Of a stretch of DNA of 64,000 nt, positions 1 through 64,000 are shown piece after piece. Location of the stretch: assembly GCF_030028105.1 (NCBI RefSeq), contig NC_092400.1:18104001-18168000 (forward strand). The letters run 5' to 3'. Positions within the stretch are counted from its first letter, which is position 1; each line of letters begins with the position of its first letter. The notes under the pieces were generated by a model. It had not been told where the DNA came from, did no database searches, and worked only from the letters and a program-made list of their open reading frames with translations. The stretch comes from Mobula birostris (Eukaryota). Both the position numbers and the translations under genes were made by a program.

Positions 1-1192
1 TGCAAAAAGGCAATGTTACAACAGTCATGGTGGAATTCAATATGCAGGTAGATGGGGAAAATCAAGTTGGTGCTGCTGGATTACTGGAGTGAGGGGGGAT
101 TTCTAGAGTGCCTATGAGATGGCTTTCTAGAGCAGCTGGCGGTTGAGCCAGCTAGAAGACCAGCTATTCTGGATTGAGTGTTGTGCAATGAACCAGAATT
201 GATGAGAAACCTTAAGGTAAAAGAAACCTCAGGGGCAAGTGATCATAATTTGATTGAATTCACCCGGAAACCTGAGAAGGAGAAGCTAAAGTCAGATCTA
301 TCAGTATTACAGTGGAGTAAATGGAATTACAGAAGCATGAGAGAGTTGTCCAGAATTGATTGGAAAAAAACACTGGCAGGGATGACAGCACAGCAGCAAT
401 GGCTGGAATTTCTGGAAGCTATTCTGAAGACTGAGGATATATATATATATATATATATCCCAGAGAAGAAGAAGTATTTTTAAAGGAAAGATGACAAATC
501 ATGGCTAACAAGAGAAGTCAAAGCCAACATGAAAGCCAAAGGGAGGGAATATAACAAAGTGAAAAGTAGTGGGAAATTGGAGATTTGGGGAGCTTTTAAA
601 AAGCAACAGAAGGCAATAAGAATATCACTAGAAAGGTAAGGATGGGATACGGAAGTAAACTAACCAATAATATTAAAGAGTTTAATACCAACAGTTCCTT
701 CAGATACATAAAGTGTAAAAGAGAGGCGAGAGTGGATATTGAACCATTGTAAATGATACTGGAGTGGTAGTAATGGGGGCCTATGAAATAGCAGAGAAAC
801 AGAGTAATTATTTGGCATCAAATTTTACTGTGGAAGACACTAGCAGGATGGTGGAGGCTCCAGGGACAGGGATCATGAAGTGTGTGAAGTTACCATGACC
901 AGAGAGATGGTTCTTGGAAAGCTGGAAGGTCTGAAGGTAGATAAGTTACCTAGACCAGATAGTGTACACCCCAGGGGTCTGAAAGAAGTGTCTGAAGAGA
1001 TTGTGGAGGTATTAGTCATGATCTTTCAAGAATCACTAGCTTCTGGAATGGTTCTGGAAGATGGGAAAATTGCCAATGTCACTCCACTCTTCAAGAAAGG
1101 TGAGAGGAAGAAAAAGGAAACTATAGGCCAGTTCATCTCACCTCAGGGTTGGGAAGATGTCAAGAGTTGATTATTAAAGATGAGGTCTCAGG
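1..1192 (+). mobile_element. CR1-clade LINE ORF2 fragment (end of AP endonuclease to start of RT), degenerate; part of duplicated unit 1
   Basis: ORFs 178..483 (GASDHNLIEF) and 880..1170 (LKVDKLPRPDSVHPRGLKE, IANVTPLFKKG) are CR1 ORF2 motifs broken by stops and frameshifts. Confidence 0.9.
436..458. repeat. (TA)n microsatellite
   Basis: gatatatatatatatatatatat; the paralogous site at ~15411 has only atatatacat. Confidence 0.9.
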
Positions 1193-2065
1193 TGGCTGGT
1201 AAATTGGTCCAGCAGATGCCCTCAGTGAAATGAGCAGAATATTATTCAAATCCATCCAATTAAATATATTTAATTGCAGTTCCATGCACTTTACTCACAG
1301 AGTACAGAGAGATAACAACATTCCCCGAGTAGGTTTTCTGTTACCACAAATATCTGCTGAATGGAAGTTAAAAGTGAGTTCTGCTCTCCTTCATGCAGCC
1401 TGGCCATGATTCCCCATGCTTCTGGGAGGAGAGGTAGCAACAGTCTCTCAGGCCACACTCCATAATGATGTTTCTAATGTGGTGAGGCAGTTCAGTCCAT
1501 ATTAAAGTCATTCGCTGCTGCACAGCTGCCCTACTCATAGTTCTCAATAACTAGCGTACCTCTGCATACAAGCATGCATGCACTTAAATCACAAATATAT
1601 ATGTGAGCACACACATGCACACACGACCGTTCATCACAAAGTTCTTCCACATTCTAGCCTCCCCAATCCAACTATCTGCATGTGGGCAATCGTGCACCTG
1701 TGCATATACGTGTTGAAGTTCAGTCAGGTATGTGTGAAGTAATGGGGTAAATTACACCAGAAATATTTTGATAGGATTCCAGGGACAAAAAAAAAAACAA
1801 TCTGCTATCTCAGTTTCTCACATGCCCTTGTCTGTAAAGACATTCTTCACTAGGAATGTTCGGTGTTCATTCCTTTCAACACTGCCCTCTTGTGTTGGAG
1901 TTCTTTGCTGCAAACAATGATCCAGAACAGTCATTTCCAGAGAGTTAGAGCAAGTAAATCGCTGTCGGTTGACATTCCCAGATGGAGCCGACCAGGTTAG
2001 CAAGATTACTTTAACTTTAGTATACCAGAGAGGTTTTTACAATACTCTGGTAACTTCGTTGACAC

Positions 2066-2310
2066 CGATAAGACATAGGAGCAGAATTGGGCTAGTCGGC
2101 CCATCAATTCTGCTCCATCATTCCATCATGATTGATTTATTATTCTTCTCAACCCCATTCTCCTGTCACCTCCCTATAACCTTCGATGTTCTGATTAATC
2201 AAGAACCCATCTGCCTCCACTTTAAAAACACCCAATGATTTCACCGCCAGTTATCTGTGGCAAAGAATTCACCCTCTGGTTACAGAAGTGCATACTCATC
2301 TCTATTGTAA
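2066..2310 (-). mobile_element. CR1 3'-end / CR1-tailed SINE-like fragment (paralogs at ~17055-17310, ~25775-26020)
   Basis: ataagacataggagcagaatt...ggcaaagaattc...ccctctgg matches the CR1 3' ends seen at 58480-58860. Confidence 0.75.
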
Positions 2311-2729
2311 ATGCTGATCATCCATCTTCAATACAGATAACCTCTTTTCATTCCAGATTTCAAATTTGGAAATAAATTCCCTAATTTTGAACCAGCGCTT
2401 CCGTTCCTATCTCCAGCTCACTCGGAGATTTTTTTTTAAGAATCCGGTTCCAGTACCATCAGGATATGACTGCATGCAGTTTGGCTCCATCCCAGCAACT
2501 GCTAACATCACTTTCCTCCTGACTGAAAGTCCACAGGTAGGGTTGTTCTTGGATGAATAAATTACTGCTGATTCTGATGGACAGTCCAGCAACCTTCTAC
2601 CACTATAACGAGTAGAAGCCAGCTACAAAAGAGACACGGAGGCTGAGTTCATCTGTGGAAGCGGCTGTTTATATGGAAAGAGGATATCTTAAATACCCAT
2701 ACACAACACAGAACACTTTCCTTTAAACC

Positions 2730-2806
2730 AGGGTTTCCAACATGTGGTCCACCACCCCCCGTTTAATTGTAAGGCCCCATGGCATACAAAAGAATGGGAA
2801 AACTGC
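2730..2806. mobile_element. Old ~80-bp hAT MITE relic in the 3' flank of the GPCR (also ~17730-17806, ~26450-26520)
   Basis: cagggtttccaac...ggcata(c)aaaa...gggaaaactg resembles the caggggttcccaac TIR family seen at 12506, 41681 and 63985. Confidence 0.55.
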
Positions 2807-3091
2807 TTGAAAGTAAGGAAAAGTTTCTTAAGGAATAAGCTCTGAAATAAACTAAGCTTCGTAGAGATAAGATGCAATTTCTTCTCTACATAAAGGGTAG
2901 TGTCTTACGGAATTTGTTCGTTAAGATCGACTTATCCCTCACAAAAATATTACCATTTGATCACTTTCTCCTTTCGGGCGCATTAATCAGCTTTGCTTTA
3001 AGGGCATCTAGTTCACGCAGAGCGGGAGCCATCAGAAAGCGGTTACAGAGCTCGTTTGCTGATCCAAAGTCCGGCGCTCTTTGGATGTTCC

Positions 3092-4033
3092 TTATACAGT
3101 GGTTGATCTGCAACAGTTTAAATTAAGACCAAGAGCTTTCTCCAAAGCATGTTGAAACTGCGAGGTTGAAAAATAGTAAATAATGGGATCGACCACACTG
3201 TTCAGATACGTTATAAACAACGTATTGTAAAATATATTCACTGCTGTGTGATACGACTTGCAGTCAGATGGACTTAGTTTAGTCACCAAAACCGCAACCA
3301 CAGCAACACTGGTGGGCAAGAAAAAAATGACAAAAACCGCAGCCACGGCTATCACAAGTTTCACAGTTCGCTTATATTTAGCCCGCATTCCAGCTTCCAT
3401 CTGCCGTAACCTCCAGATGATGGAGGACGTAGAGAACAGGATAACTGAAACTGGCAAAAGAAACTTAAAGAATATAAAAATAAAGTCAGTCCAAACTGTT
3501 GTGGGACTCAGAGCCTTGTTTATGCTGAAAGGCTCACAGTTTGTCAGGTTGTGTTGTTCGAAGAGATGTTTGTCTATCAGCAAGTGCAAGCAAATAGCCA
3601 CCGCTACAATCCACAGACCGCCTGCTATCATCACCGCACACCTTGTAGAGATCTTGTTTACCTTGTGGAGTGGATGGACCACCTTAAAATAACGATCGAT
3701 CGCAATAACCATGAGGAAAAAGATGCTGCCAATCCGGTTCAGGGAAATCATGAATATGTTCAGTCGACACAGTCCATCACCAAATCTCCAGTCCTTCCCT
3801 CGGATAAAATAAACAGCCCGAAAAGGTAGACAGCACATTAACAGAGTGTCCGCAATCATGAGATTCAGTGAATACACAATACTTGGTTTCCGCGACTTCA
3901 CATGAACACAAAAGATCCACAAAGCAATCGTATTTCCAGCAAGCCCGAGGATTAATGTGATAATAATTACGGGCGGGTTGTAGGATGAGTTAACATCTTC
4001 ACCAAAAGCACATTGCGGGGTCGAGTTCGCCAT
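3092..4033 (-). CDS. Hydroxycarboxylic acid receptor / oxoeicosanoid receptor-like class A GPCR, copy 1 (313 aa; C-tail shortened by a premature stop)
   Basis: Intronless 7TM ORF: GN (TM1), IAD..LPFR (TM2), CRL..NR.GS..DRY (TM3, Arg3.36), VVHP, ECL2 CEPF, FLP (TM6), YLNS..DPIIYYFS (TM7). Confidence 0.93.
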   Translation of the reverse strand: MANSTPQCAFGEDVNSSYNPPVIIITLILGLAGNTIALWIFCVHVKSRKPSIVYSLNLMIADTLLMCCLPFRAVYFIRGKDWRFGDGLCRLNIFMISLNRIGSIFFLMVIAIDRYFKVVHPLHKVNKISTRCAVMIAGGLWIVAVAICLHLLIDKHLFEQHNLTNCEPFSINKALSPTTVWTDFIFIFFKFLLPVSVILFSTSSIIWRLRQMEAGMRAKYKRTVKLVIAVAAVFVIFFLPTSVAVVAVLVTKLSPSDCKSYHTAVNIFYNTLFITYLNSVVDPIIYYFSTSQFQHALEKALGLNLNCCRSTTV

Positions 4034-4119
4034 TGTGCGAAAAAGTCAAGTTGTGTCCGGGGAGAGCAAACTCGATCAGAGACGAACAACATGTAAAGTT
4101 GATCTTCGAATGTGTTTGT

Positions 4120-4205
4120 TTCCCTGTGGGTGAAGTATATGGGCGGGGTGAAATAGTCAGAGCACCAATAAATTGTGCGATCGAATCATCAATTCCAGGA
4201 AAACT
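4120..4205 (-). promoter_or_regulatory. Candidate proximal promoter module: GC box, CCAAT, STAT/GAS site TTCCAGGAA
   Basis: gggcgggg 4141-4148, ccaat ~4165, ttccaggaa 4193-4201; conserved in all four paralogous upstream regions. Confidence 0.45.
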
Positions 4206-4334
4206 AGAAGCATCAGCGTTTAAATTAAGCAGCAAACAATGAAATATATTTAGCTTTCGTTGCCAGGCATAAAATTGTACAATACTTAGTTTTGCTGTTG
4301 AATGCTTGAATAATTTTATATTAAAATTAATGAG

Positions 4335-4570
4335 ACGTAATTTTATGCTGATTGGAGGAAAGTGTAGGGGGACGTCGGAGGCAGAGTTCTTTACGCAGCA
4401 AGGTTGGGTGCGAGGAACACGCTGTCAGGTTTGGTGGTAGAGGCAGATACATTAGGGGCATTTCAGAAACTGTTAGGCAGGCACATGGATGATAGGAAAA
4501 TGGAGGACTGTGCAGAAGGGAAAAGTCAGACTGATCTCAAAGTCGATTAAAATGTCGCCAACATTGTACT
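4335..4570 (+). mobile_element. CR1 3'-end fragment (paralogs ~19345-19520, ~19865-20090, ~28075-28295)
   Basis: gtggtagaggcagatacattaggggcatttcag...gcacatggatgataggaaaatggagg. Confidence 0.7.
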
Positions 4571-4934
4571 GTAATACGACATGTTCTTTAAAAAGGGGGC
4601 TGTTCTGTAATAGAAATCAACCCCAAAAATTATATCACTCTGTTATTGAAGTTATTCTTGCAAAATCTCCTGACGACAAATGATATCAAAATGCATTTGG
4701 ATAAGAATTAAAAACAGAAACGAAGAAAACTCCCAGCATGTCAACTATTGAAAGAAGAGCTTATGCTTCAGTGTGCAGGTCTTCCTTTTTTTGTTTCGAT
4801 TTCGGCAGTTTTTTGTTTTTTGACGTGGAGATGCCTCTCTGCACATCACCTGATATCAGCGAAGGTGCTCTATTTAACACACTCTTTTTATTTACAGGAA
4901 ATATAATAGAGACGTCCTCTGGTTTGGGGAAGTG

Positions 4935-5370
4935 ATCAGCCCGGAATGGGATCTGACAGCGAATTAACCAGAGACTAGATTCGGCGAATACACGACATTG
5001 TATTCGGATTTCATTATTTTTGAACACCAGGGGTATAGGTAGAGTAAATGCAAGCAGCGGTTTTCACTGAAATTGGGTGCGACGGCAATTAGATATCCTG
5101 GGCTCAGGGGGGAAACTGAAAAGTTTAAGGGGAACAGGAGGGGAAACTTCTTCACTCGGAGGGTCGTGAGAGTGTGGAACGAGCTGATAGCACAAGTGGT
5201 GCATGAAAGCTCAATTTAAAAGTTTAATAGAAGTTTGCATAGGTACGTGGATGGTAGAGCTGTGGAAGGCTATGGTACCGGCGCAGGTCAATGCGAACAG
5301 GCAGATTAAATGGTTTCCTACGCAATAGATAGGCCAAAGGGCATTTTCTGTCCTGTACGTTTCTATGTTT
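4935..5370 (+). mobile_element. CR1 3'-end fragment
   Basis: gggaaacttcttcactcggagggtcgtgagagtgtggaacgagctg (FF..RVV..WN.L motif) followed by a CR1-type tail. Confidence 0.75.
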
Positions 5371-5394
5371 CAGATTTTACATGAAGATAAAACA

Positions 5395-6545
5395 TCTACA
5401 AAGCAGTTGCATTTCTTACTAGTCCTAGGCCGATTGTTGTAATATTTACTGGTGGGCTGCGAGCAGAATTGACTACCTCGATGGAGGCACGTTGCTGGGC
5501 TGAATTGTCCATTGTTCCAAACGCCGCCGTAAACACAGTCACAGTCTCCGATACAAGAAAACTTATTCAAAGATGAAAATATCTGCATACAGCAAAATTC
5601 AGTACATCGGTAAGTTGTGTCCAAAATTTTCTTAGCAGTGCTGCAAAGATTTAACTCAATGAAATACATCCAGCAATATTAACAGAATTTAATAGCTACT
5701 CGATATGATATTACGTACATAAACCATTTTTTGTCCTATCAAAGCTATGAAACTTTCTTTGTTATTCAGGGTTCACTCCCAATTCAGTTGAAATGCACCT
5801 TCTCTACCTAAACTAAAGTTCCCCATTTGGAAGCCCACCCTACTGCTTCTCCTGTACAAACGGGTAATTTGGTCCAACAGGTGCCCTCAATGAGATAAGC
5901 AGAATATTACAGTACTCAAATCCATCTCCTTGATTATACAGAACTGCTGTTCCATACACTTTACTCACAGAGTACAGAGAGACCACAGTATTCCCAGTAT
6001 CGACTATCTGTTACCACAACGATCTGCTGAATGAAGGTTAAAAGTGATTTCTACTCTCCTTCATGCAACCTGGACATGATTTACCATGGTTGTAGGAGGG
6101 GAGGCAGCAATAGATCCTCGGGCCACACTCCCACATGGTGTTAGTAACGTGGTGAGGCAGTTCAGTCTGTATTCAAGTCAGTCACTGCTGCCCTACTCAT
6201 AGCAATAAATACCGGGCATACATATGCATGAACGCACTTAAGGCACAAATATATATGTGAGCACACACATGCAAACGCACAACCATGCATCAATCACAAA
6301 GTTCTTCCACATTCTAGTCACCCCAATGCAACTACCTGCATGCGTAAGTGTAAAATAATGGGACTACGGTCACCAGAAATATTTTGATTGGATTCTGGGG
6401 AGAAAAACAAACCTGCTGTCTCTCATGTCCTTGTTTGTAAAGATATTCTTCACAAGGAGTGTTCATATCTTTCAACACTGCCATCTTGTGTTGGGCGTCT
6501 ATGCTGCAAACAATGATCCACGAAAGTCATTTCCAACGAATTCAA
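5395..6545. repeat. Older, gene-less paralog of the duplicated unit (block Z plus block X without the CR1 insert)
   Basis: 5395-5670 resembles 14720-14985 and 23500-23770; 5862-6545 resembles 1195-1945 but is more diverged. Confidence 0.8.
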
Positions 6546-6659
6546 GATCAAATAAATTTAGGAGAGAGTAATTTTCCCAAGAACAGTCACATTGCCCTTA
6601 TCAGCAGGTTTGACGACAATGCAAGAGTCAGTTTTATGCTTGGTTTAAAAAAATAACTG

Positions 6660-7095
6660 ATCCTCTTGACCACGTCGGCTTTTTTTCATGCATTGAGTTC
6701 CAGCCACGTGAACCACCAGGTTCAAGAACAGTTACTACCCCTCAACCATCAGGCTCTTGAATTAAAAGAGAATAACTTGACTCATTCTATTTCTCGTGTT
6801 CCCACAACCACTGATTTCACGTTAAGGACGCTTTATCTTATTATTTCATGTTCTCGTTAGATATTGCTATTTACTTATATTTGAGTTTGCAGTCTGTTGT
6901 TCATCGATCCTGTTTACAGTTATGTGATCTATAGATTTGCTGAGTATGCCCGCAGGAAAAAGAATCTCAGGGTTGTATGTGGTGACACGTATGAGCTCCG
7001 ATATTAAATTTTACTTTGAAATTTGAACATGATTGGCTGATTAGATTAATGAGCAAGGGACAGGTGTACCTAATAAAGTGGCCACTGGGTGTGTA
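6660..7095. mobile_element. End of a Tc1-like non-autonomous element with a nested Rex1-like 3' tail (6712-7027)
   Basis: Ends gtgtacctaataaagtggccactgggtgt (Tc1-type TIR); nested accaccaggttcaagaacagttactaccc...ttactttgaaatttgaa. Confidence 0.65.
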
Positions 7096-7360
7096 TTGGG
7101 ATTTAGGCAAAAGTCCATACTGACCACTGTGAGTGGAAGGCTACTACAGGTACAGTACCTGATGACCAGAATTCCCAGGAGTCCTGCTGATCTCAATTTG
7201 GAAAAATACTTCTGATTCCAAAGGACCTCACAGAGATCAGAGCAGACCTGCAGTCAGATTATTTAACCAGTGGAAACAATAGCCTGTTGAAGATCAGCGG
7301 CACCAATCTGATCACTTGGACCTCTATCAAGTTTCCTCATATAGCCTGTGAGTTATCCTT

Positions 7361-7950
7361 AGGAGGAGACAATGGCGCCTTTGCTTGCACCTACGGAACA
7401 GCTCTATTTCCATCTTTAATATCTCTATTTTCCCCTTTCGGGGTTCTTTTCACGATCCTGACCTGGAGTTACACGCTGACTGCGGGAACCGCTCTCGGGG
7501 TTTCACGACTGGCCGTTATTCGATATGCCGGGGATGCAGCCTGATAGAGTTAGCTCGCCTTCGGAGCTCTGGGATCTCGTGGCTCTGGAGACGGGCGGAC
7601 CGAAGGTCGGTGCCTCTGCAGAAATCCGGTGTCGTGGGAGATGGAAGATCGAAAGCAGCGAGCTGGCTGCTGGCTGTGCGCCCAGAGACCCGAGTTCTTT
7701 GGGCACAGAGCTCCGAAAAAGCGACGCAATAGACTTTTAACATCGTAAATCAGCGAGTTGCTTGATATGTCTCCCCTCTCGCTGCGAAACGGAGACATCT
7801 CTTTTTCTCTTATTAGGGAGAGAGGTTTAACTGTCATTCATTCTTTGGAGGCACTCCGCTGTTTTCATGGATGTTTGCGAAGAAAAAGGATTTCAGGATG
7901 TGTGTTGTATACATTTCTCTGATATTAAATGTACCTTTGAAACCTTTGAA
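7361..7950 (+). mobile_element. Short non-autonomous retroelement (GC-rich body, AATGGCG start, TTTGAA tail)
   Basis: Absent from the paralogous site at ~32000-32020; ends attaaatgtacctttgaaacctttgaa. Confidence 0.7.
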
Positions 7951-8299
7951 ATCCCCAGTCCTCATGCTGAGACATACAATCTGAATTCAAGCCTTTGTGT
8001 TGCAATGTTCCAGACAATCCTTCATTGCCATCTCCATTTCTACTTCACTGAAGGCCTTTAGCCTTCCTCCAGTCTTGGTGCCGTCTCTGTGAGCACAACT
8101 GCCTCATTCCACAAATGCAAGGTACCATCTGACTTTGGGGATCCCTGGCCCACAGCTGCTCAAAGTACAGAAGGGGCTTTCATGATGGAACTGAGAAGCT
8201 CATGCCCATACTTCAGAACCGCAAGGTGGAGCACAGCACCTCACCTACACCCACCCAACACCCTGTCAGGAAGCACTTGCCAATCTGTGCAGGATCATA

Positions 8300-8620
8300 A
8301 AAGCATAAGGTATCCGATTGGAATTAGGCTAAACAGACCAGCAAATCTGCTCTACTACTTAAGCATGTCTGAGTTTCTGTTTGCAACTCCATTCTCCCAA
8401 CTTCATCCTATAACTGTTAACCCCACTTAATAATCAAGAACCTACAAATCTTTATCTTAAATGCACTCAATGATTTGACCTCCTCCACCCTATATGACAA
8501 TGAATTCCAAAGATTCCCCATACTCTGCCTGAGGAAATTCCTCATCTCAGTTCTAGTGAGATGTCCCCTTATTCTGAGACTGTGCCTTTGGGTACTAGAT
8601 CATTGGATTCTCTCCTAATA
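8300..8620 (-). mobile_element. CR1 3'-end fragment (paralog 32740-33085)
   Basis: tgacaatgaattccaaagattcccca...gaggaaattcctcatctc. Confidence 0.7.
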
Positions 8621-8974
8621 ATGCACAGAAACAGTTCCCAACACAAGGTAGCGGCAAATGGCCGGACCAACCTAGCGAAGGTATCGACACAGAGACAGTT
8701 CAAAACAATGACAGACAGTTCCTTATCTAGACGCAGCAAGGCTACAGTCTTGCTCCGGCAGTAGAACTTGACAAGGTTGCAGGTAAGGCTTCAGAAGGAA
8801 GGGGAAGGGAAGGGAACAGTTCAGCTCAGGGTAACGGCAAAGACGGCCTGGCTTACCCAACGGAGGCAAGGACAGGAAGGGACAGATCCAACCATAGGGT
8901 AACAGCAAAGACAGCCTGACTTACCCCATGGAGGCAAGGACAGGATACTGATGAGACGAACCAGCCCCTACACT

Positions 8975-11089
8975 TCTTCTTCTTTTTTTTGTTTAATGGC
9001 GGTTGGCAACCAGCTTTCAGTGCATTACTGCCATCTGCTAGACTTGTGGTGTTCCAACCAAATATGTCCTGGAGTTCAAACAACAGGAATTCTGCAGATG
9101 CTGGAAATTCAAGCAACACACATCAAAGTTGCTGGTGAACGCAGCAGGCCAGTCAGCATCTCTAGGAAGAGGTACAGTCGACGTTTCAGGCCGAGACCCT
9201 TCATTCTGGAGTTCTCTACTTTAAACATTCTAGTTCAACCTGCAGTTATTTATTCGCATCACTCTGTAGTTCCAATTCTCGTGAATGCTTAATGCGCTCA
9301 TTAGATAATGCCGCAAACTGCTATTCTTCCCTAATTATGTCACGTTTTCGCGTAGTCGCATTACCTCAATTACATTGATTTCATCTACAACACTTGTAAG
9401 ACAAAAACCTTGTTAAAGAATAGTAATTATCACACGTTATACTTTCAAACTTCTTGTTTTGCCAAGTCTATCTGCTTTTTCAGGTTTTCCTTTATTTGGA
9501 TCGTAGCCTGCAGTTGATTGCTGAGACCTCGGAGTTCTTCTTCATTTGCTTCCGTGTTTTCATTTTATAATCTGAATGTAGATAATTCACTTTGCAACAA
9601 ATTCTTTTTCCTTTTGTATCCTTGTAATAATTTCCTCCATTTTCCAATCTCTTTCCAACTCACCGTTGTTCTTGTCGGGTACTTCTGTTTGTTGTTGTAG
9701 TTCTGCACATTTACCCTGGGCTTCAACCATAAAATCTGAGGATTTTCCTTAAGTTCTGAAACATTTCTTAAATTTTTGACCATTTGCAATAAGTATACTG
9801 CCATTGAGATTCCATCTCCCCTGCCTGTGAACTGTTGTATCCTCCATTCAGCATTTCTTTGACTTCTTCCCACCTAATTCCTTTAATACCAAGATACTTT
9901 TCAGCAGACTTGACGATAATTTTAATTTTCTCAGTCCTTTTGCTTGTTTGCGCTGAACAATTAATTACATCCACCATAAAAAGCATGAACTCCTTTCTAC
10001 TCATTAATAGTGTATCCTTATTTTTCATATTACAGCTCTCACAATTCACTAGTTTATTATTGCCTGTATTTGTTTGCTTGACAGCCTTTTTTCATCAAAT
10101 TCTTTCACTGCCTCCGCATAACTGATTCCTTGAGTTACTTTTACATATTGTATCTCAGCCGCCTTCTTGCTATAAATGCACCCTCGATAAGCTGCGCTGT
10201 GTTCCTCGCCACAATTGCAGCATTTCAGCCTAGCGCTCGCTTCACATTTCCCATATTCATGTATTCCAGCGCATCTCCCACATCTTTGTTTTTCTCTGCA
10301 GACCACCGCAATGTGCCCGAATTTCTGACATTTATAGCATCTTAAAGGCGGTGGTATATATATTCTAACCGCATAACACATATACCCTAAGTAAACATTA
10401 GTCGGCAATACCTCCATCAAAGTTAATCATTACCTATAAACTACCACACTTTTTCCCATTTCTTGTAACTTTCAAACATTTGGCCTCAATAATTTTTGCT
10501 CCTTTTATGTTCTGTTTAATCTCATCCATAGTAACTTTTGTTGATATCCCCAAAATAACTCCTTCAGTCCACTTTCTATTGTTGGGTATCAAGCATTGTA
10601 CTTCTTTGCTGTCTATTTTACATAAACATCACTTTACCTTGCTGAAAACTATCCCGACAAATCACTGATAGCGATCCATTTCATAAAGTCTTTGCTCCTT
10701 TAATCTCACCTAGAATTTTGTTGAGCATCTTCATCAAATGAATCAGGTTCCACTCACCAAATAACATCCCATCTTCACTTAGTTTTATAATTGCTTTAAT
10801 TTCATCTTCTTTCCATTGTTTTGCTGTCCTGCTTTGATCATCCACTGATTCCTCAGAGTTTGATATCCCGTACCTCTGCTTACTTTTCTTCCTCCTTTCA
10901 TTCTGTTCCTCTTTCCCACCGACCTTCATCTCCAGTTCACTTCCACTCTCGCCAAAAACTTCCTTCAACATGCTGGGCTCTTTCCTTGATGTTCTCTCTC
11001 TCTGCCATTTTCCAGTCATAACTCAACTTAACCACAGTTCACCAGACTCAGCACAGCCAGCCACCTATGCTAAATGCTGCATTGCAATC
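8975..11089 (-). mobile_element. I/Nimb-like LINE derivative: frameshifted gag-like ORF1 with three CCHC knuckles, ORF2 nearly all deleted, A-rich/(AAG)n tail
   Basis: TSD ccagcccctacact at 8961-8974 and 11090-11103; ORF 10049..10420 has CYKCQKFGHIAVVC, CGRCAGIHEYGKC, CCNCGEEHSAAYRGC; ORF2 start remnants LIANGQKFKK and WLKP near 9790-9715. Confidence 0.85.
9078..9205 (-). mobile_element. Penelope-like terminal-repeat insertion (truncated within the hammerhead core)
   Basis: 9-bp TSD ctggagttc (9069-9077, 9206-9214); reverse complement reads atgaagggtctcggcctgaaacgtcgactg. Confidence 0.8.
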
Positions 11090-11234
11090 CCAGCCCCTAC
11101 ACTCAAACCCAGGGCCACTTATATTCCCAGCCACAAGACGAGCATCAGGTGCCTTTGATTAAGCCCAACTGAAACAAGGGACAGCCGGAAGACCCGGAGT
11201 CCGGAGTCCACAGTCCACAGACCGGACTATGAAA

Positions 11235-11850
11235 ATCTGAATGGATGAAGATCTATCCTGGTGCGCAATGGAGATGCAGAGGGACATGATGGGACATGAT
11301 GGCAGCAGAGGGCTTCAGAGGTATCACAGGCATACGTGATCCCTTGGCTTGTAGGGAAGTAGTAGATACAAACTGTGAGTTATAAAACTAATGCTGGAGG
11401 GTAAATGGAGTCTTCTGAAGAAATATGTCAGGGATTCCTATGAGAGATGAAAGCCTGATGCTCAGTGGTGGGTCGTGATCCTGTTGGAAATATGAGAAAG
11501 TGTCCAGGAGATGACATTCAGGAGAGAGTAATTTGCACGAGCACTGACACACTTTCCTTGTCAGCAGGTCTGACGACAATGCAGGAGTCATTCTCACTGA
11601 GGAGAGTGTTGCAAATTCAGATTCACTCGGTTAGAGCGAGCAAATTGAAATAATCAGAGTTCAGTTGGCAGAGAGCGATGAATGGATCTGGAGAAGGAAA
11701 GGACTTTGAAGAGGGACCCAGTTTTGTGGAGGATTCTGGAAATGGGGAACCTCAGTGTTGAGAGTACCTGACCATGGGGACTCAGGTTTTTAAGCACTTC
11801 TCAAGAGAGTCTGGAGTCAAGCATCACTCGAGTTTCTCATGGGAATAGCA
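11235..11850 (-). mobile_element. Ancient Penelope-like RT remnant (paralogs ~20520-21140, ~28680-29330)
   Basis: Minus strand gives IVV(R/K)PADK (cf. IKPADKG) and CISIAHQD (cf. YTSIPH); heavily degraded. Confidence 0.5.
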
Positions 11851-11895
11851 GTAGATGAATAGCCTGCTGTAAATTGCTCCTAGTGTTATCCCATA

Positions 11896-12225
11896 AGGCC
11901 ATAAGATATAGGTACAGAATTAGGCCATTTAGCCCATTGACTCTGCTCTGCCATTTCATCGTGGCTGATCCATTTTCCCTCTCAACCCCAATCTCCTTCC
12001 TTGTTTCCAATTCTCTTCATGCCCTGACTAATCGAGAACCTCTGACTTTAATATACCCAATGCCCTGGCATCCACAGCCACCTGTGACAACGAATTGCAC
12101 AGAGTGACCTCTCTCTGGAGAAAGAAATCGTTCCTCATCTCCATTTAAAAGGCTTCCTTCTATTCTAAAGCTGTGCCTTCTGGTCTTACACGCCCCCATC
12201 AGAGGAAACATCCTCTCCACATACA
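11896..12225 (-). mobile_element. CR1 3'-end fragment (same site as 21625-21955)
   Basis: ORF 12017..12226 VERMFPLMGACKTRRHSFRIEG; the paralog gives RRNFFSQRVVNLCNSLP. Confidence 0.85.
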
Positions 12226-12505
12226 AATTTGGTAGGTGGTAGAATGTGGCAGGAAGAAAATAGGATGTGGGGAGAATTTTAAAAAATTTTAATTAACTTT
12301 AGCATTTGGGTAAATGGAGGTTTGACAGTCACCAGAAACATAATGGGGTAAATCGCTCATTCCTCACTGTGATATTGTGCTTTGCTAAGAGAATGAACAA
12401 TATGTGTATCCAAAACCCAACAATTTTAAGTTGTTAGTTGCCATGAACCACACTGAACATGCACTTTGTCACACAAATGGAACTGTGGCAAGCCTCACTC
12501 TAAAG

Positions 12506-13708
12506 CAGGGGTCCCCAGGTACTGGGCCGCAAAGCATGCGCTACCAGGCCATGAGGAAACGATATGATTTGGCGATATGCGTCAGCTGCACCTTTCCTCA
12601 TTCCCTGTCACGCCCACTGTTGAGCCATTATGCACGCGAGGTCATTACCCGTGCGTCATCCATGTCAGCGCAGGAAGGAGATCAACTCCTCCAGCTTGTA
12701 AATGACGGCCGGCTGGAAAGTATGTTTGACATAACATCTCTGCCAGCATTCCGGATCAAAGTCAGGGCTAAGAATCCTGAGATAGTCAGGAAAGGACTGA
12801 AAACATTGCTTCCATTTCCAACATATCTCTGCAATGAATGCAACGAAAACTAAGTTGCAGAATAGACTGGACATAAGGATTTCCCTTCAAGTATCGCTGT
12901 CTCCCATCACCCCTCGATAGGACCGTCTTGTTGCAGGGAACAAGTATTCAGCCCAGGGCTCCCACTGAATCAGCGATATTAGTGTGTTGCAATGATTTTA
13001 TATGTTCATACGGGGAAAATATGTGCTGTGCATTTAATATCCAAACGTTACTTAAAATGTTATGATGCTATTGACTTATATTACCATATAACAATTACAG
13101 CATGGAAACGGGCCATCTCTGCCCTTCTAGTCCGTGCCGAACGTTTACTCTCACCTAGTCCCACCGACCTGCACTCAGCCCATAACCCTCCATTCCTTTC
13201 CTGTCCATATACATATCCAATTTTTCTTTAAAAGATAATATCGAACCTGTTTCTGCCACTTCCACTGGAAGTTCGTTCAACACTTACTTCAAGCTCCCCT
13301 GTCCTCCCCTGATAATTGACTGATCACTATATTCATGCGGGGAAAATATGCGCTGTGTGTTTAATATTAAATTCGTTAGAGAAACCTTTTAGAAACAAAA
13401 TTGAGTGTATTAGCCACTTATCACCTACATTCCGGTCATGATTAACAGACACCCCCCCCCCCCCGCCCGAACAGAATCGCCAAAAACCATTTGTAGAAAA
13501 AAATCAGCAAGTACACGCATGCGCACTGGTGCCCGCGCAAGGCTTCATGGTCATTGCAGTCTTTCTCGGGGTATACCCAACGTATTTGACTGCTACTCTT
13601 GTCCGTTAGCAAACATTCCCCCCCCCCCACCCCACCGGGTCGGCCGGTCCGCCAAAACATTGTCAATATTAAACCGGTCCGCAGTGCAAAACAGGTTTGG
13701 GACCCCTG
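12506..13708 (+). mobile_element. Non-autonomous hAT (Charlie/Buster type) DNA transposon
   Basis: TIRs caggggtcccca...tttgggacccctg; 8-bp TSD ctctaaag (12498-12505, 13709-13716); transposase C-terminal remnant LPAFRIKVRAKNPEIVRKGLKTLLPFPTYLC; empty sites at ~22150 and ~29978. Confidence 0.92.
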
Positions 13709-14017
13709 CTCTAAAGTTCGTAGCTTCTTTCACCGTCAGCTCTTTAACCATATTAGGAACAATTCCTCATTCCATTTCTTCACTCAGACTGACTCACTCC
13801 CTTCCCATCCAGGGAATGTGGTGCTAAACTGAAAGCAAGCCCAAATGGTCAGAGTGGAAGTGTGCCCTTACGTTCTCAGTAAGGCCACCAGTCTCAGGTG
13901 CCCTGTTCGCTGCCAGATCCAGAATGAATGTTGGCATCATTCACATTCCTACTCAAGGATAATAGCCTAGAAACAGCTACTGTGCATACGTTAAGGATTT
14001 GATCACAAGTTACAATA

Positions 14018-14475
14018 AACGCAGTGGCCACTTTACTAGGTAAATCCTCGACCTAATAAAGAGGTCACTGAGTATATGTTTGTAGTCCTCTGCTGCTCCA
14101 GCCAATCCACTTCAAGGCTCGACATGTTCAGCATTCAGAGATGCTCATCTGCACAACGCTGTTGTAACACATGGTTATTGGAGATCCTGTCCGCAAGAAC
14201 CTGTCTGGCCATTCTCCTCTGACCTCTCTCATTAACAAAACATTTTCACCAACAAAACTGCTTCTCACTGGATGTTTTTTGGTTTCTTGGTCCATTCTTT
14301 GTAACCTCTAGAGACTGTTGTGAGTTAAAGTCCCAAAGGTCAGCAGTTTCTGATATACTCAGTCCACACCATCTGGCACCAACAATCATTCTATGGTCAA
14401 AGTCACTTAGGTCACATTTCTTCCTCACTCTAACGTTTGGTTCAAACAACAATTGCATTGAGTTTCTGCAACATG
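14018..14475 (-). mobile_element. Tc1-like non-autonomous element with a transposase N-terminal HTH remnant
   Basis: cagtggccactttactaggt TIR; ORF 14246..14545 KCDLSDFDHRMIVGARWCGLSISETADL. Confidence 0.8.
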
Positions 14476-14984
14476 AACGACCAGGTTCAACAACAGTTGC
14501 TACCCCCCAACCATCAAGCTCTAGAACAAAAGAGGATAATGACACTCATTATGTTTCTGCTGTTCCCACAACCAATGATCACACTTTACCTCGTTATTTC
14601 ATGTTCATCTTATTTAGTGCTATCTATTTTTATTTGCATCTGCACAATGGTTCCTGTGCTGTACTTCTCTATGATTTTAAATGAAATTATAATACTATAC
14701 CTATAAAGAGTTGTCTTTCTGATTAGACCGAGGATGATTGTTGTATAATTACTGGTGGGCCATGAGAAGAATTGACAGCCTCACTAGAAACACATTCCTG
14801 GGTTGATTTCTCCATTGTTCAAAACACAAAGGTAAAAACAGTCACAACATTTCAGAGACAAGTGAATTTATTCAGAGTTATCATATATGAAGTTCTGCAT
14901 ACAGCAAAATTCAGAGCATTGATAATTTTCATTCAAAGTTTATTAACTTTTCTCCCAGAAAGCATAAGATTCAATGCAATGTAT

Positions 14985-16162
14985 GCAAATGGCAATGTTA
15001 CAACAGTCATGGTGGAATTCAATATTCAGGTAGATTGGGTTGGTGCTGCTGGATTACTGGAGTGAGGGGGGATTTCTAGAGTGCCTATGAGATGGCTTTC
15101 TAGAGCAGCTGGTGGTTGAGCCAGCTAGAAGACCAGCTATTCTGGATTGAGTGTTGTGCAATGAACCAGAATTGATGAGAAACCTTAAGGTAAAAGAAAC
15201 CTCAGGGGCAAGTGATCATAATTTGATTGAATTCACCCTGAAACCTGAGAAGGAAAACCTAAAGTCAGATCTATCAGTATTACAGTGGAGTAAAGGGAAT
15301 TACAGAAGCATGAGAGAGTTGTCCAGAATTGATTGGGAAAAAAACACTGGCAGGGATGACAGCAGAGCAGCAATGGCTGGAATTTCTGGAAGCTATGCCG
15401 AAGACTGAGGATATATACATCCCAGAGAGGACGAAGTATTTTAAAGGAAAGATGACAAACCATGGCTAACAAGAGAAGTCAAAGCCAACATGAAAGCCAA
15501 AGAGAGGGGATATAATAGACTGAAAAGTAGTGGGAAATTAGAGGATTGAGGAGCCTTTAAAAAGCAACAGAAAGCAATAAGGATATCACTAGGAAGGTAA
15601 GGATGGAATACAGAAGCAAGCTAACCAATAATATTGAAGAGTTTAATACCAACAGTTTCTTAAGATACATAAAGTGTAAAAGAGAAGCGAGAGTGGATAT
15701 TGAACCATTGTAAATGATACTGGAGTGGTAGTAAAGGGTGGGGGGGGGTCTATGAAATAGCAGAGAAACAGAGTAATTATTTGGCATCCATTTTTACTGT
15801 GGAAGACACTAGCAGGATGGTGGAGGCTCCAGGGACAGGGGTCATGAAGTGTGTGAAGTTACCATGACCAGAGAGAAGGTTCTTGGAAAGCTGGAAGGTC
15901 TGAAGGTAGGTAAGTTACCTAGACCAGATAGTGTACACCCCAGGGGTCTGAAAGAAGTGTCTAAAGAGATTGTGGAGGTATTATTCATGATCTTTCAAGA
16001 ATCACTAGATTCTGGAATGATCCTGGAAGATGGGAAAATTGCCAATGTCACTCCACTCTTCAAGAAAGGTGAGAGGAAGAAAAAGGAAACTATAGACCAG
16101 TTCATCTCATCTCAGTGTTGGGAAGACGTCAAGAGTTGATTATTAAAGATGAGGTCTCAGGT
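14985..16162 (+). mobile_element. CR1 ORF2 fragment (duplicate of 1-1192)
   Basis: ORFs 15151..15408 and 15849..16139 nearly identical to 178..483 and 880..1170. Confidence 0.9.
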
Positions 16163-18031
16163 GGCTGGTAAATTGGTCCAGCAGATGCCCTCAGTGAAAT
16201 GAGCAGAATATTATTCAAATCCATCCAATTAAATATATTTAATTGCAGTTCCATGCACTTTGCTCACAGAGTACAGAGAGATAACAACATTCCCCGAGTA
16301 GGTTTTCTGTTACCACAAATATCTGCTGAATGGAAGTTAAAAGTGAGTTCTGCTCTCCTTCATGCAGCCTGGCCATGACTCCCCATGCTTCTGGGAGGAG
16401 AGGTAGCAACAGTCTCTCAGGCCACACTCCATAATGATGTTTCTAATGTGGTGAGGCAGTTCAGTCCATATTAAAGTCATTCGCTGCTGCACAGCTGCCG
16501 TACTCATAGTTTTCAATAACTAGCGTACCTCTGCATACAAGCATGCATGCACTTAAATCACAAACATATATGTGAGCACACACATGCACACACGACCGTG
16601 CATCACAAAGTTCTTCCACATTCCAGCCTCCCCAATCCAACTATCTGCATTGTGCAATCGTGCACGTATGCATATACATTTTGAAGCCCAGGCAGGTGTG
16701 TGTGAAATAGTGGAATAAAGGACACCAGAAATATTTTGATTGGATTCTGTGGGGGTGGGGGAGATGTGGAAGCAGGTTGTGGAAAGAACCTGCTATCTCA
16801 GTTTCTCACATACCCTTGTTTGTAAAGACATTCTTCACTAGGAATGTCGGTGTTCATTCCTTTCAACACTGCCCTCTTGTGTTGGAGTCCTTTGCTGCAA
16901 ACAATGATCCACATCAGTCATTTCCAGAGAGTTAGAGCAAGTAAATCGCTGTCGGTTGACATTCCCAGATGGAGCCGACCAGGTTAGCAAGATCATTTTA
17001 ACATTAGTATACCCGAGAGGTTTCTACAATACTCTGGTAACTTCATTGACACCCATAAGACATAGGAGCAGAACTGGGCTATTCGGCCCATCAATTCTGC
17101 TCCATCATTCCATCATGATTGATTTATTATTCTTCTCAACCCCATTCTCCTGTCACCTCCCCATAACCTTTGATGTTCTGATTAATCAAGAACCCATCAG
17201 CCTCCACTTTAAAACCACCCAATGATTTCACCGCCAGTCATCCGTGGCAAAGAATTCCACAGACTCTTCACCCTCTGGTTACAGAAGTGCATACTCATCT
17301 CTATTGTAAATGCTGATCATCCATCTTCAATACAGATAACCTCTTTTCATTCCAGATTTCAAATTTGGAAATAAATTCCCTAATTTTGAACCAGCGCTTC
17401 CGTTCCTATCTCCAGCTCACTCGGAGATGTTTTTTTTAAGAATCCGGTTCCAGTACCATCAGTATATGACTGCATGCAGTTTGCCTCCATCCCAGCAACT
17501 CCTAACATCACTTTCCTCCTGACTGAAAGTCCACAGGTAGGGTTGTTCTTGGATGAATAGATTACTGCTGATTCTGATGGACAGTCCAGCAACCTTCTAC
17601 CACTATAACGAGTAGAAGCCAGCTACAAAAGAGACACGGAGGCTGAATTCATCTGTGGAAGCAGTTGCTTATATGGAAAGAGGATATCTTAAATACCCAT
17701 ACACAACACAGAACACTTTCCTTTAAACCAGGGTTTCCAACATGTGGTCCACCACCCCCCGTTTAATTGTAAGGCCCCATGGCATACAAAAGAATGGGAA
17801 AACTGCTTGAAAGTAAGGAAAAGTTTCTTAAGGAATAAGCTCTGAAATAAACTAAGCTTCGTAGAGATAAGATGCAATTTCTTCTCTACATAAAGGGTAG
17901 TGTCTTACGGAACTTGTTCGTTAAGATCGATTTATCCCTCACAAAAATTTTAACATTTGATCACTTTCTCCTTTCGGGCGCATTAATCAGCTTTGCTTTG
18001 AGGGCATCTAGTTCACACAGAGCGGGAGCCA

Positions 18032-19039
18032 TCAGAAAGCGGTTACAGAGCTCGTTTGCTGATCCAAACTCTGGCGCCCTTGAGATGTTCCTTGTTCAGT
18101 GGCTGATCTGCGACAGCTTAAATTAAGAGGAAGCAGAGCTTTCTCCAAACCATCTTTAAACTGCGAAGTAGAAAAATAGTAAATAATGGGATCGACCACA
18201 CTGTTCAGATACGTTATAAACAACGTATTGTAAAAGATATTCGCTGCTATGTGATACGACTTGCAGTCAATTGACCTTCTCAGTTTAGTCACCAAAACCG
18301 CGACCGCAGCAACACTGCTGGGCAAGAAAAAAATGACAAAAACTGCAGCCACGGCTATCACAAGTTTCACAATTCGCTTATATTTAGCCCGCATTTCAGC
18401 TTCCATCTGCCGTAACCTCCAGATGATGGAGGACGTAGAGAATAGGATAACTGAAACTGGCAAAAGAAACTTAAAGAACATAAAAATAAAGCCAGTCCAA
18501 GCTGCTCTGAGACTCAGATCCTTCGTTATGCTGAAAGGCTCACAGTTTGTCACGTTGTGTTGTTCGAAGTGATGTTTGTCTGTCAGCAAGTGCAAGCAAA
18601 TAGCCACCGCTACAATCCACAGACTGCCTGCTATCTTCACCGCACACCTTGTAGAGATCTTGTTTACCTTGTGGAGTGGATGGACCACCTTAAAGTAACG
18701 ATCGATCGCTATAACCATGAGGAAAAAGACGCCGCCAGTTCGGTTCAGGGAAATCATGAATTTGTTCAGTCGACACAGTCCATCACCAAAACTCCAGTCC
18801 TTCCCTCGGATAAAATAAACAGCTCGAAAAGGTAGACAGCATAGTAACAGAGTGTCTGCAATCATGAGATTCAGTGAATATATAATACTTGGTTTCCGCG
18901 ACTTCACATGAACACAAAAGATCCACAAAGCAATCGTATTTCCAGCAAGCCCGAGGATGAATGTGATAATAATTATGGGCGGGTTGTAGGACGAGTTAAC
19001 ATCTTCAGCAGGAGCACATTGCGGGGTCGAGTTCGCCAT
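18032..19039 (-). CDS. Hydroxycarboxylic acid receptor / oxoeicosanoid receptor-like class A GPCR, copy 2 (335 aa)
   Basis: Full-length intronless 7TM ORF with Arg3.36, DRY, CEPF, DPIIY; N-terminal and ECL3 cysteines. Confidence 0.95.
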   Translation of the reverse strand: MANSTPQCAPAEDVNSSYNPPIIIITFILGLAGNTIALWIFCVHVKSRKPSIIYSLNLMIADTLLLCCLPFRAVYFIRGKDWSFGDGLCRLNKFMISLNRTGGVFFLMVIAIDRYFKVVHPLHKVNKISTRCAVKIAGSLWIVAVAICLHLLTDKHHFEQHNVTNCEPFSITKDLSLRAAWTGFIFMFFKFLLPVSVILFSTSSIIWRLRQMEAEMRAKYKRIVKLVIAVAAVFVIFFLPSSVAAVAVLVTKLRRSIDCKSYHIAANIFYNTLFITYLNSVVDPIIYYFSTSQFKDGLEKALLPLNLSCRRSATEQGTSQGRQSLDQQTSSVTAF

Positions 19040-19124
19040 TGTGCGAAAAAGTCAAGTTGTGTCCAGGGAGAGCAAACTCGATCAGAGACGAACAATCTGT
19101 AAAGTTGATCTTCGAATGAGTTTG

Positions 19125-19210
19125 TTCCCCTGTGGGTGGAGTATATGGGCGGGGTGAAATAGTCAGAGCACCAATAAATTGTGCGATCGAATCATCAATT
19201 CCAGGAAAAC
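19125..19210 (-). promoter_or_regulatory. Candidate proximal promoter module of copy 2 (GC box, CCAAT, GAS)
   Basis: gggcgggg ~19147, ccaat 19171, ttccaggaa 19199-19207. Confidence 0.45.
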
Positions 19211-19511
19211 TAGAAGCATCAGCGTTTAAATTAAGCTGCAAACAATGAAATATATTTAGCTTTCATTGCCAGGCATAAGATTGTACAATACATAGTTTTG
19301 CTGTTGAATGCATGAATAATTTTATATTAAAAATTAATGAGGGTGCGTAATTTTAAGCTGATAGGAGGGAAGTGTGGGGGTGGGGCAGAGTTTTATACGC
19401 AGCAAGGTTGGGTGCGAGGAACACGCTGCCAGGTTTGGTGGTAGAGGCAGATACATTAGGGGCATTTCAGAAACTGTTACGAAGGCACATGGATGATAGG
19501 AAAATGGAGGA

Positions 19512-19860
19512 TTATGTAGGGTTTGACTGCAGGGTCGAGTTCGCCATTGTGCGAAAAAGCGGTCACACAGTCAAGATGTTTCAGAGGGGAGCAAACTCAT
19601 TCGAAGATGAACAACCTTATAAGCTGATCTTCTTCGAATGAGTTTGTTCCCCTGTGGGTGGAGTATATGGGCGGAGTGAAATAGTCAGAGCACCAATAAG
19701 TTGTGCGATCGAATCATCAATTCCAGGAAAACTCGATGCATCAGCATTTAAATTAAGAAGCAGGGAATGAAATATGTTTGGATGTTATCACCAGGCTTAA
19801 AATAGTACAATATTTCGTTTTGGTGTTGAGTGCATGAGCAACTTTACATTAAAATTAATC
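19512..19860 (-). pseudogene. Stub of a lost GPCR copy: first 7 codons (MANSTLQ) plus a copy-3-type upstream region
   Basis: 19528-19547 tgcagggtcgagttcgccat is identical to 27734-27753; the following ~300 bp matches 27754-28070; reads MANSTLQSNPT* (19547-19512). Confidence 0.85.
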
Positions 19861-21404
19861 ATGGGGCAAATTTTAAGCTGATTGGGATGTCAAAGGCAAG
19901 TTTTTTTAAGCAGCCAGTGTTGGTTGAGAGGAACACGCTGCCGGGTGGTGGCAGAGGGAGGTACATTAGGGGCATTTTCAGAAACTCTTCGGTAGTCACA
20001 AGGATAACAAAAAAAAATAGAGGAATATGTAGGGGACAATGGTTAGACTGATCTCAAAGTGGGTTAAGAGTCGGCACACATCGTACTGTAATGGTCTATG
20101 TTCCAAAAATAGGAGCAGTTTTGTAGTATGAACCAACCCCAAAAAGTATTTCACTCTATTACTAAAGACATTTTTGCAAAATCTCCTGACGACAATTGAT
20201 ATGAAAATCATTTGGATGGGCTTTTAAACTGGAAAACGCTGGAAATTCCCAGCATGTCAACTTTGGAAAGCAAACCGAGCTTATGTTTCAGTATGGAGGT
20301 ATTTCCTTTTTTTCAGATATCAGCAGTTTTTCATTGCATTTTGAGATGGAGACGCCTCTCTAAACATCATCTGATATCAGTGAAGGCGTTGTATTTAAGC
20401 AACTATTTTTTTATTATTTTAAGGAACTGCAGTACGGAAGTCCATCTACTTCCTCTGGTTTGGGGAAATGATTCAGCATTAGTGACAAGGCTGCCGAACA
20501 AGATGGTTACAAAATTCCGAATGGATGAATATCTATCCTAGTGTGCAATGGAGATGCAGAGAGACATTATGGGATCAGGAAAGAGGAGACAGTCAAAGCA
20601 ATAGACGACTCTAGAGGTATCACAGGCATCTGTGAACCCTGCGCTTGTTGGGAGGAAGGAGAAAAAACTCAGTTATGAAACTGAAGCTGGAGGGTAAATA
20701 GAATCTTCGGGGGGAAATATGTCAAGGATTCCTATGGGAAATAAAAGCAAGATACTCAGTTGTGGGTAATGATTCCATTGGCATGGTGAGAAAGTGTCTA
20801 GGAGCTGACATTCAGGTTAGCGTAACTAGCACGAGCACTATCACACTGTCCTTGTCAGCACGTTTAACAACGATCCAGGAGTCATTCTTATTGAGGAGAG
20901 TGTTGCAAGTTCAGGTTCACTCGGTTAGAGTGAGCAAAATCAAATAGTTAGTGCTGAGTTGGCAGAGAGTGATGAATAGATCTGGAGAAGGAAAGGACTT
21001 TGAAGAGGGACCCAGTTTTGTAGAAGATTCTGGAAATGGGAAACCCTTAGTGTTGAGGACACCTGACCATGGGGACTCTGGCTTTTTAAGCGTTTCTCAA
21101 GAGAGTCTGGAATCACACAACACTCGAGTCACACAGGGGAAAAGCAGAACTTATGGATGGATCATCGGTGAATATATCTCTAGCGGTGTGAATGCTGAGA
21201 ATATTACGGCACAAACAGAATGGAGGGAGAGGGATCAGCAACAACACAGGTTCTTCCAATTCATCCAACAGTCACAAGCTTAGATCTACTTTGGCTGTGA
21301 GGTTATGGATGCTCTCGAAACAGTACATTAGAAATAAATGCAGGACCAGGCCATAGAGATCCTTGAACTTCATCCACAATTCATTCAGATCTTCACCTCA
21401 ACAC

Positions 21405-21610
21405 TTGCTGCACGTTGGCACGAGTGGTAGCACCTCTGCCTCTGCAGCAGAACTTTAGGTTCAACGTCTAACCCCAGATTCCTTTGGGTGTGGAGTTTGC
21501 ACATTCTCCCTGAACTGCATGGGTTTCCTCTGGGTGCTCCACCACCCTTCCACATGCCAAACACCTGCATCTCAGTAGATGAGTGGTCTGATGTAAATCT
21601 CTCCAAGTGT
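21405..21610 (+). mobile_element. tRNA-derived V-SINE (HE1-like); paralog ~29555-29720
   Basis: tggcacgagtggtagcac (A-box-like), ggttcaac (B-box-like), gtgtggagtttgcacattctccc...gggtttcctctgggtgctcc (V-domain). Confidence 0.75.
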
Positions 21611-21624
21611 TACACCGATGGGTC

Positions 21625-21955
21625 ATAAGATATAGGAGCAGAATTAGGCTATTTGGCCTATTGCCTCTGCTCTGCCATTTCATCATGACTGATCCATTTT
21701 CCCTCTCGGCCCCAATCTCCTGCCTTCTTCCCATATCCCTTCATGCCCTGACTAATCAAGAATCTATCAACCTCTGCTTTTATTATACCCAATGGCTTGA
21801 CCTCCACCGCCATCTGTGGCAATGAATTGCACAGATTCACCACCCTCTGGCTAAAGAAATTCCTCCTTGTCTCTGTTATCAGAGGCATCCCTCTATTCTG
21901 TGATGGGTTCTCTGGTCTTAGCATTCCCCACCAGAAGAAACATTCTCTCCACATG
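21625..21955 (-). mobile_element. CR1 3'-end fragment
   Basis: ORF 21658..21954 RRNFFSQRVVNLCNSLPQMAVE..IKAEVDRFL. Confidence 0.85.
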
Positions 21956-22439
21956 CACTCTTGGTCGGTGGTAGAATGTGGTAGGAACCGAAGAAGATGT
22001 AGGGAGGATTTAAAAGTAATTGAACAGACTTAGAATTTGGATAAATGGAGGCTTGACAGTCACCAGAAACATAATGGGCCAAATCGCTCATTTCTCACTG
22101 TGACTTTGTGTCGTGCTTCTAGAATTAAAAATGGAACTGTTGCAAGCCTCACTCTCAAGTATGCAGCTTCATCCACTGTCAGCTTAATTATCCATATCCT
22201 CATTCCATTTTCCTCACTCAAGCTGACTCACTCCCTTCCAATCCAGGAAATGGGGTACTAAACTGAAAGCAAGACAAATTAGGAAGTGAACCTTAGGTTC
22301 TAGCAAGGCCACCAATCTCAGGTGCCCTGTTAGCTGCAAGCTCCAGAATGAATGTTGGTATAATTCATGTTCTCACTCACGGATAACAGCCCAGATGCAG
22401 CTATTGTGCATATGTTAAGGATTTGATCACAAGTTACAA

Positions 22440-23322
22440 TACAATCAGTGGTTACTTTATTAGGTAAATCCTCAACCTAATAAAGAGGCCTTGAGTAATT
22501 GTTCATGATGCTCTGCTGCTATAGCCCATCCACTTCAAGGTTTGACATGTTGAGCATTCAGAGATGCTCTTCTGCACAACGCTGTTGTAAGACATGGTTA
22601 TTGAAGTTCCTGTCAGCAAGAACTGGTCCAGCCATTCTCCTCTGACCTGTCTCATTAACAAAGCATTTTCATTAACAGAACTGCTTCTCACTGGATATTT
22701 TTGGTTTCCCGCACCTTTCTCTGTAACCTCTAGAGACTGTTGTGACTGAAAATCCTAGAGATCAGCAGCAGTTTCTGAGATACTCAGTCCACCCCATCTG
22801 GCACCAACAATCATTCTATGGTCAAAGTCACTTAGATTATATTTCTTCCCCACTCTGATGTTTGGTTTGAACAACAATTGAACCTCTTTACCATGTCTGC
22901 AAGTATTCACGCCTTGAGTTTCTGCCAAATGATCCACCACCTTCAAGAACAGTTACTACCTCTCAACTATCAGGCTCTTGAAAGAACTCATTCTATTTCT
23001 GGTGTTCCTACAACCAATGATTTCATTTTAAGCACATTTTACCTTGTTATTTCATGTTCACCTTATTTATAGCTATATATTTATATTTGCAATTGCATAG
23101 TTTGCTGTTCATTGGTCATGTTTACAGTTACTGGTCAATAGATTTGATGAGTATGCCCACAGGAAAAAGAATCTCAATATTGTATATAGTGACATGTATG
23201 TACTTTAATAATACATTTTAGTTTGAAATTTGAAATTTCAACCTCTGAACATGATTGGCTGATAAGAAATTTGGATTTATGAGCAGGTGAACAGGTGTAC
23301 ACAACAAAGTGTCCACTATGTA
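22440..23322 (-). mobile_element. Tc1-like non-autonomous element with a nested Rex1-like tail
   Basis: cagtggttactttattaggt start; LSDFDHRMIVGARWGGLSISET; gtgtacacaacaaagtgtccact end. Confidence 0.75.
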
Positions 23323-23769
23323 TATATTGGGACTTAGGCCAAAGTCCATAATGGTACCTGTGAGTGAAAGGTGCAGGTCAATTGGAGTAGGCAGTTTAAA
23401 TGGTTCCACATGGACTACTTGGGCCAAAGGGCTTGTTCCTGTACTATACTTTCCTGTCTCTATGATTTTAAATGAAAATGAAATATCTACAAAGAAGTTG
23501 TATTTCTGATGACACCAAGGATGATAGTTCTAATAATCACTGGTGGGTTATGAGAAGAATTGACAACCTCACTAAAGACACATTGCTGGGCTGATTACTC
23601 CATTGTTCAAAACATGAAGGTAAACACAGTCACATTGTTTCAGAGACAAGTAAACTTACTCAGAACTATCAGATATGAAGTTCCATGTACAGCAAAATTC
23701 ACAGCATTGATAAGTTGCATTCAAAGTTTATTAACTTTGCTCCTAGAAGGCATAAGATTTAATGCAATG

Positions 23770-24922
23770 CATGCAAAAAGGCAATGTTACAACAGTCATG
23801 GAGGACTTCAATATGCAGGTAAGATTGGGAAAATCAAGTTGGTGCTGGATTACTGGAGGAGGAACTTCTAGAGTGTCGATGAGATGGCTTTTTAGAGCAG
23901 CTGGTGGTTGAGCCCACTAGACGGCCAGTTATTCTGGATTGAGTGTTGTACAATGAACTAGAATTGATTAGAGACCTTAAGGTTAAAGAAACCTCAGGGG
24001 ACAGTGATCATGATTTGATTGAATTCACCCTGAAATCTGAGAAGGGGAGGCTAAAGTCAGATGTATCAGTATTACAGTGGAGTTAACGGAATTACAGAAG
24101 CATGAGAGAGGAGTTGTCCAAAATTAATTGGAAAAGAATACTGGAAGGAATGACAGCAGAGCAGCAATGGCTGAAATTTCTGGAAACAATTCAGAAGACA
24201 GAAGATTTCTACATCCCAGAGAGGAAGAAGTATTTTAAAGGAAAGATGATAACCATGGCTAACAAGAGAAGTCAAAGCCAACATAAAAGCCAAAGAGAGG
24301 GAATAAAATACAGCAAAAATTAGCGGATTGGGAAGCTCTAAAAAGCAACAAAAGGCAAATAAAAATGTCACTAGGGATGGAATATGAACGTAAGCTAGCC
24401 AATAATATTAAAGCAGATACCAAAAGTTTCTTCAAATGCATAACATGTAAAAGAGAGGTGAGAGTGGATATTGGACCACTTGAAATTATGCTAGAGGGGT
24501 AGTGGTGGGGGATTATGAAATAGCAGATGAACAGCATAATGATTTTGCATCAGTTTTCACTCTGGAAGGCACTAGCAGGATGGTGGAAGTTCTAGTGTCA
24601 GGGGTGATGAAGTGTGTGAAGTTACCAGAACTAGAGAGAAGGTTCTTGAGAAACTGAAAGGTCTGAAGGTAGATATGTCACCTGGACCAGATGATATACA
24701 CCCGAGGGTTCTGAAAGACATGGATGAAGAGATTGTGGAGGTATTAGTCATGATCTTTCAAGAATCAATGGATTCTGTAATGGTTCTGGGAGATGGGAAA
24801 ATTGGAAATGTCACTCAACTCTTCAAGAAAAGAGAAAAGCAGAAGAAAGGAAACTATAGGCCAGTTCAGTCTGTTGGGAAGGTGTCAGAGTTGATTATTA
24901 AAGATGAGGTCTCAGGGTACTG
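23770..24922 (+). mobile_element. CR1 ORF2 fragment (unit 3)
   Basis: ORF 24612..24926 LKVDMSPGPDDIHPRVLKD...GNYRPV. Confidence 0.9.
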
Positions 24923-26745
24923 GTAAATTGGTCCAACAGATGCCTTCAGTGAAATGAGCAGAATATTATTCAAATCCATCTAATTGAATATACTTGTAGT
25001 TCCATGCACTTTACTCAGAGTACAGAGAGATAACAATATTCCTCGAGTAGATTTTCTGTTATCACAAATATCTGCTGAATGTAAGTTAAAAATGTGTTCT
25101 GCTCTCCTTCATGCAGCCTGGCCATGATTCCCCATGCTTCTGGGAGGAGAGGCAGCAACAGTCTCTCAGGCCACACTCCATAATGATGTTTCTAATGTGG
25201 TGAGGCAGTTCAGTCCATATTAAAGTCATTCACTGCTGCACAGCTGCCCTACTCATAGTTCTCAATAACTAGCATACTTCTGCATACAAGCATGCAGGCA
25301 CTTAAATCACAAACATATATGTGAGCACACACGACCGTGCATCACAAAGTTCTTCCACATTCTAGCTTCCCCAATCCAACTATCTGCATGTGGGCAATCG
25401 TGCACGTGTGCATATACGTGTTGAAGTTCAGTCAGGTATGTGTGAAATAATGGGATAAATTACACCAGAAATATTTTGATAGGATTCCAGGGACAAAAAA
25501 AAACAACCTGCTATCTCAGTTTCTCACATGCCCTTGTTTGTAAAGACATTCTTCACTAGGAATGTTCGGTGTTCATTCCTTTCAACACTGCCCTCTTGTG
25601 TTGGAGTTCTTTGCTGCAAACAATGATCCACAACAGTCATTTCCAGAGAGTTAGAGCAAGTAAATCGCTGTCAGTTGACATTCCTAGATGGAGCTGACCG
25701 GGTTAGCAAAATTATTTTAATGTTAGTATACCAGAGAGGTTCTTACAATACTCTGGTAACTTCATTGACACCCGTAAGACATAGGAGCAGAATTGGGCCA
25801 TTCGGCCCATCAATTCTGCTCCATCATTCCATCATGATTGATCTTTGTTCTCAGCCCCATTCTTCTGCCTCCTCTCCATAACCTTTGATGTCCTGATTAA
25901 TCAAGAACCCATCAGCCTCCTCTTTAAATATACCCTCCACAGCCATCTGTGGCAAAGAATTCTATTGATTCACCACCTTCTGGTTAAAGAATTATCTCCT
26001 CATCTCTATTGTAAATTCTGATCATCCTTCTTCAATACTGATAACCCTTTTTAATTCCAGATTTCAATTTTATTTACTGAAAATAAATTCTCTAATTTTG
26101 AACTGGCGCTTCAGTTCCTGTTTCCAGTTCACTAGAAGAGGCTTTTTTAGAAATCCAGTAACTTAGTTCCAGTACTATCAGGATATGGATGCATGCAGTT
26201 TGGCACCATCCTAGCAACTCCTAACATCACTTTCCTTCTGACTGAAAGTCCACAAGTAGGGTTGTTCTTGGATGAATAGATTACTGCAGATTCCTCCGGA
26301 CAGTTAGTCAACCTGAGAATGGCCCACTATAACGGGTGGAAGCTAGCTACAAACGTGACACAGAGGCTGAAGTCATCTGAGGAAGCAACTATTTATATGG
26401 AAAGCCGAAACTTAAATATTCATACACTATATCGACCCTTTCCTTTAAAGCAGAAGATGCCAATTTGGGGTCCACGGACCCCTCTTAATCGTAAGGCTCC
26501 GTGGCATAAAAAAGTTCTGCTTTAAAAAAAAGGAAGAGTTTCTTAATGAACAAGTTCTGAAATAAATTTACTTCTGTAGGTAAAGTACAATGCACTACTC
26601 GACATAAAGGGAACTGTATTACAGAACTTGTTCGTTAAGATCGACTTAACCCTCAACAAAACTTTAAGATTTCATCCATTTCTGCTTTGGGACGAAATTA
26701 TCAGCTTTCCTTTGAGGGCATCTAGTTCACGCGGACCGGGAACGA

Positions 26746-27753
26746 TCAGATTGTTGTTATAGAGCTCATTTGCTGATCCACAGTCTGCTCCTCTTTGGAT
26801 GTTTCTTGTTCAGTGGCTGATCTGGAAAAACTTAAATTAAGACGAACTAGAGCTTTCTCCAAAGCATGTTGAAACTGCGAAGTAGAAAAATAGTAAATAA
26901 TTGGATCGACCACACTGTTCAGATACGTTATAAACAACGTATTGTAAAAGATATTCGCTGCTGTGCGATACGACTTGCAGTCGGATAGACTTCTTAGTTT
27001 AGTCACCAAAACCGCAACCACAGCAACACTGGTGGGCAAGAAGCAAATGACAAAAACCGCAGCCACGGCTATCACAAGTTTCACAGTTCGCTTATATTTA
27101 GACCGCATTCCAACTTCCATCTGCCGTAATCTGCAGATGATGGAGGACGTAGAGAACAGGATAACTGAAACTGGCAAAAGAAACTTAAAGAATATAAAAA
27201 TAAAGTCAGTCCAAATTGCTGGGGGACTCAGAGCCTTGTTTATGCTGTAAGGCTCACAGTTTGTCACGTTGTGTTGTTCGAAGAGATGTTTGTCTATCAG
27301 CAAGTGCAAGCAAATAGCCAACGCTACAATCCACAGACCGCCTGCTATCATCACTGCACACCTTGTAGAGATCCTGTTTACCTTGTGGAGTGGATGGACC
27401 ACCTTAAAGTAACGATCGATCGCTATAACCATGAGGAAAAAGACGCTGCCAATCCGGTTCAGGGAAATCATGAATATGTTCAGTCGACACAGTCCATCAC
27501 CAAAAATCCAGTCCTTCCCTCGGATAAAATAATCAGCCCGAAAAGGTAGACAGCACACTAACAGAGTGTCCGCAATCAGGAGATTCAGTGAGTACACAAT
27601 ACTTGGTTTCCGCGACTTCACATGAACACAAAAGATCCACAAAGCAATCGTATTTCCAGCAAGCCCGAGGATGAATGTGATGATAATTACGGGCGGATTG
27701 TAGGACGAGTTAACATCTTTACCAGGAGCACATTGCAGGGTCGAGTTCGCCAT
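26746..27753 (-). CDS. Hydroxycarboxylic acid receptor / oxoeicosanoid receptor-like class A GPCR, copy 3 (335 aa)
   Basis: Full-length intronless 7TM ORF: LPFRADY, NRIGSVFFL..DRY, CEPY, CFLP, YLNSVVDPIIYYFS. Confidence 0.95.
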   Translation of the reverse strand: MANSTLQCAPGKDVNSSYNPPVIIITFILGLAGNTIALWIFCVHVKSRKPSIVYSLNLLIADTLLVCCLPFRADYFIRGKDWIFGDGLCRLNIFMISLNRIGSVFFLMVIAIDRYFKVVHPLHKVNRISTRCAVMIAGGLWIVALAICLHLLIDKHLFEQHNVTNCEPYSINKALSPPAIWTDFIFIFFKFLLPVSVILFSTSSIICRLRQMEVGMRSKYKRTVKLVIAVAAVFVICFLPTSVAVVAVLVTKLRSLSDCKSYRTAANIFYNTLFITYLNSVVDPIIYYFSTSQFQHALEKALVRLNLSFSRSATEQETSKEEQTVDQQMSSITTI

Positions 27754-27854
27754 TGTGCGAAAAAGCGGTCACACAGTCAAGATGTTTCAGAGGGGAGCAC
27801 ACTCATTCGAAGCTGAACAACCTTATAAACTGGCCTTTTTCGAATGAGTTTGTT

Positions 27855-27940
27855 CCCCTGTGGGTGGAGTATATGGGCGGAGTGAAATAGTCAGAGCACC
27901 AATAAGTTGTGCGTTCAAATCACCAAGTTCCAGGAAAACT
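27855..27940 (-). promoter_or_regulatory. Candidate proximal promoter module of copy 3 (GC box, CCAAT, GAS)
   Basis: gggcggag ~27875, ccaat ~27899, ttccaggaa 27928-27936. Confidence 0.45.
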
Positions 27941-30696
27941 CGAAGCATCAGCATTTAAGTTGAGCAGCAAACAATGAAATAGATTTTGATTTTATCGCCA
28001 GGCTTAAAATTGTACAATACTTAGTTTTGTTGTTGAGTGCATGAATAATTTTACATTAAAATTAATCATGGGGTATAATTTTAAGCTGATTGCAGGGAGG
28101 GCAAGTTTTTTACGCAGCGAGGTTGGGTGCGAGGAACACGCTGTCAGGTTTGGTGGTAGAGGCAGATACATTAGGGGCATTTCAGAAACTGTTAGCTAGG
28201 CACAAGGATGATAGGAAAATGGAGGACTCTGCAGGAGGGAAGGGTTAGTCTGATCTCAAAGTAGGATAAATCTCAACACACAAGGTACTGTAATGATATA
28301 CAGACCAAAAATAAGAGCAGTGTTGTAATATTAACCACCTCAAAGATCATTTCACTTCGTTATTAAAGTCATTCTTGAAAAACTTCCTGACGACAATTGA
28401 AATGGAAAACGGAGAAAACTCCCAGCATGTCAACTTTGGAAAGCAAACAGAGCTTATGATTCCGTATGTAGGTCTTTCATTTTTCCGAGCAGGTTTTGAG
28501 TGCCTTCTGAAATGGATGCGCCTCTCTGAACATCACCTGATATCAGTGAACGTGATGTATTTAAACAACTGTTTATTATTTTAAGGAATTGTAATGCAGA
28601 AGTCCACCTACTTCCTCTAGTTTGGGGAAGTGATTTAGTGTAAATAACATGGTTGTTGAACAGAATGGTTTAAAAATATCTGAGTGGATGAAGATCTATC
28701 CTGGTGTGCAATGGAGATGCAGCGGGACATGATGGGATCAGGGAAGAGGAAACAGTCAAAGCAGCAGAGGGCTTCAGAGGTATCACAGGCATCTGTGATC
28801 CCTTGGCTTGTAGGGAAGTAGTAGAAACAAACTGTGAGTTATAAAACTAATGCTGGAGGATAAATAGAGTCTTCTAAGGAAATATGTCAGGGATTCCTAT
28901 GAGAAATGAAAGCCTGATGCTCAGTGGTGGGTCGTGATCCTGTTGGAAGTATGAGAAAGTGTCCAGGAGATGACATTCAGGAGAGAGTAATTTGCATGAG
29001 CACTGACACACTGCTCCTTGTCAGCAGGTTTGACGACAATCCAGGAGTCATTCTTATTGAAGAGTTGCAAATTCAGGTTCACTTGGTTAGGGTGAGCAAA
29101 TTGAAATAATCATTGTTGAGTTGGCAGAGAGTGATGAATGGATCTGGAGAAGGAAAGGACTTTGAAGAGGGATCCAGTTTTGTACAGGATTCTGGAAATG
29201 GGGATCCTCAGTGTTGAGGGCACCTGACCATGGGGACTCAGTCTTTTTAAGCACTTCTCAAGAGGGTCTGGAATGAAGCATCACTCAAGTTATACATGGG
29301 AGAAACAGGACTTAGGGATAGATCATTGCTGAATATATCTCCAGCAGTGTGAATGCTCAGAATGTTACTGTACAAACTGAGTGGAGGGAGAGTGTGAGGG
29401 AGAGGGATCAGCAGCGACACAGGCTCTTCATCTACCTCAGATGCGAGGTTATGGATGCACTCAAAATAGTACATCAGAAATGAATGCAGAACCAGGCCAT
29501 AGAGATCCCTGAACATCATTCCTGATTCATTCAGATTTTCACCTCAACACTTGCTGCACATTGGCACAAATGGCAGAACCTCTGCCTCACTGCAGCAGAA
29601 CTCTGGGTTCACCACATATGATGTTGGATTCCTTTGGGTGCTCTAGTGTCCTTCCCAAACATCAAACACATTCAGGTCAGCAGTTGAATGACCTACTGTA
29701 AATTGCTTCTAGTGTTAGGTTGGTGGTAGAATATGGGAGGAAATAAACAAGATGTGGAGAGAATTTTTAAAATTTGGAATCAATTAACATTTTGGTAAAT
29801 GGTTGCTTGACAAACACTGGAAAAATAATGGGCCAACTCACTTGGTTTTCCCTCTTTGTGTCTTGCTTATAGAATTAAGGATATGTGTATTCAAACCCCA
29901 AGAATTTTAAGTTGTTAGTTGCCATAAACCACACTGAACATTCAACTTGTCACGCACCTGGAGCGGCGGCAAGCCTCACTCTTAACTGTGCAGCTTCATT
30001 CAACCATATTAGGAACAATTCCTCTTTCACCTCCTTCACTCAGACTGACTCACACCTTCCCATTCAGGGAAAGTGGTGCTAAACTGAAAGCAAGCCGAAT
30101 TAGTTGAAGTGGAAGTGTGCCCTTACGTTTTCAGTAAGGCCACCAATCTCAGGTGCCCTGTTAGCCGCAAGATCCAGAATGAAGGTTGGCATCATTCGTT
30201 TTCCCAATCACTGAAAATAGCATATTGTGCATATGTCAAAAATTTGATCACAAGTTATAATACACCCAGTGGCCATTTTATAAGGTTAATCCTCGACATA
30301 TAAAGAGGCCTGGGATAGATGGTCCCATGCTGCTGTAGCCCATTCGTCTCAATGTTCGACATGTTGAGCATTCAAAGATGCACTTCTGCACAACACTGTT
30401 GTAACACATGGTTATTGGAATTCCTGTCAGTCAGCTAGAACCATTCCAGCCACTCTCCTCTGACCTCCCCGAATAACAAAGAATTTTCATCAACAGAACT
30501 GCTTCTCACTGAATGTTTTTGGCTTCTTGCACCAATCTCTGTAACCTCTAGAGACTACTGTGAGTGAAAATCCCAAAGGTCAGCAGTTTCTGATATACTC
30601 AGTCCACCCTATCTGGCACCAACAATCATTCTACAGTCAAAGTCACTTAGATCACATTTCTTCCCTATTCTAATGTTTGGTTCAAGCACAATTGAA

Positions 30697-30872
30697 TCTC
30701 CTGTCTTCTCCTATCATTTTGGATCTCCCCCTCCCCCTCACACTTTCAAATCTCTTACTAGCTCTTCTTTCAGTTAGTCCTGACGAAGGGTCTCGGCCCA
30801 AAACGTCGACTGTACCTCTTCCTAGAGATGCTGCCTGGCCTGCTGTGTTCACCAGCAAATTTTGTGTGTGTT
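30697..30872 (+). mobile_element. Penelope-like terminal-repeat insertion with a hammerhead motif
   Basis: 7-bp TSD aattgaa (30690-30696, 30873-30879); empty site at ~22876. Confidence 0.8.
30776..30812 (+). ncRNA. Minimal type I hammerhead ribozyme motif, catalytic G12 mutated to A
   Basis: agtc CTGACGA a gggt ctcg gccc AAAAC GTC gact. Confidence 0.6.
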
Positions 30873-31158
30873 AATTGAACCTCTTGACCAGGTCTGCATG
30901 TTTTCATGCATTGAGTTTCTGCCACATGAAACACCAGGTTCAAGTACAGTAACTATCCCCCCCCCCCCCACCAACTATTCAGGCTCTTGAACAAGAGGAT
31001 AACTACACTCATTCTGTTTCTGCTGTTCCCACAACCAATGATCACCCTTTAGGAATGCTTTATCTTGTTATTTCATGTTCTTTTTATTTGTTGCTATTTA
31101 TTTATATTTGTATTTCCACAGTCTGTTGTTCATTGATCCTGTTTACAGTTACTGATCT

Positions 31159-31542
31159 TGTCATGGTCCCATCTGGCAATTCTCCATCTTGCTATTATCT
31201 CCTTGATTGGGCCTTAATCCCCTTGTCTGATTTACAATTGTTCTCAGTTCCATTAATTCCAACACACTTGCTTTCTATCAATGAATGCAGGATAAGAACC
31301 CTGGAGTCACAGCAATGAGCTGCCAGTTCATTGATCTATTCTAGTGTGTGTAAACCCTGTTTCCTGATTCCTTAGGATTGTCAGTTCTAAGTTCCACACC
31401 ATTCCCTGGAAGATCTACATAAACTTTGTCTCTGTGTAAAGACTCTCCTGCATACCTGTCCCACGTCTGCAACTGTGCTAGCGCCTCACGACCCTGTCAC
31501 GATCCTGCACTTGGGTTCGTCCCCAGCCACGTTCTTGCAACA
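31159..31542. mobile_element. Solo LTR
   Basis: TG...CA termini; 5-bp TSD gatct (31154-31158, 31543-31547); empty site at ~6925. Confidence 0.85.
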
Positions 31543-32062
31543 GATCTATAGATTTACTGTCTGCCCACAGGAAAAAGAATCGCAGGGTTGTGTGTAGTGA
31601 CATGTATGTACTCTGATAATAAATTTTTCTTTGGAATTTGAACTTTTGAAATTTGAACGGGATTGGCTGATTAGATATTTGCATTAACGAGTTGGTGGAT
31701 ACCTAACAAAGTGACTACTGGGTGTATATTGGGATTTAGGCAAAAGGCCATAATGGCCACTGGCCACTGTGAATGGAAGGCTAATGCAGGTACAGTACCT
31801 GCTGACCGGAATGCCGGGAGCTCTGCTGATTTCAACTTGAATAAAGACTGATGATGATGGATTGCAAAGGGTCTCCCAGAGTATCAGAGCAAACCTGCAG
31901 TGAGGTTAATTAACCAATGAAAGAAATAGCCTGGTGAAGATCAGAGGCACCAAGCTTCACCACTTGGACTTACGTAAGGGTCCTTCCTATTGCCTGTGAG
32001 TTATCCTCCCAACAGCCAGTGCTCATGCTGAGACATGCAATGTGAACTCAAGCCTTTGAGTC

Positions 32063-32423
32063 TGTAATGTTGAATTAGTTTTGCAGGTCTGGCGGATGAG
32101 GCAGAAAACACCGACTGCCAATAGCATATGACTCATTAATTTACAAACAGTAAAAATTTAACCAAACATTCATGTTCCCCAAGTTACAGACACTAAAAAC
32201 ATACATTCAACAAACATACTTAGCTAAATGCAGGTGCAGAGCATACCACTTACCTTAAACAAGGGAGAGAGAACCTCGCACACGTGCTCTATATATACCC
32301 AGCATATTTGAAACAGGATGCCAGCCAGCTGGCCAATGGGAAAAGCAGCTGCAGTTTCTAAACTAACCAGTCACAGCAGAAGCAGCTCTCGACAATCAGA
32401 ATAAGCCGTGCCCCCACAAGACA
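32063..32423. mobile_element. Solo LTR
   Basis: TGT...ACA termini; 5-bp TSD gagtc (32058-32062, 32424-32428); absent from the paralog at ~8000. Confidence 0.85.
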
Positions 32424-33182
32424 GAGTCCCAATGCTCCAGACAATCCTTCATTGCTATCTGCATTTCTGCCTCACTGAAAGCCCTTAGCCTTCCTCCAGT
32501 CCTGGTTCTGTCACTGGAGACAAGACTGTCCCATTCAACAAATGCAAGTTGCCATCTGACTTTGCGAATCCCTGGCTCACAGTCACTCAAAGTACAGAAG
32601 GGGCATTCAAAATGGAACTGAGAAGCTCATGCCTATACTTCAGAAATGCAGGAAAGAGCTGCGTAATTAGTAGATGGAGCAGACCACTTCATCTACCACT
32701 TGACACCCTCTCAGGAAGCATTTGCCCATCTGTGGAGGAACATAAAGCCATTATAAGGTATTGGATCAGGCCATCAAGTCTGCTTCTCTACTTAATCATG
32801 GCTGAGATGTTGTTTTGAACTCCATTCTACCAACTTCTCCTTGTAATCTTCACCCTCCTCCCCCTTAGCAATCAAGAACCTATAAATCTTTGTCTTAAAT
32901 ACACTCAATGATTTGGTCTCCACTGCCTTATATGACAATGAATTCCACAGATTCCCCACACTCTGGCTGAGGAAATTCCTCATCTCAGTTCTAAAGAGAT
33001 CTCCCTTTATTCTGAGGCTGTGCCCTTGGATCCTTGAATCCTCTCCTACTAATGGAAGCATGCTCTCCAAGTTGACATTATCCAGGTTTGTGGTTCCTCA
33101 CATTGAGATGACTAACTACCCCAGAATGGAAAAGGTACATCTATAGGAATAAACAGGAGTGGATAATGTTCTTTATATGAAC

Positions 33183-34417
33183 AGTAGTAGTAGTAGTCAT
33201 ACTTTATTGATCCCGGGGGAAATTGGTTTTCGTTACAGTTGCACCATAAATAATAAGTAGTAATAGAACCATAAATATTTAAATAGTAATATGTAAATTA
33301 TGCCAGTAAATTAGGAAATAAGTCCAGGACCAGTCTATTGGCTCAGGGTGTCTGACCCTCCAAGGGAGGAGCTGTAAAGTTTGATGGCCACAGGCAGGAA
33401 TGACTTCCTCTGTGCTGCATCTCAGAGGAATGAGTCTCTGGCTGCATGTACTCCTGTGTCCACCCAGTACATTATGTAGTGGATGGGAGACATTGACCAA
33501 GATGGCATGCAACTTAGACAGCATCCTCTTTTTCAGACACCACCGTCAGAGAGTCCAGTTCCATCCCCACAACATCACTGGCCTTACCAATGAGTTTGTT
33601 GATTCTGTTGGTGTCTGCTACCCTCAGCCTGCTGCCCCAGCACACAACAGCAAACATGATCGCACTGGCCAGCACAGACTCGTAGAACATCCTCAGCATC
33701 GTCCGGCAGACGTTAAAGGACCTCAGTCTCTTCAGGAAATAGAGGCGGCTCTGACCCTTCTAGTAGACAGCCTCAGTGTTCTTAGACCAGTCCAGTTTAT
33801 TGTCAATTCGTATCCCCAGGTATTTGTAATCCTCCACCATGCCCACACTGACCCCCTGGATGGAAACAGGGGTCACCGGTACCTTAGCTCTCCTCAGGTC
33901 TACCACCAGCTCCTTAGTCTTTTTCACATTAAGCTGCAGATAATTCTGCTCACACCATGTGACAAAGTTTCCTACCGTAGCCCTGTATTCAACCTCATCT
34001 CCCCTGCTGATGCATCCAACTATGGCAGAGTCATCCGAAAACTTCTGATGACAAGACTCTGTGCAGTAGTTGAAGTCCGATGTATAAATGGTGAAGAGAA
34101 AGGGAGACAAGACAGTCCCCTGTAGGGCCCTAGTGCTGCTGATCACTCTGTCGGACACACAGTGTTGCAAGCACACGTACTGTGGTCTGCCAGTCAGGTA
34201 ATCAAGAATCCATGACACCAGGAAAGCATCCACCTGCATCGCTGTCAGCTTCTCCCCCAGCAGAGCAGGGTGGATGGTGTTGAATGCACTGGAGAAGTCA
34301 AAAAACATGATCCTCACAGTGCTCACTGGCTTGTCCAGGTGGGCGCAGACACAGTTCAGCAGGTAGATGATGGCATCCTCAACTCCTAGTCGGGGCTGGT
34401 AGGCGAACTGGAGGGGA
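33183..34417 (-). mobile_element. Rex1/Babar-clade LINE, 5'-truncated RT and 3' end with (TAC)n tail
   Basis: ORF 33760..34326 STVRIMFFDFSSAFNTI, QGTVLSPFLFTIYTSDF, KFSDD, LNVKKTKELVVD. Confidence 0.92.
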
Positions 34418-35301
34418 TGTATATAGGTTGATTAAGCATTCTTGTTTACTTAAATAATTACTTATGGGTTGTATGTATGTAAGGGGGTTTTAACTTTTAT
34501 GTTACTGCGGAGGCTAATTAAAATGGCGTCTTTGTTATGTTAATCTGGGGAATGCAGCTTTGTTGTGTTAAACGTTGAGAAAGTTTGCGCTAACGGTTTG
34601 TCTTTGCTATTAGTGTGTGATAAGAGAGTACTATTAACCAATTGGGATAGTTGTTATGGTTTTGGTGTATTTGAAGATACTGTATGCACGGGGTTTTGGG
34701 GGAGAAGGCGGGAGATCGAGACAGAGGATGGACGAGGTGCTGTGAGTCCGCTAACGGGGTCGGACCCCGAGCGGGACGTTCCGCGAGGAGACGGAGATGG
34801 ACTGGTGTGAAGCGTCTGGTCGACCACCATTGTTGGTCCCAGGCGGCCAGTTGAGGTGGTCCGAGGGGGTCGCAGGGTGAAGAAGAAGGTCCTTGAGCTC
34901 CAACTGTTTGTGCACGAAGAGATTGAACTTTGATAAGTGTGGCGCCTTTTATTTTCCTTTTATATTTTATTCTCTTTTAATTATATAGTTCCAGTAATAT
35001 CTATAAACTGTAAATCATTTAATTGCATCTGGTGTATTGTCTGTTATTTGGGCGGGGTGGGGTACCTCACACAACATCCACACAAACAAGTTATCCAGTT
35101 TGGCAGGGCCGAGGCTGTTTCCCTAGACGACAGCGAGCCAAGCGACCCTGAGAGTGGCCAGGGGGCTACATGTAAAAGACATTAATTGCATACATCGTCA
35201 TGTGATGCCACTTAAAATTAAAGATGCAGTTACACCCATATTTCAGACTCAACATGTTTTCCTTGAATTAGTTTAATAATCTGAAGTTTCAGAACATAAC
35301 A
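34418..35301. mobile_element. Partial LTR-like repeat interrupted by a younger solo LTR
   Basis: AT-rich repeat continuous across the 34478-35170 insert; ends ...cataaca. Confidence 0.5.
34478..35170 (+). mobile_element. Solo LTR (Gypsy-like)
   Basis: TGTA...TACA termini; 4-bp TSD tgta (34474-34477, 35171-35174); CpG-rich interior. Confidence 0.8.
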
Positions 35302-35699
35302 TGTGCTCCTTATTCCTCTTCCTGCACATGATCTTTCACATCTTCATTTTGCATATTCTCCTTTCTGTAGACAAGTAATTTCTGTATTATTTTTGCAAAT
35401 TTGCAATTTCATCCAGCCTTAATTTCTACATCACAGCATCTCCATGCAACTCACACTCCAACTTTGTAAAACCTTGGTCATATATCACCTGGAGCACGAT
35501 GTGCAGTTCTGGCCAGCATGTATTTGAATGGATGCGAGAGTGCTGGAGGGGAGAATGACCAGGATGGAGCAGTTCCATTATGTGGAGAACAGGAGAAGCT
35601 CGGTCCGTTTTCCTTAGAGCTCAAGAGATCAAGAACAAACATTACTGAGGTATTAAAGGTTATAGATAGGGTAGACTGTAGGAAACTTCTCATCATACC

Positions 35700-36125
35700 A
35701 ACTACTACTACTACGTCGACTCTGGCCTAGGGGGCTGGTGTTGGGCACAATGACGGACTCTCCACTTCTCCCTCTTCCTCATCAGTGTGCTCAGTTCATC
35801 TACATCAGCTGCGCCACAGTCTTCTAGGAGCATGTTGACTACAGTCTTGGGAGGGCGCCCAAGGTTCATCCTCCCATGCTTGGGCTCCCATATGATGACT
35901 AGGCTGGTAGGTAGCTTGGGGTGGTGTAGACAGTGCCCTGCTAGTTGCAGTCTCGTCGCCTTGATTTTAGTGGAGAGCATCGGTAGGTCATCATAGAGCT
36001 CGACGTTCATCATGTGCTGTTGCCAACTCACGTCAACAGCCACCCGAAGCATTTGCATATAGCAACCATCCAGAGACTTTCACATAGTCTTGGTGAGTGT
36101 CCACTTCTCGCATCCGTCATACCAA
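35700..36125 (-). mobile_element. RTE-clade LINE 3' end with (TAG)n tail
   Basis: YDGCEKWTLTK..LDGCYMQMLRVAVDVSWQQH..RLQLAGHC..GRPPKT. Confidence 0.85.
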
Positions 36126-36351
36126 AGATGGTTAAAAACTATAGGTTTAAGGTTAGGGAGAAGAGATTTCACACTGATCCGCTGATGCTCACCCTTCCTG
36201 ACTGCAGCCAGTTTGTAACAGACAGGCAGTTTCAGGTAAAACCCTACTGTCACAAACAGTACGATGGTGCAGCCAACCCAACCTCCACTGGGGAGTTCAC
36301 ACGTTCCCCACCCCCCCAACCCCTCCCCCGTGATTCTATAAGATTCATCAG

Positions 36352-37708
36352 AACATGATTTTCCTTTCACATATTCATGCTGACTTTGTCTGATGATTTC
36401 ACTGCCTTCCAAATGTGCTGTTATCACATCTTTGATAACTGACTCTAGCGTTTTCCCCACCACCGATGTCAGGCTAACCGGTCTATAATTCCCCGGTTTC
36501 TCTCTCCCTCCTTTTTTAAAAAGCGGGGTTACATTAGCCACCCTCCAATCCTCAGGAACTAGTCCAGAATCTAAAGAGTTTTGAAAAATTATCACTAATG
36601 CATCCACTATTTCTTGGGCTACTTCCTTGAGCACTCTGGGATGCAGACCATCTGGCCCTGGGGATTTATCGGCATTTAATCCCTTCAATTTACCTAACAC
36701 CACTTCCCTACTAACATGTATTTCCCTCAGTTCCTCCATCTCACTAGACCCTCAGTCCCTACTATTTCCAGAAGATTATTTATGTCCTCCTTAATGAAGA
36801 CAGAACCAAAGTAGTTATTCAATTGGTCTGCCATGTCCTTGTTCCCCATGATCAATTCACCTGTTTCTGACTGTAAGGGACCTACGTTTGTCTTAACTAA
36901 TCTTTTTCTTTTCACATATCTATAAAAGCTTTTAGTCAGTTTTTAAGTTTCCTGCCAGCTTTCTCTCATAATCTTTTTTTCCCTTTCCTAATTAAGCCCT
37001 TTGCCCTCCTCTGCTGGATTCTGAATTTCTCCCAGTCCTCAGGTGTGCCACTTTTTCTGGCTAATTTGTATGTTTCTTCTTTGGAATTGATACTATCCCT
37101 AATTTCTTAATGAAGAATTCCACCATATTAGGGTCACTCTTACCCAAGAGGCCTCGCATGACAAGATTGCTAATTAAACCTTCCTCATTGCTCAAAACCC
37201 AGTCTGGAATGGCCTGCTCTCTAGTTGGTTCCTTGACATGTTGGTTCAGAAAACCACCCAGCATACATTCCAAGAAATCCTCTTCCTCAGCACCCTTACC
37301 AATTTGGTTCACCCAATTTATATGTAGATTGAAGTCACCCATTATAACTGCTGTTCCTTTATTGCACGCATTTCTAATTTCCTGTTTAATGCCATCCCCA
37401 ACCTCACTACTACTGTTAGGTGGCCTGTACACAACTCCCACCAGCGTTTTCTGCCCCTTAGTGTTATGCAGCTCTACCCATATTGATTCCACATCCTCCA
37501 GGCTAACGTCCTTCCTTTCTATTGCATTAATCTCCTCTCTAACCAGCAATGCTACCCCACTTCCTTTTCTTTCATGCTTATCTCTCCTGAATATTGAATA
37601 TCCCTGGATGTTGAGCTCCCATCCTTGGTCACCCTGGAGCCATGTCTCTGTGATCCCAACTATGTCATATTCATTAATAGCTATCTGCACATTCAATTCA
37701 TCCACCAT
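36352..37708 (-). mobile_element. CR1 LINE ORF2 fragment (AP endonuclease plus RT N-terminus), relatively young
   Basis: ORF 37061..37708 DIVGITETWL, GVVYRPP, IMGDFN; ORF 36080..36739 KSPGPDGLHPRVLKE, WRVANVTPLFKKG, PGNYRPVSLTS. Confidence 0.95.
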
Positions 37709-37719
37709 ATGATTTACAT

Positions 37720-38165
37720 ATGATAAGATTTAGCAGCAGAATCAGGCCATTTGGTCATTGAGTCTGCACCACCATTCAATCATGCCTACAGTTTTTTTTT
37801 CAACCAATTTCTCCTGCCTTCCTGCCCTGTACACATTAACCCATTAATGAACAGATAAATCTCTGCCTTAAGTATTACTCATTGACTTGGCCTGCACCAT
37901 CCACTGCGGGAAAAAAACTCCACGGAATCTCTCCTCTCTGACTGAAGAAATTCCTCCTCATCTCAAGTTCCAAAGGATATCCCTTTACTCTCAGATCCTA
38001 AAATCTCCTAATGATGGTAACATTCTCTCCATATCCACTCTTTCTAAGCCTTTCAGTATCTGGTAGCTATTGAAGAGATTCAAACACCCTTCCCCACCAC
38101 ATACCTCTGAACTCCACCAAATACAGGCCCAAAGCCATCAGCTGCTCCTCAGTCATTAAACTCAT
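37720..38165 (-). mobile_element. CR1 3'-end fragment
   Basis: agcagaatcaggccatttgg...gaagaaattcctcctcatctc. Confidence 0.7.
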
Positions 38166-38689
38166 GAAAATCTGTACTGGGAGGGTTAAAAGCAGTTCTT
38201 TTTTATAATTCAAAATGGAGTTGTCAGTCCACAGTCTCCACAATGAGCACATATGTTAATTAGGAAGATAAACAAAACAAAAGGTTTTAATTCATATGGT
38301 CCTTGAGGCTTTGCAGAATGCAGAGGTAAGACATTAAGGAATGTGAAATGACAAAATCACTTAATTTTTCTTGGAGCAAGACTGGTTCAGCTGACAATGT
38401 AAAAATCATTACTTTTAGAATTGTAGTTGGCTGGAACGAGTAAATTAGAAGAGAAGCATGGGTTTTCTTGATTATATGAGTAGTGAACAAACTCATTGAA
38501 CTTCTCCTTGGACTGTAATCACAATTGGTGCTAAGGACCTCTGAAATCCTCCAGACCAGATATAACAATTGGAGCTCCCCTCTGATGAGCAGAAGGTTGT
38601 GAAACTTGTTATTCTGGTTCTTTCAGCAACTGTTCTAACATATTTTTAACTTACTGTTTTGTATATTTTATTTTTTATTTGTTCTTATT

Positions 38690-38900
38690 TAAAGATACAG
38701 CACAATAACTGGCCCTCCTGTGTCCTGCTCAACAGACCCACATTGCCCAATTACGCCCATGTGACCAATTAACCTAACTGGTACATCTTTGGAATGTGGG
38801 AGGAAAACAAGATAACCCTGAGGAAACCCACACAAACTCCTTACACACAGCAGCAGAACTAAACACAAGTCATTGGCATTGTAGTAACATTATGCCAGCC
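38690..38900 (-). mobile_element. V-SINE fragment
   Basis: gtacatctttggaatgtgggaggaaa...gaggaaacccacacaaactcc. Confidence 0.6.
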
Positions 38901-38989
38901 TATAGACAGTATCCTATCTCTTGTTTTACTTTAAATAAATGGCCTGTAGCAATTTACTCAGACAAGGCGTATAACCTTGGGGATCTTAG

Positions 38990-39080
38990 AGAGGCAGCTT
39001 CCCACAAGAAGGCTTAGCATGCAGGCATCCAGGAGGTCATGAAGAGCCAGACTCGACTTAATGACTGAACAACAACAAGC
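38990..39080 (+). mobile_element. RTE/BovB-like 3' tail
   Basis: gaggtcatgaagagccagactcgacttaatgactgaacaacaacaa. Confidence 0.6.
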
Positions 39081-39394
39081 AACTTTCTTCCTCCCTCATC
39101 GCTCCGAATCTTTGAAACCTGCTTATTTCCCCTTACAAAATCTTTTGTTGCAACAGGGCATATTTTAGGTGAGGAAACAAAGACTTTCAAATCTCCAGTG
39201 TTTAACCAAGTTAAATCTCCATCATTTGTACAAGTGATTTATGTCTATATTCAGATATGATGAGCCTCTATTTTACATTTTGAACATTGGTTCTTCGGAT
39301 AATCAAAAACTGAATGTTTTTGCAGATTTTCTCCCCTATTCCTCACCCCCCCCCTCCCCGCCATCCTCTTTTTGATTCTGACTCTGCCTCTGTC

Positions 39395-39672
39395 CAGAGA
39401 CAGAGACATCCATCAGTAAGGATTCCCATCACCTGGGACATGCCCTCTACTATCAGGAAGGAGGTACAGGGGCCCGAAGATACACACTCAACAATTCAGG
39501 AACAACTTCTTCCCCTCTGCCATCCGATTTCTGAATGGACATTGACTCCATGAACACTAACTCACTGCTTTTTTTTCATTGAAGTATTTATATATTTACA
39601 GTAATTCACAGTTTTTATTATTAGGTATTGCAATATATATATAGTAACAAATTTTGCCGGTGATTCTGATCA
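39395..39672 (+). mobile_element. Rex1-like LINE 3' end
   Basis: atcaggaaggaggtacagg...attcaggaacaacttcttcccctctgccatc; gattctgat tail. Confidence 0.65.
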
Positions 39673-40232
39673 TAATTGTGATTTTGTCTCTCTGTCTCTG
39701 ACACACTGTCAAATGACTAACCTGTTCTCAGTTTGTACATCCACTGAACTGAGTCCTGTGTGCACAGAAGAAAGCTCTACTTTTCAGTTAGATTCTGGGC
39801 TGTGCACACAAATTCTCCTCAACAGAACTCTGAAGCCCTGTTAGTGTAGGTACAGTCAGCCATTCTTCCTGCAGAAATTGCTAGAAAATCTGTCGTAGAG
39901 CCTCTTTACTATGCAATTATAAATCCCACGTTAGTTAAATTGAGATGATTCCCCCAACCCACTTTGGCTGCTTCACTTTCAGCCTTAACTATTGTAAATC
40001 TGTGAAATGGCTCCTTTTCATTCCCGTTCAAAGTAAATTTATTATTAAAGTATGTATAGGTCACCATATATTAAGTTGAGATTCATTTTCTTGTGGTTAT
40101 TCACTGTAGACGGTAAGAAATACAACAGAATCAATGAAAAGCAACACTGAAATAAAAAGAGACAAGTAATACTGCAAAAGAAGGCAACCTGTACAAATAC
40201 AAAATCAATCTGTAAATGAATAGATAAATAAA

Positions 40233-40819
40233 TGTAACCCCTGGAGGTTTCCCTCTCCGGTCCCGCCAAACTCATGAGATTGAGACTGCTCTCCCATTCC
40301 AAACCCTGGTTTCAGTGGATGCTGAGTAATTTGCTACCCTGTTACAAATTAGCGCCAGGAAGTAACAGACAGTACACTGGATACAATTAAAGGAATTATA
40401 TTTATGAATCTTAACTAAAGGGTTAGTTAAGAAAAACAAAAAGAAAAGGGCCTATTTTAATTAAACAGCCAAACGTGCACAAGTTGAAGCTCGACATTTC
40501 ACCACCATATTCACCAATCCTCAATCAATCTCGGCCCCTGGCTTCATCAAATCACAGTCCCACACTGGGTCAAATCCTACAACCTGTCCTCTCGAGCAAC
40601 TTCTCTCTTCATATCCCCTTGAACAAAAGCCCCAAGCCCAACCTTAGTGTCCCTCACCAGGAAAACCTCCACCCAGTTCCACCATCCTGATTGAATGGCA
40701 CACACTCCTTATCTTCAACAATAACCCAAACAGGCTGAAAGCAGAACAGACTGCTCTTACAGAACTGGTAAATGAAATATCTACAGCATAACAGTGAAAT
40801 TATGAACCAGGGCATTACA
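40233..40819. mobile_element. Solo LTR nested in a minus-strand retroelement tail (~40025-40945)
   Basis: TGTAA...TTACA termini; 4-bp TSD taaa on both sides. Confidence 0.8.
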
Positions 40820-41433
40820 TAAAAAAAAGGATAGATAAATATGAAAAAAAACAAACAATAGTAGAACACTAGTTGTAGAGTCCTTGAAAGTGATACCATA
40901 GGCTGTGTAATCAGTTCAGCTTTGAGGTGAGTGAAGTTCCTGTGTCAGGGAATTTGTCCACTGATATCTAAAAGGAAGGTCAGCTTCTTTTTGGCCACCA
41001 TCATACTCTGATGCAGAAACCTTTGGGGTTTAAAATATAAACTACTGAGCCATTCTGATTTCAAAGGCTTTTTAGAAGTCAGAACAGAGCAGACGGCGCA
41101 GTTTTCCACATGCCCGGTAGATGGCAGTGTTGTAATTCTTCCAGAAGGGTTCATTGGGACATGGCTGGTTGTGGAATACAACTCCTCATTATTGCAACCA
41201 GTTTAATATCAGGTCCTTCTCTGAATCCAGCACACTAAGTCATTGCTTGCTGTCACATGGCTTCTGTAACGGTGATGACCTCAAGAGCAAAGAAAAATGC
41301 TAGCAATAATCACCAGAGTTAACCAGCTGGAATCTTCTGTTTGTCTTGCCCCTCTGGATTATATCTGAGTAGCATACACACAAAATGCTGGAGGAACTCA
41401 GCAGGTTAGGCAGCATCTATAGAAATGAATAAA

Positions 41434-41469
41434 CAGTCGATGTTTCAGACCGAGACTCTTCATCAGGAC
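41434..41469 (-). ncRNA. Minimal hammerhead ribozyme motif in a Penelope terminus (41375-41470); core intact, stems decayed
   Basis: Reverse complement gtc CTGATGA agagtctcggtct GAAAC ATC gac. Confidence 0.55.
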
Positions 41470-41680
41470 AGAATTATGTGATTCTGACCTCAAACTTTCC
41501 TGTCTGTTGCCTCTACTCCTTATCATCTTATATATCATAGCTATAAATATCTTCAATGACTCACTCTCCAGTGTTCTCTGAGGTACAGAATCACAAGAAT
41601 TCATATCCTCCAGGGCAATCAATTTTTGCTATCTCTGTTTTAATGGTTCACCTCATATCCTAAAACTGTGCCCTTTAAAT

Positions 41681-41911
41681 CAGTGGTCCCCAACCACCGG
41701 GCCGCAAAGATGTGCTACTGGGCCGCGAGGAAACAATATGATTTAGCGATATGAAACGATATGAGTCAGCTACACCTTTCTTCATTCCCTGTCACACACT
41801 GTTGAAGTTGAACACCCTCCCCCACATCCCCCCCCCCACCCCAGTCAGCCGGTCGGTAAGAATATCGTTAATATTAAACCGGTCTGCGGTGCAAAAGGTT
41901 GGGGACCCCTA
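41681..41911 (+). mobile_element. hAT MITE, short relative of 12506-13708
   Basis: cagtggtccccaacc...ggttggggaccccta; 8-bp TSD ctttaaat (41673-41680, 41912-41919). Confidence 0.9.
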
Positions 41912-42224
41912 CTTTAAATCAAGGTTACCCCTAGAGAGGAAATAGCTTCTTACTATCTAGCCTGTCAAGCCTCTCAGAATCATACATGTTTCACTAGAGT
42001 CACCTCGTCCTTTCACTCTCCCCCTGGAGAGGATGGGGACAGAAACTGGTAGGTGATAGGTGGAAACAGATGGGGAGGGGATGATGGGCAGATGAAACCA
42101 GGTGGGAGGTGGTTTAATGACAGAAGTGGACAGAGGAAGAAGAAAACTAAATGTATGGGTGAGTGTGTGTGTGGGACGACTTAGAGTGTAGGTGTGGCTG
42201 CATGGACCAGAAAAGATGGAGATC

Positions 42225-42960
42225 TTTCAGACTCCATCTCAGGAAATAGACTTACTGCTGGCATTTTTTATAAACCCAATGATTCCTGTAGCTACCTCAA
42301 CTGTACCTCCTCCCACACTGAATCCTTTAAGGACACCATCCTTTTTCTCAGTTTCTCTACCCCCACCACATCTGTACTCAAAGTGAGGTCTACCATTCCA
42401 GGGCATCCAAAGTGTCCTTCTTCTTGAAAAATGGTTTCTGCTCCAAGATAGTTGATGAAGCCCTCATATACATTTCCTCTATTTCTACACATCTGTCCTC
42501 AACATCCTCCCTTTTCCCAGGCACAATACAGATGGGCTCCTAGACCCAGGGTTCCTCAAATGCCTAATCTTTCATTCCACCAGCCTTCATGCCTAACACA
42601 TTATCTTCCACCATTTCCACCAGCATCAACATGATCCACCACTAATCACATTTCTTCTCTTGCCTCACCTCTTTCTCTTCATGATTTCCCAGCCCAATCA
42701 TCCCCCCCAAACCACCTCTGCAAAGTACTTCCCCTGTAACCCGAAGAGGTGCAACACCACTGCTCAGGGCTTTATCAGCCCTTCCAGATAAAACAGAAAC
42801 TATAAGACAGAAATTGCACTTGCTCCAACATGATCTACTGAATTCGGTGCTCATTTGCACTCGTGAAAGCAAGTACAGATTAACATTAAACCGGCAGACA
42901 AAAGGGATGCTGTTGTAGTATGGCGGACTGACCTCTAATTTGCTGAGGCCAGGTGGCAAC
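42225..42960 (+). mobile_element. Old Penelope-like RT/EN remnant
   Basis: GIFYKPNDSCSYLNCTSSH (cf. YKPTDSHSYLDYTSSHP). Confidence 0.7.
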
Positions 42961-42964
42961 TCTC

Positions 42965-44571
42965 AGACACCTCCTCTTACTTACCCCTTAATAAGGACCT
43001 CTTTCAGGACAAGTAGGATACCATCACCAACCTCATCAATTCTGGAGATCTCCCATCCACTGCCATCAACCTCATAAATCCCTTAGCGTGCACTGCTAGT
43101 TGCTACCTCCTACCCAAGATCAAAAAGTCTGACTGTCCAGGTAGGCCCATTGTCTCTGCTTGCTCCTGCCCCACTGAACTCGTGACTGCATATCTCGACA
43201 CCATTTTACCTCCCTTGGTTCATTTCCTTCCCACCTACATCCATGACTACACATGCTCTGGATCTCCTGAACAATTTTCAACTCTCTAGCCCTGATCACC
43301 TCATTGTCACCATAGATATCCAGTTACTATACACTCTATAGCCCATCAAAAAGGCCTCAAAGCTCTTTACTTCTTTTTTGACAACAGATCAGACAAATTC
43401 CCCTCCACCACCACCCTTCTCCTTCTGGTAGAGCTGGCCCTCACCCTTAACAATTTCCCTTTCACCTCCTCCCACTTTCTCCAACTCAAGGTGGAGCCAT
43501 GGGTACCTGCATGGGCCATCTCCAGCTATACCTGCCTTTTCATTTGCTAAATGGGACAGTCTATGTTTCAAGCATCCCTGCTAAGGCTCCCCAACGTTCG
43601 CTGTGCTTCCTTGATGACAGTATTGGTGCTGCTTCATGCACCCATGAGGAGCCGTCAACATCATCAACACTGCCTCCAACTTCCATCTGTTAAATTCACC
43701 CTGGCCCCTTTCTCAGTCTCGAGATACAAAATGTCCACCAACGTCTTTCATAAACCTACCAAGTCCCGCAGCTATCTTGACTATACCTCTTCCCACCCTG
43801 TGTCCTGTAAAAATGTTATTCCTTATTCTCAGTTTCTTCGCCTCTGCTGTATTTGTTCCCAGGATGAGGACTCCCTTTTCAGGACATCAGAGATGTCCTC
43901 CTTCTTCAAATAACAGGGTTTCCATTCCTCCACCATTGATGCTGGCCTCACCTTATCTTCCTGCCACCTTAATTGGGGTAGAGTTCATCTTGTTCTTGCC
44001 TACCACCTCATAAGCCTCGGCTTCTAGCACATCATTCTCCACAACTTCTGCCGTATTCAATGAAACCCTACCAAACACTTCTTTACCTTGACTCTTTGCT
44101 TTCCATAAGGATTGCCACCTCTACAATTATCATGGCCAACTGTCTCTCCCCACTAACCTCCCTCCTGGCACTTATCCCTGCAAGCAGAAGAAATTTTACA
44201 CCTGTGCACTCACCTCCTCCCTCACCTCTATTCAGGACCCCAAATAGTCCTTCCAGGTAAGGCTAAACTTCATTTGTGAATCTGTTGGGGGTCACCTACT
44301 GTATCCCATGCTCCCGATGTGGCCTCCTCTTACCTTAATGAGACTTTTCCCTACTCGCCTTTCACTTTCCCCTGGTGCCCTTCCTCCTTCCTGGTTTTCC
44401 ATGGCCAACTGTTCTCTCCTATCAGATTCCTTCTTCTCCAGCTCTTTATCTTTTCCACCTGTCACCTCCCAGCTTCTTACTTCATCCTCCCTCCCCCACC
44501 CACCTGGCCAGCTTTCCCTCCACCCACTTTCTTATTCTGGCTTCTTCCCCCTTCCTTTCCAGTCCTGATGA
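42965..44571 (+). mobile_element. Penelope-like element: degenerate RT, start of GIY-YIG endonuclease, pyrimidine-rich 3' region ending in CTGATGA
   Basis: YLLPKIKKSDCPGRPIVSACSCPTE (~43105-43180), GAMGTCMG, HKPTKSRSYLDYTSSHPVSCKNVIPYSQFLRL, CESVG. Confidence 0.9.
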
Positions 44572-45290
44572 GGGGGAAGGGGGAAGTAAAGAGCTGGGAA
44601 GCTGAGAGGTGAAAGAGATAAAGTGCTGGAGAAAGGGGACTCTGATAGGAGAGTGTAGAAGACCATGGAAGAAAGAGAAGGGGGAGGAGCATGAGAGGGA
44701 GGTGATGGGCAGGTAAGGAGATGAGATGAGAGAGGGAAATAGGAATGGAAATGGTGACGGGGGTGGGGGGGGGGGAGGTAATTACTGGAAGTTTGAGAAA
44801 CCAATGTTCATGCCATCAGGTTGGAGGCTACCCAGATGGAATATAAGGTGTTGCTCCTCCAACCTGAGTGTGGCCTCATCGCGACATATGGATTGATATA
44901 TCGGAATGGGAATGGGAAGTAGAACTGAAGCGGGCGGCTACAAGGAGATCCCGATTTTCTGGCAGATGGAGCATAGATGCTTGATGAAGTGGTCTCATTG
45001 ATGTACAGGAGGCCATACCGGGAGCACCGGATGCAGTATATGACCCCAACAGACTCACAAGTGAAGCTTCATACCTGGAAGGACTGTTTGGGGCCCTGAA
45101 TAGTAGTGAGGGAGGAGGTGTAGGGGCAGGTGTGGCACTTGTTCTACTTGCAAAGAAAAAGGCCAGGAGGGAAATCAGTTGGGAGGGAAGAATGGACAAG
45201 GGAGTCACATAGCAAGTGATTCCCGCAGAAAGCAGAAAGTGGGAGGAGGGAAAGACGTGCTTGGTGGTGGGATGGTTGAAGTAACAGAGA
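44572..45290 (-). mobile_element. Inverted Penelope-like 3' portion (GIY-YIG region)
   Basis: Minus strand CESVGVIYCIRCSRYGLLYINET; inverted homology to 44060-44480. Confidence 0.85.
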
Positions 45291-45374
45291 AATTTCCCCT
45301 TTTCTCCCTTAGTCCTGATGCAGCAGTGTTGCCTTGCATCTTTTGCCTCCGTAGGTGCTCTCTGGCCCACTGAG

Positions 45375-45586
45375 TCCTCAGACACGAGGAAATCTGCAGA
45401 TGCTGGAAATTCAGACAACACACACAAAAAATGCTGGTCAACACAGCAGGCCAGGCAGCATCTATAGGAAGAGGAACAGTCAACGTTTCGTTCCTGACGA
45501 GGGGTCCCGGCCCGAAACGTCGACTGTACCTCTTCCTATAGATGCTGCCTAGCCTGCTGCGTTCACCAGCATTTTTTGTGTGTGTT
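45375..45586. mobile_element. Fold-back Penelope terminal insertion (two inverted ~75-bp arms)
   Basis: Arms ~45417-45490 and ~45513-45586; 8-bp TSD ccactgag (45367-45374, 45587-45594). Confidence 0.85.
45490..45526 (+). ncRNA. Minimal type I hammerhead ribozyme motif with intact core
   Basis: CTGACGA 45494-45500, stem II gggt-cccg-gccc, GAAAC 45514-45518, GTC cleavage triplet 45519-45521, palindromic ACGT stem III; stem I weakened. Confidence 0.65.
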
Positions 45587-45764
45587 CCACTGAGATCTTG
45601 GTTTTATTAAAGATTTAAGATTGTCTATCGTCAGTGCACAATTGTAAAGAAGAGTGAAATGATTGTTACTCCAGATCTAATGCAGCATTAAAAAAAACAG
45701 TAAGCATAAAGAAGACTATAAGCATGAAAACATACGATTAGGTATATACATAGATTGATTGTAT

Positions 45765-46232
45765 GTGTTAAGGTGTATTCCACAGTTATGCAATCTAGCA
45801 AATATTTATTTCAGCAGCAACCAGTCTTCAGATCTGAATGTGGACTGTACATCGAAATGCAGCTCAGAACAATGGTCTTCCTGGAGCTGCAGGCTGGGGT
45901 TGATTGCAAACCAGGGAATACCTATTCACCTGAGATGTCTGCATGTGAATGAATGCAGCCAGAGAGACAGAGGTCATTCACCTAGGGTGTGTTAGTATGA
46001 AGATCTAGGTGTTGGAAATTGAGTTGCACATAATGTAGGCATTATGAATGCATGGTAACTACAGAAATTGTCCTGTTGATGCCTTTCTTCTCTAACATAT
46101 AAAATGTGATGTTATATTGGGTCAGGAGGCCTCTTTGCCCAAGTGTGTCTCCAGTAGGATTCCTGCTTGTTTGGCTAAATAAAGACTTATATATCCTCCA
46201 GCTTTAGTGTCTCTGGTGGCTCAGTTACAAGA
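45765..46232 (+). mobile_element. Probable solo LTR
   Basis: tgttaagg...aataaa...gttaca interrupting another repeat; TSD not clean. Confidence 0.4.
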
Positions 46233-46859
46233 CTATGTACATAAAGTGACGCTAGATACAGGAGTATCTGTACATAAGGTGACTGACAGGAAATGATAAA
46301 ATTGTGGTGTTCCAGATTCTTCCATATATAATCTCTTTTCTCTTCCCCATCTCAATGTCCCCTCCACTTTGCAATATGGACCAACATTCCAAACAGCTCC
46401 TAATAATTTGCTGTGCCTTCATGCTAATTTTCTGTATATCATGTTCACAGGTACCTAGGCCCTTCCTGTGCAACAACTTTCTGTATTCTCACAGTCCAAA
46501 GTCCAGGTCGAGTTATTGCCATGTGCACAGATAAGTACGCGCATGCACAGATGAAGTGAGAAACAAGGGCACATAGCATGAGATAAGCAACATTCACAAG
46601 AAAAGTCAAGCATAAATTATGTACTGCTTTTACAAGAAAAAAACAACTAAAACAAAAAAAAACAGGTGGAGATATTTGATGATGGATATTGCCTTCTTGA
46701 GGTACTGCCATTTACGCAATTTTTCTGCTTTTCTTTTCCTTTACGCTCTTCCTGCATAACACAGCTATCTTATCAGTAGTCAGATGCATGTCTTGTTCAC
46801 ACTTTACTCCCCCACGTAGCTTCATATTATCAGTAAGTGTGGCTTCCATCCATCCTGGA

Positions 46860-47035
46860 CTCGTTCGTTACGTGCCATGTCATATGATGTGGGTGATCAT
46901 GGTCTTTCCATGACCATGGTTGTTCTTGGCAAATTTTCCTACAGAAGTGGTTTGCCATTGCCTTCTTCTAGGCAGTGTCTTTACAGGCTTGTGACCCCAG
47001 CCATTACTAATACTCTTCAGAAACTGTCTGCCTGT
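46860..47035 (-). mobile_element. RTE-related SINE/LINE tail fragment
   Basis: Reverse complement aaggcaatggcaaaccacttctgtagg...tttgccaag; (AACG)n end. Confidence 0.6.
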
Positions 47036-47044
47036 CACCCCTCT

Positions 47045-47572
47045 ATATCTAATACAATGCCTACTGAGTGTATGTTCCTGGTCTTCTGCTGCTGTCGCCA
47101 ATCCACTTCAAGGTTCGACATACTGTGCATTCAGAGATGCTCTTCTGCAACCCACTGTTGTCACACTGTTGGTTATAACTTGTCACCTTCTTATCAGCTT
47201 GAACTGATCTGGCCAGTCTCCTCTGACATCTCTCACTAACAAGGAATTTTCACCCACAGAGCTGCTACTCACCAGATGTTTTTTTTTTGTTTTTCGCACC
47301 AGTCTCTGTAAACTCTAGAGACTTGTGAGTGAAAATTGCAGGAGATCAGTAGTTTCTGAGATACCACCATGTCTGGCACCAACAATCGTCCCACAGTCAA
47401 AATCACTTAGGTCACATCTCTTCCGCATTCTGATGTTTGGTCTGAACAACAACAGAACCTCTTGACCATGTCTACGTGCTCTTATGCATTGAGTTGCTGC
47501 CACATGATTGGCTGATTAGATACTTGTATTATTGAGCTGGTGTACAAGTGTATCTTTTTAAAGTGATCACTG
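47045..47572 (-). mobile_element. Tc1-like non-autonomous element
   Basis: ORF 47315..47503 MRKRCDLSDFDCGTIVGARHGGISETTDLL. Confidence 0.8.
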
Positions 47573-48204
47573 AAGGTAAGCCTTTAATTTGAACTGTGAA
47601 TAGCTCAGGCATCAGTATCCTGTGATCCCTGTGGAGAACCATGAGCCAATATGAAGATAATTCATTTCATTTCCCTCTTTTTTTTCTGTTATTTAGCCAG
47701 ACCTCTATCCATGCTATGAGATCTTGTCCTATGCTGTCTGGATTACCTATGTATACTACTTCTACTACTTTCCCTTTATCCAGCCTGCTCATTTAATGCA
47801 CAAAGAACTCTGACAACAAACAAAATCTCCCTTTCATGAAACTACATATATTGACTCTGCTTGATGATTACGAATGCTTTGCTTTTTCTACGTTAATAAT
47901 TGAATCTGCCATTTTCTCAGATTTTAGTGTCCTCCTCTGTTCTCCAAAACAGGAGTTACTTTGCAGAATTCCAGTCTGCTGGGGCCTTTCCAGAATCTTG
48001 AGAATTTTGCAAGATCATAAGCAACGTATCCATCATTTCTGTCACCTCTTTTAGAACCTAGACGTAAGGTCTCAAGTCCAGGGTTTCGTCAGCCTTTAGT
48101 CCCATTAATTTGCTTCATATTTCCTCCAATGTTTTTGAATCAGACTCCAAATCAGAATCAGGGTTACTATCACTGCAATATGTTGTGAAAATTGTTGTTT
48201 TGCA

Positions 48205-49235
48205 GCAGCTTCCATTGCCAGTTCAGAGTACTTGGTCTTTTTCCTCTCATAAGCTTCTTCAACACCATCTTCCCATGGTACTGTCAATCCCACAGCACAT
48301 ACCAGCTTGGCTGTAGTGGACCACAGGACCATGTCTGGCCGGAGTGTTGTAGTCGAAAGTCTGGGGGAAACACAAGCTTTTTTTATCAAGTCCACGTCCA
48401 TTTTCCAATCCCGAGCAACCTGCAGAAAGCTTACCTCTTTTGATGTTATATTGTGCTCTGGACGTTGGCCGGCTGGTACAAATTGTGCAATGTGAACATT
48501 TCTTGCCGATGATTGTGGTGATTTTGTGGTGATTCGCCTCCATTCCAAGATTGATGCCAGCGGTCTGAGAAATTGGTTATGCTGCCAAGTGTACTGCTCC
48601 TGGCTGAGGCTCGTGGTGCATCCTGTTGAAATGTACCTTAGTAATCCAGCTACTTGACAAAGTCTTCTCCCCACCACTAGTTCAGGTTCTGGGGTGTGGG
48701 TAGGAGGTCATAAGTGGCTCTGATGACAAAACTTAGCCGAGATCCCTCCATCTCCCAGATGTCACGCCAGCTGAGTTTCGCCCAATTAATCCACTGGCCC
48801 TGCTTGGCCATTCAGACGGCCCTGGCGTGTCGCTCTGCCTCCTCCTGTCTTCTCAACTCCTCCACCACGAGCCGTCTCTTCTGCACTGATGTTGCCTTGT
48901 GCCATTGAGGAGCCTTTGTGACAAGCCTGAGCCCAGCTGTCCCATGTTAGACTTGGCCAACCACATCCTGAAGCAAAGAGCAAACTTAGCACTCTGAACG
49001 GCTTCAGATGGGGTCCACTTCCTCCCCGTTGCCACATGGGGTGCCACTGTTCGAATAACAGTATCTTCAGATTCAGTGAGGGTAATGACCAACCTTGCTT
49101 TGGTGCATTTGAATTCTTCCGCAAGACTTGCAATTGGTAATTCTAATTTGCCGTTCCCGTACAGTCCAACAGGACTTAAGCATCGTGGAAGTCCAAGCCA
49201 CTGTTTCACATATGCGCTGACCACTCTTTCGAGTG
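48205..49235 (-). mobile_element. Hero-type (R2 superfamily) non-LTR retrotransposon fragment with restriction-like endonuclease
   Basis: KQWLGLPRCLS..GLYG, TGRKW, YTW.HNQ.LR.LA, RPDMVLWS...LTVPWEDGVEEAYERKKTKYSEL. Confidence 0.85.
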
Positions 49236-49319
49236 AAAAATGATACCGTATCCATTAAATAGGGGCCATGGACAATTCTGATTTGATGGAGATGGACATG
49301 AAAGCACAGAGGAACATCT

Positions 49320-49812
49320 GGAGAAATTTCTGAAATGCCAGTTCACTGCTGTTGTTACTGCGCAGTCCAGAATCTCCCGGAGGGAAGGCCTCAAAATCCC
49401 CGGCTTTGCCTGCTGTTGGCAACCGAGATTGAGGTCGAATCGTTCAGACAGAGATGGCGCTCAGTACTCGGTGGCGGAGAGCTGATCGGAGGCTCGAAGT
49501 TTTCGGATGACTCAGAGATGGACTGTGGTTGGGCATGGCAGGGACAGATTTTCTTCCTTCTCCCGTCTGCGTGAGATGTGGGACATTTGAGAGACTTTGA
49601 ACTTTTGACCGTGGTCATGGACTTCTTCATCAAGTTATGGTATTGTTGCACTGTTGTAACTATATGTTATAATTATGTGGTTTTGTCAGTTTTTTCAGTC
49701 TTGGTCTGTCCTGTGTTTTGTGATATCACACTGCAGGAAAGATTGTATCATTTCTTAATGCATGCATTACTAAATGACAATAAAAGAGGACTGCGTGTCT
49801 TCATAATCTAAA
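49320..49812 (+). mobile_element. Short non-autonomous retroelement-like repeat
   Basis: CpG-rich body, GT-rich 3' part, aataaa near the end. Confidence 0.5.
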
Positions 49813-50179
49813 CAAAATAACCAATGGTTTGGGTAAAGAGGTGGGACAAAATGATTAAATAAAAGAAATTCCATGCTGCGGTTCTGGATAGCACACTAGT
49901 ATTAGCTAAGTGTTTAGCTGTTAAAATGCTTCATATTTATTTTGGAATATTGATAAAAAGGCACAAAAAAGGCATATCTACAGATTAATATTGCAGATTT
50001 TTAACTGATATTTCTCTACTTTTTTAATTCTAGTTTTCCTCTTTGAGTTGAGGATGACTCATTTCTGTTCCGCTTAATTGGGTTCCGGGATAGTTGAAGA
50101 GCCCCACCATGGGAAATTCAAACTTTCCCACAGACAAAAAAGCAGGTGTTAAATGATGAGTTGTTTAGGATGCTCTGTG

Positions 50180-50745
50180 TTATTTTCACTGTTTATGCTT
50201 GGTCACCACATACTTTGGTCATACACTTATCCTCAGTACCCCTGAGAAGCCCCTATCCATTTTGAACAGTGATGGGCCAAGGATTCACATGCATTGATGG
50301 GGAATCTATACTTTCTCAAGTAGAGTTTGAAAAGGTCCTTGAATTTTTTTTTGAAAACTTAATCATTCACAATAATGTTGCCTATTTTGGGAGACTGGCA
50401 TGGAACAGATAAGGCTGACTCACTGGAGAAGTTTAAATGTGAGGAGAGCTTCATTGCTGGTGAAGTTGTCCAGGTGAGGAGAACACATCGGTTTACCAAT
50501 AGTATTCTGTGCAGGATTCAGAGGATTTTTATGGAAACCACATTGATGCTACTTCTTCAGTACTTTGTAGTGTCTCCTGTAGGTTGTCCATGTCCTCAAG
50601 ACAAACAGGCAGGTGGGAATCATGGTAAACTTGAGCATGGAGATAATAATGAAGTCTTGCCTTCAAATGATCCTCTCTATGTGGACCAAGGAATGAGTGA
50701 GCACATTAAAGGTGTGGGAGATTTTGCAGATTTGCTAAAGGCTTA
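50180..50745 (-). mobile_element. Ancient RTE-clade LINE remnant
   Basis: Minus strand TWTTYRRHYKVLKK*HQC (cf. ETWTxYRRHxKxLExxHQ). Confidence 0.6.
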
Positions 50746-51443
50746 AATGAATGTACAAGAAGTAATCAAGGGAATGTCACAATGTCACTCTTTTTTTGCC
50801 AAGGAAATTGAACACAAATATTGGGAGATCATGCTTCATTGATATCAGCAGCTGTTGAGATCATATCTGGAGGATGGAGTATAATGTGGATCTCCAATTT
50901 GAAAGTGTTGGAAGTGTTTCCGAGAAAGTATATTCGACTAAAACTTGAAATGTGATGATTATCTTATAAGGAAAGGTCGGAAGACCTGGAATGTATCTGC
51001 TGGAGTTTAGAAGAGAGAAAGGTGAATTGATTAAAAACATAACAGCTCACATGGTCTTGACAGGATGAATGTGGAAGGGACATTTCTTCATTATGAGAAT
51101 CCAGAACTAAAGATAACTTGTTAAAATTAAGATTTTCTCTACTTAAGACAACACTCAACTTGCCTCACTTCCATTATGATAACTCTGAAACTCTGTACAA
51201 TGTGCAGAATTTGTAGTAATTCATTTTGCAAATGGATCAGTTTAGTAAGGAGCTCTTGGTTCCGGTTCACAATCAGCAACCATGTGACCAAATAACCACT
51301 AACTTCAGATAAAACCTCCTGAATATTCTGGGTTTGTTTTAGCTACACCCATAAACTATGACATATTATGGAAATACTCTTTAATAGACTGCGTTCTTTC
51401 GCTTCCTCCCACACCTCTTGTAACATTTGCAACTCTCTCCACG

Positions 51444-52490
51444 ATGGATAATGAAACACATGTATGCCCTTTAGTCAAGGAAATTTATTCAGCCTACAAT
51501 CCACCGATACTTATTTTAACATTTATCTTTGGATTAACTGGAAATATGATTGCCTTGTGGATTTTCTGTTTTCACGTTAAATCCTGGAGACCAAACACCG
51601 TCTATTCACTGTGCCTGGCGATTGCCGACACTCTGCTGATCTGCTGTCTGCCATTTCGAGCCGATTACTACATACGTGGGAAGAACTGGATTTTTGGTGA
51701 TGTTGTGTGCCGTCTGAAGATATACCTGATGTTTCTGAACCGGACAGAGAGCGTTGTTTTCCTTACAGTTATGGCACTTGATCGCTATTTCAAAGTGATC
51801 CATCCTCACCATAACGTGAACAAGATCTCTACAAGGACTGCAGTGAAGGTATCACTGGTTCTCTGGTTTCTAACAATGTTGATTTGTTTGCACTTTCTGG
51901 TAGAACCTCGTACCTTCACACATCACAATGTAACTCACTGTGAGCCATTTAACATAACTCAGCCTCTAAGCCCCACAGCATTTTGGACTAATAATATTTT
52001 CATTGTTTTCAAGTTTATTTTACCAGCTTCAGTGATCCTGTTCTCCACATGCTGTATTATCTGGAGGCTGAAGCAGATGAAATCTGAAATGAGGGTTAAA
52101 TATGAACGAGCTATGAGGCTTGTGATAGTTGTGGCGGTAGTGTTTCTCATCTGCTTCCTACCGAGCAATATTGCTGTAATCGCCGTTTTAATTTCAAGCA
52201 ATTTAAAAGACTGTAAGTTATTTGACATCTGCGCTCAGATATTCTACAATACACTGTGCATAACCTATTTGAACAGTGTGCTGGACCCGGTTATTTACTA
52301 CTTCTCAAGTTCAACATTTAAAGAAACTTTGAAGAAAGCTCTTATTTCTCATAATATCAGATTATTCAGATCAGGAACAAAGCAACCATTACATCCAAAG
52401 CAAGAAATCCAACAAGCTGTTGAACCTAAAAGGTCTTCAAGTTGCAATACCTTTAATCATTTTCAAACGGAGTCAACAGGGAGTATATGA
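51444..52490 (+). CDS. Hydroxycarboxylic acid receptor / oxoeicosanoid receptor-like class A GPCR, divergent copy 4 (348 aa)
   Basis: Intronless 7TM ORF: ALWIFCFHVKSWRPNTVY, LPFRADYY, NRTESVVFL..DRY, CEPF, CFLPS, YLNSVLDPVIYYFSS. Confidence 0.96.
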   Translation: MDNETHVCPLVKEIYSAYNPPILILTFIFGLTGNMIALWIFCFHVKSWRPNTVYSLCLAIADTLLICCLPFRADYYIRGKNWIFGDVVCRLKIYLMFLNRTESVVFLTVMALDRYFKVIHPHHNVNKISTRTAVKVSLVLWFLTMLICLHFLVEPRTFTHHNVTHCEPFNITQPLSPTAFWTNNIFIVFKFILPASVILFSTCCIIWRLKQMKSEMRVKYERAMRLVIVVAVVFLICFLPSNIAVIAVLISSNLKDCKLFDICAQIFYNTLCITYLNSVLDPVIYYFSSSTFKETLKKALISHNIRLFRSGTKQPLHPKQEIQQAVEPKRSSSCNTFNHFQTESTGSI

Positions 52491-52854
52491 AGCTCAGCCA
52501 GTTATCTGCGTAATTTTTTCATATTTTCTCAGGAAGAAATGTGGCGATTATGTGCTGTATGAAATTACTTGCATTTATCTTATCTCTCTTTCATTGGGAC
52601 TATGATGACTGATCCCTCAGGTTTCTCAGATAAAGTTTCTACGATTACTCACAACCAGCAACACTCATTTAGCCCCTTTACATGTTGCTAGAGAATATGA
52701 TGTCAACATACAATCTCATTGATCACATGATGGATTTCTATGGAACTTTGCCAGGATCAAAGAGGACATGGTAAAGAAATAGGATGAATGTTTTGATAAA
52801 AAAAAGGGGAATCTGCCTAATATTAAACTTTCAATCATCTCCACTAAAAAATGT

Positions 52855-52881
52855 TGTGTGTGTGTGTGTGTGTGTGTGTGT
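52855..52881. repeat. (TG)n microsatellite downstream of copy 4
   Basis: About 13 TG units. Confidence 0.95.
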
Positions 52882-53182
52882 ATCAAGTTTGTTGTAATTT
52901 GTTTTATAACCAATTGTTTATTGCAAACTATAAAAGCATTTCCAATAGATTGTAATCAGTGTATGCATTCCTGATATTGATTTAACACTTTGGGGAATTT
53001 GGTTCTTTTCTGCTGCTGTTTCATTGAAATATGTAATGCACAGATGCCAGTTAACGTATTTGTCCTGTGCCGGTACTTTAAAACAAATTTCCAACCTGTG
53101 CCATGCCTCCCCTCCATAACGCTGCCTCTAGTTTCCCCCCCCCCCCCCCCCGGAAGTGATTATGGGAAGTTATCAAATCATA

Positions 53183-53283
53183 TGCAACACACACAAAATT
53201 CTGGAGGAACTCAGCAGGTCAGGCAGTATCCATGGAGGGGAATAAACAGTTGACATTTTGGGTCAAGACCCATCATCAGGACA
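53183..53283 (-). mobile_element. Penelope terminus with a decayed hammerhead motif
   Basis: Reverse complement gtc CTGATGA t gggt-cttg-accc AAAAT GTC aactg. Confidence 0.7.
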
Positions 53284-53984
53284 AGTGAAGCTCAAGAACC
53301 GTAGCATCTGCAGTAACTCATACTCTGTTGGCCAAATCGTATTCTGTGACTGATGTGCTTTCAGATATTTTGGACTAATGTGTGGCAGAGCCTACTGGGA
53401 GATCTATGTCTTGTTTGCATGGATTCAGAAATTGGGCACTTCTATTTACTGATGGCTGAAACTAGTCAAAGACATCTCTAACTGGTGTAGTAGCTACACC
53501 AAGCCCATCGTGCCTAAGTTTGTCGTGCTGGATAATCCTCCATCTGGAACTGTCAGTACAACTGAATACCAGTAACACTATTGTCATATGTTTAATTTTA
53601 AAACAATTTGGATAAGACATCTAGAATGATTAATTTGTCATATATGTGAACTGCTCAGTGTCTGATAGTTTTAATGTACTCAATAATGAATGGCTGTCAT
53701 TTACACATCAGAACCTTATCAAGGCTGTTTTAGACATATCTCAATTTATTTCTACTTTGCATTTTGAACTGGACACGAGTTGTAATTATCTAAATATGAA
53801 TATGCAAATAATAAAACTACTTGATTAATTTTAATTTTTACTCTTTCCTCCAATTCAAAATAGGTAAGCCATGTGATTTTATCTGTGATTCACGTGTGAA
53901 GTTAGGCATGGCAGAACAACTGCTGTCACGCAATCATCAACTGAGTCTCCATGCCCCTATTAGCCTACCACAGCTCTACTTTTC

Positions 53985-55255
53985 CAATTAAATAGATACT
54001 TAACTGATCCCAAAGGAAATTACAGTGTCACAGTAACATTGCATGCACAGATATACAAATATTATAAGTAGAAAGAATAAAAAATAAGTTACCTTAAACA
54101 GTCTAACAGGAGGAGGTCATCTCTTCCCCTGCTATAGGTTGACTCATCATACAGCCTGATGGCCGAGGGTAAGAGTGACCCCATATAGCACACTTTGCAG
54201 CAGCACAGCTGCCTTAGCCTATTACTGAAAGTGTTCCTCTGTTCAGCCAAGGTGGTATGCAGAAGGTGAGAAACATCATCTAGAATTGCCAGGATTTTCC
54301 GTAGGGTCCTTTGTTCTACCACAGCCTCCGGTGTGTCGAGTTTGACTCCTATAATAGAGCCAGCCTTTCTAATCAGTTTATTGAGCCTGTTGGCATCACC
54401 CGTGTTGACGCCATTGCCCCAGCACACCACTGCAAAGAAGATTGTACTGGCGTCAACAGACTGGTAGAACATGTGAAGTTGAGGCCTGCGTACTCCAAAG
54501 AACTTCAGTCTCCTCAGGAAGTAGAGGCAACTCTGGCCTTTCTTGTACACAGCCTCCGGTGTTGGTGCTCTACTCAAGTCTGTCATCCAGGTGCACCCTC
54601 AGGTACTTGCAGGTCCTCAGCACATCCACATCTTCACCATCAATGGTAACAGGGAGCAGTGCAGGCTTGGTCTTCCTAAAGTCCATCATCACCTCCTTTG
54701 TCTTACTGATGTTGTGCTTCAGATAATTCAGTTTGAACCATCTGACTAAGTCCTCCACCAGGGCCTGTATTCATCCTCCTGTCCTCCCTTTATACACCTA
54801 CTATTGCTGTCATCACAGAATTTCTGCAGACGACATGACGCAGTGTTGTATCTAAAGTCTGAGGTTTTCAGGGTAAACAGGAATGAAGCCATTACAGTCC
54901 ACTGTGGGGTCCCAGTGCCGCTTATAGCCATGTCTGACACAAAGCCCTGAAGACGCACAGACTGTGGTCTGCTGGTCAAGGTAGTCCATTATCCAGGAAG
55001 TGCCAACCTGCATTGAATGGAGATTTTCCCACATCAATGAGGGCTGTGTGGTATTGAAGGCACTTGAGAAATCAAAAACCATGATTGTCACAGTGCTGCC
55101 CTGCTTATCCAAATAGGAGTAGGCTCTGTTCAGCGGATAGATGACAGCATTGTTCATTCCGGTGTGCAGGGGATTGAGGGCTGACGTGACCAGGGGTCGG
55201 AGGTGAGCCAGAGCCAGCCTCTCTAGGATTTACAAGATGTATGAGGTCTGCACGG
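53985..55255 (-). mobile_element. Rex1/Babar-clade LINE, 5'-truncated
   Basis: STVTIMVFDFSSAFNT, NISKTKEVMMDFRK, KKGQSCLYFLRRLK. Confidence 0.9.
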
Positions 55256-55300
55256 TAATCATTCAAGAATTATTGGAACCCAGGTTAATTAATTCAAAGA

Positions 55301-56447
55301 TGTAATGTTAGAAAGTTCTACCTGAAGAGGGGTGAAAACGAGGATGAAAAAATTTTTTTAAAAAACGCTATGCGAGGGCGGGGCGGGCCGGACGCAGCCA
55401 CGGACAAGGGGAGAAACGAAGCAACGATTAGAAGCTGAAGATATAAATTGTTAAGAGTGGAATTACTAGTGAGTATCTTTACCATACTAAATAGAAAATC
55501 TCAGGGTGAAACCCTGGAGAAGTGGCCATAGCGAAAAAAGATTTTTTGAAGCTACGACTATAACCCGCAGCAGCTACAACGGGACAATATCAGCAGTGAC
55601 GAGTGTCCAAAATCCCTACCGTGTAGTCGGGAATTAATTCTGCAAAATTATACCAAGGTATATGGTCAAATTTTTGTACAAGTTTATGAACTGACTTACC
55701 GTGGATGATCAACTATTGCAATCCAATGGACCAAGAAACAAGAAGACGAGCCAGCGCGGGAACGAAATGCTTAATAATGCAGAGGATTTAATTCGGTTAT
55801 GAATTATAAGAAGTATAAGATTATTCTCATTCGAAGAATTCGAATTTGATTTTCTGCAAGAACTAATTATTTTTGCAAAAGCTTTGATTAGTTACTGAGT
55901 GAAATTTACCTTATTTAAGAGTTGTGACGTTGGAGAATTGTCGTGAAAGGAGTTAAGCTGCATAGATATATATTTTTTGAAATTGAATTCAAACTTGTAG
56001 ATATGCTGCCTGGAACTGAAACTGAAGGTAACTATAATATTTGAGAACAGGAATTATATAGTTTTCTAATTAACTAGGGATAAGTAAAAAGGAAAGTTTA
56101 GTCTATAAACTTTAAATAGGGAATAACACTTGTTAGAGAGATTAGAGTAATAAAGGAATCTCACTGATTCTAATTAAAAAGGAATTAGTTGTGGTTTGAT
56201 ATTTAAGATTTGGAACCTAAAGAGAATGTTGGAATTTTGAATTGTTCTTGCTCATGTAAATATTTTGTACATATAGTTTTATTTCTTACAAAGAACCTTA
56301 TCTCCATAGTGTGTGGTTTCTATTCACTTCCTCCTTCTGATACCTAGCATCTTCTGATGGCCTACTAGCACCTAATGTAATTTGATTTTCTCAAAGAGTG
56401 TGGTGACTAGTTACACACGATAAGACCGGTGCTACACAGGTGTTACA
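55301..56447. mobile_element. Possible LTR-like repeat
   Basis: tgtaat...gttaca termini and a compositional shift; no matching TSD found. Confidence 0.35.
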
Positions 56448-57389
56448 CTTTGGTTGGCCCTTCTTGGGTACTGGGACCACACATAATATTTTCCACACAG
56501 CTGTGACCTTTTCCAGGCTGAGACTCGGAAAAAGAGCTGGAGAACTCCACACAACTGCTCAGCACACTCCCTCAGGAGCCTGGGGTTCATACTCAACTTG
56601 CACACTCAAATTATGCACTCAGCATACAACTGGGCTAAGTTAGACTGAGGATTATGAGCTGCAGCCATTATCAGGATCAGTAGAAGCCTCTGGAAACAGG
56701 GTGCACCTCGAACTGGAGAATTTCACCTCCCAGGTCAAAAGCAGAAAATTAATTTTGCAATTTGCTTTAGCCTTCTCCCTGTAGAAACTCAGATGGTACT
56801 AAAACAATAACATCATCAGTGGATAAATCATGCTTTGCATCCCCAACCGTATGCACAAACACTATTTGGTAGATGTGACATTTACTATCAGAGCATTGAT
56901 CTGCACAAATTGGAAATTTTAGGGAGGATCTTCTCAAGCTATTTCTCTCCTCCAATGAAACACACCCACAGCAGTAATGCTAAGAGAATGTGGGTGAGCT
57001 TACTGAGGAAATGTGTAGACATGGGGAGCAGAAGCAAATGTCAGCTTTGCAGCACATTTTGAACTAGCCTCTATGGTCAACATTGCTCATTTTGTACAGG
57101 GGTGATAGCCATGCTCAAGCCTTGCAGCATTGCCTCCCAGTAGAAAATCTCAATTATATCAGCCGGGCAGCAGTATGGGTAAATATTAACAGGTGGCTCA
57201 CACTTCTGGAAAGGGTGACAGTGAATTCATTACCTTTGACAGTGAGAGGTTTGACTATTTACAGAGTTACTGGTTTTGCAGGGTCAAGGGAGATTTGAAA
57301 AGGTATTTTTGATCCTACACTTTTTTAAAACTCTGAATAAATAACGTTAAGAGAACATGGAATGGTATGGGTAAATAACTAATTTATTC

Positions 57390-57800
57390 CCAGCTCTATA
57401 CTGCATCATGGAGACCATCCTCACCCCATTACCATCTGCTTTGGTGCAGTATCCTCTAACAATATAGAAAAAGTACAGCGAACTCTCAGGACATCAGAAG
57501 AGGTCATTAGCTGTGATTTACCATTACTGCAGGACTTGTATGTGTGCAGGACCGAGAAGCAGATAGGAAAAATAATTGCGGACACTACCCACGCAGCAAA
57601 CCATCATTTTCTAATGTTGCTATTGGAAAAGTACTATAGAGATATTAAAGCAAAAACTTCACACCGGGTATCGGCCCGAAACGTCGACTGTACCTCTTCC
57701 TATAGATGCTGCCTGGCCTGCTGCGTTCACCAGCATTTTTTATGTGTTACCATCTTAAAAGTTCCTTCTCCAGGCAAGTAATCTGATCATTCTCGCTCAC
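57390..57800 (+). mobile_element. Degenerate Rex1-like 3' region with a nested Penelope terminus (57665-57746)
   Basis: KIIADTTHAANHHFLMLLLEKYYRDIKAKT; nested ggcccgaaacgtcgactg. Confidence 0.65.
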
Positions 57801-57964
57801 AACTCTGTTGCTCCTCTATCTATTACCTCAATCTCTACACTGCATTGTACACACCTTAAGCCACTTTTTATAGTGCTGTTCACATGCAGGTATTCATACA
57901 CACACACACGCACGCGTGCACTATATATAACTTCATTTTTATATAGTTCTTTGTAATGAGACTG

Positions 57965-59435
57965 TAAGAACATAAGACATAGGAACAGAATTAGGCCATT
58001 GAGTCTGTTTCTTCATTCAATCATGGCTTGATCGGTTTTACCTCTCCACCCCGTTCTTCTGCCTTCTCCCTGTAACCTTTGGTGCCCTTACTAATCAAAA
58101 ACCTATCAATCTTGGCTTTAAATATACCCAACGACTTCTCCTCCACAACCATCTGTGGCAGTGAATTCCACAGATTCACTCCTCTCTAGCTAAAGAAATT
58201 CCTTCTCACCTGTCTTCTAATTTGACACCCTTCTATTCTGAAGGTGTGCTCCCTGCTCCTTGGCACACCCAATATAGGAAACTTACTCTCCTCCACTCTA
58301 CCTAAGCCTTTCAATATGCATTAGGTTTCAATGGGATCTCCCCTCATTTTGCAAAACTAGCACATATGGACCCAGAGCTATTTAATACTCCTCATACATT
58401 AATTCTTTAATTCCCAGGATTATTCTCATGAACCTCTCTGGACCCATTCAATAATTGTTGAATGTTGTTGTTTTTTAAGACCGTAAGGCAAAAGGAGCAG
58501 AATTAGGCCATCTGGCCCATTGAGTCTGCTCCACCATTCAATCATGGCTCATCAATTTTTTTTCTCCTCAGCTCCAGTTCCCGGCCTTCTCCCCGTAACC
58601 TTTGATGCCATATCCAATCAAGAATCTATCAATCTCTCCCTTAAATACGTCCAATGACCTGGCCTCCACAGCTACATGTGGCAACAAATTCCACAAATTC
58701 ACCACCCTTTGGCTAAAGAAATTTCTCCGCACCTCTGTTTTGAAAGAGTGCCCCTCTATCCTGAGTGTGTGCCCTCTTGTCCTAGACTCTCCCACCATGG
58801 GAAACATCCTTTCCACATCTACTCTGTCTAGGACTTTCAACATTCAAAAAGTTTCAGTAAGATTCCCCTCTTCCTTCTGAATTCCAGAAAACACAGACCC
58901 AGAGCCATCAAACGTTCCTCATATGATAACCCTTCATTCTTGAAATCATTCTTGTGAACCTCCTCTGGACCCCCTCCCATGCCAGCACATCATTTCTAAG
59001 ATGAGGGGCCCAAAACTGTTCACAATACTCAAGGTGAGGGCTCACCAGTGCCTTATAAAGCCTCAGCATCACATCCGTGCTCTCGTATTTCAGAACTCTT
59101 GAATTGAATACTAACATGGCATTTGCCTTCCTCACCACTGACACAACCTGCAAGTTAACCTTCAGGGTGTTCCGCACAAGGATTCACAAGTCCCTCTGCA
59201 TCTCAGATTCCTGGATTTTCTTCCGTTAAGAAAATAGTCCGCACACTTATTTCAGCTATCAAAGTGCATGACCATGCATTTTCCAACATTGTATTTCATT
59301 TGCCACTTTCTTGCCCATTCTCCTAATCTGTCTAAGTCCTGCATCCTCCGTTTCCTCAACGCTACCTGCCCCTCCGCCAATCTTCATATCATCTGCATAC
59401 TTGGTAACAAAGCCGACTTTCCATCATCTAATCAT
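57965..59435 (-). mobile_element. Two adjacent CR1 3' fragments
   Basis: LRLYKALVSPHLEYCEQFWAPH; ESRTRGHTLRI..RRNFFSQRVVNLWNLLP. Confidence 0.9.
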
Positions 59436-60000
59436 TTACATACTGTAAGATCTTCAAGATGGTGCCAACAAACAACACAACCAACAGCGACATCCTGCAG
59501 ACAGTTCACAAAACTATTTCTTTTGCTTCCTCCTTCAGATATGATTCTACTACTAACCTGTGTGTGATTGGAACCCATGACGTATATTTTGATTGTATGT
59601 TTTTGAACCGATTGAGTGAACTGGCACTTTATTGTCTCCAAGGGAGCCCAGGGAGATTCGGAGCAGTGTGCGCAGCCTGGAGGCCTGGAGCCCATGATTG
59701 ACTCCATTGCTCCTCTCTGACTGAAGCGTCAAGGGTACCAGCTCATGATTGACTCCATTGCTTTTCTCCAGTTGAGACCTCGAGCAAGGTTGAGGTCAAC
59801 GAGGATGAGAGCTGAGGATGGGCGAATGTTCAGCGCCACCTGCCTGCGTTTGACCTGTTTTCCTCTCCCTATCGCAAGATGCTGCCGGAGGAAAGTGCAG
59901 GAGTCTTCTCATCCATGTTGCAAGGATTGATCAGGGAGGCCGAGGACTGATTTTGGGGGACTTTGGGGTTCATGTTGCACGTGTTCCTGGATTCTGGGTA

Positions 60001-61620
60001 CAGGTGTCCCCCACTTTTTGAACGTTCGCTTTACGAAACCTCACTGTTACGAGAGACCTACATTAGTACCCTGTTTTCGCTTTCAGAAGGTGTTTTCACT
60101 GTTACAAAAAACAAGCAGCACGCTATAAAAGGCAGCGCGTGCCCCGAGCTGCCGCTCTCCCCAGATTCGGAACGGCATTCTCGTCGGCATTGCTTAAACA
60201 CATGCCTGTGAGCAGTCATTTGCAAGATGAGTTTTGTGGTATCGGAAAAGCCTAAAAGAGCTCGTAAGGGTGTTGCATTTAGTGTAAAACTAGATATAAT
60301 TAAGCGTTTCGATCGTGGTGAACGAAGTAAGGACAAAGTGAGTTTGGCTTGTGGAAGCTGACAAACAGGATGTTGAAGAGGTTTTGGCATCCTATGACGA
60401 AGATCTGATAGATGAAGAGCTGATGCAATTGGAAGCAAAAAAGATAACAATCGAAACCGAATGCACTAGCCAACTGAACGTGAAGCAACTGCATGAGATT
60501 TTCGCTGTAATGATAAAGTACGACTTTAATTTTGAAAGGGTACGTAGGATTAGGGGATATTTGCAAGATGGTTTGAGTCCTTACAAAGAACTGTATGATA
60601 GAAAAATGCGCGAGGCTCCGTAGTCAAGCAAGCCTTCAACATCAGCCACAGTAGACGACGAACCTTGACCTTTGACACCGAGGTGGGCAGAGATAGAAGA
60701 TGACCTGCCTGCCCTAATGGAAACAGACAATGACAGGATGACACCCCAGTGTCCCACCACCCCAACCCCCAGGCCACGGACGGATACCGATTCGCGGTGA
60801 ATGCAGCGGTAGCCGGGAGACACACAGCACATCTTTAAGAAAAAAGCCGAAATAAACATGCTAATTAATTATGTGCCGCCCGATACGTAATTGTCAGCCC
60901 AGATCAGAGACAATGCAATCAGAAATCGGCACTGATCTGGGCCGACAATTACGTGCCGGGCGGCACCTAATTAATTAGCATGTTTGTTTCGGCTTTTTTC
61001 TTAAAGATATGCTGTGTGCCTCCCGGCTACCGCTGCACCCCTGCATGCTTCGCGGATCGGTATCAGTTGGTGGCCTGGAGGGTGGGGGCCACTGCACGAC
61101 CCCAACCTGTGACGACTCAGCCTAACACACCAACATCAGTGTGCTCAGCGCTGTCCCGATTCCAGTAAGTGATACTACACTGTACATACATTATTTCTAC
61201 TTTATATCGGCTGTGTATTTTTACATGTTATTTGGTATGATTTGACAGCTTCATAGCTTAAAGGTTACTGGAGAGCGCTTGCGCCGTGTTTTTGCCAACA
61301 GCGCTTGCGTGAGATTTTCTGCCGATGGCGCTTGCGTGAGATTTTTGCTACGGAGAACAGTTCAGTAATGATTGTGGAAAAGTATTTCTACTTTATATAG
61401 GCTGTGTATTTATCATATCATTCCTGCTTTTACTATATGTTACTGTTATTTTAGGTTTTATGTGTTATTTGGCATGATTTGGTAGGTTATTTTTGGGTCT
61501 GCGAACGCTCACAAAATTTTCCCATATAAATAAATGGTAATTGCTTCTTCGCTTTACGACGTTTCAGCTTACGAACCGTTTCTTAGGAACGCTCTACCTT
61601 CGGATGGCGGGGGAAACCTG
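60001..61620 (+). mobile_element. Tigger/pogo-like non-autonomous DNA transposon
   Basis: TA TSD; TIRs caggtgtcccc...ggggaaacctg; HTH remnant RARKGVAFSVKLDIIKRFDRGERSKD; acidic C-terminal remnant. Confidence 0.9.
60760..61088. repeat. Long internal inverted repeat in the Tigger element
   Basis: 60802-60907 pairs with 60932-61037 around a 24-nt loop, extending imperfectly outward. Confidence 0.9.
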
Positions 61621-61924
61621 TACTCTTTTTTCCAGTTTTGAGTGGTTTGATCATGGCTATCAATGCAGTCTGGGGTGCTTCAATGAAGAATGCTTTGTCC
61701 TGAAGCCTGCAGTGGGCTTGTCTTGCAATATCGAACTGAACTAAACTGAATACTGCTTTGATGTTTTATATTCTGTGTGCTTGGTGTTCTCTCGAACAGA
61801 TTCCATGGTGTTTCTTTTGTTTCGTGGCTACCTGCAGAAAGAGGACAAAATTCAATATATATGAATTCTGTGTACATACTTTGATAATAAGTGTACTTTG
61901 AATCTTTGAAGAAAATGTAAGGGT

Positions 61925-63984
61925 ATAAGGACCCTGAATGGGAGATACATACAAGCCTCTGAACAGAAGCCAGGATGTGGGATATAGATTACAACGAGAG
62001 ATGGAAAAGGCATGTAAAAAGGGCAATGTTACAATAGTAATGGGGGATTTCAGTATGCAGGTAGATTGAGAAAATCAGGTTGATGTTGGATCCCAAGAGT
62101 TGGAATTTGTAGAGTGCCTTGAGATGGCTTTTTAGAGCAGCTTGTGGTGTGGTCCCACCAGAGGAAAGGCAATTCTGGATTGGGTGTTACGTAATGAGTC
62201 AAATTTGATTAGAGAGCTTAAGGTAAAGGAACCTTTTGGAGGTAGTGATCATAATACATTAGGATTCACACTGCATTTTGAGGGGGAATCAGATGTATCA
62301 GTATTACAGTGGAGTAAAGGGAGGCATGAGACAGGAGCTGGCCGAAGTTGCTTGGAAGAGGACACTATTGGGGATGACAGCAGAACAGCAATGGCTGGAG
62401 TTTCTGGGGGCAATTCAGAAGACACAGGGTATAGGCGTCCCAAAGATGAAGAAGTATTGTAAAGGGAGAATGAAGCAACTATGGCTGACAAGGGAAGTCA
62501 AAGACAACATAAAAGCAAAGGGAGGGCATATAACAAAAATTAGTGGAAATTTAGAGGATTGGGGATCTTTTAAAAACCAACAAAAGGCAACTAAAAAGCT
62601 ATAAGGAAAACATATGAAGTATGAGTGTGAGCTAGCCAATACTGTAGAGAATACCAAATGCTTTTTCAGATGCATAAACAGTAAAAGAGAGGTGAGAACG
62701 GATATTGGACCTCTGGAAAATGATGCTGGAGGGATCGCAATGGGGGACAAAGAAATGGCAGATGAGCTTAATAATTATATTTTGTGTCAGTCTTCACTGT
62801 GGATGACACTAGCCCATGCCAGAAATTAGAGTGTGTCAGGGGGCAGAAATGAATGTAGTTATTATTACTAAGGAGAAGGTAGTTCAGAAGCTGAATGGTC
62901 TGAAGGTAAATAAGTCACCTGGACCAGATGGACTACACACTAGGGTTTTAAAAGATGTAGCTGAGGAGATTGTGGAGACATCAGTAGTGATCTTTCAAGA
63001 GCCACTAGATTCTGAAATATTCCAGAGGACTAGAAAGTTGCAAATGTCACTCCACTCTTCAAGAAGGGAGGGAGGTAGAAGAAAGGAAATTATAGGACAG
63101 TTAGCCTAACTTCAGTGGTTGGGAAGATGTGGAAACAATTATTAAGGTTCAGGTTTTGGGGTACTTAGAGGCACATGATAAAATAGACCAAAGGTCAAAG
63201 GTCAAAAGCCTTAAGGGAAAATCTTGCCCATCAAATCTGTCAGAATTCTTTGAGGAAATAGCAGGCAAGATAGACAAAGGAAAGTCAGATCATGCTGTTT
63301 ACTTGGACTTTCAGAGGGGCTTCAACAAGATGCTGCACATGAGGCTGCTTAACAAGATAAGAGGCCATGCTCTAACAGGAAAGCTACTAAAATGGATAGA
63401 AGATTGGCTGACTGGTAGGGGGTCAAAGAATGGGAATAGAGGGAGCATTTTCTTTCTGGCTGCCGGTGACTAGTGGTGCTCCGCAGGGGTTGATAATGGG
63501 ACTGCTCCTTCTTTTCATGTGATACGTCAGTGATTTGGATGATTGAATTGATGGCTTTGCGGCTAAAGTTTGCAGATGATACGAAGGGAGATGGGGGGGG
63601 CAGGAAATGTTTAGGAAGCAGGGAGTCTGGCAAAGGACTTCAACAGACTGACAGATGGAATATAGTGTAGGAAAGTGTATGGCCACTCACTTTGGTAGAA
63701 AGAATAAAGGCATATACTGTTTTCTAAATGAGGAGAAGATTCAAAAAGTCAAAGAGTGTTGGGGGGGCTTGGAGGTCTGTGTGCAGGATTTCCTAAAGGT
63801 TAACTTGCAGTGGTGATGAAGGCAAATCCAATGTCATCATTCACTTTGAAGGACTAGAATATAAGAACAAGGATATAACACCGTAACTTCATAAGGCATT
63901 GGCCATACTGCACTTGGAGTATTGTGAGCAGTTTTGGGGCCCTTAACTAAGAACAGATGTGCTCGCATTGGAGAGGGTCCAGAG
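61925..63984 (+). mobile_element. CR1 LINE ORF2, degenerate (EN to RT C-terminus)
   Basis: PTRGKAILDWVL, GSDHN, KSPGPDGLHTRVLKD, AVYLDFQRGFNK, KFADDT. Confidence 0.92.
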
Positions 63985-64000
63985 CAGGGGTTCCCAACCT
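63985..64000 (+). mobile_element. Start of a hAT MITE (runs off the window)
   Basis: caggggttcccaacct TIR inserted in CR1. Confidence 0.6.

What the first reader, a model, noticed from the sequence alone, without database searches (positions are those of the whole stretch)
3032..3109. Premature stop in GPCR copy 1 coincides with a newly created class I PDZ-type C-terminus
Seen: copies 2 and 3 read AGA TCA GCC ACT GAA CAA (RSATEQ), while copy 1 reads AGA TCA ACC ACT GTA TAA (RSTTV*). Three substitutions within four codons give Thr at -2, Val at 0 and the stop. The old tail (GTSKERRTLDQQTSSVTAF*) is still open to the ancestral TGA at 3032. Copies 2 and 3 end in T-A-F and T-T-I, which also fit S/T-x-hydrophobic. 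Known: that is the class I PDZ ligand pattern, and distal Ser/Thr clusters are typical GRK/arrestin sites. Inference: copy 1 may be a functional short-tailed variant that lost 20 residues of phospho-sites but kept a scaffold-binding end, rather than a pseudogene.
Basis: partly seen in the sequence, partly recalled or inferred. Interest (0 to 1): 0.7.

Follow-up and report, generated by a model that had tools for sequence, protein, structure and literature searches.

The report
Short-tailed devil-ray metabolite receptor copy
One copy in a large cluster of metabolite-sensing receptor genes of manta and devil rays carries a real, inherited early stop that trims its tail; it likely still works as a receptor, while the scaffold-binding-like end it now shows is likely a by-product, because sister copies with the same stop lack it.

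Summary
Observation confirmed. Copy 1 (window 3092-4033, minus) is a 313-aa hydroxycarboxylic acid receptor (HCAR)-like GPCR in a tandem array (27 matches) near DENR; neighbouring paralogs are annotated as Mobula birostris. The stop is no error: raw-data contigs of two organisms carry it, and M. hypostoma has an intact 313-aa sister protein. All seven helices, helix 8 and the acid-binding Arg remain, so a working short-tailed receptor is likely; expression is not shown. The PDZ idea is weakened. Val and the stop are shared by a pseudogene paralog and by the M. hypostoma protein, which both end S-A-T-V without Thr at -2, so the three changes were not one event. Other copies lost their tails at six or more other places without a class I end, and only 3 of 15 Mobula members fit the motif. 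In its favour: T-x-[L/V/F] ends all 10 skate, sawfish and electric-ray members of the clade, and a second organism also has S-T-T-V. Verdict: ordinary birth-and-death tail turnover, with about a one-in-five chance of selected re-creation of a PDZ ligand.

The parts
3092..4033 (-). Copy 1: uninterrupted ORF for a 313-aa HCAR-like class A GPCR ending RSTTV
   Evidence: 7tm_1 E=9.9e-49; HCAR2 E=6e-70; model pLDDT 79, 7 helices plus helix 8
3092..3094 (-). Early stop TAA (CAA in long copies); shared with pseudogene L016, organism B and, by length and end, M. hypostoma P0091
3095..3097 (-). GTA, Val at position 0 (GAA in long copies); always found together with the stop
3101..3103 (-). ACC, Thr at -2; Ala in L016 and P0091, Thr in organism B contig 8; Ser at this site in three long paralogs
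3110..3115 (-). Cys307-Cys308, possible lipid-anchor site close to the new end (inferred); Cys308 shared with L016 and organism B contig 8
3134..3163 (-). Helix 8 (residues 291-300), complete; the stop lies 13 residues after it
3032..3091 (-). Former tail, now 3' untranslated: 19 codons (7 Ser/Thr) plus the old TGA; three differences from organism B, all changing the old reading
3130..3133 (-). Site of a 3-base deletion after helix 8 that marks the short-tail lineage (copy 1, L016, P0091)
3270..3273 (-). Site of a second 3-base deletion, in extracellular loop 3, shared by the same lineage
18032..19039 (-). Copy 2, 335 aa, ends SVTAF; same 3' flank type as copy 1
26746..27753 (-). Copy 3, 335 aa, ends SITTI; its M. 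hypostoma sister P0002 is frameshifted in the tail
51444..52490 (+). Copy 4, 348 aa, older subfamily of the same array

Best explanation
Copy 1 is an HCAR-like receptor gene whose early stop is shared by two ray organisms, and it likely encodes a working short-tailed receptor whose S-T-T-V end is likely an unselected by-product of a loosely constrained tail. Shown: the stop and Val occur together in copy 1, pseudogene L016 and M. hypostoma P0091; Thr at -2 is in only some of these; the 7TM core is whole. Inferred order: in a Mobula ancestor one tandem copy gained two 3-base deletions and GAA CAA to GTA TAA (two changes two bases apart, possibly one event), duplicated, one daughter decayed (L016), and Ala to Thr came later by a single transition; gene conversion among paralogs likely shuffles these sites. 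Inferred working: like HCARs it would bind a small organic acid through Arg100 and couple to Gi/o; loss of 7 of 10 tail Ser/Thr would slow or change desensitisation.
For: Stop real and shared. P0001 and P0091 are sisters on a tail-trimmed tree (SH-aLRT 88, quick tree). Core differs at 13 of 294 residues (4.4%), fourth lowest of 11 Mobula sister pairs (2.0-10.8%) and like the conserved pair P0028/P0131 (4.1%). 17 differences over 313 aa against 31 expected under neutral drift at 4.8% DNA divergence, P=0.003; both frames staying open has P about 0.03. C8, C89, R100, DRY, C166, C258, DPxxY kept in both species, whereas L016 has R100W, N278K and two stops. Thr not tied to the stop. Class I end in only 3 of 15 Mobula and 15 of 29 stingray members; truncated ends QISH, ASEQ, PGTS, TVDL, TVDQ, TVGQ lack it. 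With x-T-V* in place, 2 of 9 single-base changes of GCC give Ser/Thr, and three long paralogs have Ser there.
Against: Purifying selection is only moderately shown: at 3% divergence (inside the 2.7-7.9% interval) P rises to 0.31; gene conversion lowers coding divergence; only intact genes get annotated. Copy 1's private changes are 5 replacement to 2 silent, the same ratio as the pseudogene's 30 to 12, and pN/pS against paralogs is 0.49-0.90. For a selected motif: all 10 non-myliobatiform members end T-x-[L/V/F], and organism B also has S-T-T-V, so P0091's Ala could be a secondary loss by conversion.
Confidence: 0.56

Rival explanations
1. Compensatory re-creation: the ancestral batoid receptor docks on a PDZ scaffold through T-x-[L/V/F]; the stop removed that end and Ala to Thr was then selected to restore docking on a tail without the distal phospho-sites.
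For: T at -2 and L/V/F at 0 in 10 of 10 skate, sawfish and electric-ray members while -1 varies (P, H, R); S-T-T-V in two organisms about 5% apart; Thr at this site in 1 of 44 clade proteins, the stop-bearing one; only 2.9% of cut points fit; P0091's R308 and A311 both equal the long-paralog state, as a short conversion tract would.
Against: Intact M. hypostoma protein ends S-A-T-V; organism B has contigs with both Thr and Ala at this site behind the same deletion; 12 of 15 Mobula members have no class I end; at least six other truncated ends persist without one; two Cys sit 5-6 residues from the end, and the -2 Thr could be phosphorylated (inference).
Confidence: 0.2
2. Young or silent pseudogene: the copy is no longer expressed or functional and simply has not yet collected a lesion in the core.
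For: The array is full of dying copies (L003 R90*, L011, L016, L018, L020, L021, L022); the closest stop-bearing paralog L016 is dead; private changes do not show purifying selection.
Against: Frame open and key residues kept in two species; core divergence no higher than in intact neighbours; about 480 bases upstream of the ATG still align with copy 2 within a 93.6% block; a stop in what reads as the same exon as the old stop should not trigger decay (established knowledge, exon structure not tested).
Confidence: 0.2
3. Stop-codon read-through gives both a 313-aa and a 333-aa form, keeping the old tail open.
For: Old frame open in copy 1 and L016.
Against: 79% chance of staying open without selection; it is also open in a pseudogene; the three differences from organism B all change residues; TAA followed by G is a strong stop (recalled).
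Confidence: 0.03
4. Sequencing or assembly error.
For: None beyond the repetitive array.
Against: Same letters in a second locus, in raw-data contigs of two organisms and in another species' protein.
Confidence: 0.01

Closest known systems
Human HCAR1/HCAR2/HCAR3 cluster between DENR and KNTC1
   Same: Best solved relatives (E about 1e-67 to 1e-70, next family 1e-33); Arg at the HCAR2 R111 site and the Cys pairs kept; DENR exon 49 kb from the array's end; paralogs differ in tail length (HCAR3 +24 aa, colobine -11 aa; PMC13237431 passages).
   Different: Ray-specific expansion to some 20 or more copies with many pseudogenes; not one-to-one with HCAR1/2/3; batoid subfamily ends in T-x-[L/V/F]; ligand unknown.
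Stop-gain variants that create predicted PDZ-binding ends (PMC3983204)
   Same: A nonsense change exposes an S/T-x-hydrophobic end; 279 of 26,864 human stop variants were predicted to do so (passages).
   Different: Here the stop is shared between species, needed two further substitutions, and replaces an older motif of the same class.
C-tail-truncated GPCRs with altered desensitisation (CXCR4 WHIM, GPR34, CCR4, CCR6)
   Same: Stop after helix 8 removes distal Ser/Thr and leaves the core (search listing and abstracts; passages).
   Different: Those are disease mutations in single-copy genes; this is an inherited paralog among many long-tailed ones, and no effect was measured.

Membership tests
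HCAR family (class A GPCR) | 7TM rhodopsin-family fold | tested here: met
   7tm_1 33-286; model with 7 helices and helix 8, pLDDT 79
HCAR family (class A GPCR) | Closest solved relatives are HCARs | tested here: met
   top 21 rows all HCAR1/2/3; next E=3.8e-33. No OXER1 or GPR31 chain appeared among the 60 rows shown, so these were not compared directly
HCAR family (class A GPCR) | Acid-binding Arg (HCAR2 R111) and Cys C100/C177, C18-19/C266 | tested here: met
   R100, C89, C166, C8, C258 by alignment; roles from PMC8638184 passages
HCAR family (class A GPCR) | Synteny with DENR | tested here: met
   DENR exon at G000:C36 17.764 Mb, E=3.7e-24 to PDB 5vyc
HCAR family (class A GPCR) | Synteny with KNTC1 on the other side | not tested
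   no search made
HCAR family (class A GPCR) | Activation by hydroxycarboxylic acids, Gi/o coupling | not testable with these tools
   needs assay
Class I PDZ ligand | X-S/T-X-[F,I,L,M,V,W] at the free C-terminus | tested here: met
   S-T-T-V; definition from PMC3653948; last residues unstructured in the model
Class I PDZ ligand | Motif conserved in orthologs | tested here: inconclusive
   Thr in organism B contig 8, Ala in M. hypostoma P0091 and L016
Class I PDZ ligand | Measured binding to a PDZ domain | not testable with these tools
   needs peptide assay
Pseudogene | Disabling lesion in the folded core | tested here: not met
   no stop or frameshift in 313 codons in two species; key residues kept
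Pseudogene | Neutral sequence evolution | tested here: inconclusive
   cross-species count favours constraint; private-change ratio does not
Pseudogene | No transcript | tested here: inconclusive
   no RNA holder on record

The most novel reading that the evidence does not exclude
A GPCR paralog lost a PDZ-binding end conserved across batoids through a nonsense change, then rebuilt a class I ligand 20 residues upstream, giving manta and devil rays a scaffold-anchored receptor stripped of its distal phospho-sites, with docking and non-docking forms both still present in a sister species.
Probability: 0.2. Interest if true: 0.55.

Novelty: new member of a known kind. Interest (0 to 1): 0.27.

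Why it matters
As it stands it is a neat but ordinary case of tail turnover in a birth-and-death GPCR array. If the rival holds, it is a natural, stepwise record (S-A-T-E-Q, S-A-T-V*, S-T-T-V*) of a short linear motif being lost and rebuilt, testable with three peptides. Separately, the ray HCAR expansion and its conserved T-x-[L/V/F] end turned up in none of my literature searches.

Tried and rejected
Expression: no RNA holder listed; one run guessed to be RNA (X10) gave two contigs over the site, both long-tailed; this is a blank, not evidence. Runs X9 and X11 (other organisms) gave only contigs of long or non-deleted type at the site and X1 none; absence is not shown. Single-sequence fold was unusable (pLDDT 47), replaced by an alignment-based one. 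Search for short protein fragments with the C-terminal region found no candidate. Private-substitution test had no power. The careful tree did not finish; the quick tree is used. Li et al. 2012 on HCAR2 tail domains was not held; only a citing passage was seen. Searches for PDZ with HCAR1, for de novo PDZ motif gain and for a Mobula divergence date gave nothing usable in the listings; no date is given. 3-HAO matches lie on another contig; its use as an OXER1 marker is recalled and carries little weight. No complex prediction was sent: a T-x-V peptide with a PDZ domain would pass by likeness to solved structures. Two look-ups of earlier findings were empty.

Full report
Observation. The minus strand at 3109-3092 reads AGA TCA ACC ACT GTA TAA; copies 2 and 3 read AGA TCA GCC ACT GAA CAA; the old frame runs 19 more residues to TGA at 3034-3032.

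What the gene is. All four long window ORFs of this kind are 7tm_1. The top 21 solved relatives of copy 1 are HCAR1/2/3 (E 6e-70 to 4e-64), the next family scores 4e-33. Arg100 aligns with HCAR2 R111, and the Cys residues match. The own genome has 27 matches at E<=1e-40, all on C36 between 17.81 and 18.28 Mb, and a DENR exon lies about 49 kb from one end; DENR flanks the primate HCAR cluster (PMC13237431, passages). HCA1 orthologs are reported in cartilaginous fishes (PMC6532841, passage). Paralogs on a contig of the same length as C36 are annotated as Mobula birostris HCAR-like proteins. An alignment-based model (78 sequences, pLDDT 79) shows seven helices and helix 8 at 291-300, then a low-confidence tail; the stop is 13 residues after helix 8.

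The stop is real and inherited. Run X2 (organism A, possibly the assembly's source) has a contig identical over 3040-3161. Run X6 (organism B) has a 632-base contig, depth 12, with 14 differences in 291 bases; from the depth sums its four differences in 3040-3140 are 3069, 3070, 3072 and 3117, so it keeps TAA, Val and Thr and would end S-C-C-R-S-T-T-V. M. hypostoma XP_062890664.1 (P0091) is 313 aa, shares both one-residue deletions, and ends C-R-R-S-A-T-V. It is sister to copy 1 on a tree of 104 tail-trimmed proteins (SH-aLRT 88, quick tree). A second M. birostris locus, L016 (G000:C36:18052962-18053756), has the same GTA TAA and deletions but GCC, ending S-A-T-V; it is a pseudogene with two internal stops, R100W, N278K and no match to the first 68 codons. 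None of the 29 stingray proteins in the clade has this stop.

So the three changes are not one event. Val and the stop always travel together (2 bases apart). Thr at -2 is in copy 1 and organism B contig 8; Ala is in L016, P0091 and a second short organism B contig (record 10, depth 4.95, 3100-3140, which carries the deletion but does not reach the stop). Whether organism B's two forms are alleles or paralogs is not settled; the depths (9.7 shared upstream, 5 and 12 on the branches) would fit alleles. The simplest order is stop plus Val first, Thr later. The copies are mosaic: P0091 shares I104 and T179 with copy 1 but L260, I281 and A311 with L016, and copy 1's 3' flank shares letters with copy 2. 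P0091's R308 and A311 both equal the long-paralog state, so its Ala may be a later loss by conversion. This ambiguity keeps the PDZ reading alive.

Is it functional? The core differs from P0091 at 13 of 294 residues (4.4%), fourth lowest of 11 sister pairs. In a neutral simulation (assumed kappa 3, indels 7% of substitutions) at 4.8% divergence, 31 residue differences are expected against 17 seen (P=0.003) and both frames stay open in 3% of runs; at 3% divergence these become P=0.31 and 10%. The 95% interval of the divergence is 2.7-7.9%, and it was measured on the Thr-bearing contig, not on P0091's gene. Against: pN/pS to nine paralogs is 0.49-0.90, and copy 1's private changes (5 replacement, 2 silent) have the same ratio as the pseudogene's (30, 12); intact paralogs look alike (10:2, 8:2, 9:2, 18:7, 15:8), so the test cannot separate them. 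Expression was not shown. I put a working receptor at about 75%.

Is the PDZ end meaningful? S-T-T-V fits the class I definition (PMC3653948, passage). In the 54-row clade, all 10 skate, sawfish and electric-ray proteins end T-x-[L/V/F] with a variable -1, which looks like a conserved ligand; 15 of 29 stingray and 3 of 15 Mobula proteins fit (these are records, not independent events, and annotated proteins only). Most Mobula copies run on past the old stop (VRVN, VGVN, SRSA), and six other truncated ends (QISH, ASEQ, PGTS, TVDL, TVDQ, TVGQ) have no class I motif. One of them, ending two codons further on, is seen in two Hemitrygon proteins and in M. birostris pseudogene L011, so short tails persist without rescue. 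A random cut fits in 2.9% of places (40 of 1358), 19-35% for at least one of seven events. Once x-T-V* exists, 2 of 9 single-base changes of GCC give Ser or Thr, and three long paralogs carry Ser there with no terminal role. Stop-created PDZ-like ends are known: 279 of 26,864 human stop variants (PMC3983204, passages).

Phospho-sites and read-through. The stop removes 7 Ser/Thr and leaves 3 after helix 8. HCAR2 tail residues 329-343 restrain activity (cited in PMC8638184, passage; the primary paper was not held), but human HCAR1 recruits little or no beta-arrestin (10.1101/2025.05.02.651384, passages), so the effect on the ray receptor is open. The open old tail is expected by chance (79% at 5% divergence), and its three differences from organism B all change residues.

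Verdict. A real, Mobula-shared nonsense change in one member of a birth-and-death HCAR array; likely a working short-tailed receptor; PDZ docking possible but unselected on present evidence (about 20% for selected re-creation). No paper in the held library names Mobula together with these receptors (0 papers); subscription journals and supplements were not seen. Interest 0.27.

Noticed in passing
G000:C36:17813590-18281637: HCAR-like tandem array with 27 matches in several subfamilies, also expanded in stingrays; mammals have one to three genes. Not found in my literature searches.
   Followed up: partly
proteins P0018, P0019, P0020, P0024, P0027, P0118-P0121, P0127: S-[V/E/A]-T-x-[L/V/F] end in 10 of 10 skate, sawfish and electric-ray members: a candidate ancestral class I PDZ ligand, mostly lost in Mobula.
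   Followed up: partly
L011 (G000:C36:18088838-18092668); P0102, P0114: Older short-tail lineage ending RPA[S/T]EQ*, annotated as proteins in Hemitrygon and broken in M. birostris.
   Followed up: partly
window 26746-27753; P0002: Copy 3's M. hypostoma sister has a tail frameshift (ends FFQISH), losing T-T-I.
   Followed up: partly
L002, L003, L004: Recent near-identical duplicates of copy 2 (96-98%) with different tails; L003 has a stop at codon 90.
   Followed up: partly
L023:3757-7001: The 5' third of pseudogene L016 is missing and unrelated, repeat-like DNA (matching window 12541-13715 and 49233-49816) lies upstream.
   Followed up: partly
window 5-4515, 14987-19519, 23772-28634: Duplication units of about 4.5-5 kb around copies 1-3 (93.6% and 84.5% identity).
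   Followed up: partly
window 33760-34308, 36080-37708, 54089-54586: ORFs that read like fragments of LINE-type retrotransposon reverse transcriptase and endonuclease (by eye, recalled; no search run).
   Followed up: no
window 2767 and 2141 (minus strand): Poly(A)-signal-like hexamers downstream of copy 1.
   Followed up: no

What the first reader, a model, noticed from the sequence alone, without database searches (positions are those of the whole stretch)
3092..52490. Four-gene HCAR/OXER1-like receptor cluster with a shared Lys5.46 charge reversal: possible lineage-specific metabolite or lipid sensor family
Seen: all four keep Arg2.60 (LPFR) and Arg3.36 (NR), but TM5 reads FFKFLLP or VFKFILP, and TM6 after FLP has no Arg. 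Known (recalled from the human sequences): HCAR1, HCAR2 and OXER1 have Glu at 5.46 (LEFFxP); Arg3.36 binds the ligand carboxylate in HCARs; HCAR1/2 have Arg near 6.55, which OXER1 lacks. Inference: these receptors bind a carboxylate with a remodelled, more basic pocket floor and a hydrophobic TM6, so they may detect something other than lactate, beta-hydroxybutyrate or niacin. Elasmobranchs rely heavily on ketone bodies, which makes an expanded family here worth deorphanising.
Basis: partly seen in the sequence, partly recalled or inferred. Interest (0 to 1): 0.7.

Follow-up and report, generated by a model that had tools for sequence, protein, structure and literature searches.

The report
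Shark-and-ray acid receptors lacking resting lock
These four genes belong to a 23-copy array of lactate-receptor relatives seen so far only in sharks and rays; they keep the residues that grip an acid but have replaced those that hold the human receptor at rest, so they likely sense a different, bulkier acid and are predicted to switch on more easily.

Summary
Observation confirmed: four open single-exon HCAR-like genes, each with Arg2.60, Arg3.36, Lys5.46 and no Arg6.55. They are 4 of 23 copies (15 intact) between DENR and KNTC1, the human HCAR locus, not OXER1's, beside one ordinary Glu5.46/Arg6.55 copy. The family spans sharks, skates and rays. Lys5.46 occurs in 58 of 80 family rows and 0 of 249 other HCAR/OXER1/GPR31 rows, but changes about 14 times on the tree, so it is ancestral, not essential. 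More fixed are a one-residue TM5 insertion (80 of 80), His5.39Thr, Ser45.52Pro and loss of Arg6.55; the HCAR1-type acid site stays invariant. In published human structures Glu5.46 is the resting partner of Arg3.36, and His5.39 and Arg6.55 tie down the ECL2 lid. Best reading (0.5): carboxylate sensors without lock and latch, likely for bulkier acids, evolving by birth and death. Ligand, signalling and side-chain direction are untested; ketone sensing has no direct support. The scan noted this array before on a nearby window of the same genome (e1-9810220). New variant of a known kind.

The parts
3092..4033 (-). HCAR-like GPCR gene 1 (P0001, 313 aa), subfamily B; tail about 20 aa shorter than its sisters because of an earlier stop
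   Evidence: (similarity to P0003 runs on past the stop)
3464..3466 (-). Lys190 (5.46) codon AAG of gene 1
18032..19039 (-). HCAR-like GPCR gene 2 (P0002, 335 aa), subfamily B; extra Lys at 3.29, Gly at 5.40, Ala at 6.55; near-identical to three copies outside the window
18470..18472 (-). Lys190 (5.46) codon AAG of gene 2
26746..27753 (-). HCAR-like GPCR gene 3 (P0003, 335 aa), subfamily B; folded as a seven-helix receptor whose best 29 structural matches are HCAR1-3
27184..27186 (-). Lys190 (5.46) codon AAG of gene 3
51444..52490 (+). HCAR-like GPCR gene 4 (P0004, 348 aa), subfamily A; the only family copy on the + strand, about 250 kb from its nearest sisters, so likely an inverted moved duplicate
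52011..52013 (+). Lys190 (5.46) codon AAG of gene 4
5369..5512 (-). decayed 5' fragment of a family gene (about 48 codons, one stop)
14744..14815 (-). decayed 5' fragment of a family gene (24 codons)
23442..23603 (-). decayed 5' fragment of a family gene (54 codons, three stops)
1..4936 (.). duplicated block around gene 1; 94% identical to 14987-19519 and 85% to 23772-28634, the blocks around genes 2 and 3
   Evidence: self blastn

Best explanation
The four genes are members of an old shark-and-ray branch of the hydroxycarboxylic acid receptors, tandemly expanded to 23 copies at the DENR-KNTC1 locus, which keep the HCAR1-type acid-binding residues but have replaced the lock and latch residues of TM5, TM6 and ECL2, and which therefore likely sense carboxylic acids bulkier than lactate and are predicted to activate more easily. 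Shown here: locus, copy number, family limits, residue states. Taken from published human structures: the ligand carboxylate binds Arg3.36 and Tyr7.43, helped in HCAR1 by Arg2.60 and Glu45.51; at rest Arg3.36 points down onto Glu5.46; His5.39, Ser45.52 and Arg6.55 tie the ECL2 lid to TM5 and TM6. Inferred: Lys5.46 (or the neutral Asn, Gln, Thr, Met that often replace it) removes the resting partner and would push Arg3.36 towards its ligand-ready pose; His5.39Thr, Ser45.52Pro, Arg6.55Val and the extra TM5 residue would loosen the lid and open a greasy side pocket between TM5 and TM6, so the likely ligands are medium-sized hydrophobic monocarboxylates of microbial, dietary or lipid origin, signalling through Gi. 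Lys tunes activation; it is probably not a second ligand anchor. Copies are born and lost quickly, as in receptors that track a shifting set of outside molecules.
For: Locus: DENR at C36:17.75 Mb and KNTC1 at C36:18.30-18.32 Mb bracket the array, HAAO is on C9; the human cluster is flanked by KNTC1 and DENR (PMC13237431). Family: 9 of 9 sampled members form one clade at 100/100, sister to the ordinary elasmobranch copy at 90/86. Kept site: Arg2.60 77 of 77 filled rows, Arg3.36 79 of 79, Glu45.51 80 of 80, Leu7.39 80 of 80, Tyr7.43 79 of 80. Changed together: extra TM5 residue 80 of 80 against 0 of 158; His5.39 0 of 80 against 229 of 249; Ser45.52 2 of 80 against 241 of 249; Arg6.55 0 of 80 against 182 of 249; Glu5.46 1 of 80 against 182 of 249. 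Roles in human receptors: Arg111-Glu196 ionic lock in apo HCAR2 and His189-Ser179 bond (PMC10682194); Arg6.55 holds ECL2 and does not touch ligands (PMC10516952; PMC11873900). Named OXER1 rows also lack Arg6.55 (8 of 8). Selection: dN/dS 0.12-0.23 between old subfamilies, 0.30-0.91 within recent ones; 8 of 23 copies broken; outer half of subfamily B richer in amino-acid change than the rest (61:15 against 53:30, p 0.023). Mammalian HCA2 is reported to shift towards microbial acids by such changes (PMC13217857 abstract).
Against: No ligand, signalling or expression test exists. The model gave no coordinates, so the direction of Lys190 was not measured, and the extra TM5 residue could turn the helix face. 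The lock is described in one structure paper and listed as a network contact in another; a third treats Glu196 as uncharged in its simulation; no Glu196 mutant was found. In human receptors loss of Arg6.55 lowers activity (about 100-fold for HCAR2; about half for HCAR1), which argues against easier activation. Arg2.60 narrows the HCAR1 pocket and favours small agonists, which argues against bulkier ligands on that side. The 26 pocket positions themselves vary less than the rest among the copies (ratio 0.5 in B, 0.2 in A), and subfamily A shows no outer-half excess (p 0.27), so ligand diversification between copies is weakly supported. Many bony-fish and amphibian HCARs have also lost Glu5.46 or Arg6.55.
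Confidence: 0.5

Rival explanations
1. Lys5.46 is a second positive anchor: the receptors bind a doubly charged ligand (dicarboxylate, or an acid with a sulfate or phosphate) between Arg3.36 and Lys5.46.
For: Lys is ancestral and kept in 58 of 80 rows across sharks and rays; the pocket also loses Glu1.42 (0 of 76 filled rows against 159 of 249) and often gains Lys3.28 (42 of 79); bulky agonists of HCAR2 reach an extension towards TM5 (PMC10682194).
Against: About 14 changes away from or back to Lys on the tree, mostly to neutral residues; Gln in 2 of 15 intact copies here; 67% of transmembrane columns are better conserved, whereas the known anchors are invariant.
Confidence: 0.15
2. The array replaces OXER1 and GPR31 in this animal and senses oxidised fatty acids such as 5-oxo-ETE to call white cells to wounds and infections.
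For: Searches of the own genome with a turtle OXER1-like protein and a tarsier GPR31 found no better match than this array; named OXER1 rows share Arg3.36-or-Asn and lack Arg6.55; joining the family to the OXER1 clade is not rejected (p-AU 0.12); zebrafish hcar1-4 acts as OXER1 (PMC9973399).
Against: Locus is DENR-KNTC1 while HAAO is on another contig (that HAAO flanks human OXER1 is recalled); best tree keeps OXER1 apart at 99/96; OXER1 rows keep Glu5.46 (8 of 8) and Ser45.52 (8 of 8) and lack Glu45.51. The genome search scores only the best candidates, so absence of OXER1 is not shown.
Confidence: 0.15
3. They are still lactate or ketone-body receptors; the changes compensate each other or shift sensitivity to suit the high ketone levels of these fishes, and the extra copies are largely dosage and drift.
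For: The whole HCAR1-type site (Arg2.60, Glu45.51, Arg3.36, Tyr7.43, Leu7.39, basic ECL1 residue) is invariant; pocket positions vary little between copies; elasmobranchs rely on ketone bodies (PMC12866614); within-subfamily dN/dS below 1 with many broken copies fits relaxed constraint.
Against: An ordinary copy with all human-type residues persists beside the array in sharks and rays (9 rows), leaving the family free to diverge; five pocket-side changes arose on one branch; Ser45.52, whose backbone contacts HCAR ligands, is Pro in 74 of 80.
Confidence: 0.2

Closest known systems
HCAR1 (GPR81, lactate receptor)
   Same: Same locus (DENR-KNTC1); Arg2.60, Glu45.51, Arg3.36, Leu7.39, Tyr7.43 and a basic ECL1 residue (Lys80, human Arg79); same fold.
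   Different: Lys for Glu5.46, Thr for His5.39, Pro for Ser45.52, Val/Ala for Arg6.55, Tyr for His7.36, one extra TM5 residue; 23 copies instead of one; in the tree it groups with a second fish/lungfish/salamander HCAR lineage (87/96), not with mammalian HCAR1.
HCAR2/HCAR3 (GPR109A/B; beta-hydroxybutyrate, niacin, 3-hydroxyoctanoate)
   Same: Best sequence and fold matches in the PDB (E 1e-77); Arg3.36, Tyr7.43, Phe7.35; same locus; recent duplication and ligand shift are known in this group (PMC6532841, PMC13217857).
   Different: Arg instead of Leu/Val at 2.60, Lys instead of Trp/Ser in ECL1, Glu instead of Ser/Ile at 45.51; no Arg3.36-Glu5.46 pair; HCAR2/3 are mammalian duplicates (PMC6532841).
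OXER1 (5-oxo-ETE receptor; zebrafish hcar1-3/hcar1-4)
   Same: No Arg at 6.55; Arg2.60 and Arg3.36 as in the mammal and turtle rows; 35-40% identity to a turtle OXER1-like protein.
   Different: Other locus; separate clade in the best tree; OXER1 keeps Glu5.46 and Ser45.52 and lacks Glu45.51.
Ordinary elasmobranch HCAR copy (P0081 group; L025 in this genome)
   Same: Same locus, likely sister clade (90/86), same acid site.
   Different: Single copy; keeps Glu1.42, His5.39, Ser45.52, Glu5.46, Arg6.55 and normal TM5 length.

Membership tests
Class A GPCR, delta branch, HCAR/OXER1/GPR31 group | Seven-helix fold with N1.50, D2.50, DRY, W4.50, P5.50, FxP6.50, DPxxY | tested here: met
   (pLDDT 81.5, pTM 0.79)
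HCAR family | Position between DENR and KNTC1 | tested here: met
   human order from PMC13237431
HCAR family | Arg3.36 and Tyr7.43 carboxylate site | tested here: met
   79 of 79 and 79 of 80 rows
HCAR family | Ser45.52, His5.39, Arg6.55 holding the ECL2 lid | tested here: not met
   2 of 80, 0 of 80, 0 of 80
HCAR family | Glu5.46 as resting partner of Arg3.36 | tested here: not met
   1 of 80; but also absent from 67 of 249 other rows
HCAR family | Gi signalling on hydroxy-carboxylic acids | not testable with these tools
   needs cell assays
HCAR1 orthologue (one-to-one) | Groups with mammalian HCAR1 in a tree | tested here: not met
   groups with the ordinary elasmobranch copy and a second HCAR lineage, moderate support 90/86 and 87/96
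HCAR1 orthologue (one-to-one) | Arg2.60-Glu45.51-His7.36 network | tested here: inconclusive
   Arg and Glu invariant, 7.36 is Tyr in 69 of 80 and His in 5
OXER1 | Position beside HAAO (recalled) | tested here: not met
   HAAO matches lie on C9, the array on C36
OXER1 | Member of the OXER1 clade | tested here: inconclusive
   separate in the best tree (99/96) but sistership not rejected (p-AU 0.12)
OXER1 | Response to 5-oxo-ETE | not testable with these tools
   needs cell assays

The most novel reading that the evidence does not exclude
Sharks and rays built a private, fast-turning repertoire of up to two dozen acid sensors by reversing the charge that parks the key arginine: the receptors sit pre-armed, with high basal Gi tone, and read a new chemical class (oxidised lipids or microbial acids) in place of the OXER1 and GPR31 receptors that this genome seems to lack. 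They would be natural mutants that test the Arg3.36-Glu5.46 lock of the human niacin and lactate receptors.
Probability: 0.15. Interest if true: 0.7.

Novelty: new variant of a known kind. Interest (0 to 1): 0.42.

Why it matters
The family gives a natural series (Lys, Gln, Asn, Thr, Met, Glu at 5.46, beside an ordinary sister receptor in the same genome) for testing whether the Arg3.36-Glu5.46 contact seen in apo HCAR2 really sets the resting state of a drug-target family; no mutant of that Glu was found in the papers searched. It also shows that the HCAR locus, three genes in humans, is a two-dozen-gene birth-and-death array in a ray, which points to an unknown ligand class that matters to sharks and rays. 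The genes are already annotated as HCAR-like in many shark and ray genomes, and tandem GPCR expansions are common, so without a ligand the surprise is moderate.

Tried and rejected
OXER1 identity: rejected on locus; the tree alone does not reject it. Four-gene or species-specific cluster: rejected. Lys as an alignment artefact: rejected, it is four residues before Pro5.50 in all four and the insertion lies further up the helix. Heterodontus Glu5.46 (P0077) as the ancestral state: it nests inside subfamily A (98, quick tree), so a reversion or conversion is more likely. Loss of the ordinary copy in this ray: L025 has a one-base shift near codon 92 and no other stop before codon 302, and contigs of two related runs lack the extra base, so a sequencing error or very recent change is likelier than an old loss. 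Side-chain direction: the structure tool returns no coordinates and none lay in the data folder. Expression: no RNA holder listed; contigs of three runs only guessed to be RNA, from relatives, cover most of the gene 3 frame (856, 918 and 1252 bases), which does not show transcription. Chimaera: no holocephalan row among those listed (120 of 133, 120 of 190, 120 of 418 shown), although PMC6532841 lists an elephant shark HCA1 in a supplement, so the family's age limit is open. Positive selection on the pocket: not seen. Glu196 mutants: none in the 15 papers listed of 264 or in two readable supplements of PMC10043007; its third file could not be read. An OXER1 structure: none among the 60 shown or the 5 papers.
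Full report
Observation. The window holds four open single-exon frames of 313, 335, 335 and 348 aa at the stated places. Their best solved relatives are human HCAR1-3 (E to 1e-77; next families near 1e-40). All four have Arg72 (2.60), Arg100 (3.36), Lys190 four residues before Pro5.50 (codon AAG) and Val or Ala at 6.55. A model of gene 3 from an 81-row alignment is a seven-helix bundle (pLDDT 81.5, pTM 0.79) with TM5 as one helix, 177-211; its best 29 fold matches are HCAR structures. The tool gives no coordinates, so the direction of Lys190 rests on homology with Glu196.

The array. A search of the own genome gave 39 matches, 27 of them on contig C36 between 17.81 and 18.28 Mb; they collapse to 24 loci. 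Twenty-three are of the window's type: 15 intact (three of these with altered or shortened tails) and 8 broken by stops or shifts. In order: eight subfamily-A loci (3 intact), one older single copy, twelve subfamily-B loci (9 intact, among them genes 1-3), gene 4 (type A, inverted), another older single copy. The 24th (L025) is an ordinary receptor with Glu5.46 and Arg6.55 and a one-base shift that contigs of two related runs lack. Only the best candidates are scored, so 23 is a floor. DENR lies at 17.75 Mb and KNTC1 at 18.30-18.32 Mb, the two genes that flank the human HCAR cluster (PMC13237431, passages). HAAO, recalled as the neighbour of human OXER1, is on C9. Genes 1-3 sit in duplicated blocks of about 5 kb, 85-94% alike, each with a decayed 5' gene fragment nearby.

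The family. The 76 nearest database proteins are from sharks, skates and rays (named rows; 2 unnamed), the closest from Mobula. They form one clade in all three trees: 48 of 91 rows (quick, 100), 80 of 87 rows (quick, 100), 9 of 39 rows (careful, 100/100). Subfamily A holds both sharks and rays (98), so the first duplication is older than their split. In the careful tree the family is sister to the ordinary elasmobranch copy (90/86), and both group with gar, bowfin, bichir, lungfish and salamander proteins (87/96) apart from the lineage of mammalian HCAR1 (80/97) and from OXER1 (99/96). These deeper branches are only moderately supported, and forcing the family to join OXER1 is not rejected (p-AU 0.12); the locus decides. 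Trees used hand-picked subsets of the proteins held; one salamander row labelled G there (P0339) is named HCAR3-like by its source.

Residues. Over 80 family rows and 249 other HCAR, OXER1 and GPR31 rows (the rows are the hits and a selection of named or full-length hits, clustered at 90%, rich in mammals and not independent): Lys5.46 58 against 0; Glu5.46 1 against 182. Other states in the family are Asn 8, Gln 5, Thr 4, Met 2, Leu, Phe and Glu 1 each; Lys versus not-Lys needs 14 changes on the tree. Among the 15 intact own copies 13 have AAG and 2 CAG. Position 5.46 is less conserved than 67% of 215 transmembrane columns. More fixed marks: 14 residues from Trp5.38 to Pro5.50 in 80 of 80, against 13 in 154 of 158 and 14 in none; His5.39 0 of 80 against 229 of 249; Ser45.52 2 against 241 (Pro in 74); Arg6.55 0 against 182; Glu1.42 0 of 76 against 159; Leu3.29 2 of 79 against 240. 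Kept: Arg2.60 77 of 77, ECL1 Lys 79 of 79, Arg3.36 79 of 79, Glu45.51 80 of 80, Leu7.39 80 of 80, Tyr7.43 79 of 80. Outside the family 67 of 249 rows also lack Glu5.46 (Ser 32, Gln 27), so losing it is not rare; Lys is.

What these positions do in human receptors (passages read, not whole papers). In apo HCAR2 Arg111 forms an ionic lock with Glu196; agonist breaks it and Arg111 turns up about 120 degrees to the carboxylate; His189 bonds Ser179 (PMC10682194). Another paper lists Glu196 in the Arg111 network and describes the 6.5 A move of Arg111 (PMC10043007). Arg251 touches no ligand but holds the ECL2 backbone, and its loss cuts activity about 100-fold; that paper's simulation leaves Glu196 uncharged (PMC10516952). 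In HCAR1 the acid binds Arg99 and Tyr268 with Arg71 and Glu166; Arg71 narrows the pocket; His177 links to Ser167; Arg240 fixes ECL2 (PMC12040280; PMC11873900). So the family keeps the TM2-TM3-TM7 acid site and has replaced every named member of the lock and of the TM5-TM6-ECL2 latch.

Mechanism (inferred). Without Glu5.46 the key arginine has no parking partner; Lys would repel it upwards, and neutral residues would merely free it, which explains why Lys is often replaced by neutral residues but almost never by Glu. Loss of His5.39, Ser45.52 and Arg6.55 with an extra TM5 residue would loosen the lid and leave a hydrophobic wall, as in OXER1 rows, which also lack Arg6.55. I therefore expect Gi-coupled sensors of medium-sized hydrophobic monocarboxylates (0.5). 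Against: Arg6.55 loss weakens human receptors, Arg2.60 favours small ligands, and nothing was assayed. Rivals: lactate or ketone receptor with drift (0.2), dianion receptor using Lys (0.15), OXER1 stand-in (0.15). For the last, own-genome searches with OXER1-like and GPR31 proteins found nothing closer than this array, with the caveat that only 118 of 433 and 125 of 667 candidates were scored.

Selection. Pairwise dN/dS (Nei-Gojobori, codons 8-297, 15 intact copies) is 0.12-0.23 for six pairs between old subfamilies, 0.32-0.89 within A (6 pairs) and 0.30-0.91 within B (35 of 36 pairs; one had no silent change). A tree-free allele count shows more amino-acid change in the outer half of B than in the rest (61:15 against 53:30, p 0.023; L013 left out as a near-copy of L012), not in A (p 0.27), and less in 26 pocket positions. 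This is birth-and-death evolution with a conserved core; it does not show positive selection.

What is known. Many of these proteins are annotated HCAR1/2/3-like by NCBI. PMC6532841 (passages and a supplement search) reports at least one HCA1 orthologue in cartilaginous fishes and lists one each for elephant shark and whale shark; PMC6504862 (passages) names fish HCAR-like and OXER1-like sets. Zebrafish hcar1-4 acts as OXER1 (PMC9973399, passages). Reliance of elasmobranchs on ketone bodies is stated in PMC12866614 (passages). Ligand shifts of mammalian HCA2 towards microbial acids are reported in PMC13217857 (abstract and passages). No paper on a shark or ray HCAR array or on Lys5.46 came up (20 of 30 listed; 0; 0); subscription journals are mostly outside the library, and genome-paper supplements could list the expansion. 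The scan itself noted this array on a nearby window of the same genome (e1-9810220, unreviewed), with a similar reading; it is not independent evidence.

Verdict. Real, old and clade-wide; a new variant of a known receptor family, with a clear and cheap test but no ligand yet. Interest 0.42.

Noticed in passing
L025:1365-2270 (G000:C36:18.28 Mb): The one ordinary HCAR copy has a one-base shift near codon 92; contigs of runs X12 and X13 lack it. A sawfish protein of this group is also flagged low quality by its source, and none was listed for stingrays or skates, so the ordinary copy may be fragile in rays.
   Followed up: partly
G000, whole genome: No OXER1 or GPR31 orthologue was found outside this array; the HAAO neighbourhood on C9 was not read.
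   Followed up: partly
G000:C9:38.57-38.64 Mb: The same HAAO exons match twice or three times, suggesting a tandem duplication of HAAO.
   Followed up: no
tree: Jawed vertebrates seem to have two old HCAR lineages; the shark and ray genes fall with the one that lacks mammalian members, and no member of the mammalian HCAR1 lineage was found in this genome.
   Followed up: partly
window 18032-19039 and G000:C36:18.00, 18.02, 18.04 Mb (L013, L016, L012): Gene 2 has three near-identical copies about 21 kb apart (dS 0-0.01 among the intact ones), one with a stop: very recent duplications, or an assembly that repeats haplotypes.
   Followed up: partly
window 33760-34431, 36080-36751, 37061-37729, 54089-55229, 63105-63473: Broken reverse transcriptase and endonuclease frames of LINE-type elements (label from recalled motifs, not searched).
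   Followed up: no
window 48105-49254 (-) and 10049-10426 (-): Decayed frames resembling a site-specific non-LTR element and a zinc-knuckle (CCHC) ORF1 protein (recalled motifs, not searched).
   Followed up: no
bony-fish rows (for example P0096, P0099, P0100): A teleost HCAR group has Ser5.46, Gln6.55 and Lys at 5.40, an independent rebuilding of the same corner with a Lys about two turns higher.
   Followed up: no
window 43467-43574 (-): Weak match (E 9e-4, 36 codons) to TM2-TM3 of the ordinary copy; possibly another remnant or chance.
   Followed up: no
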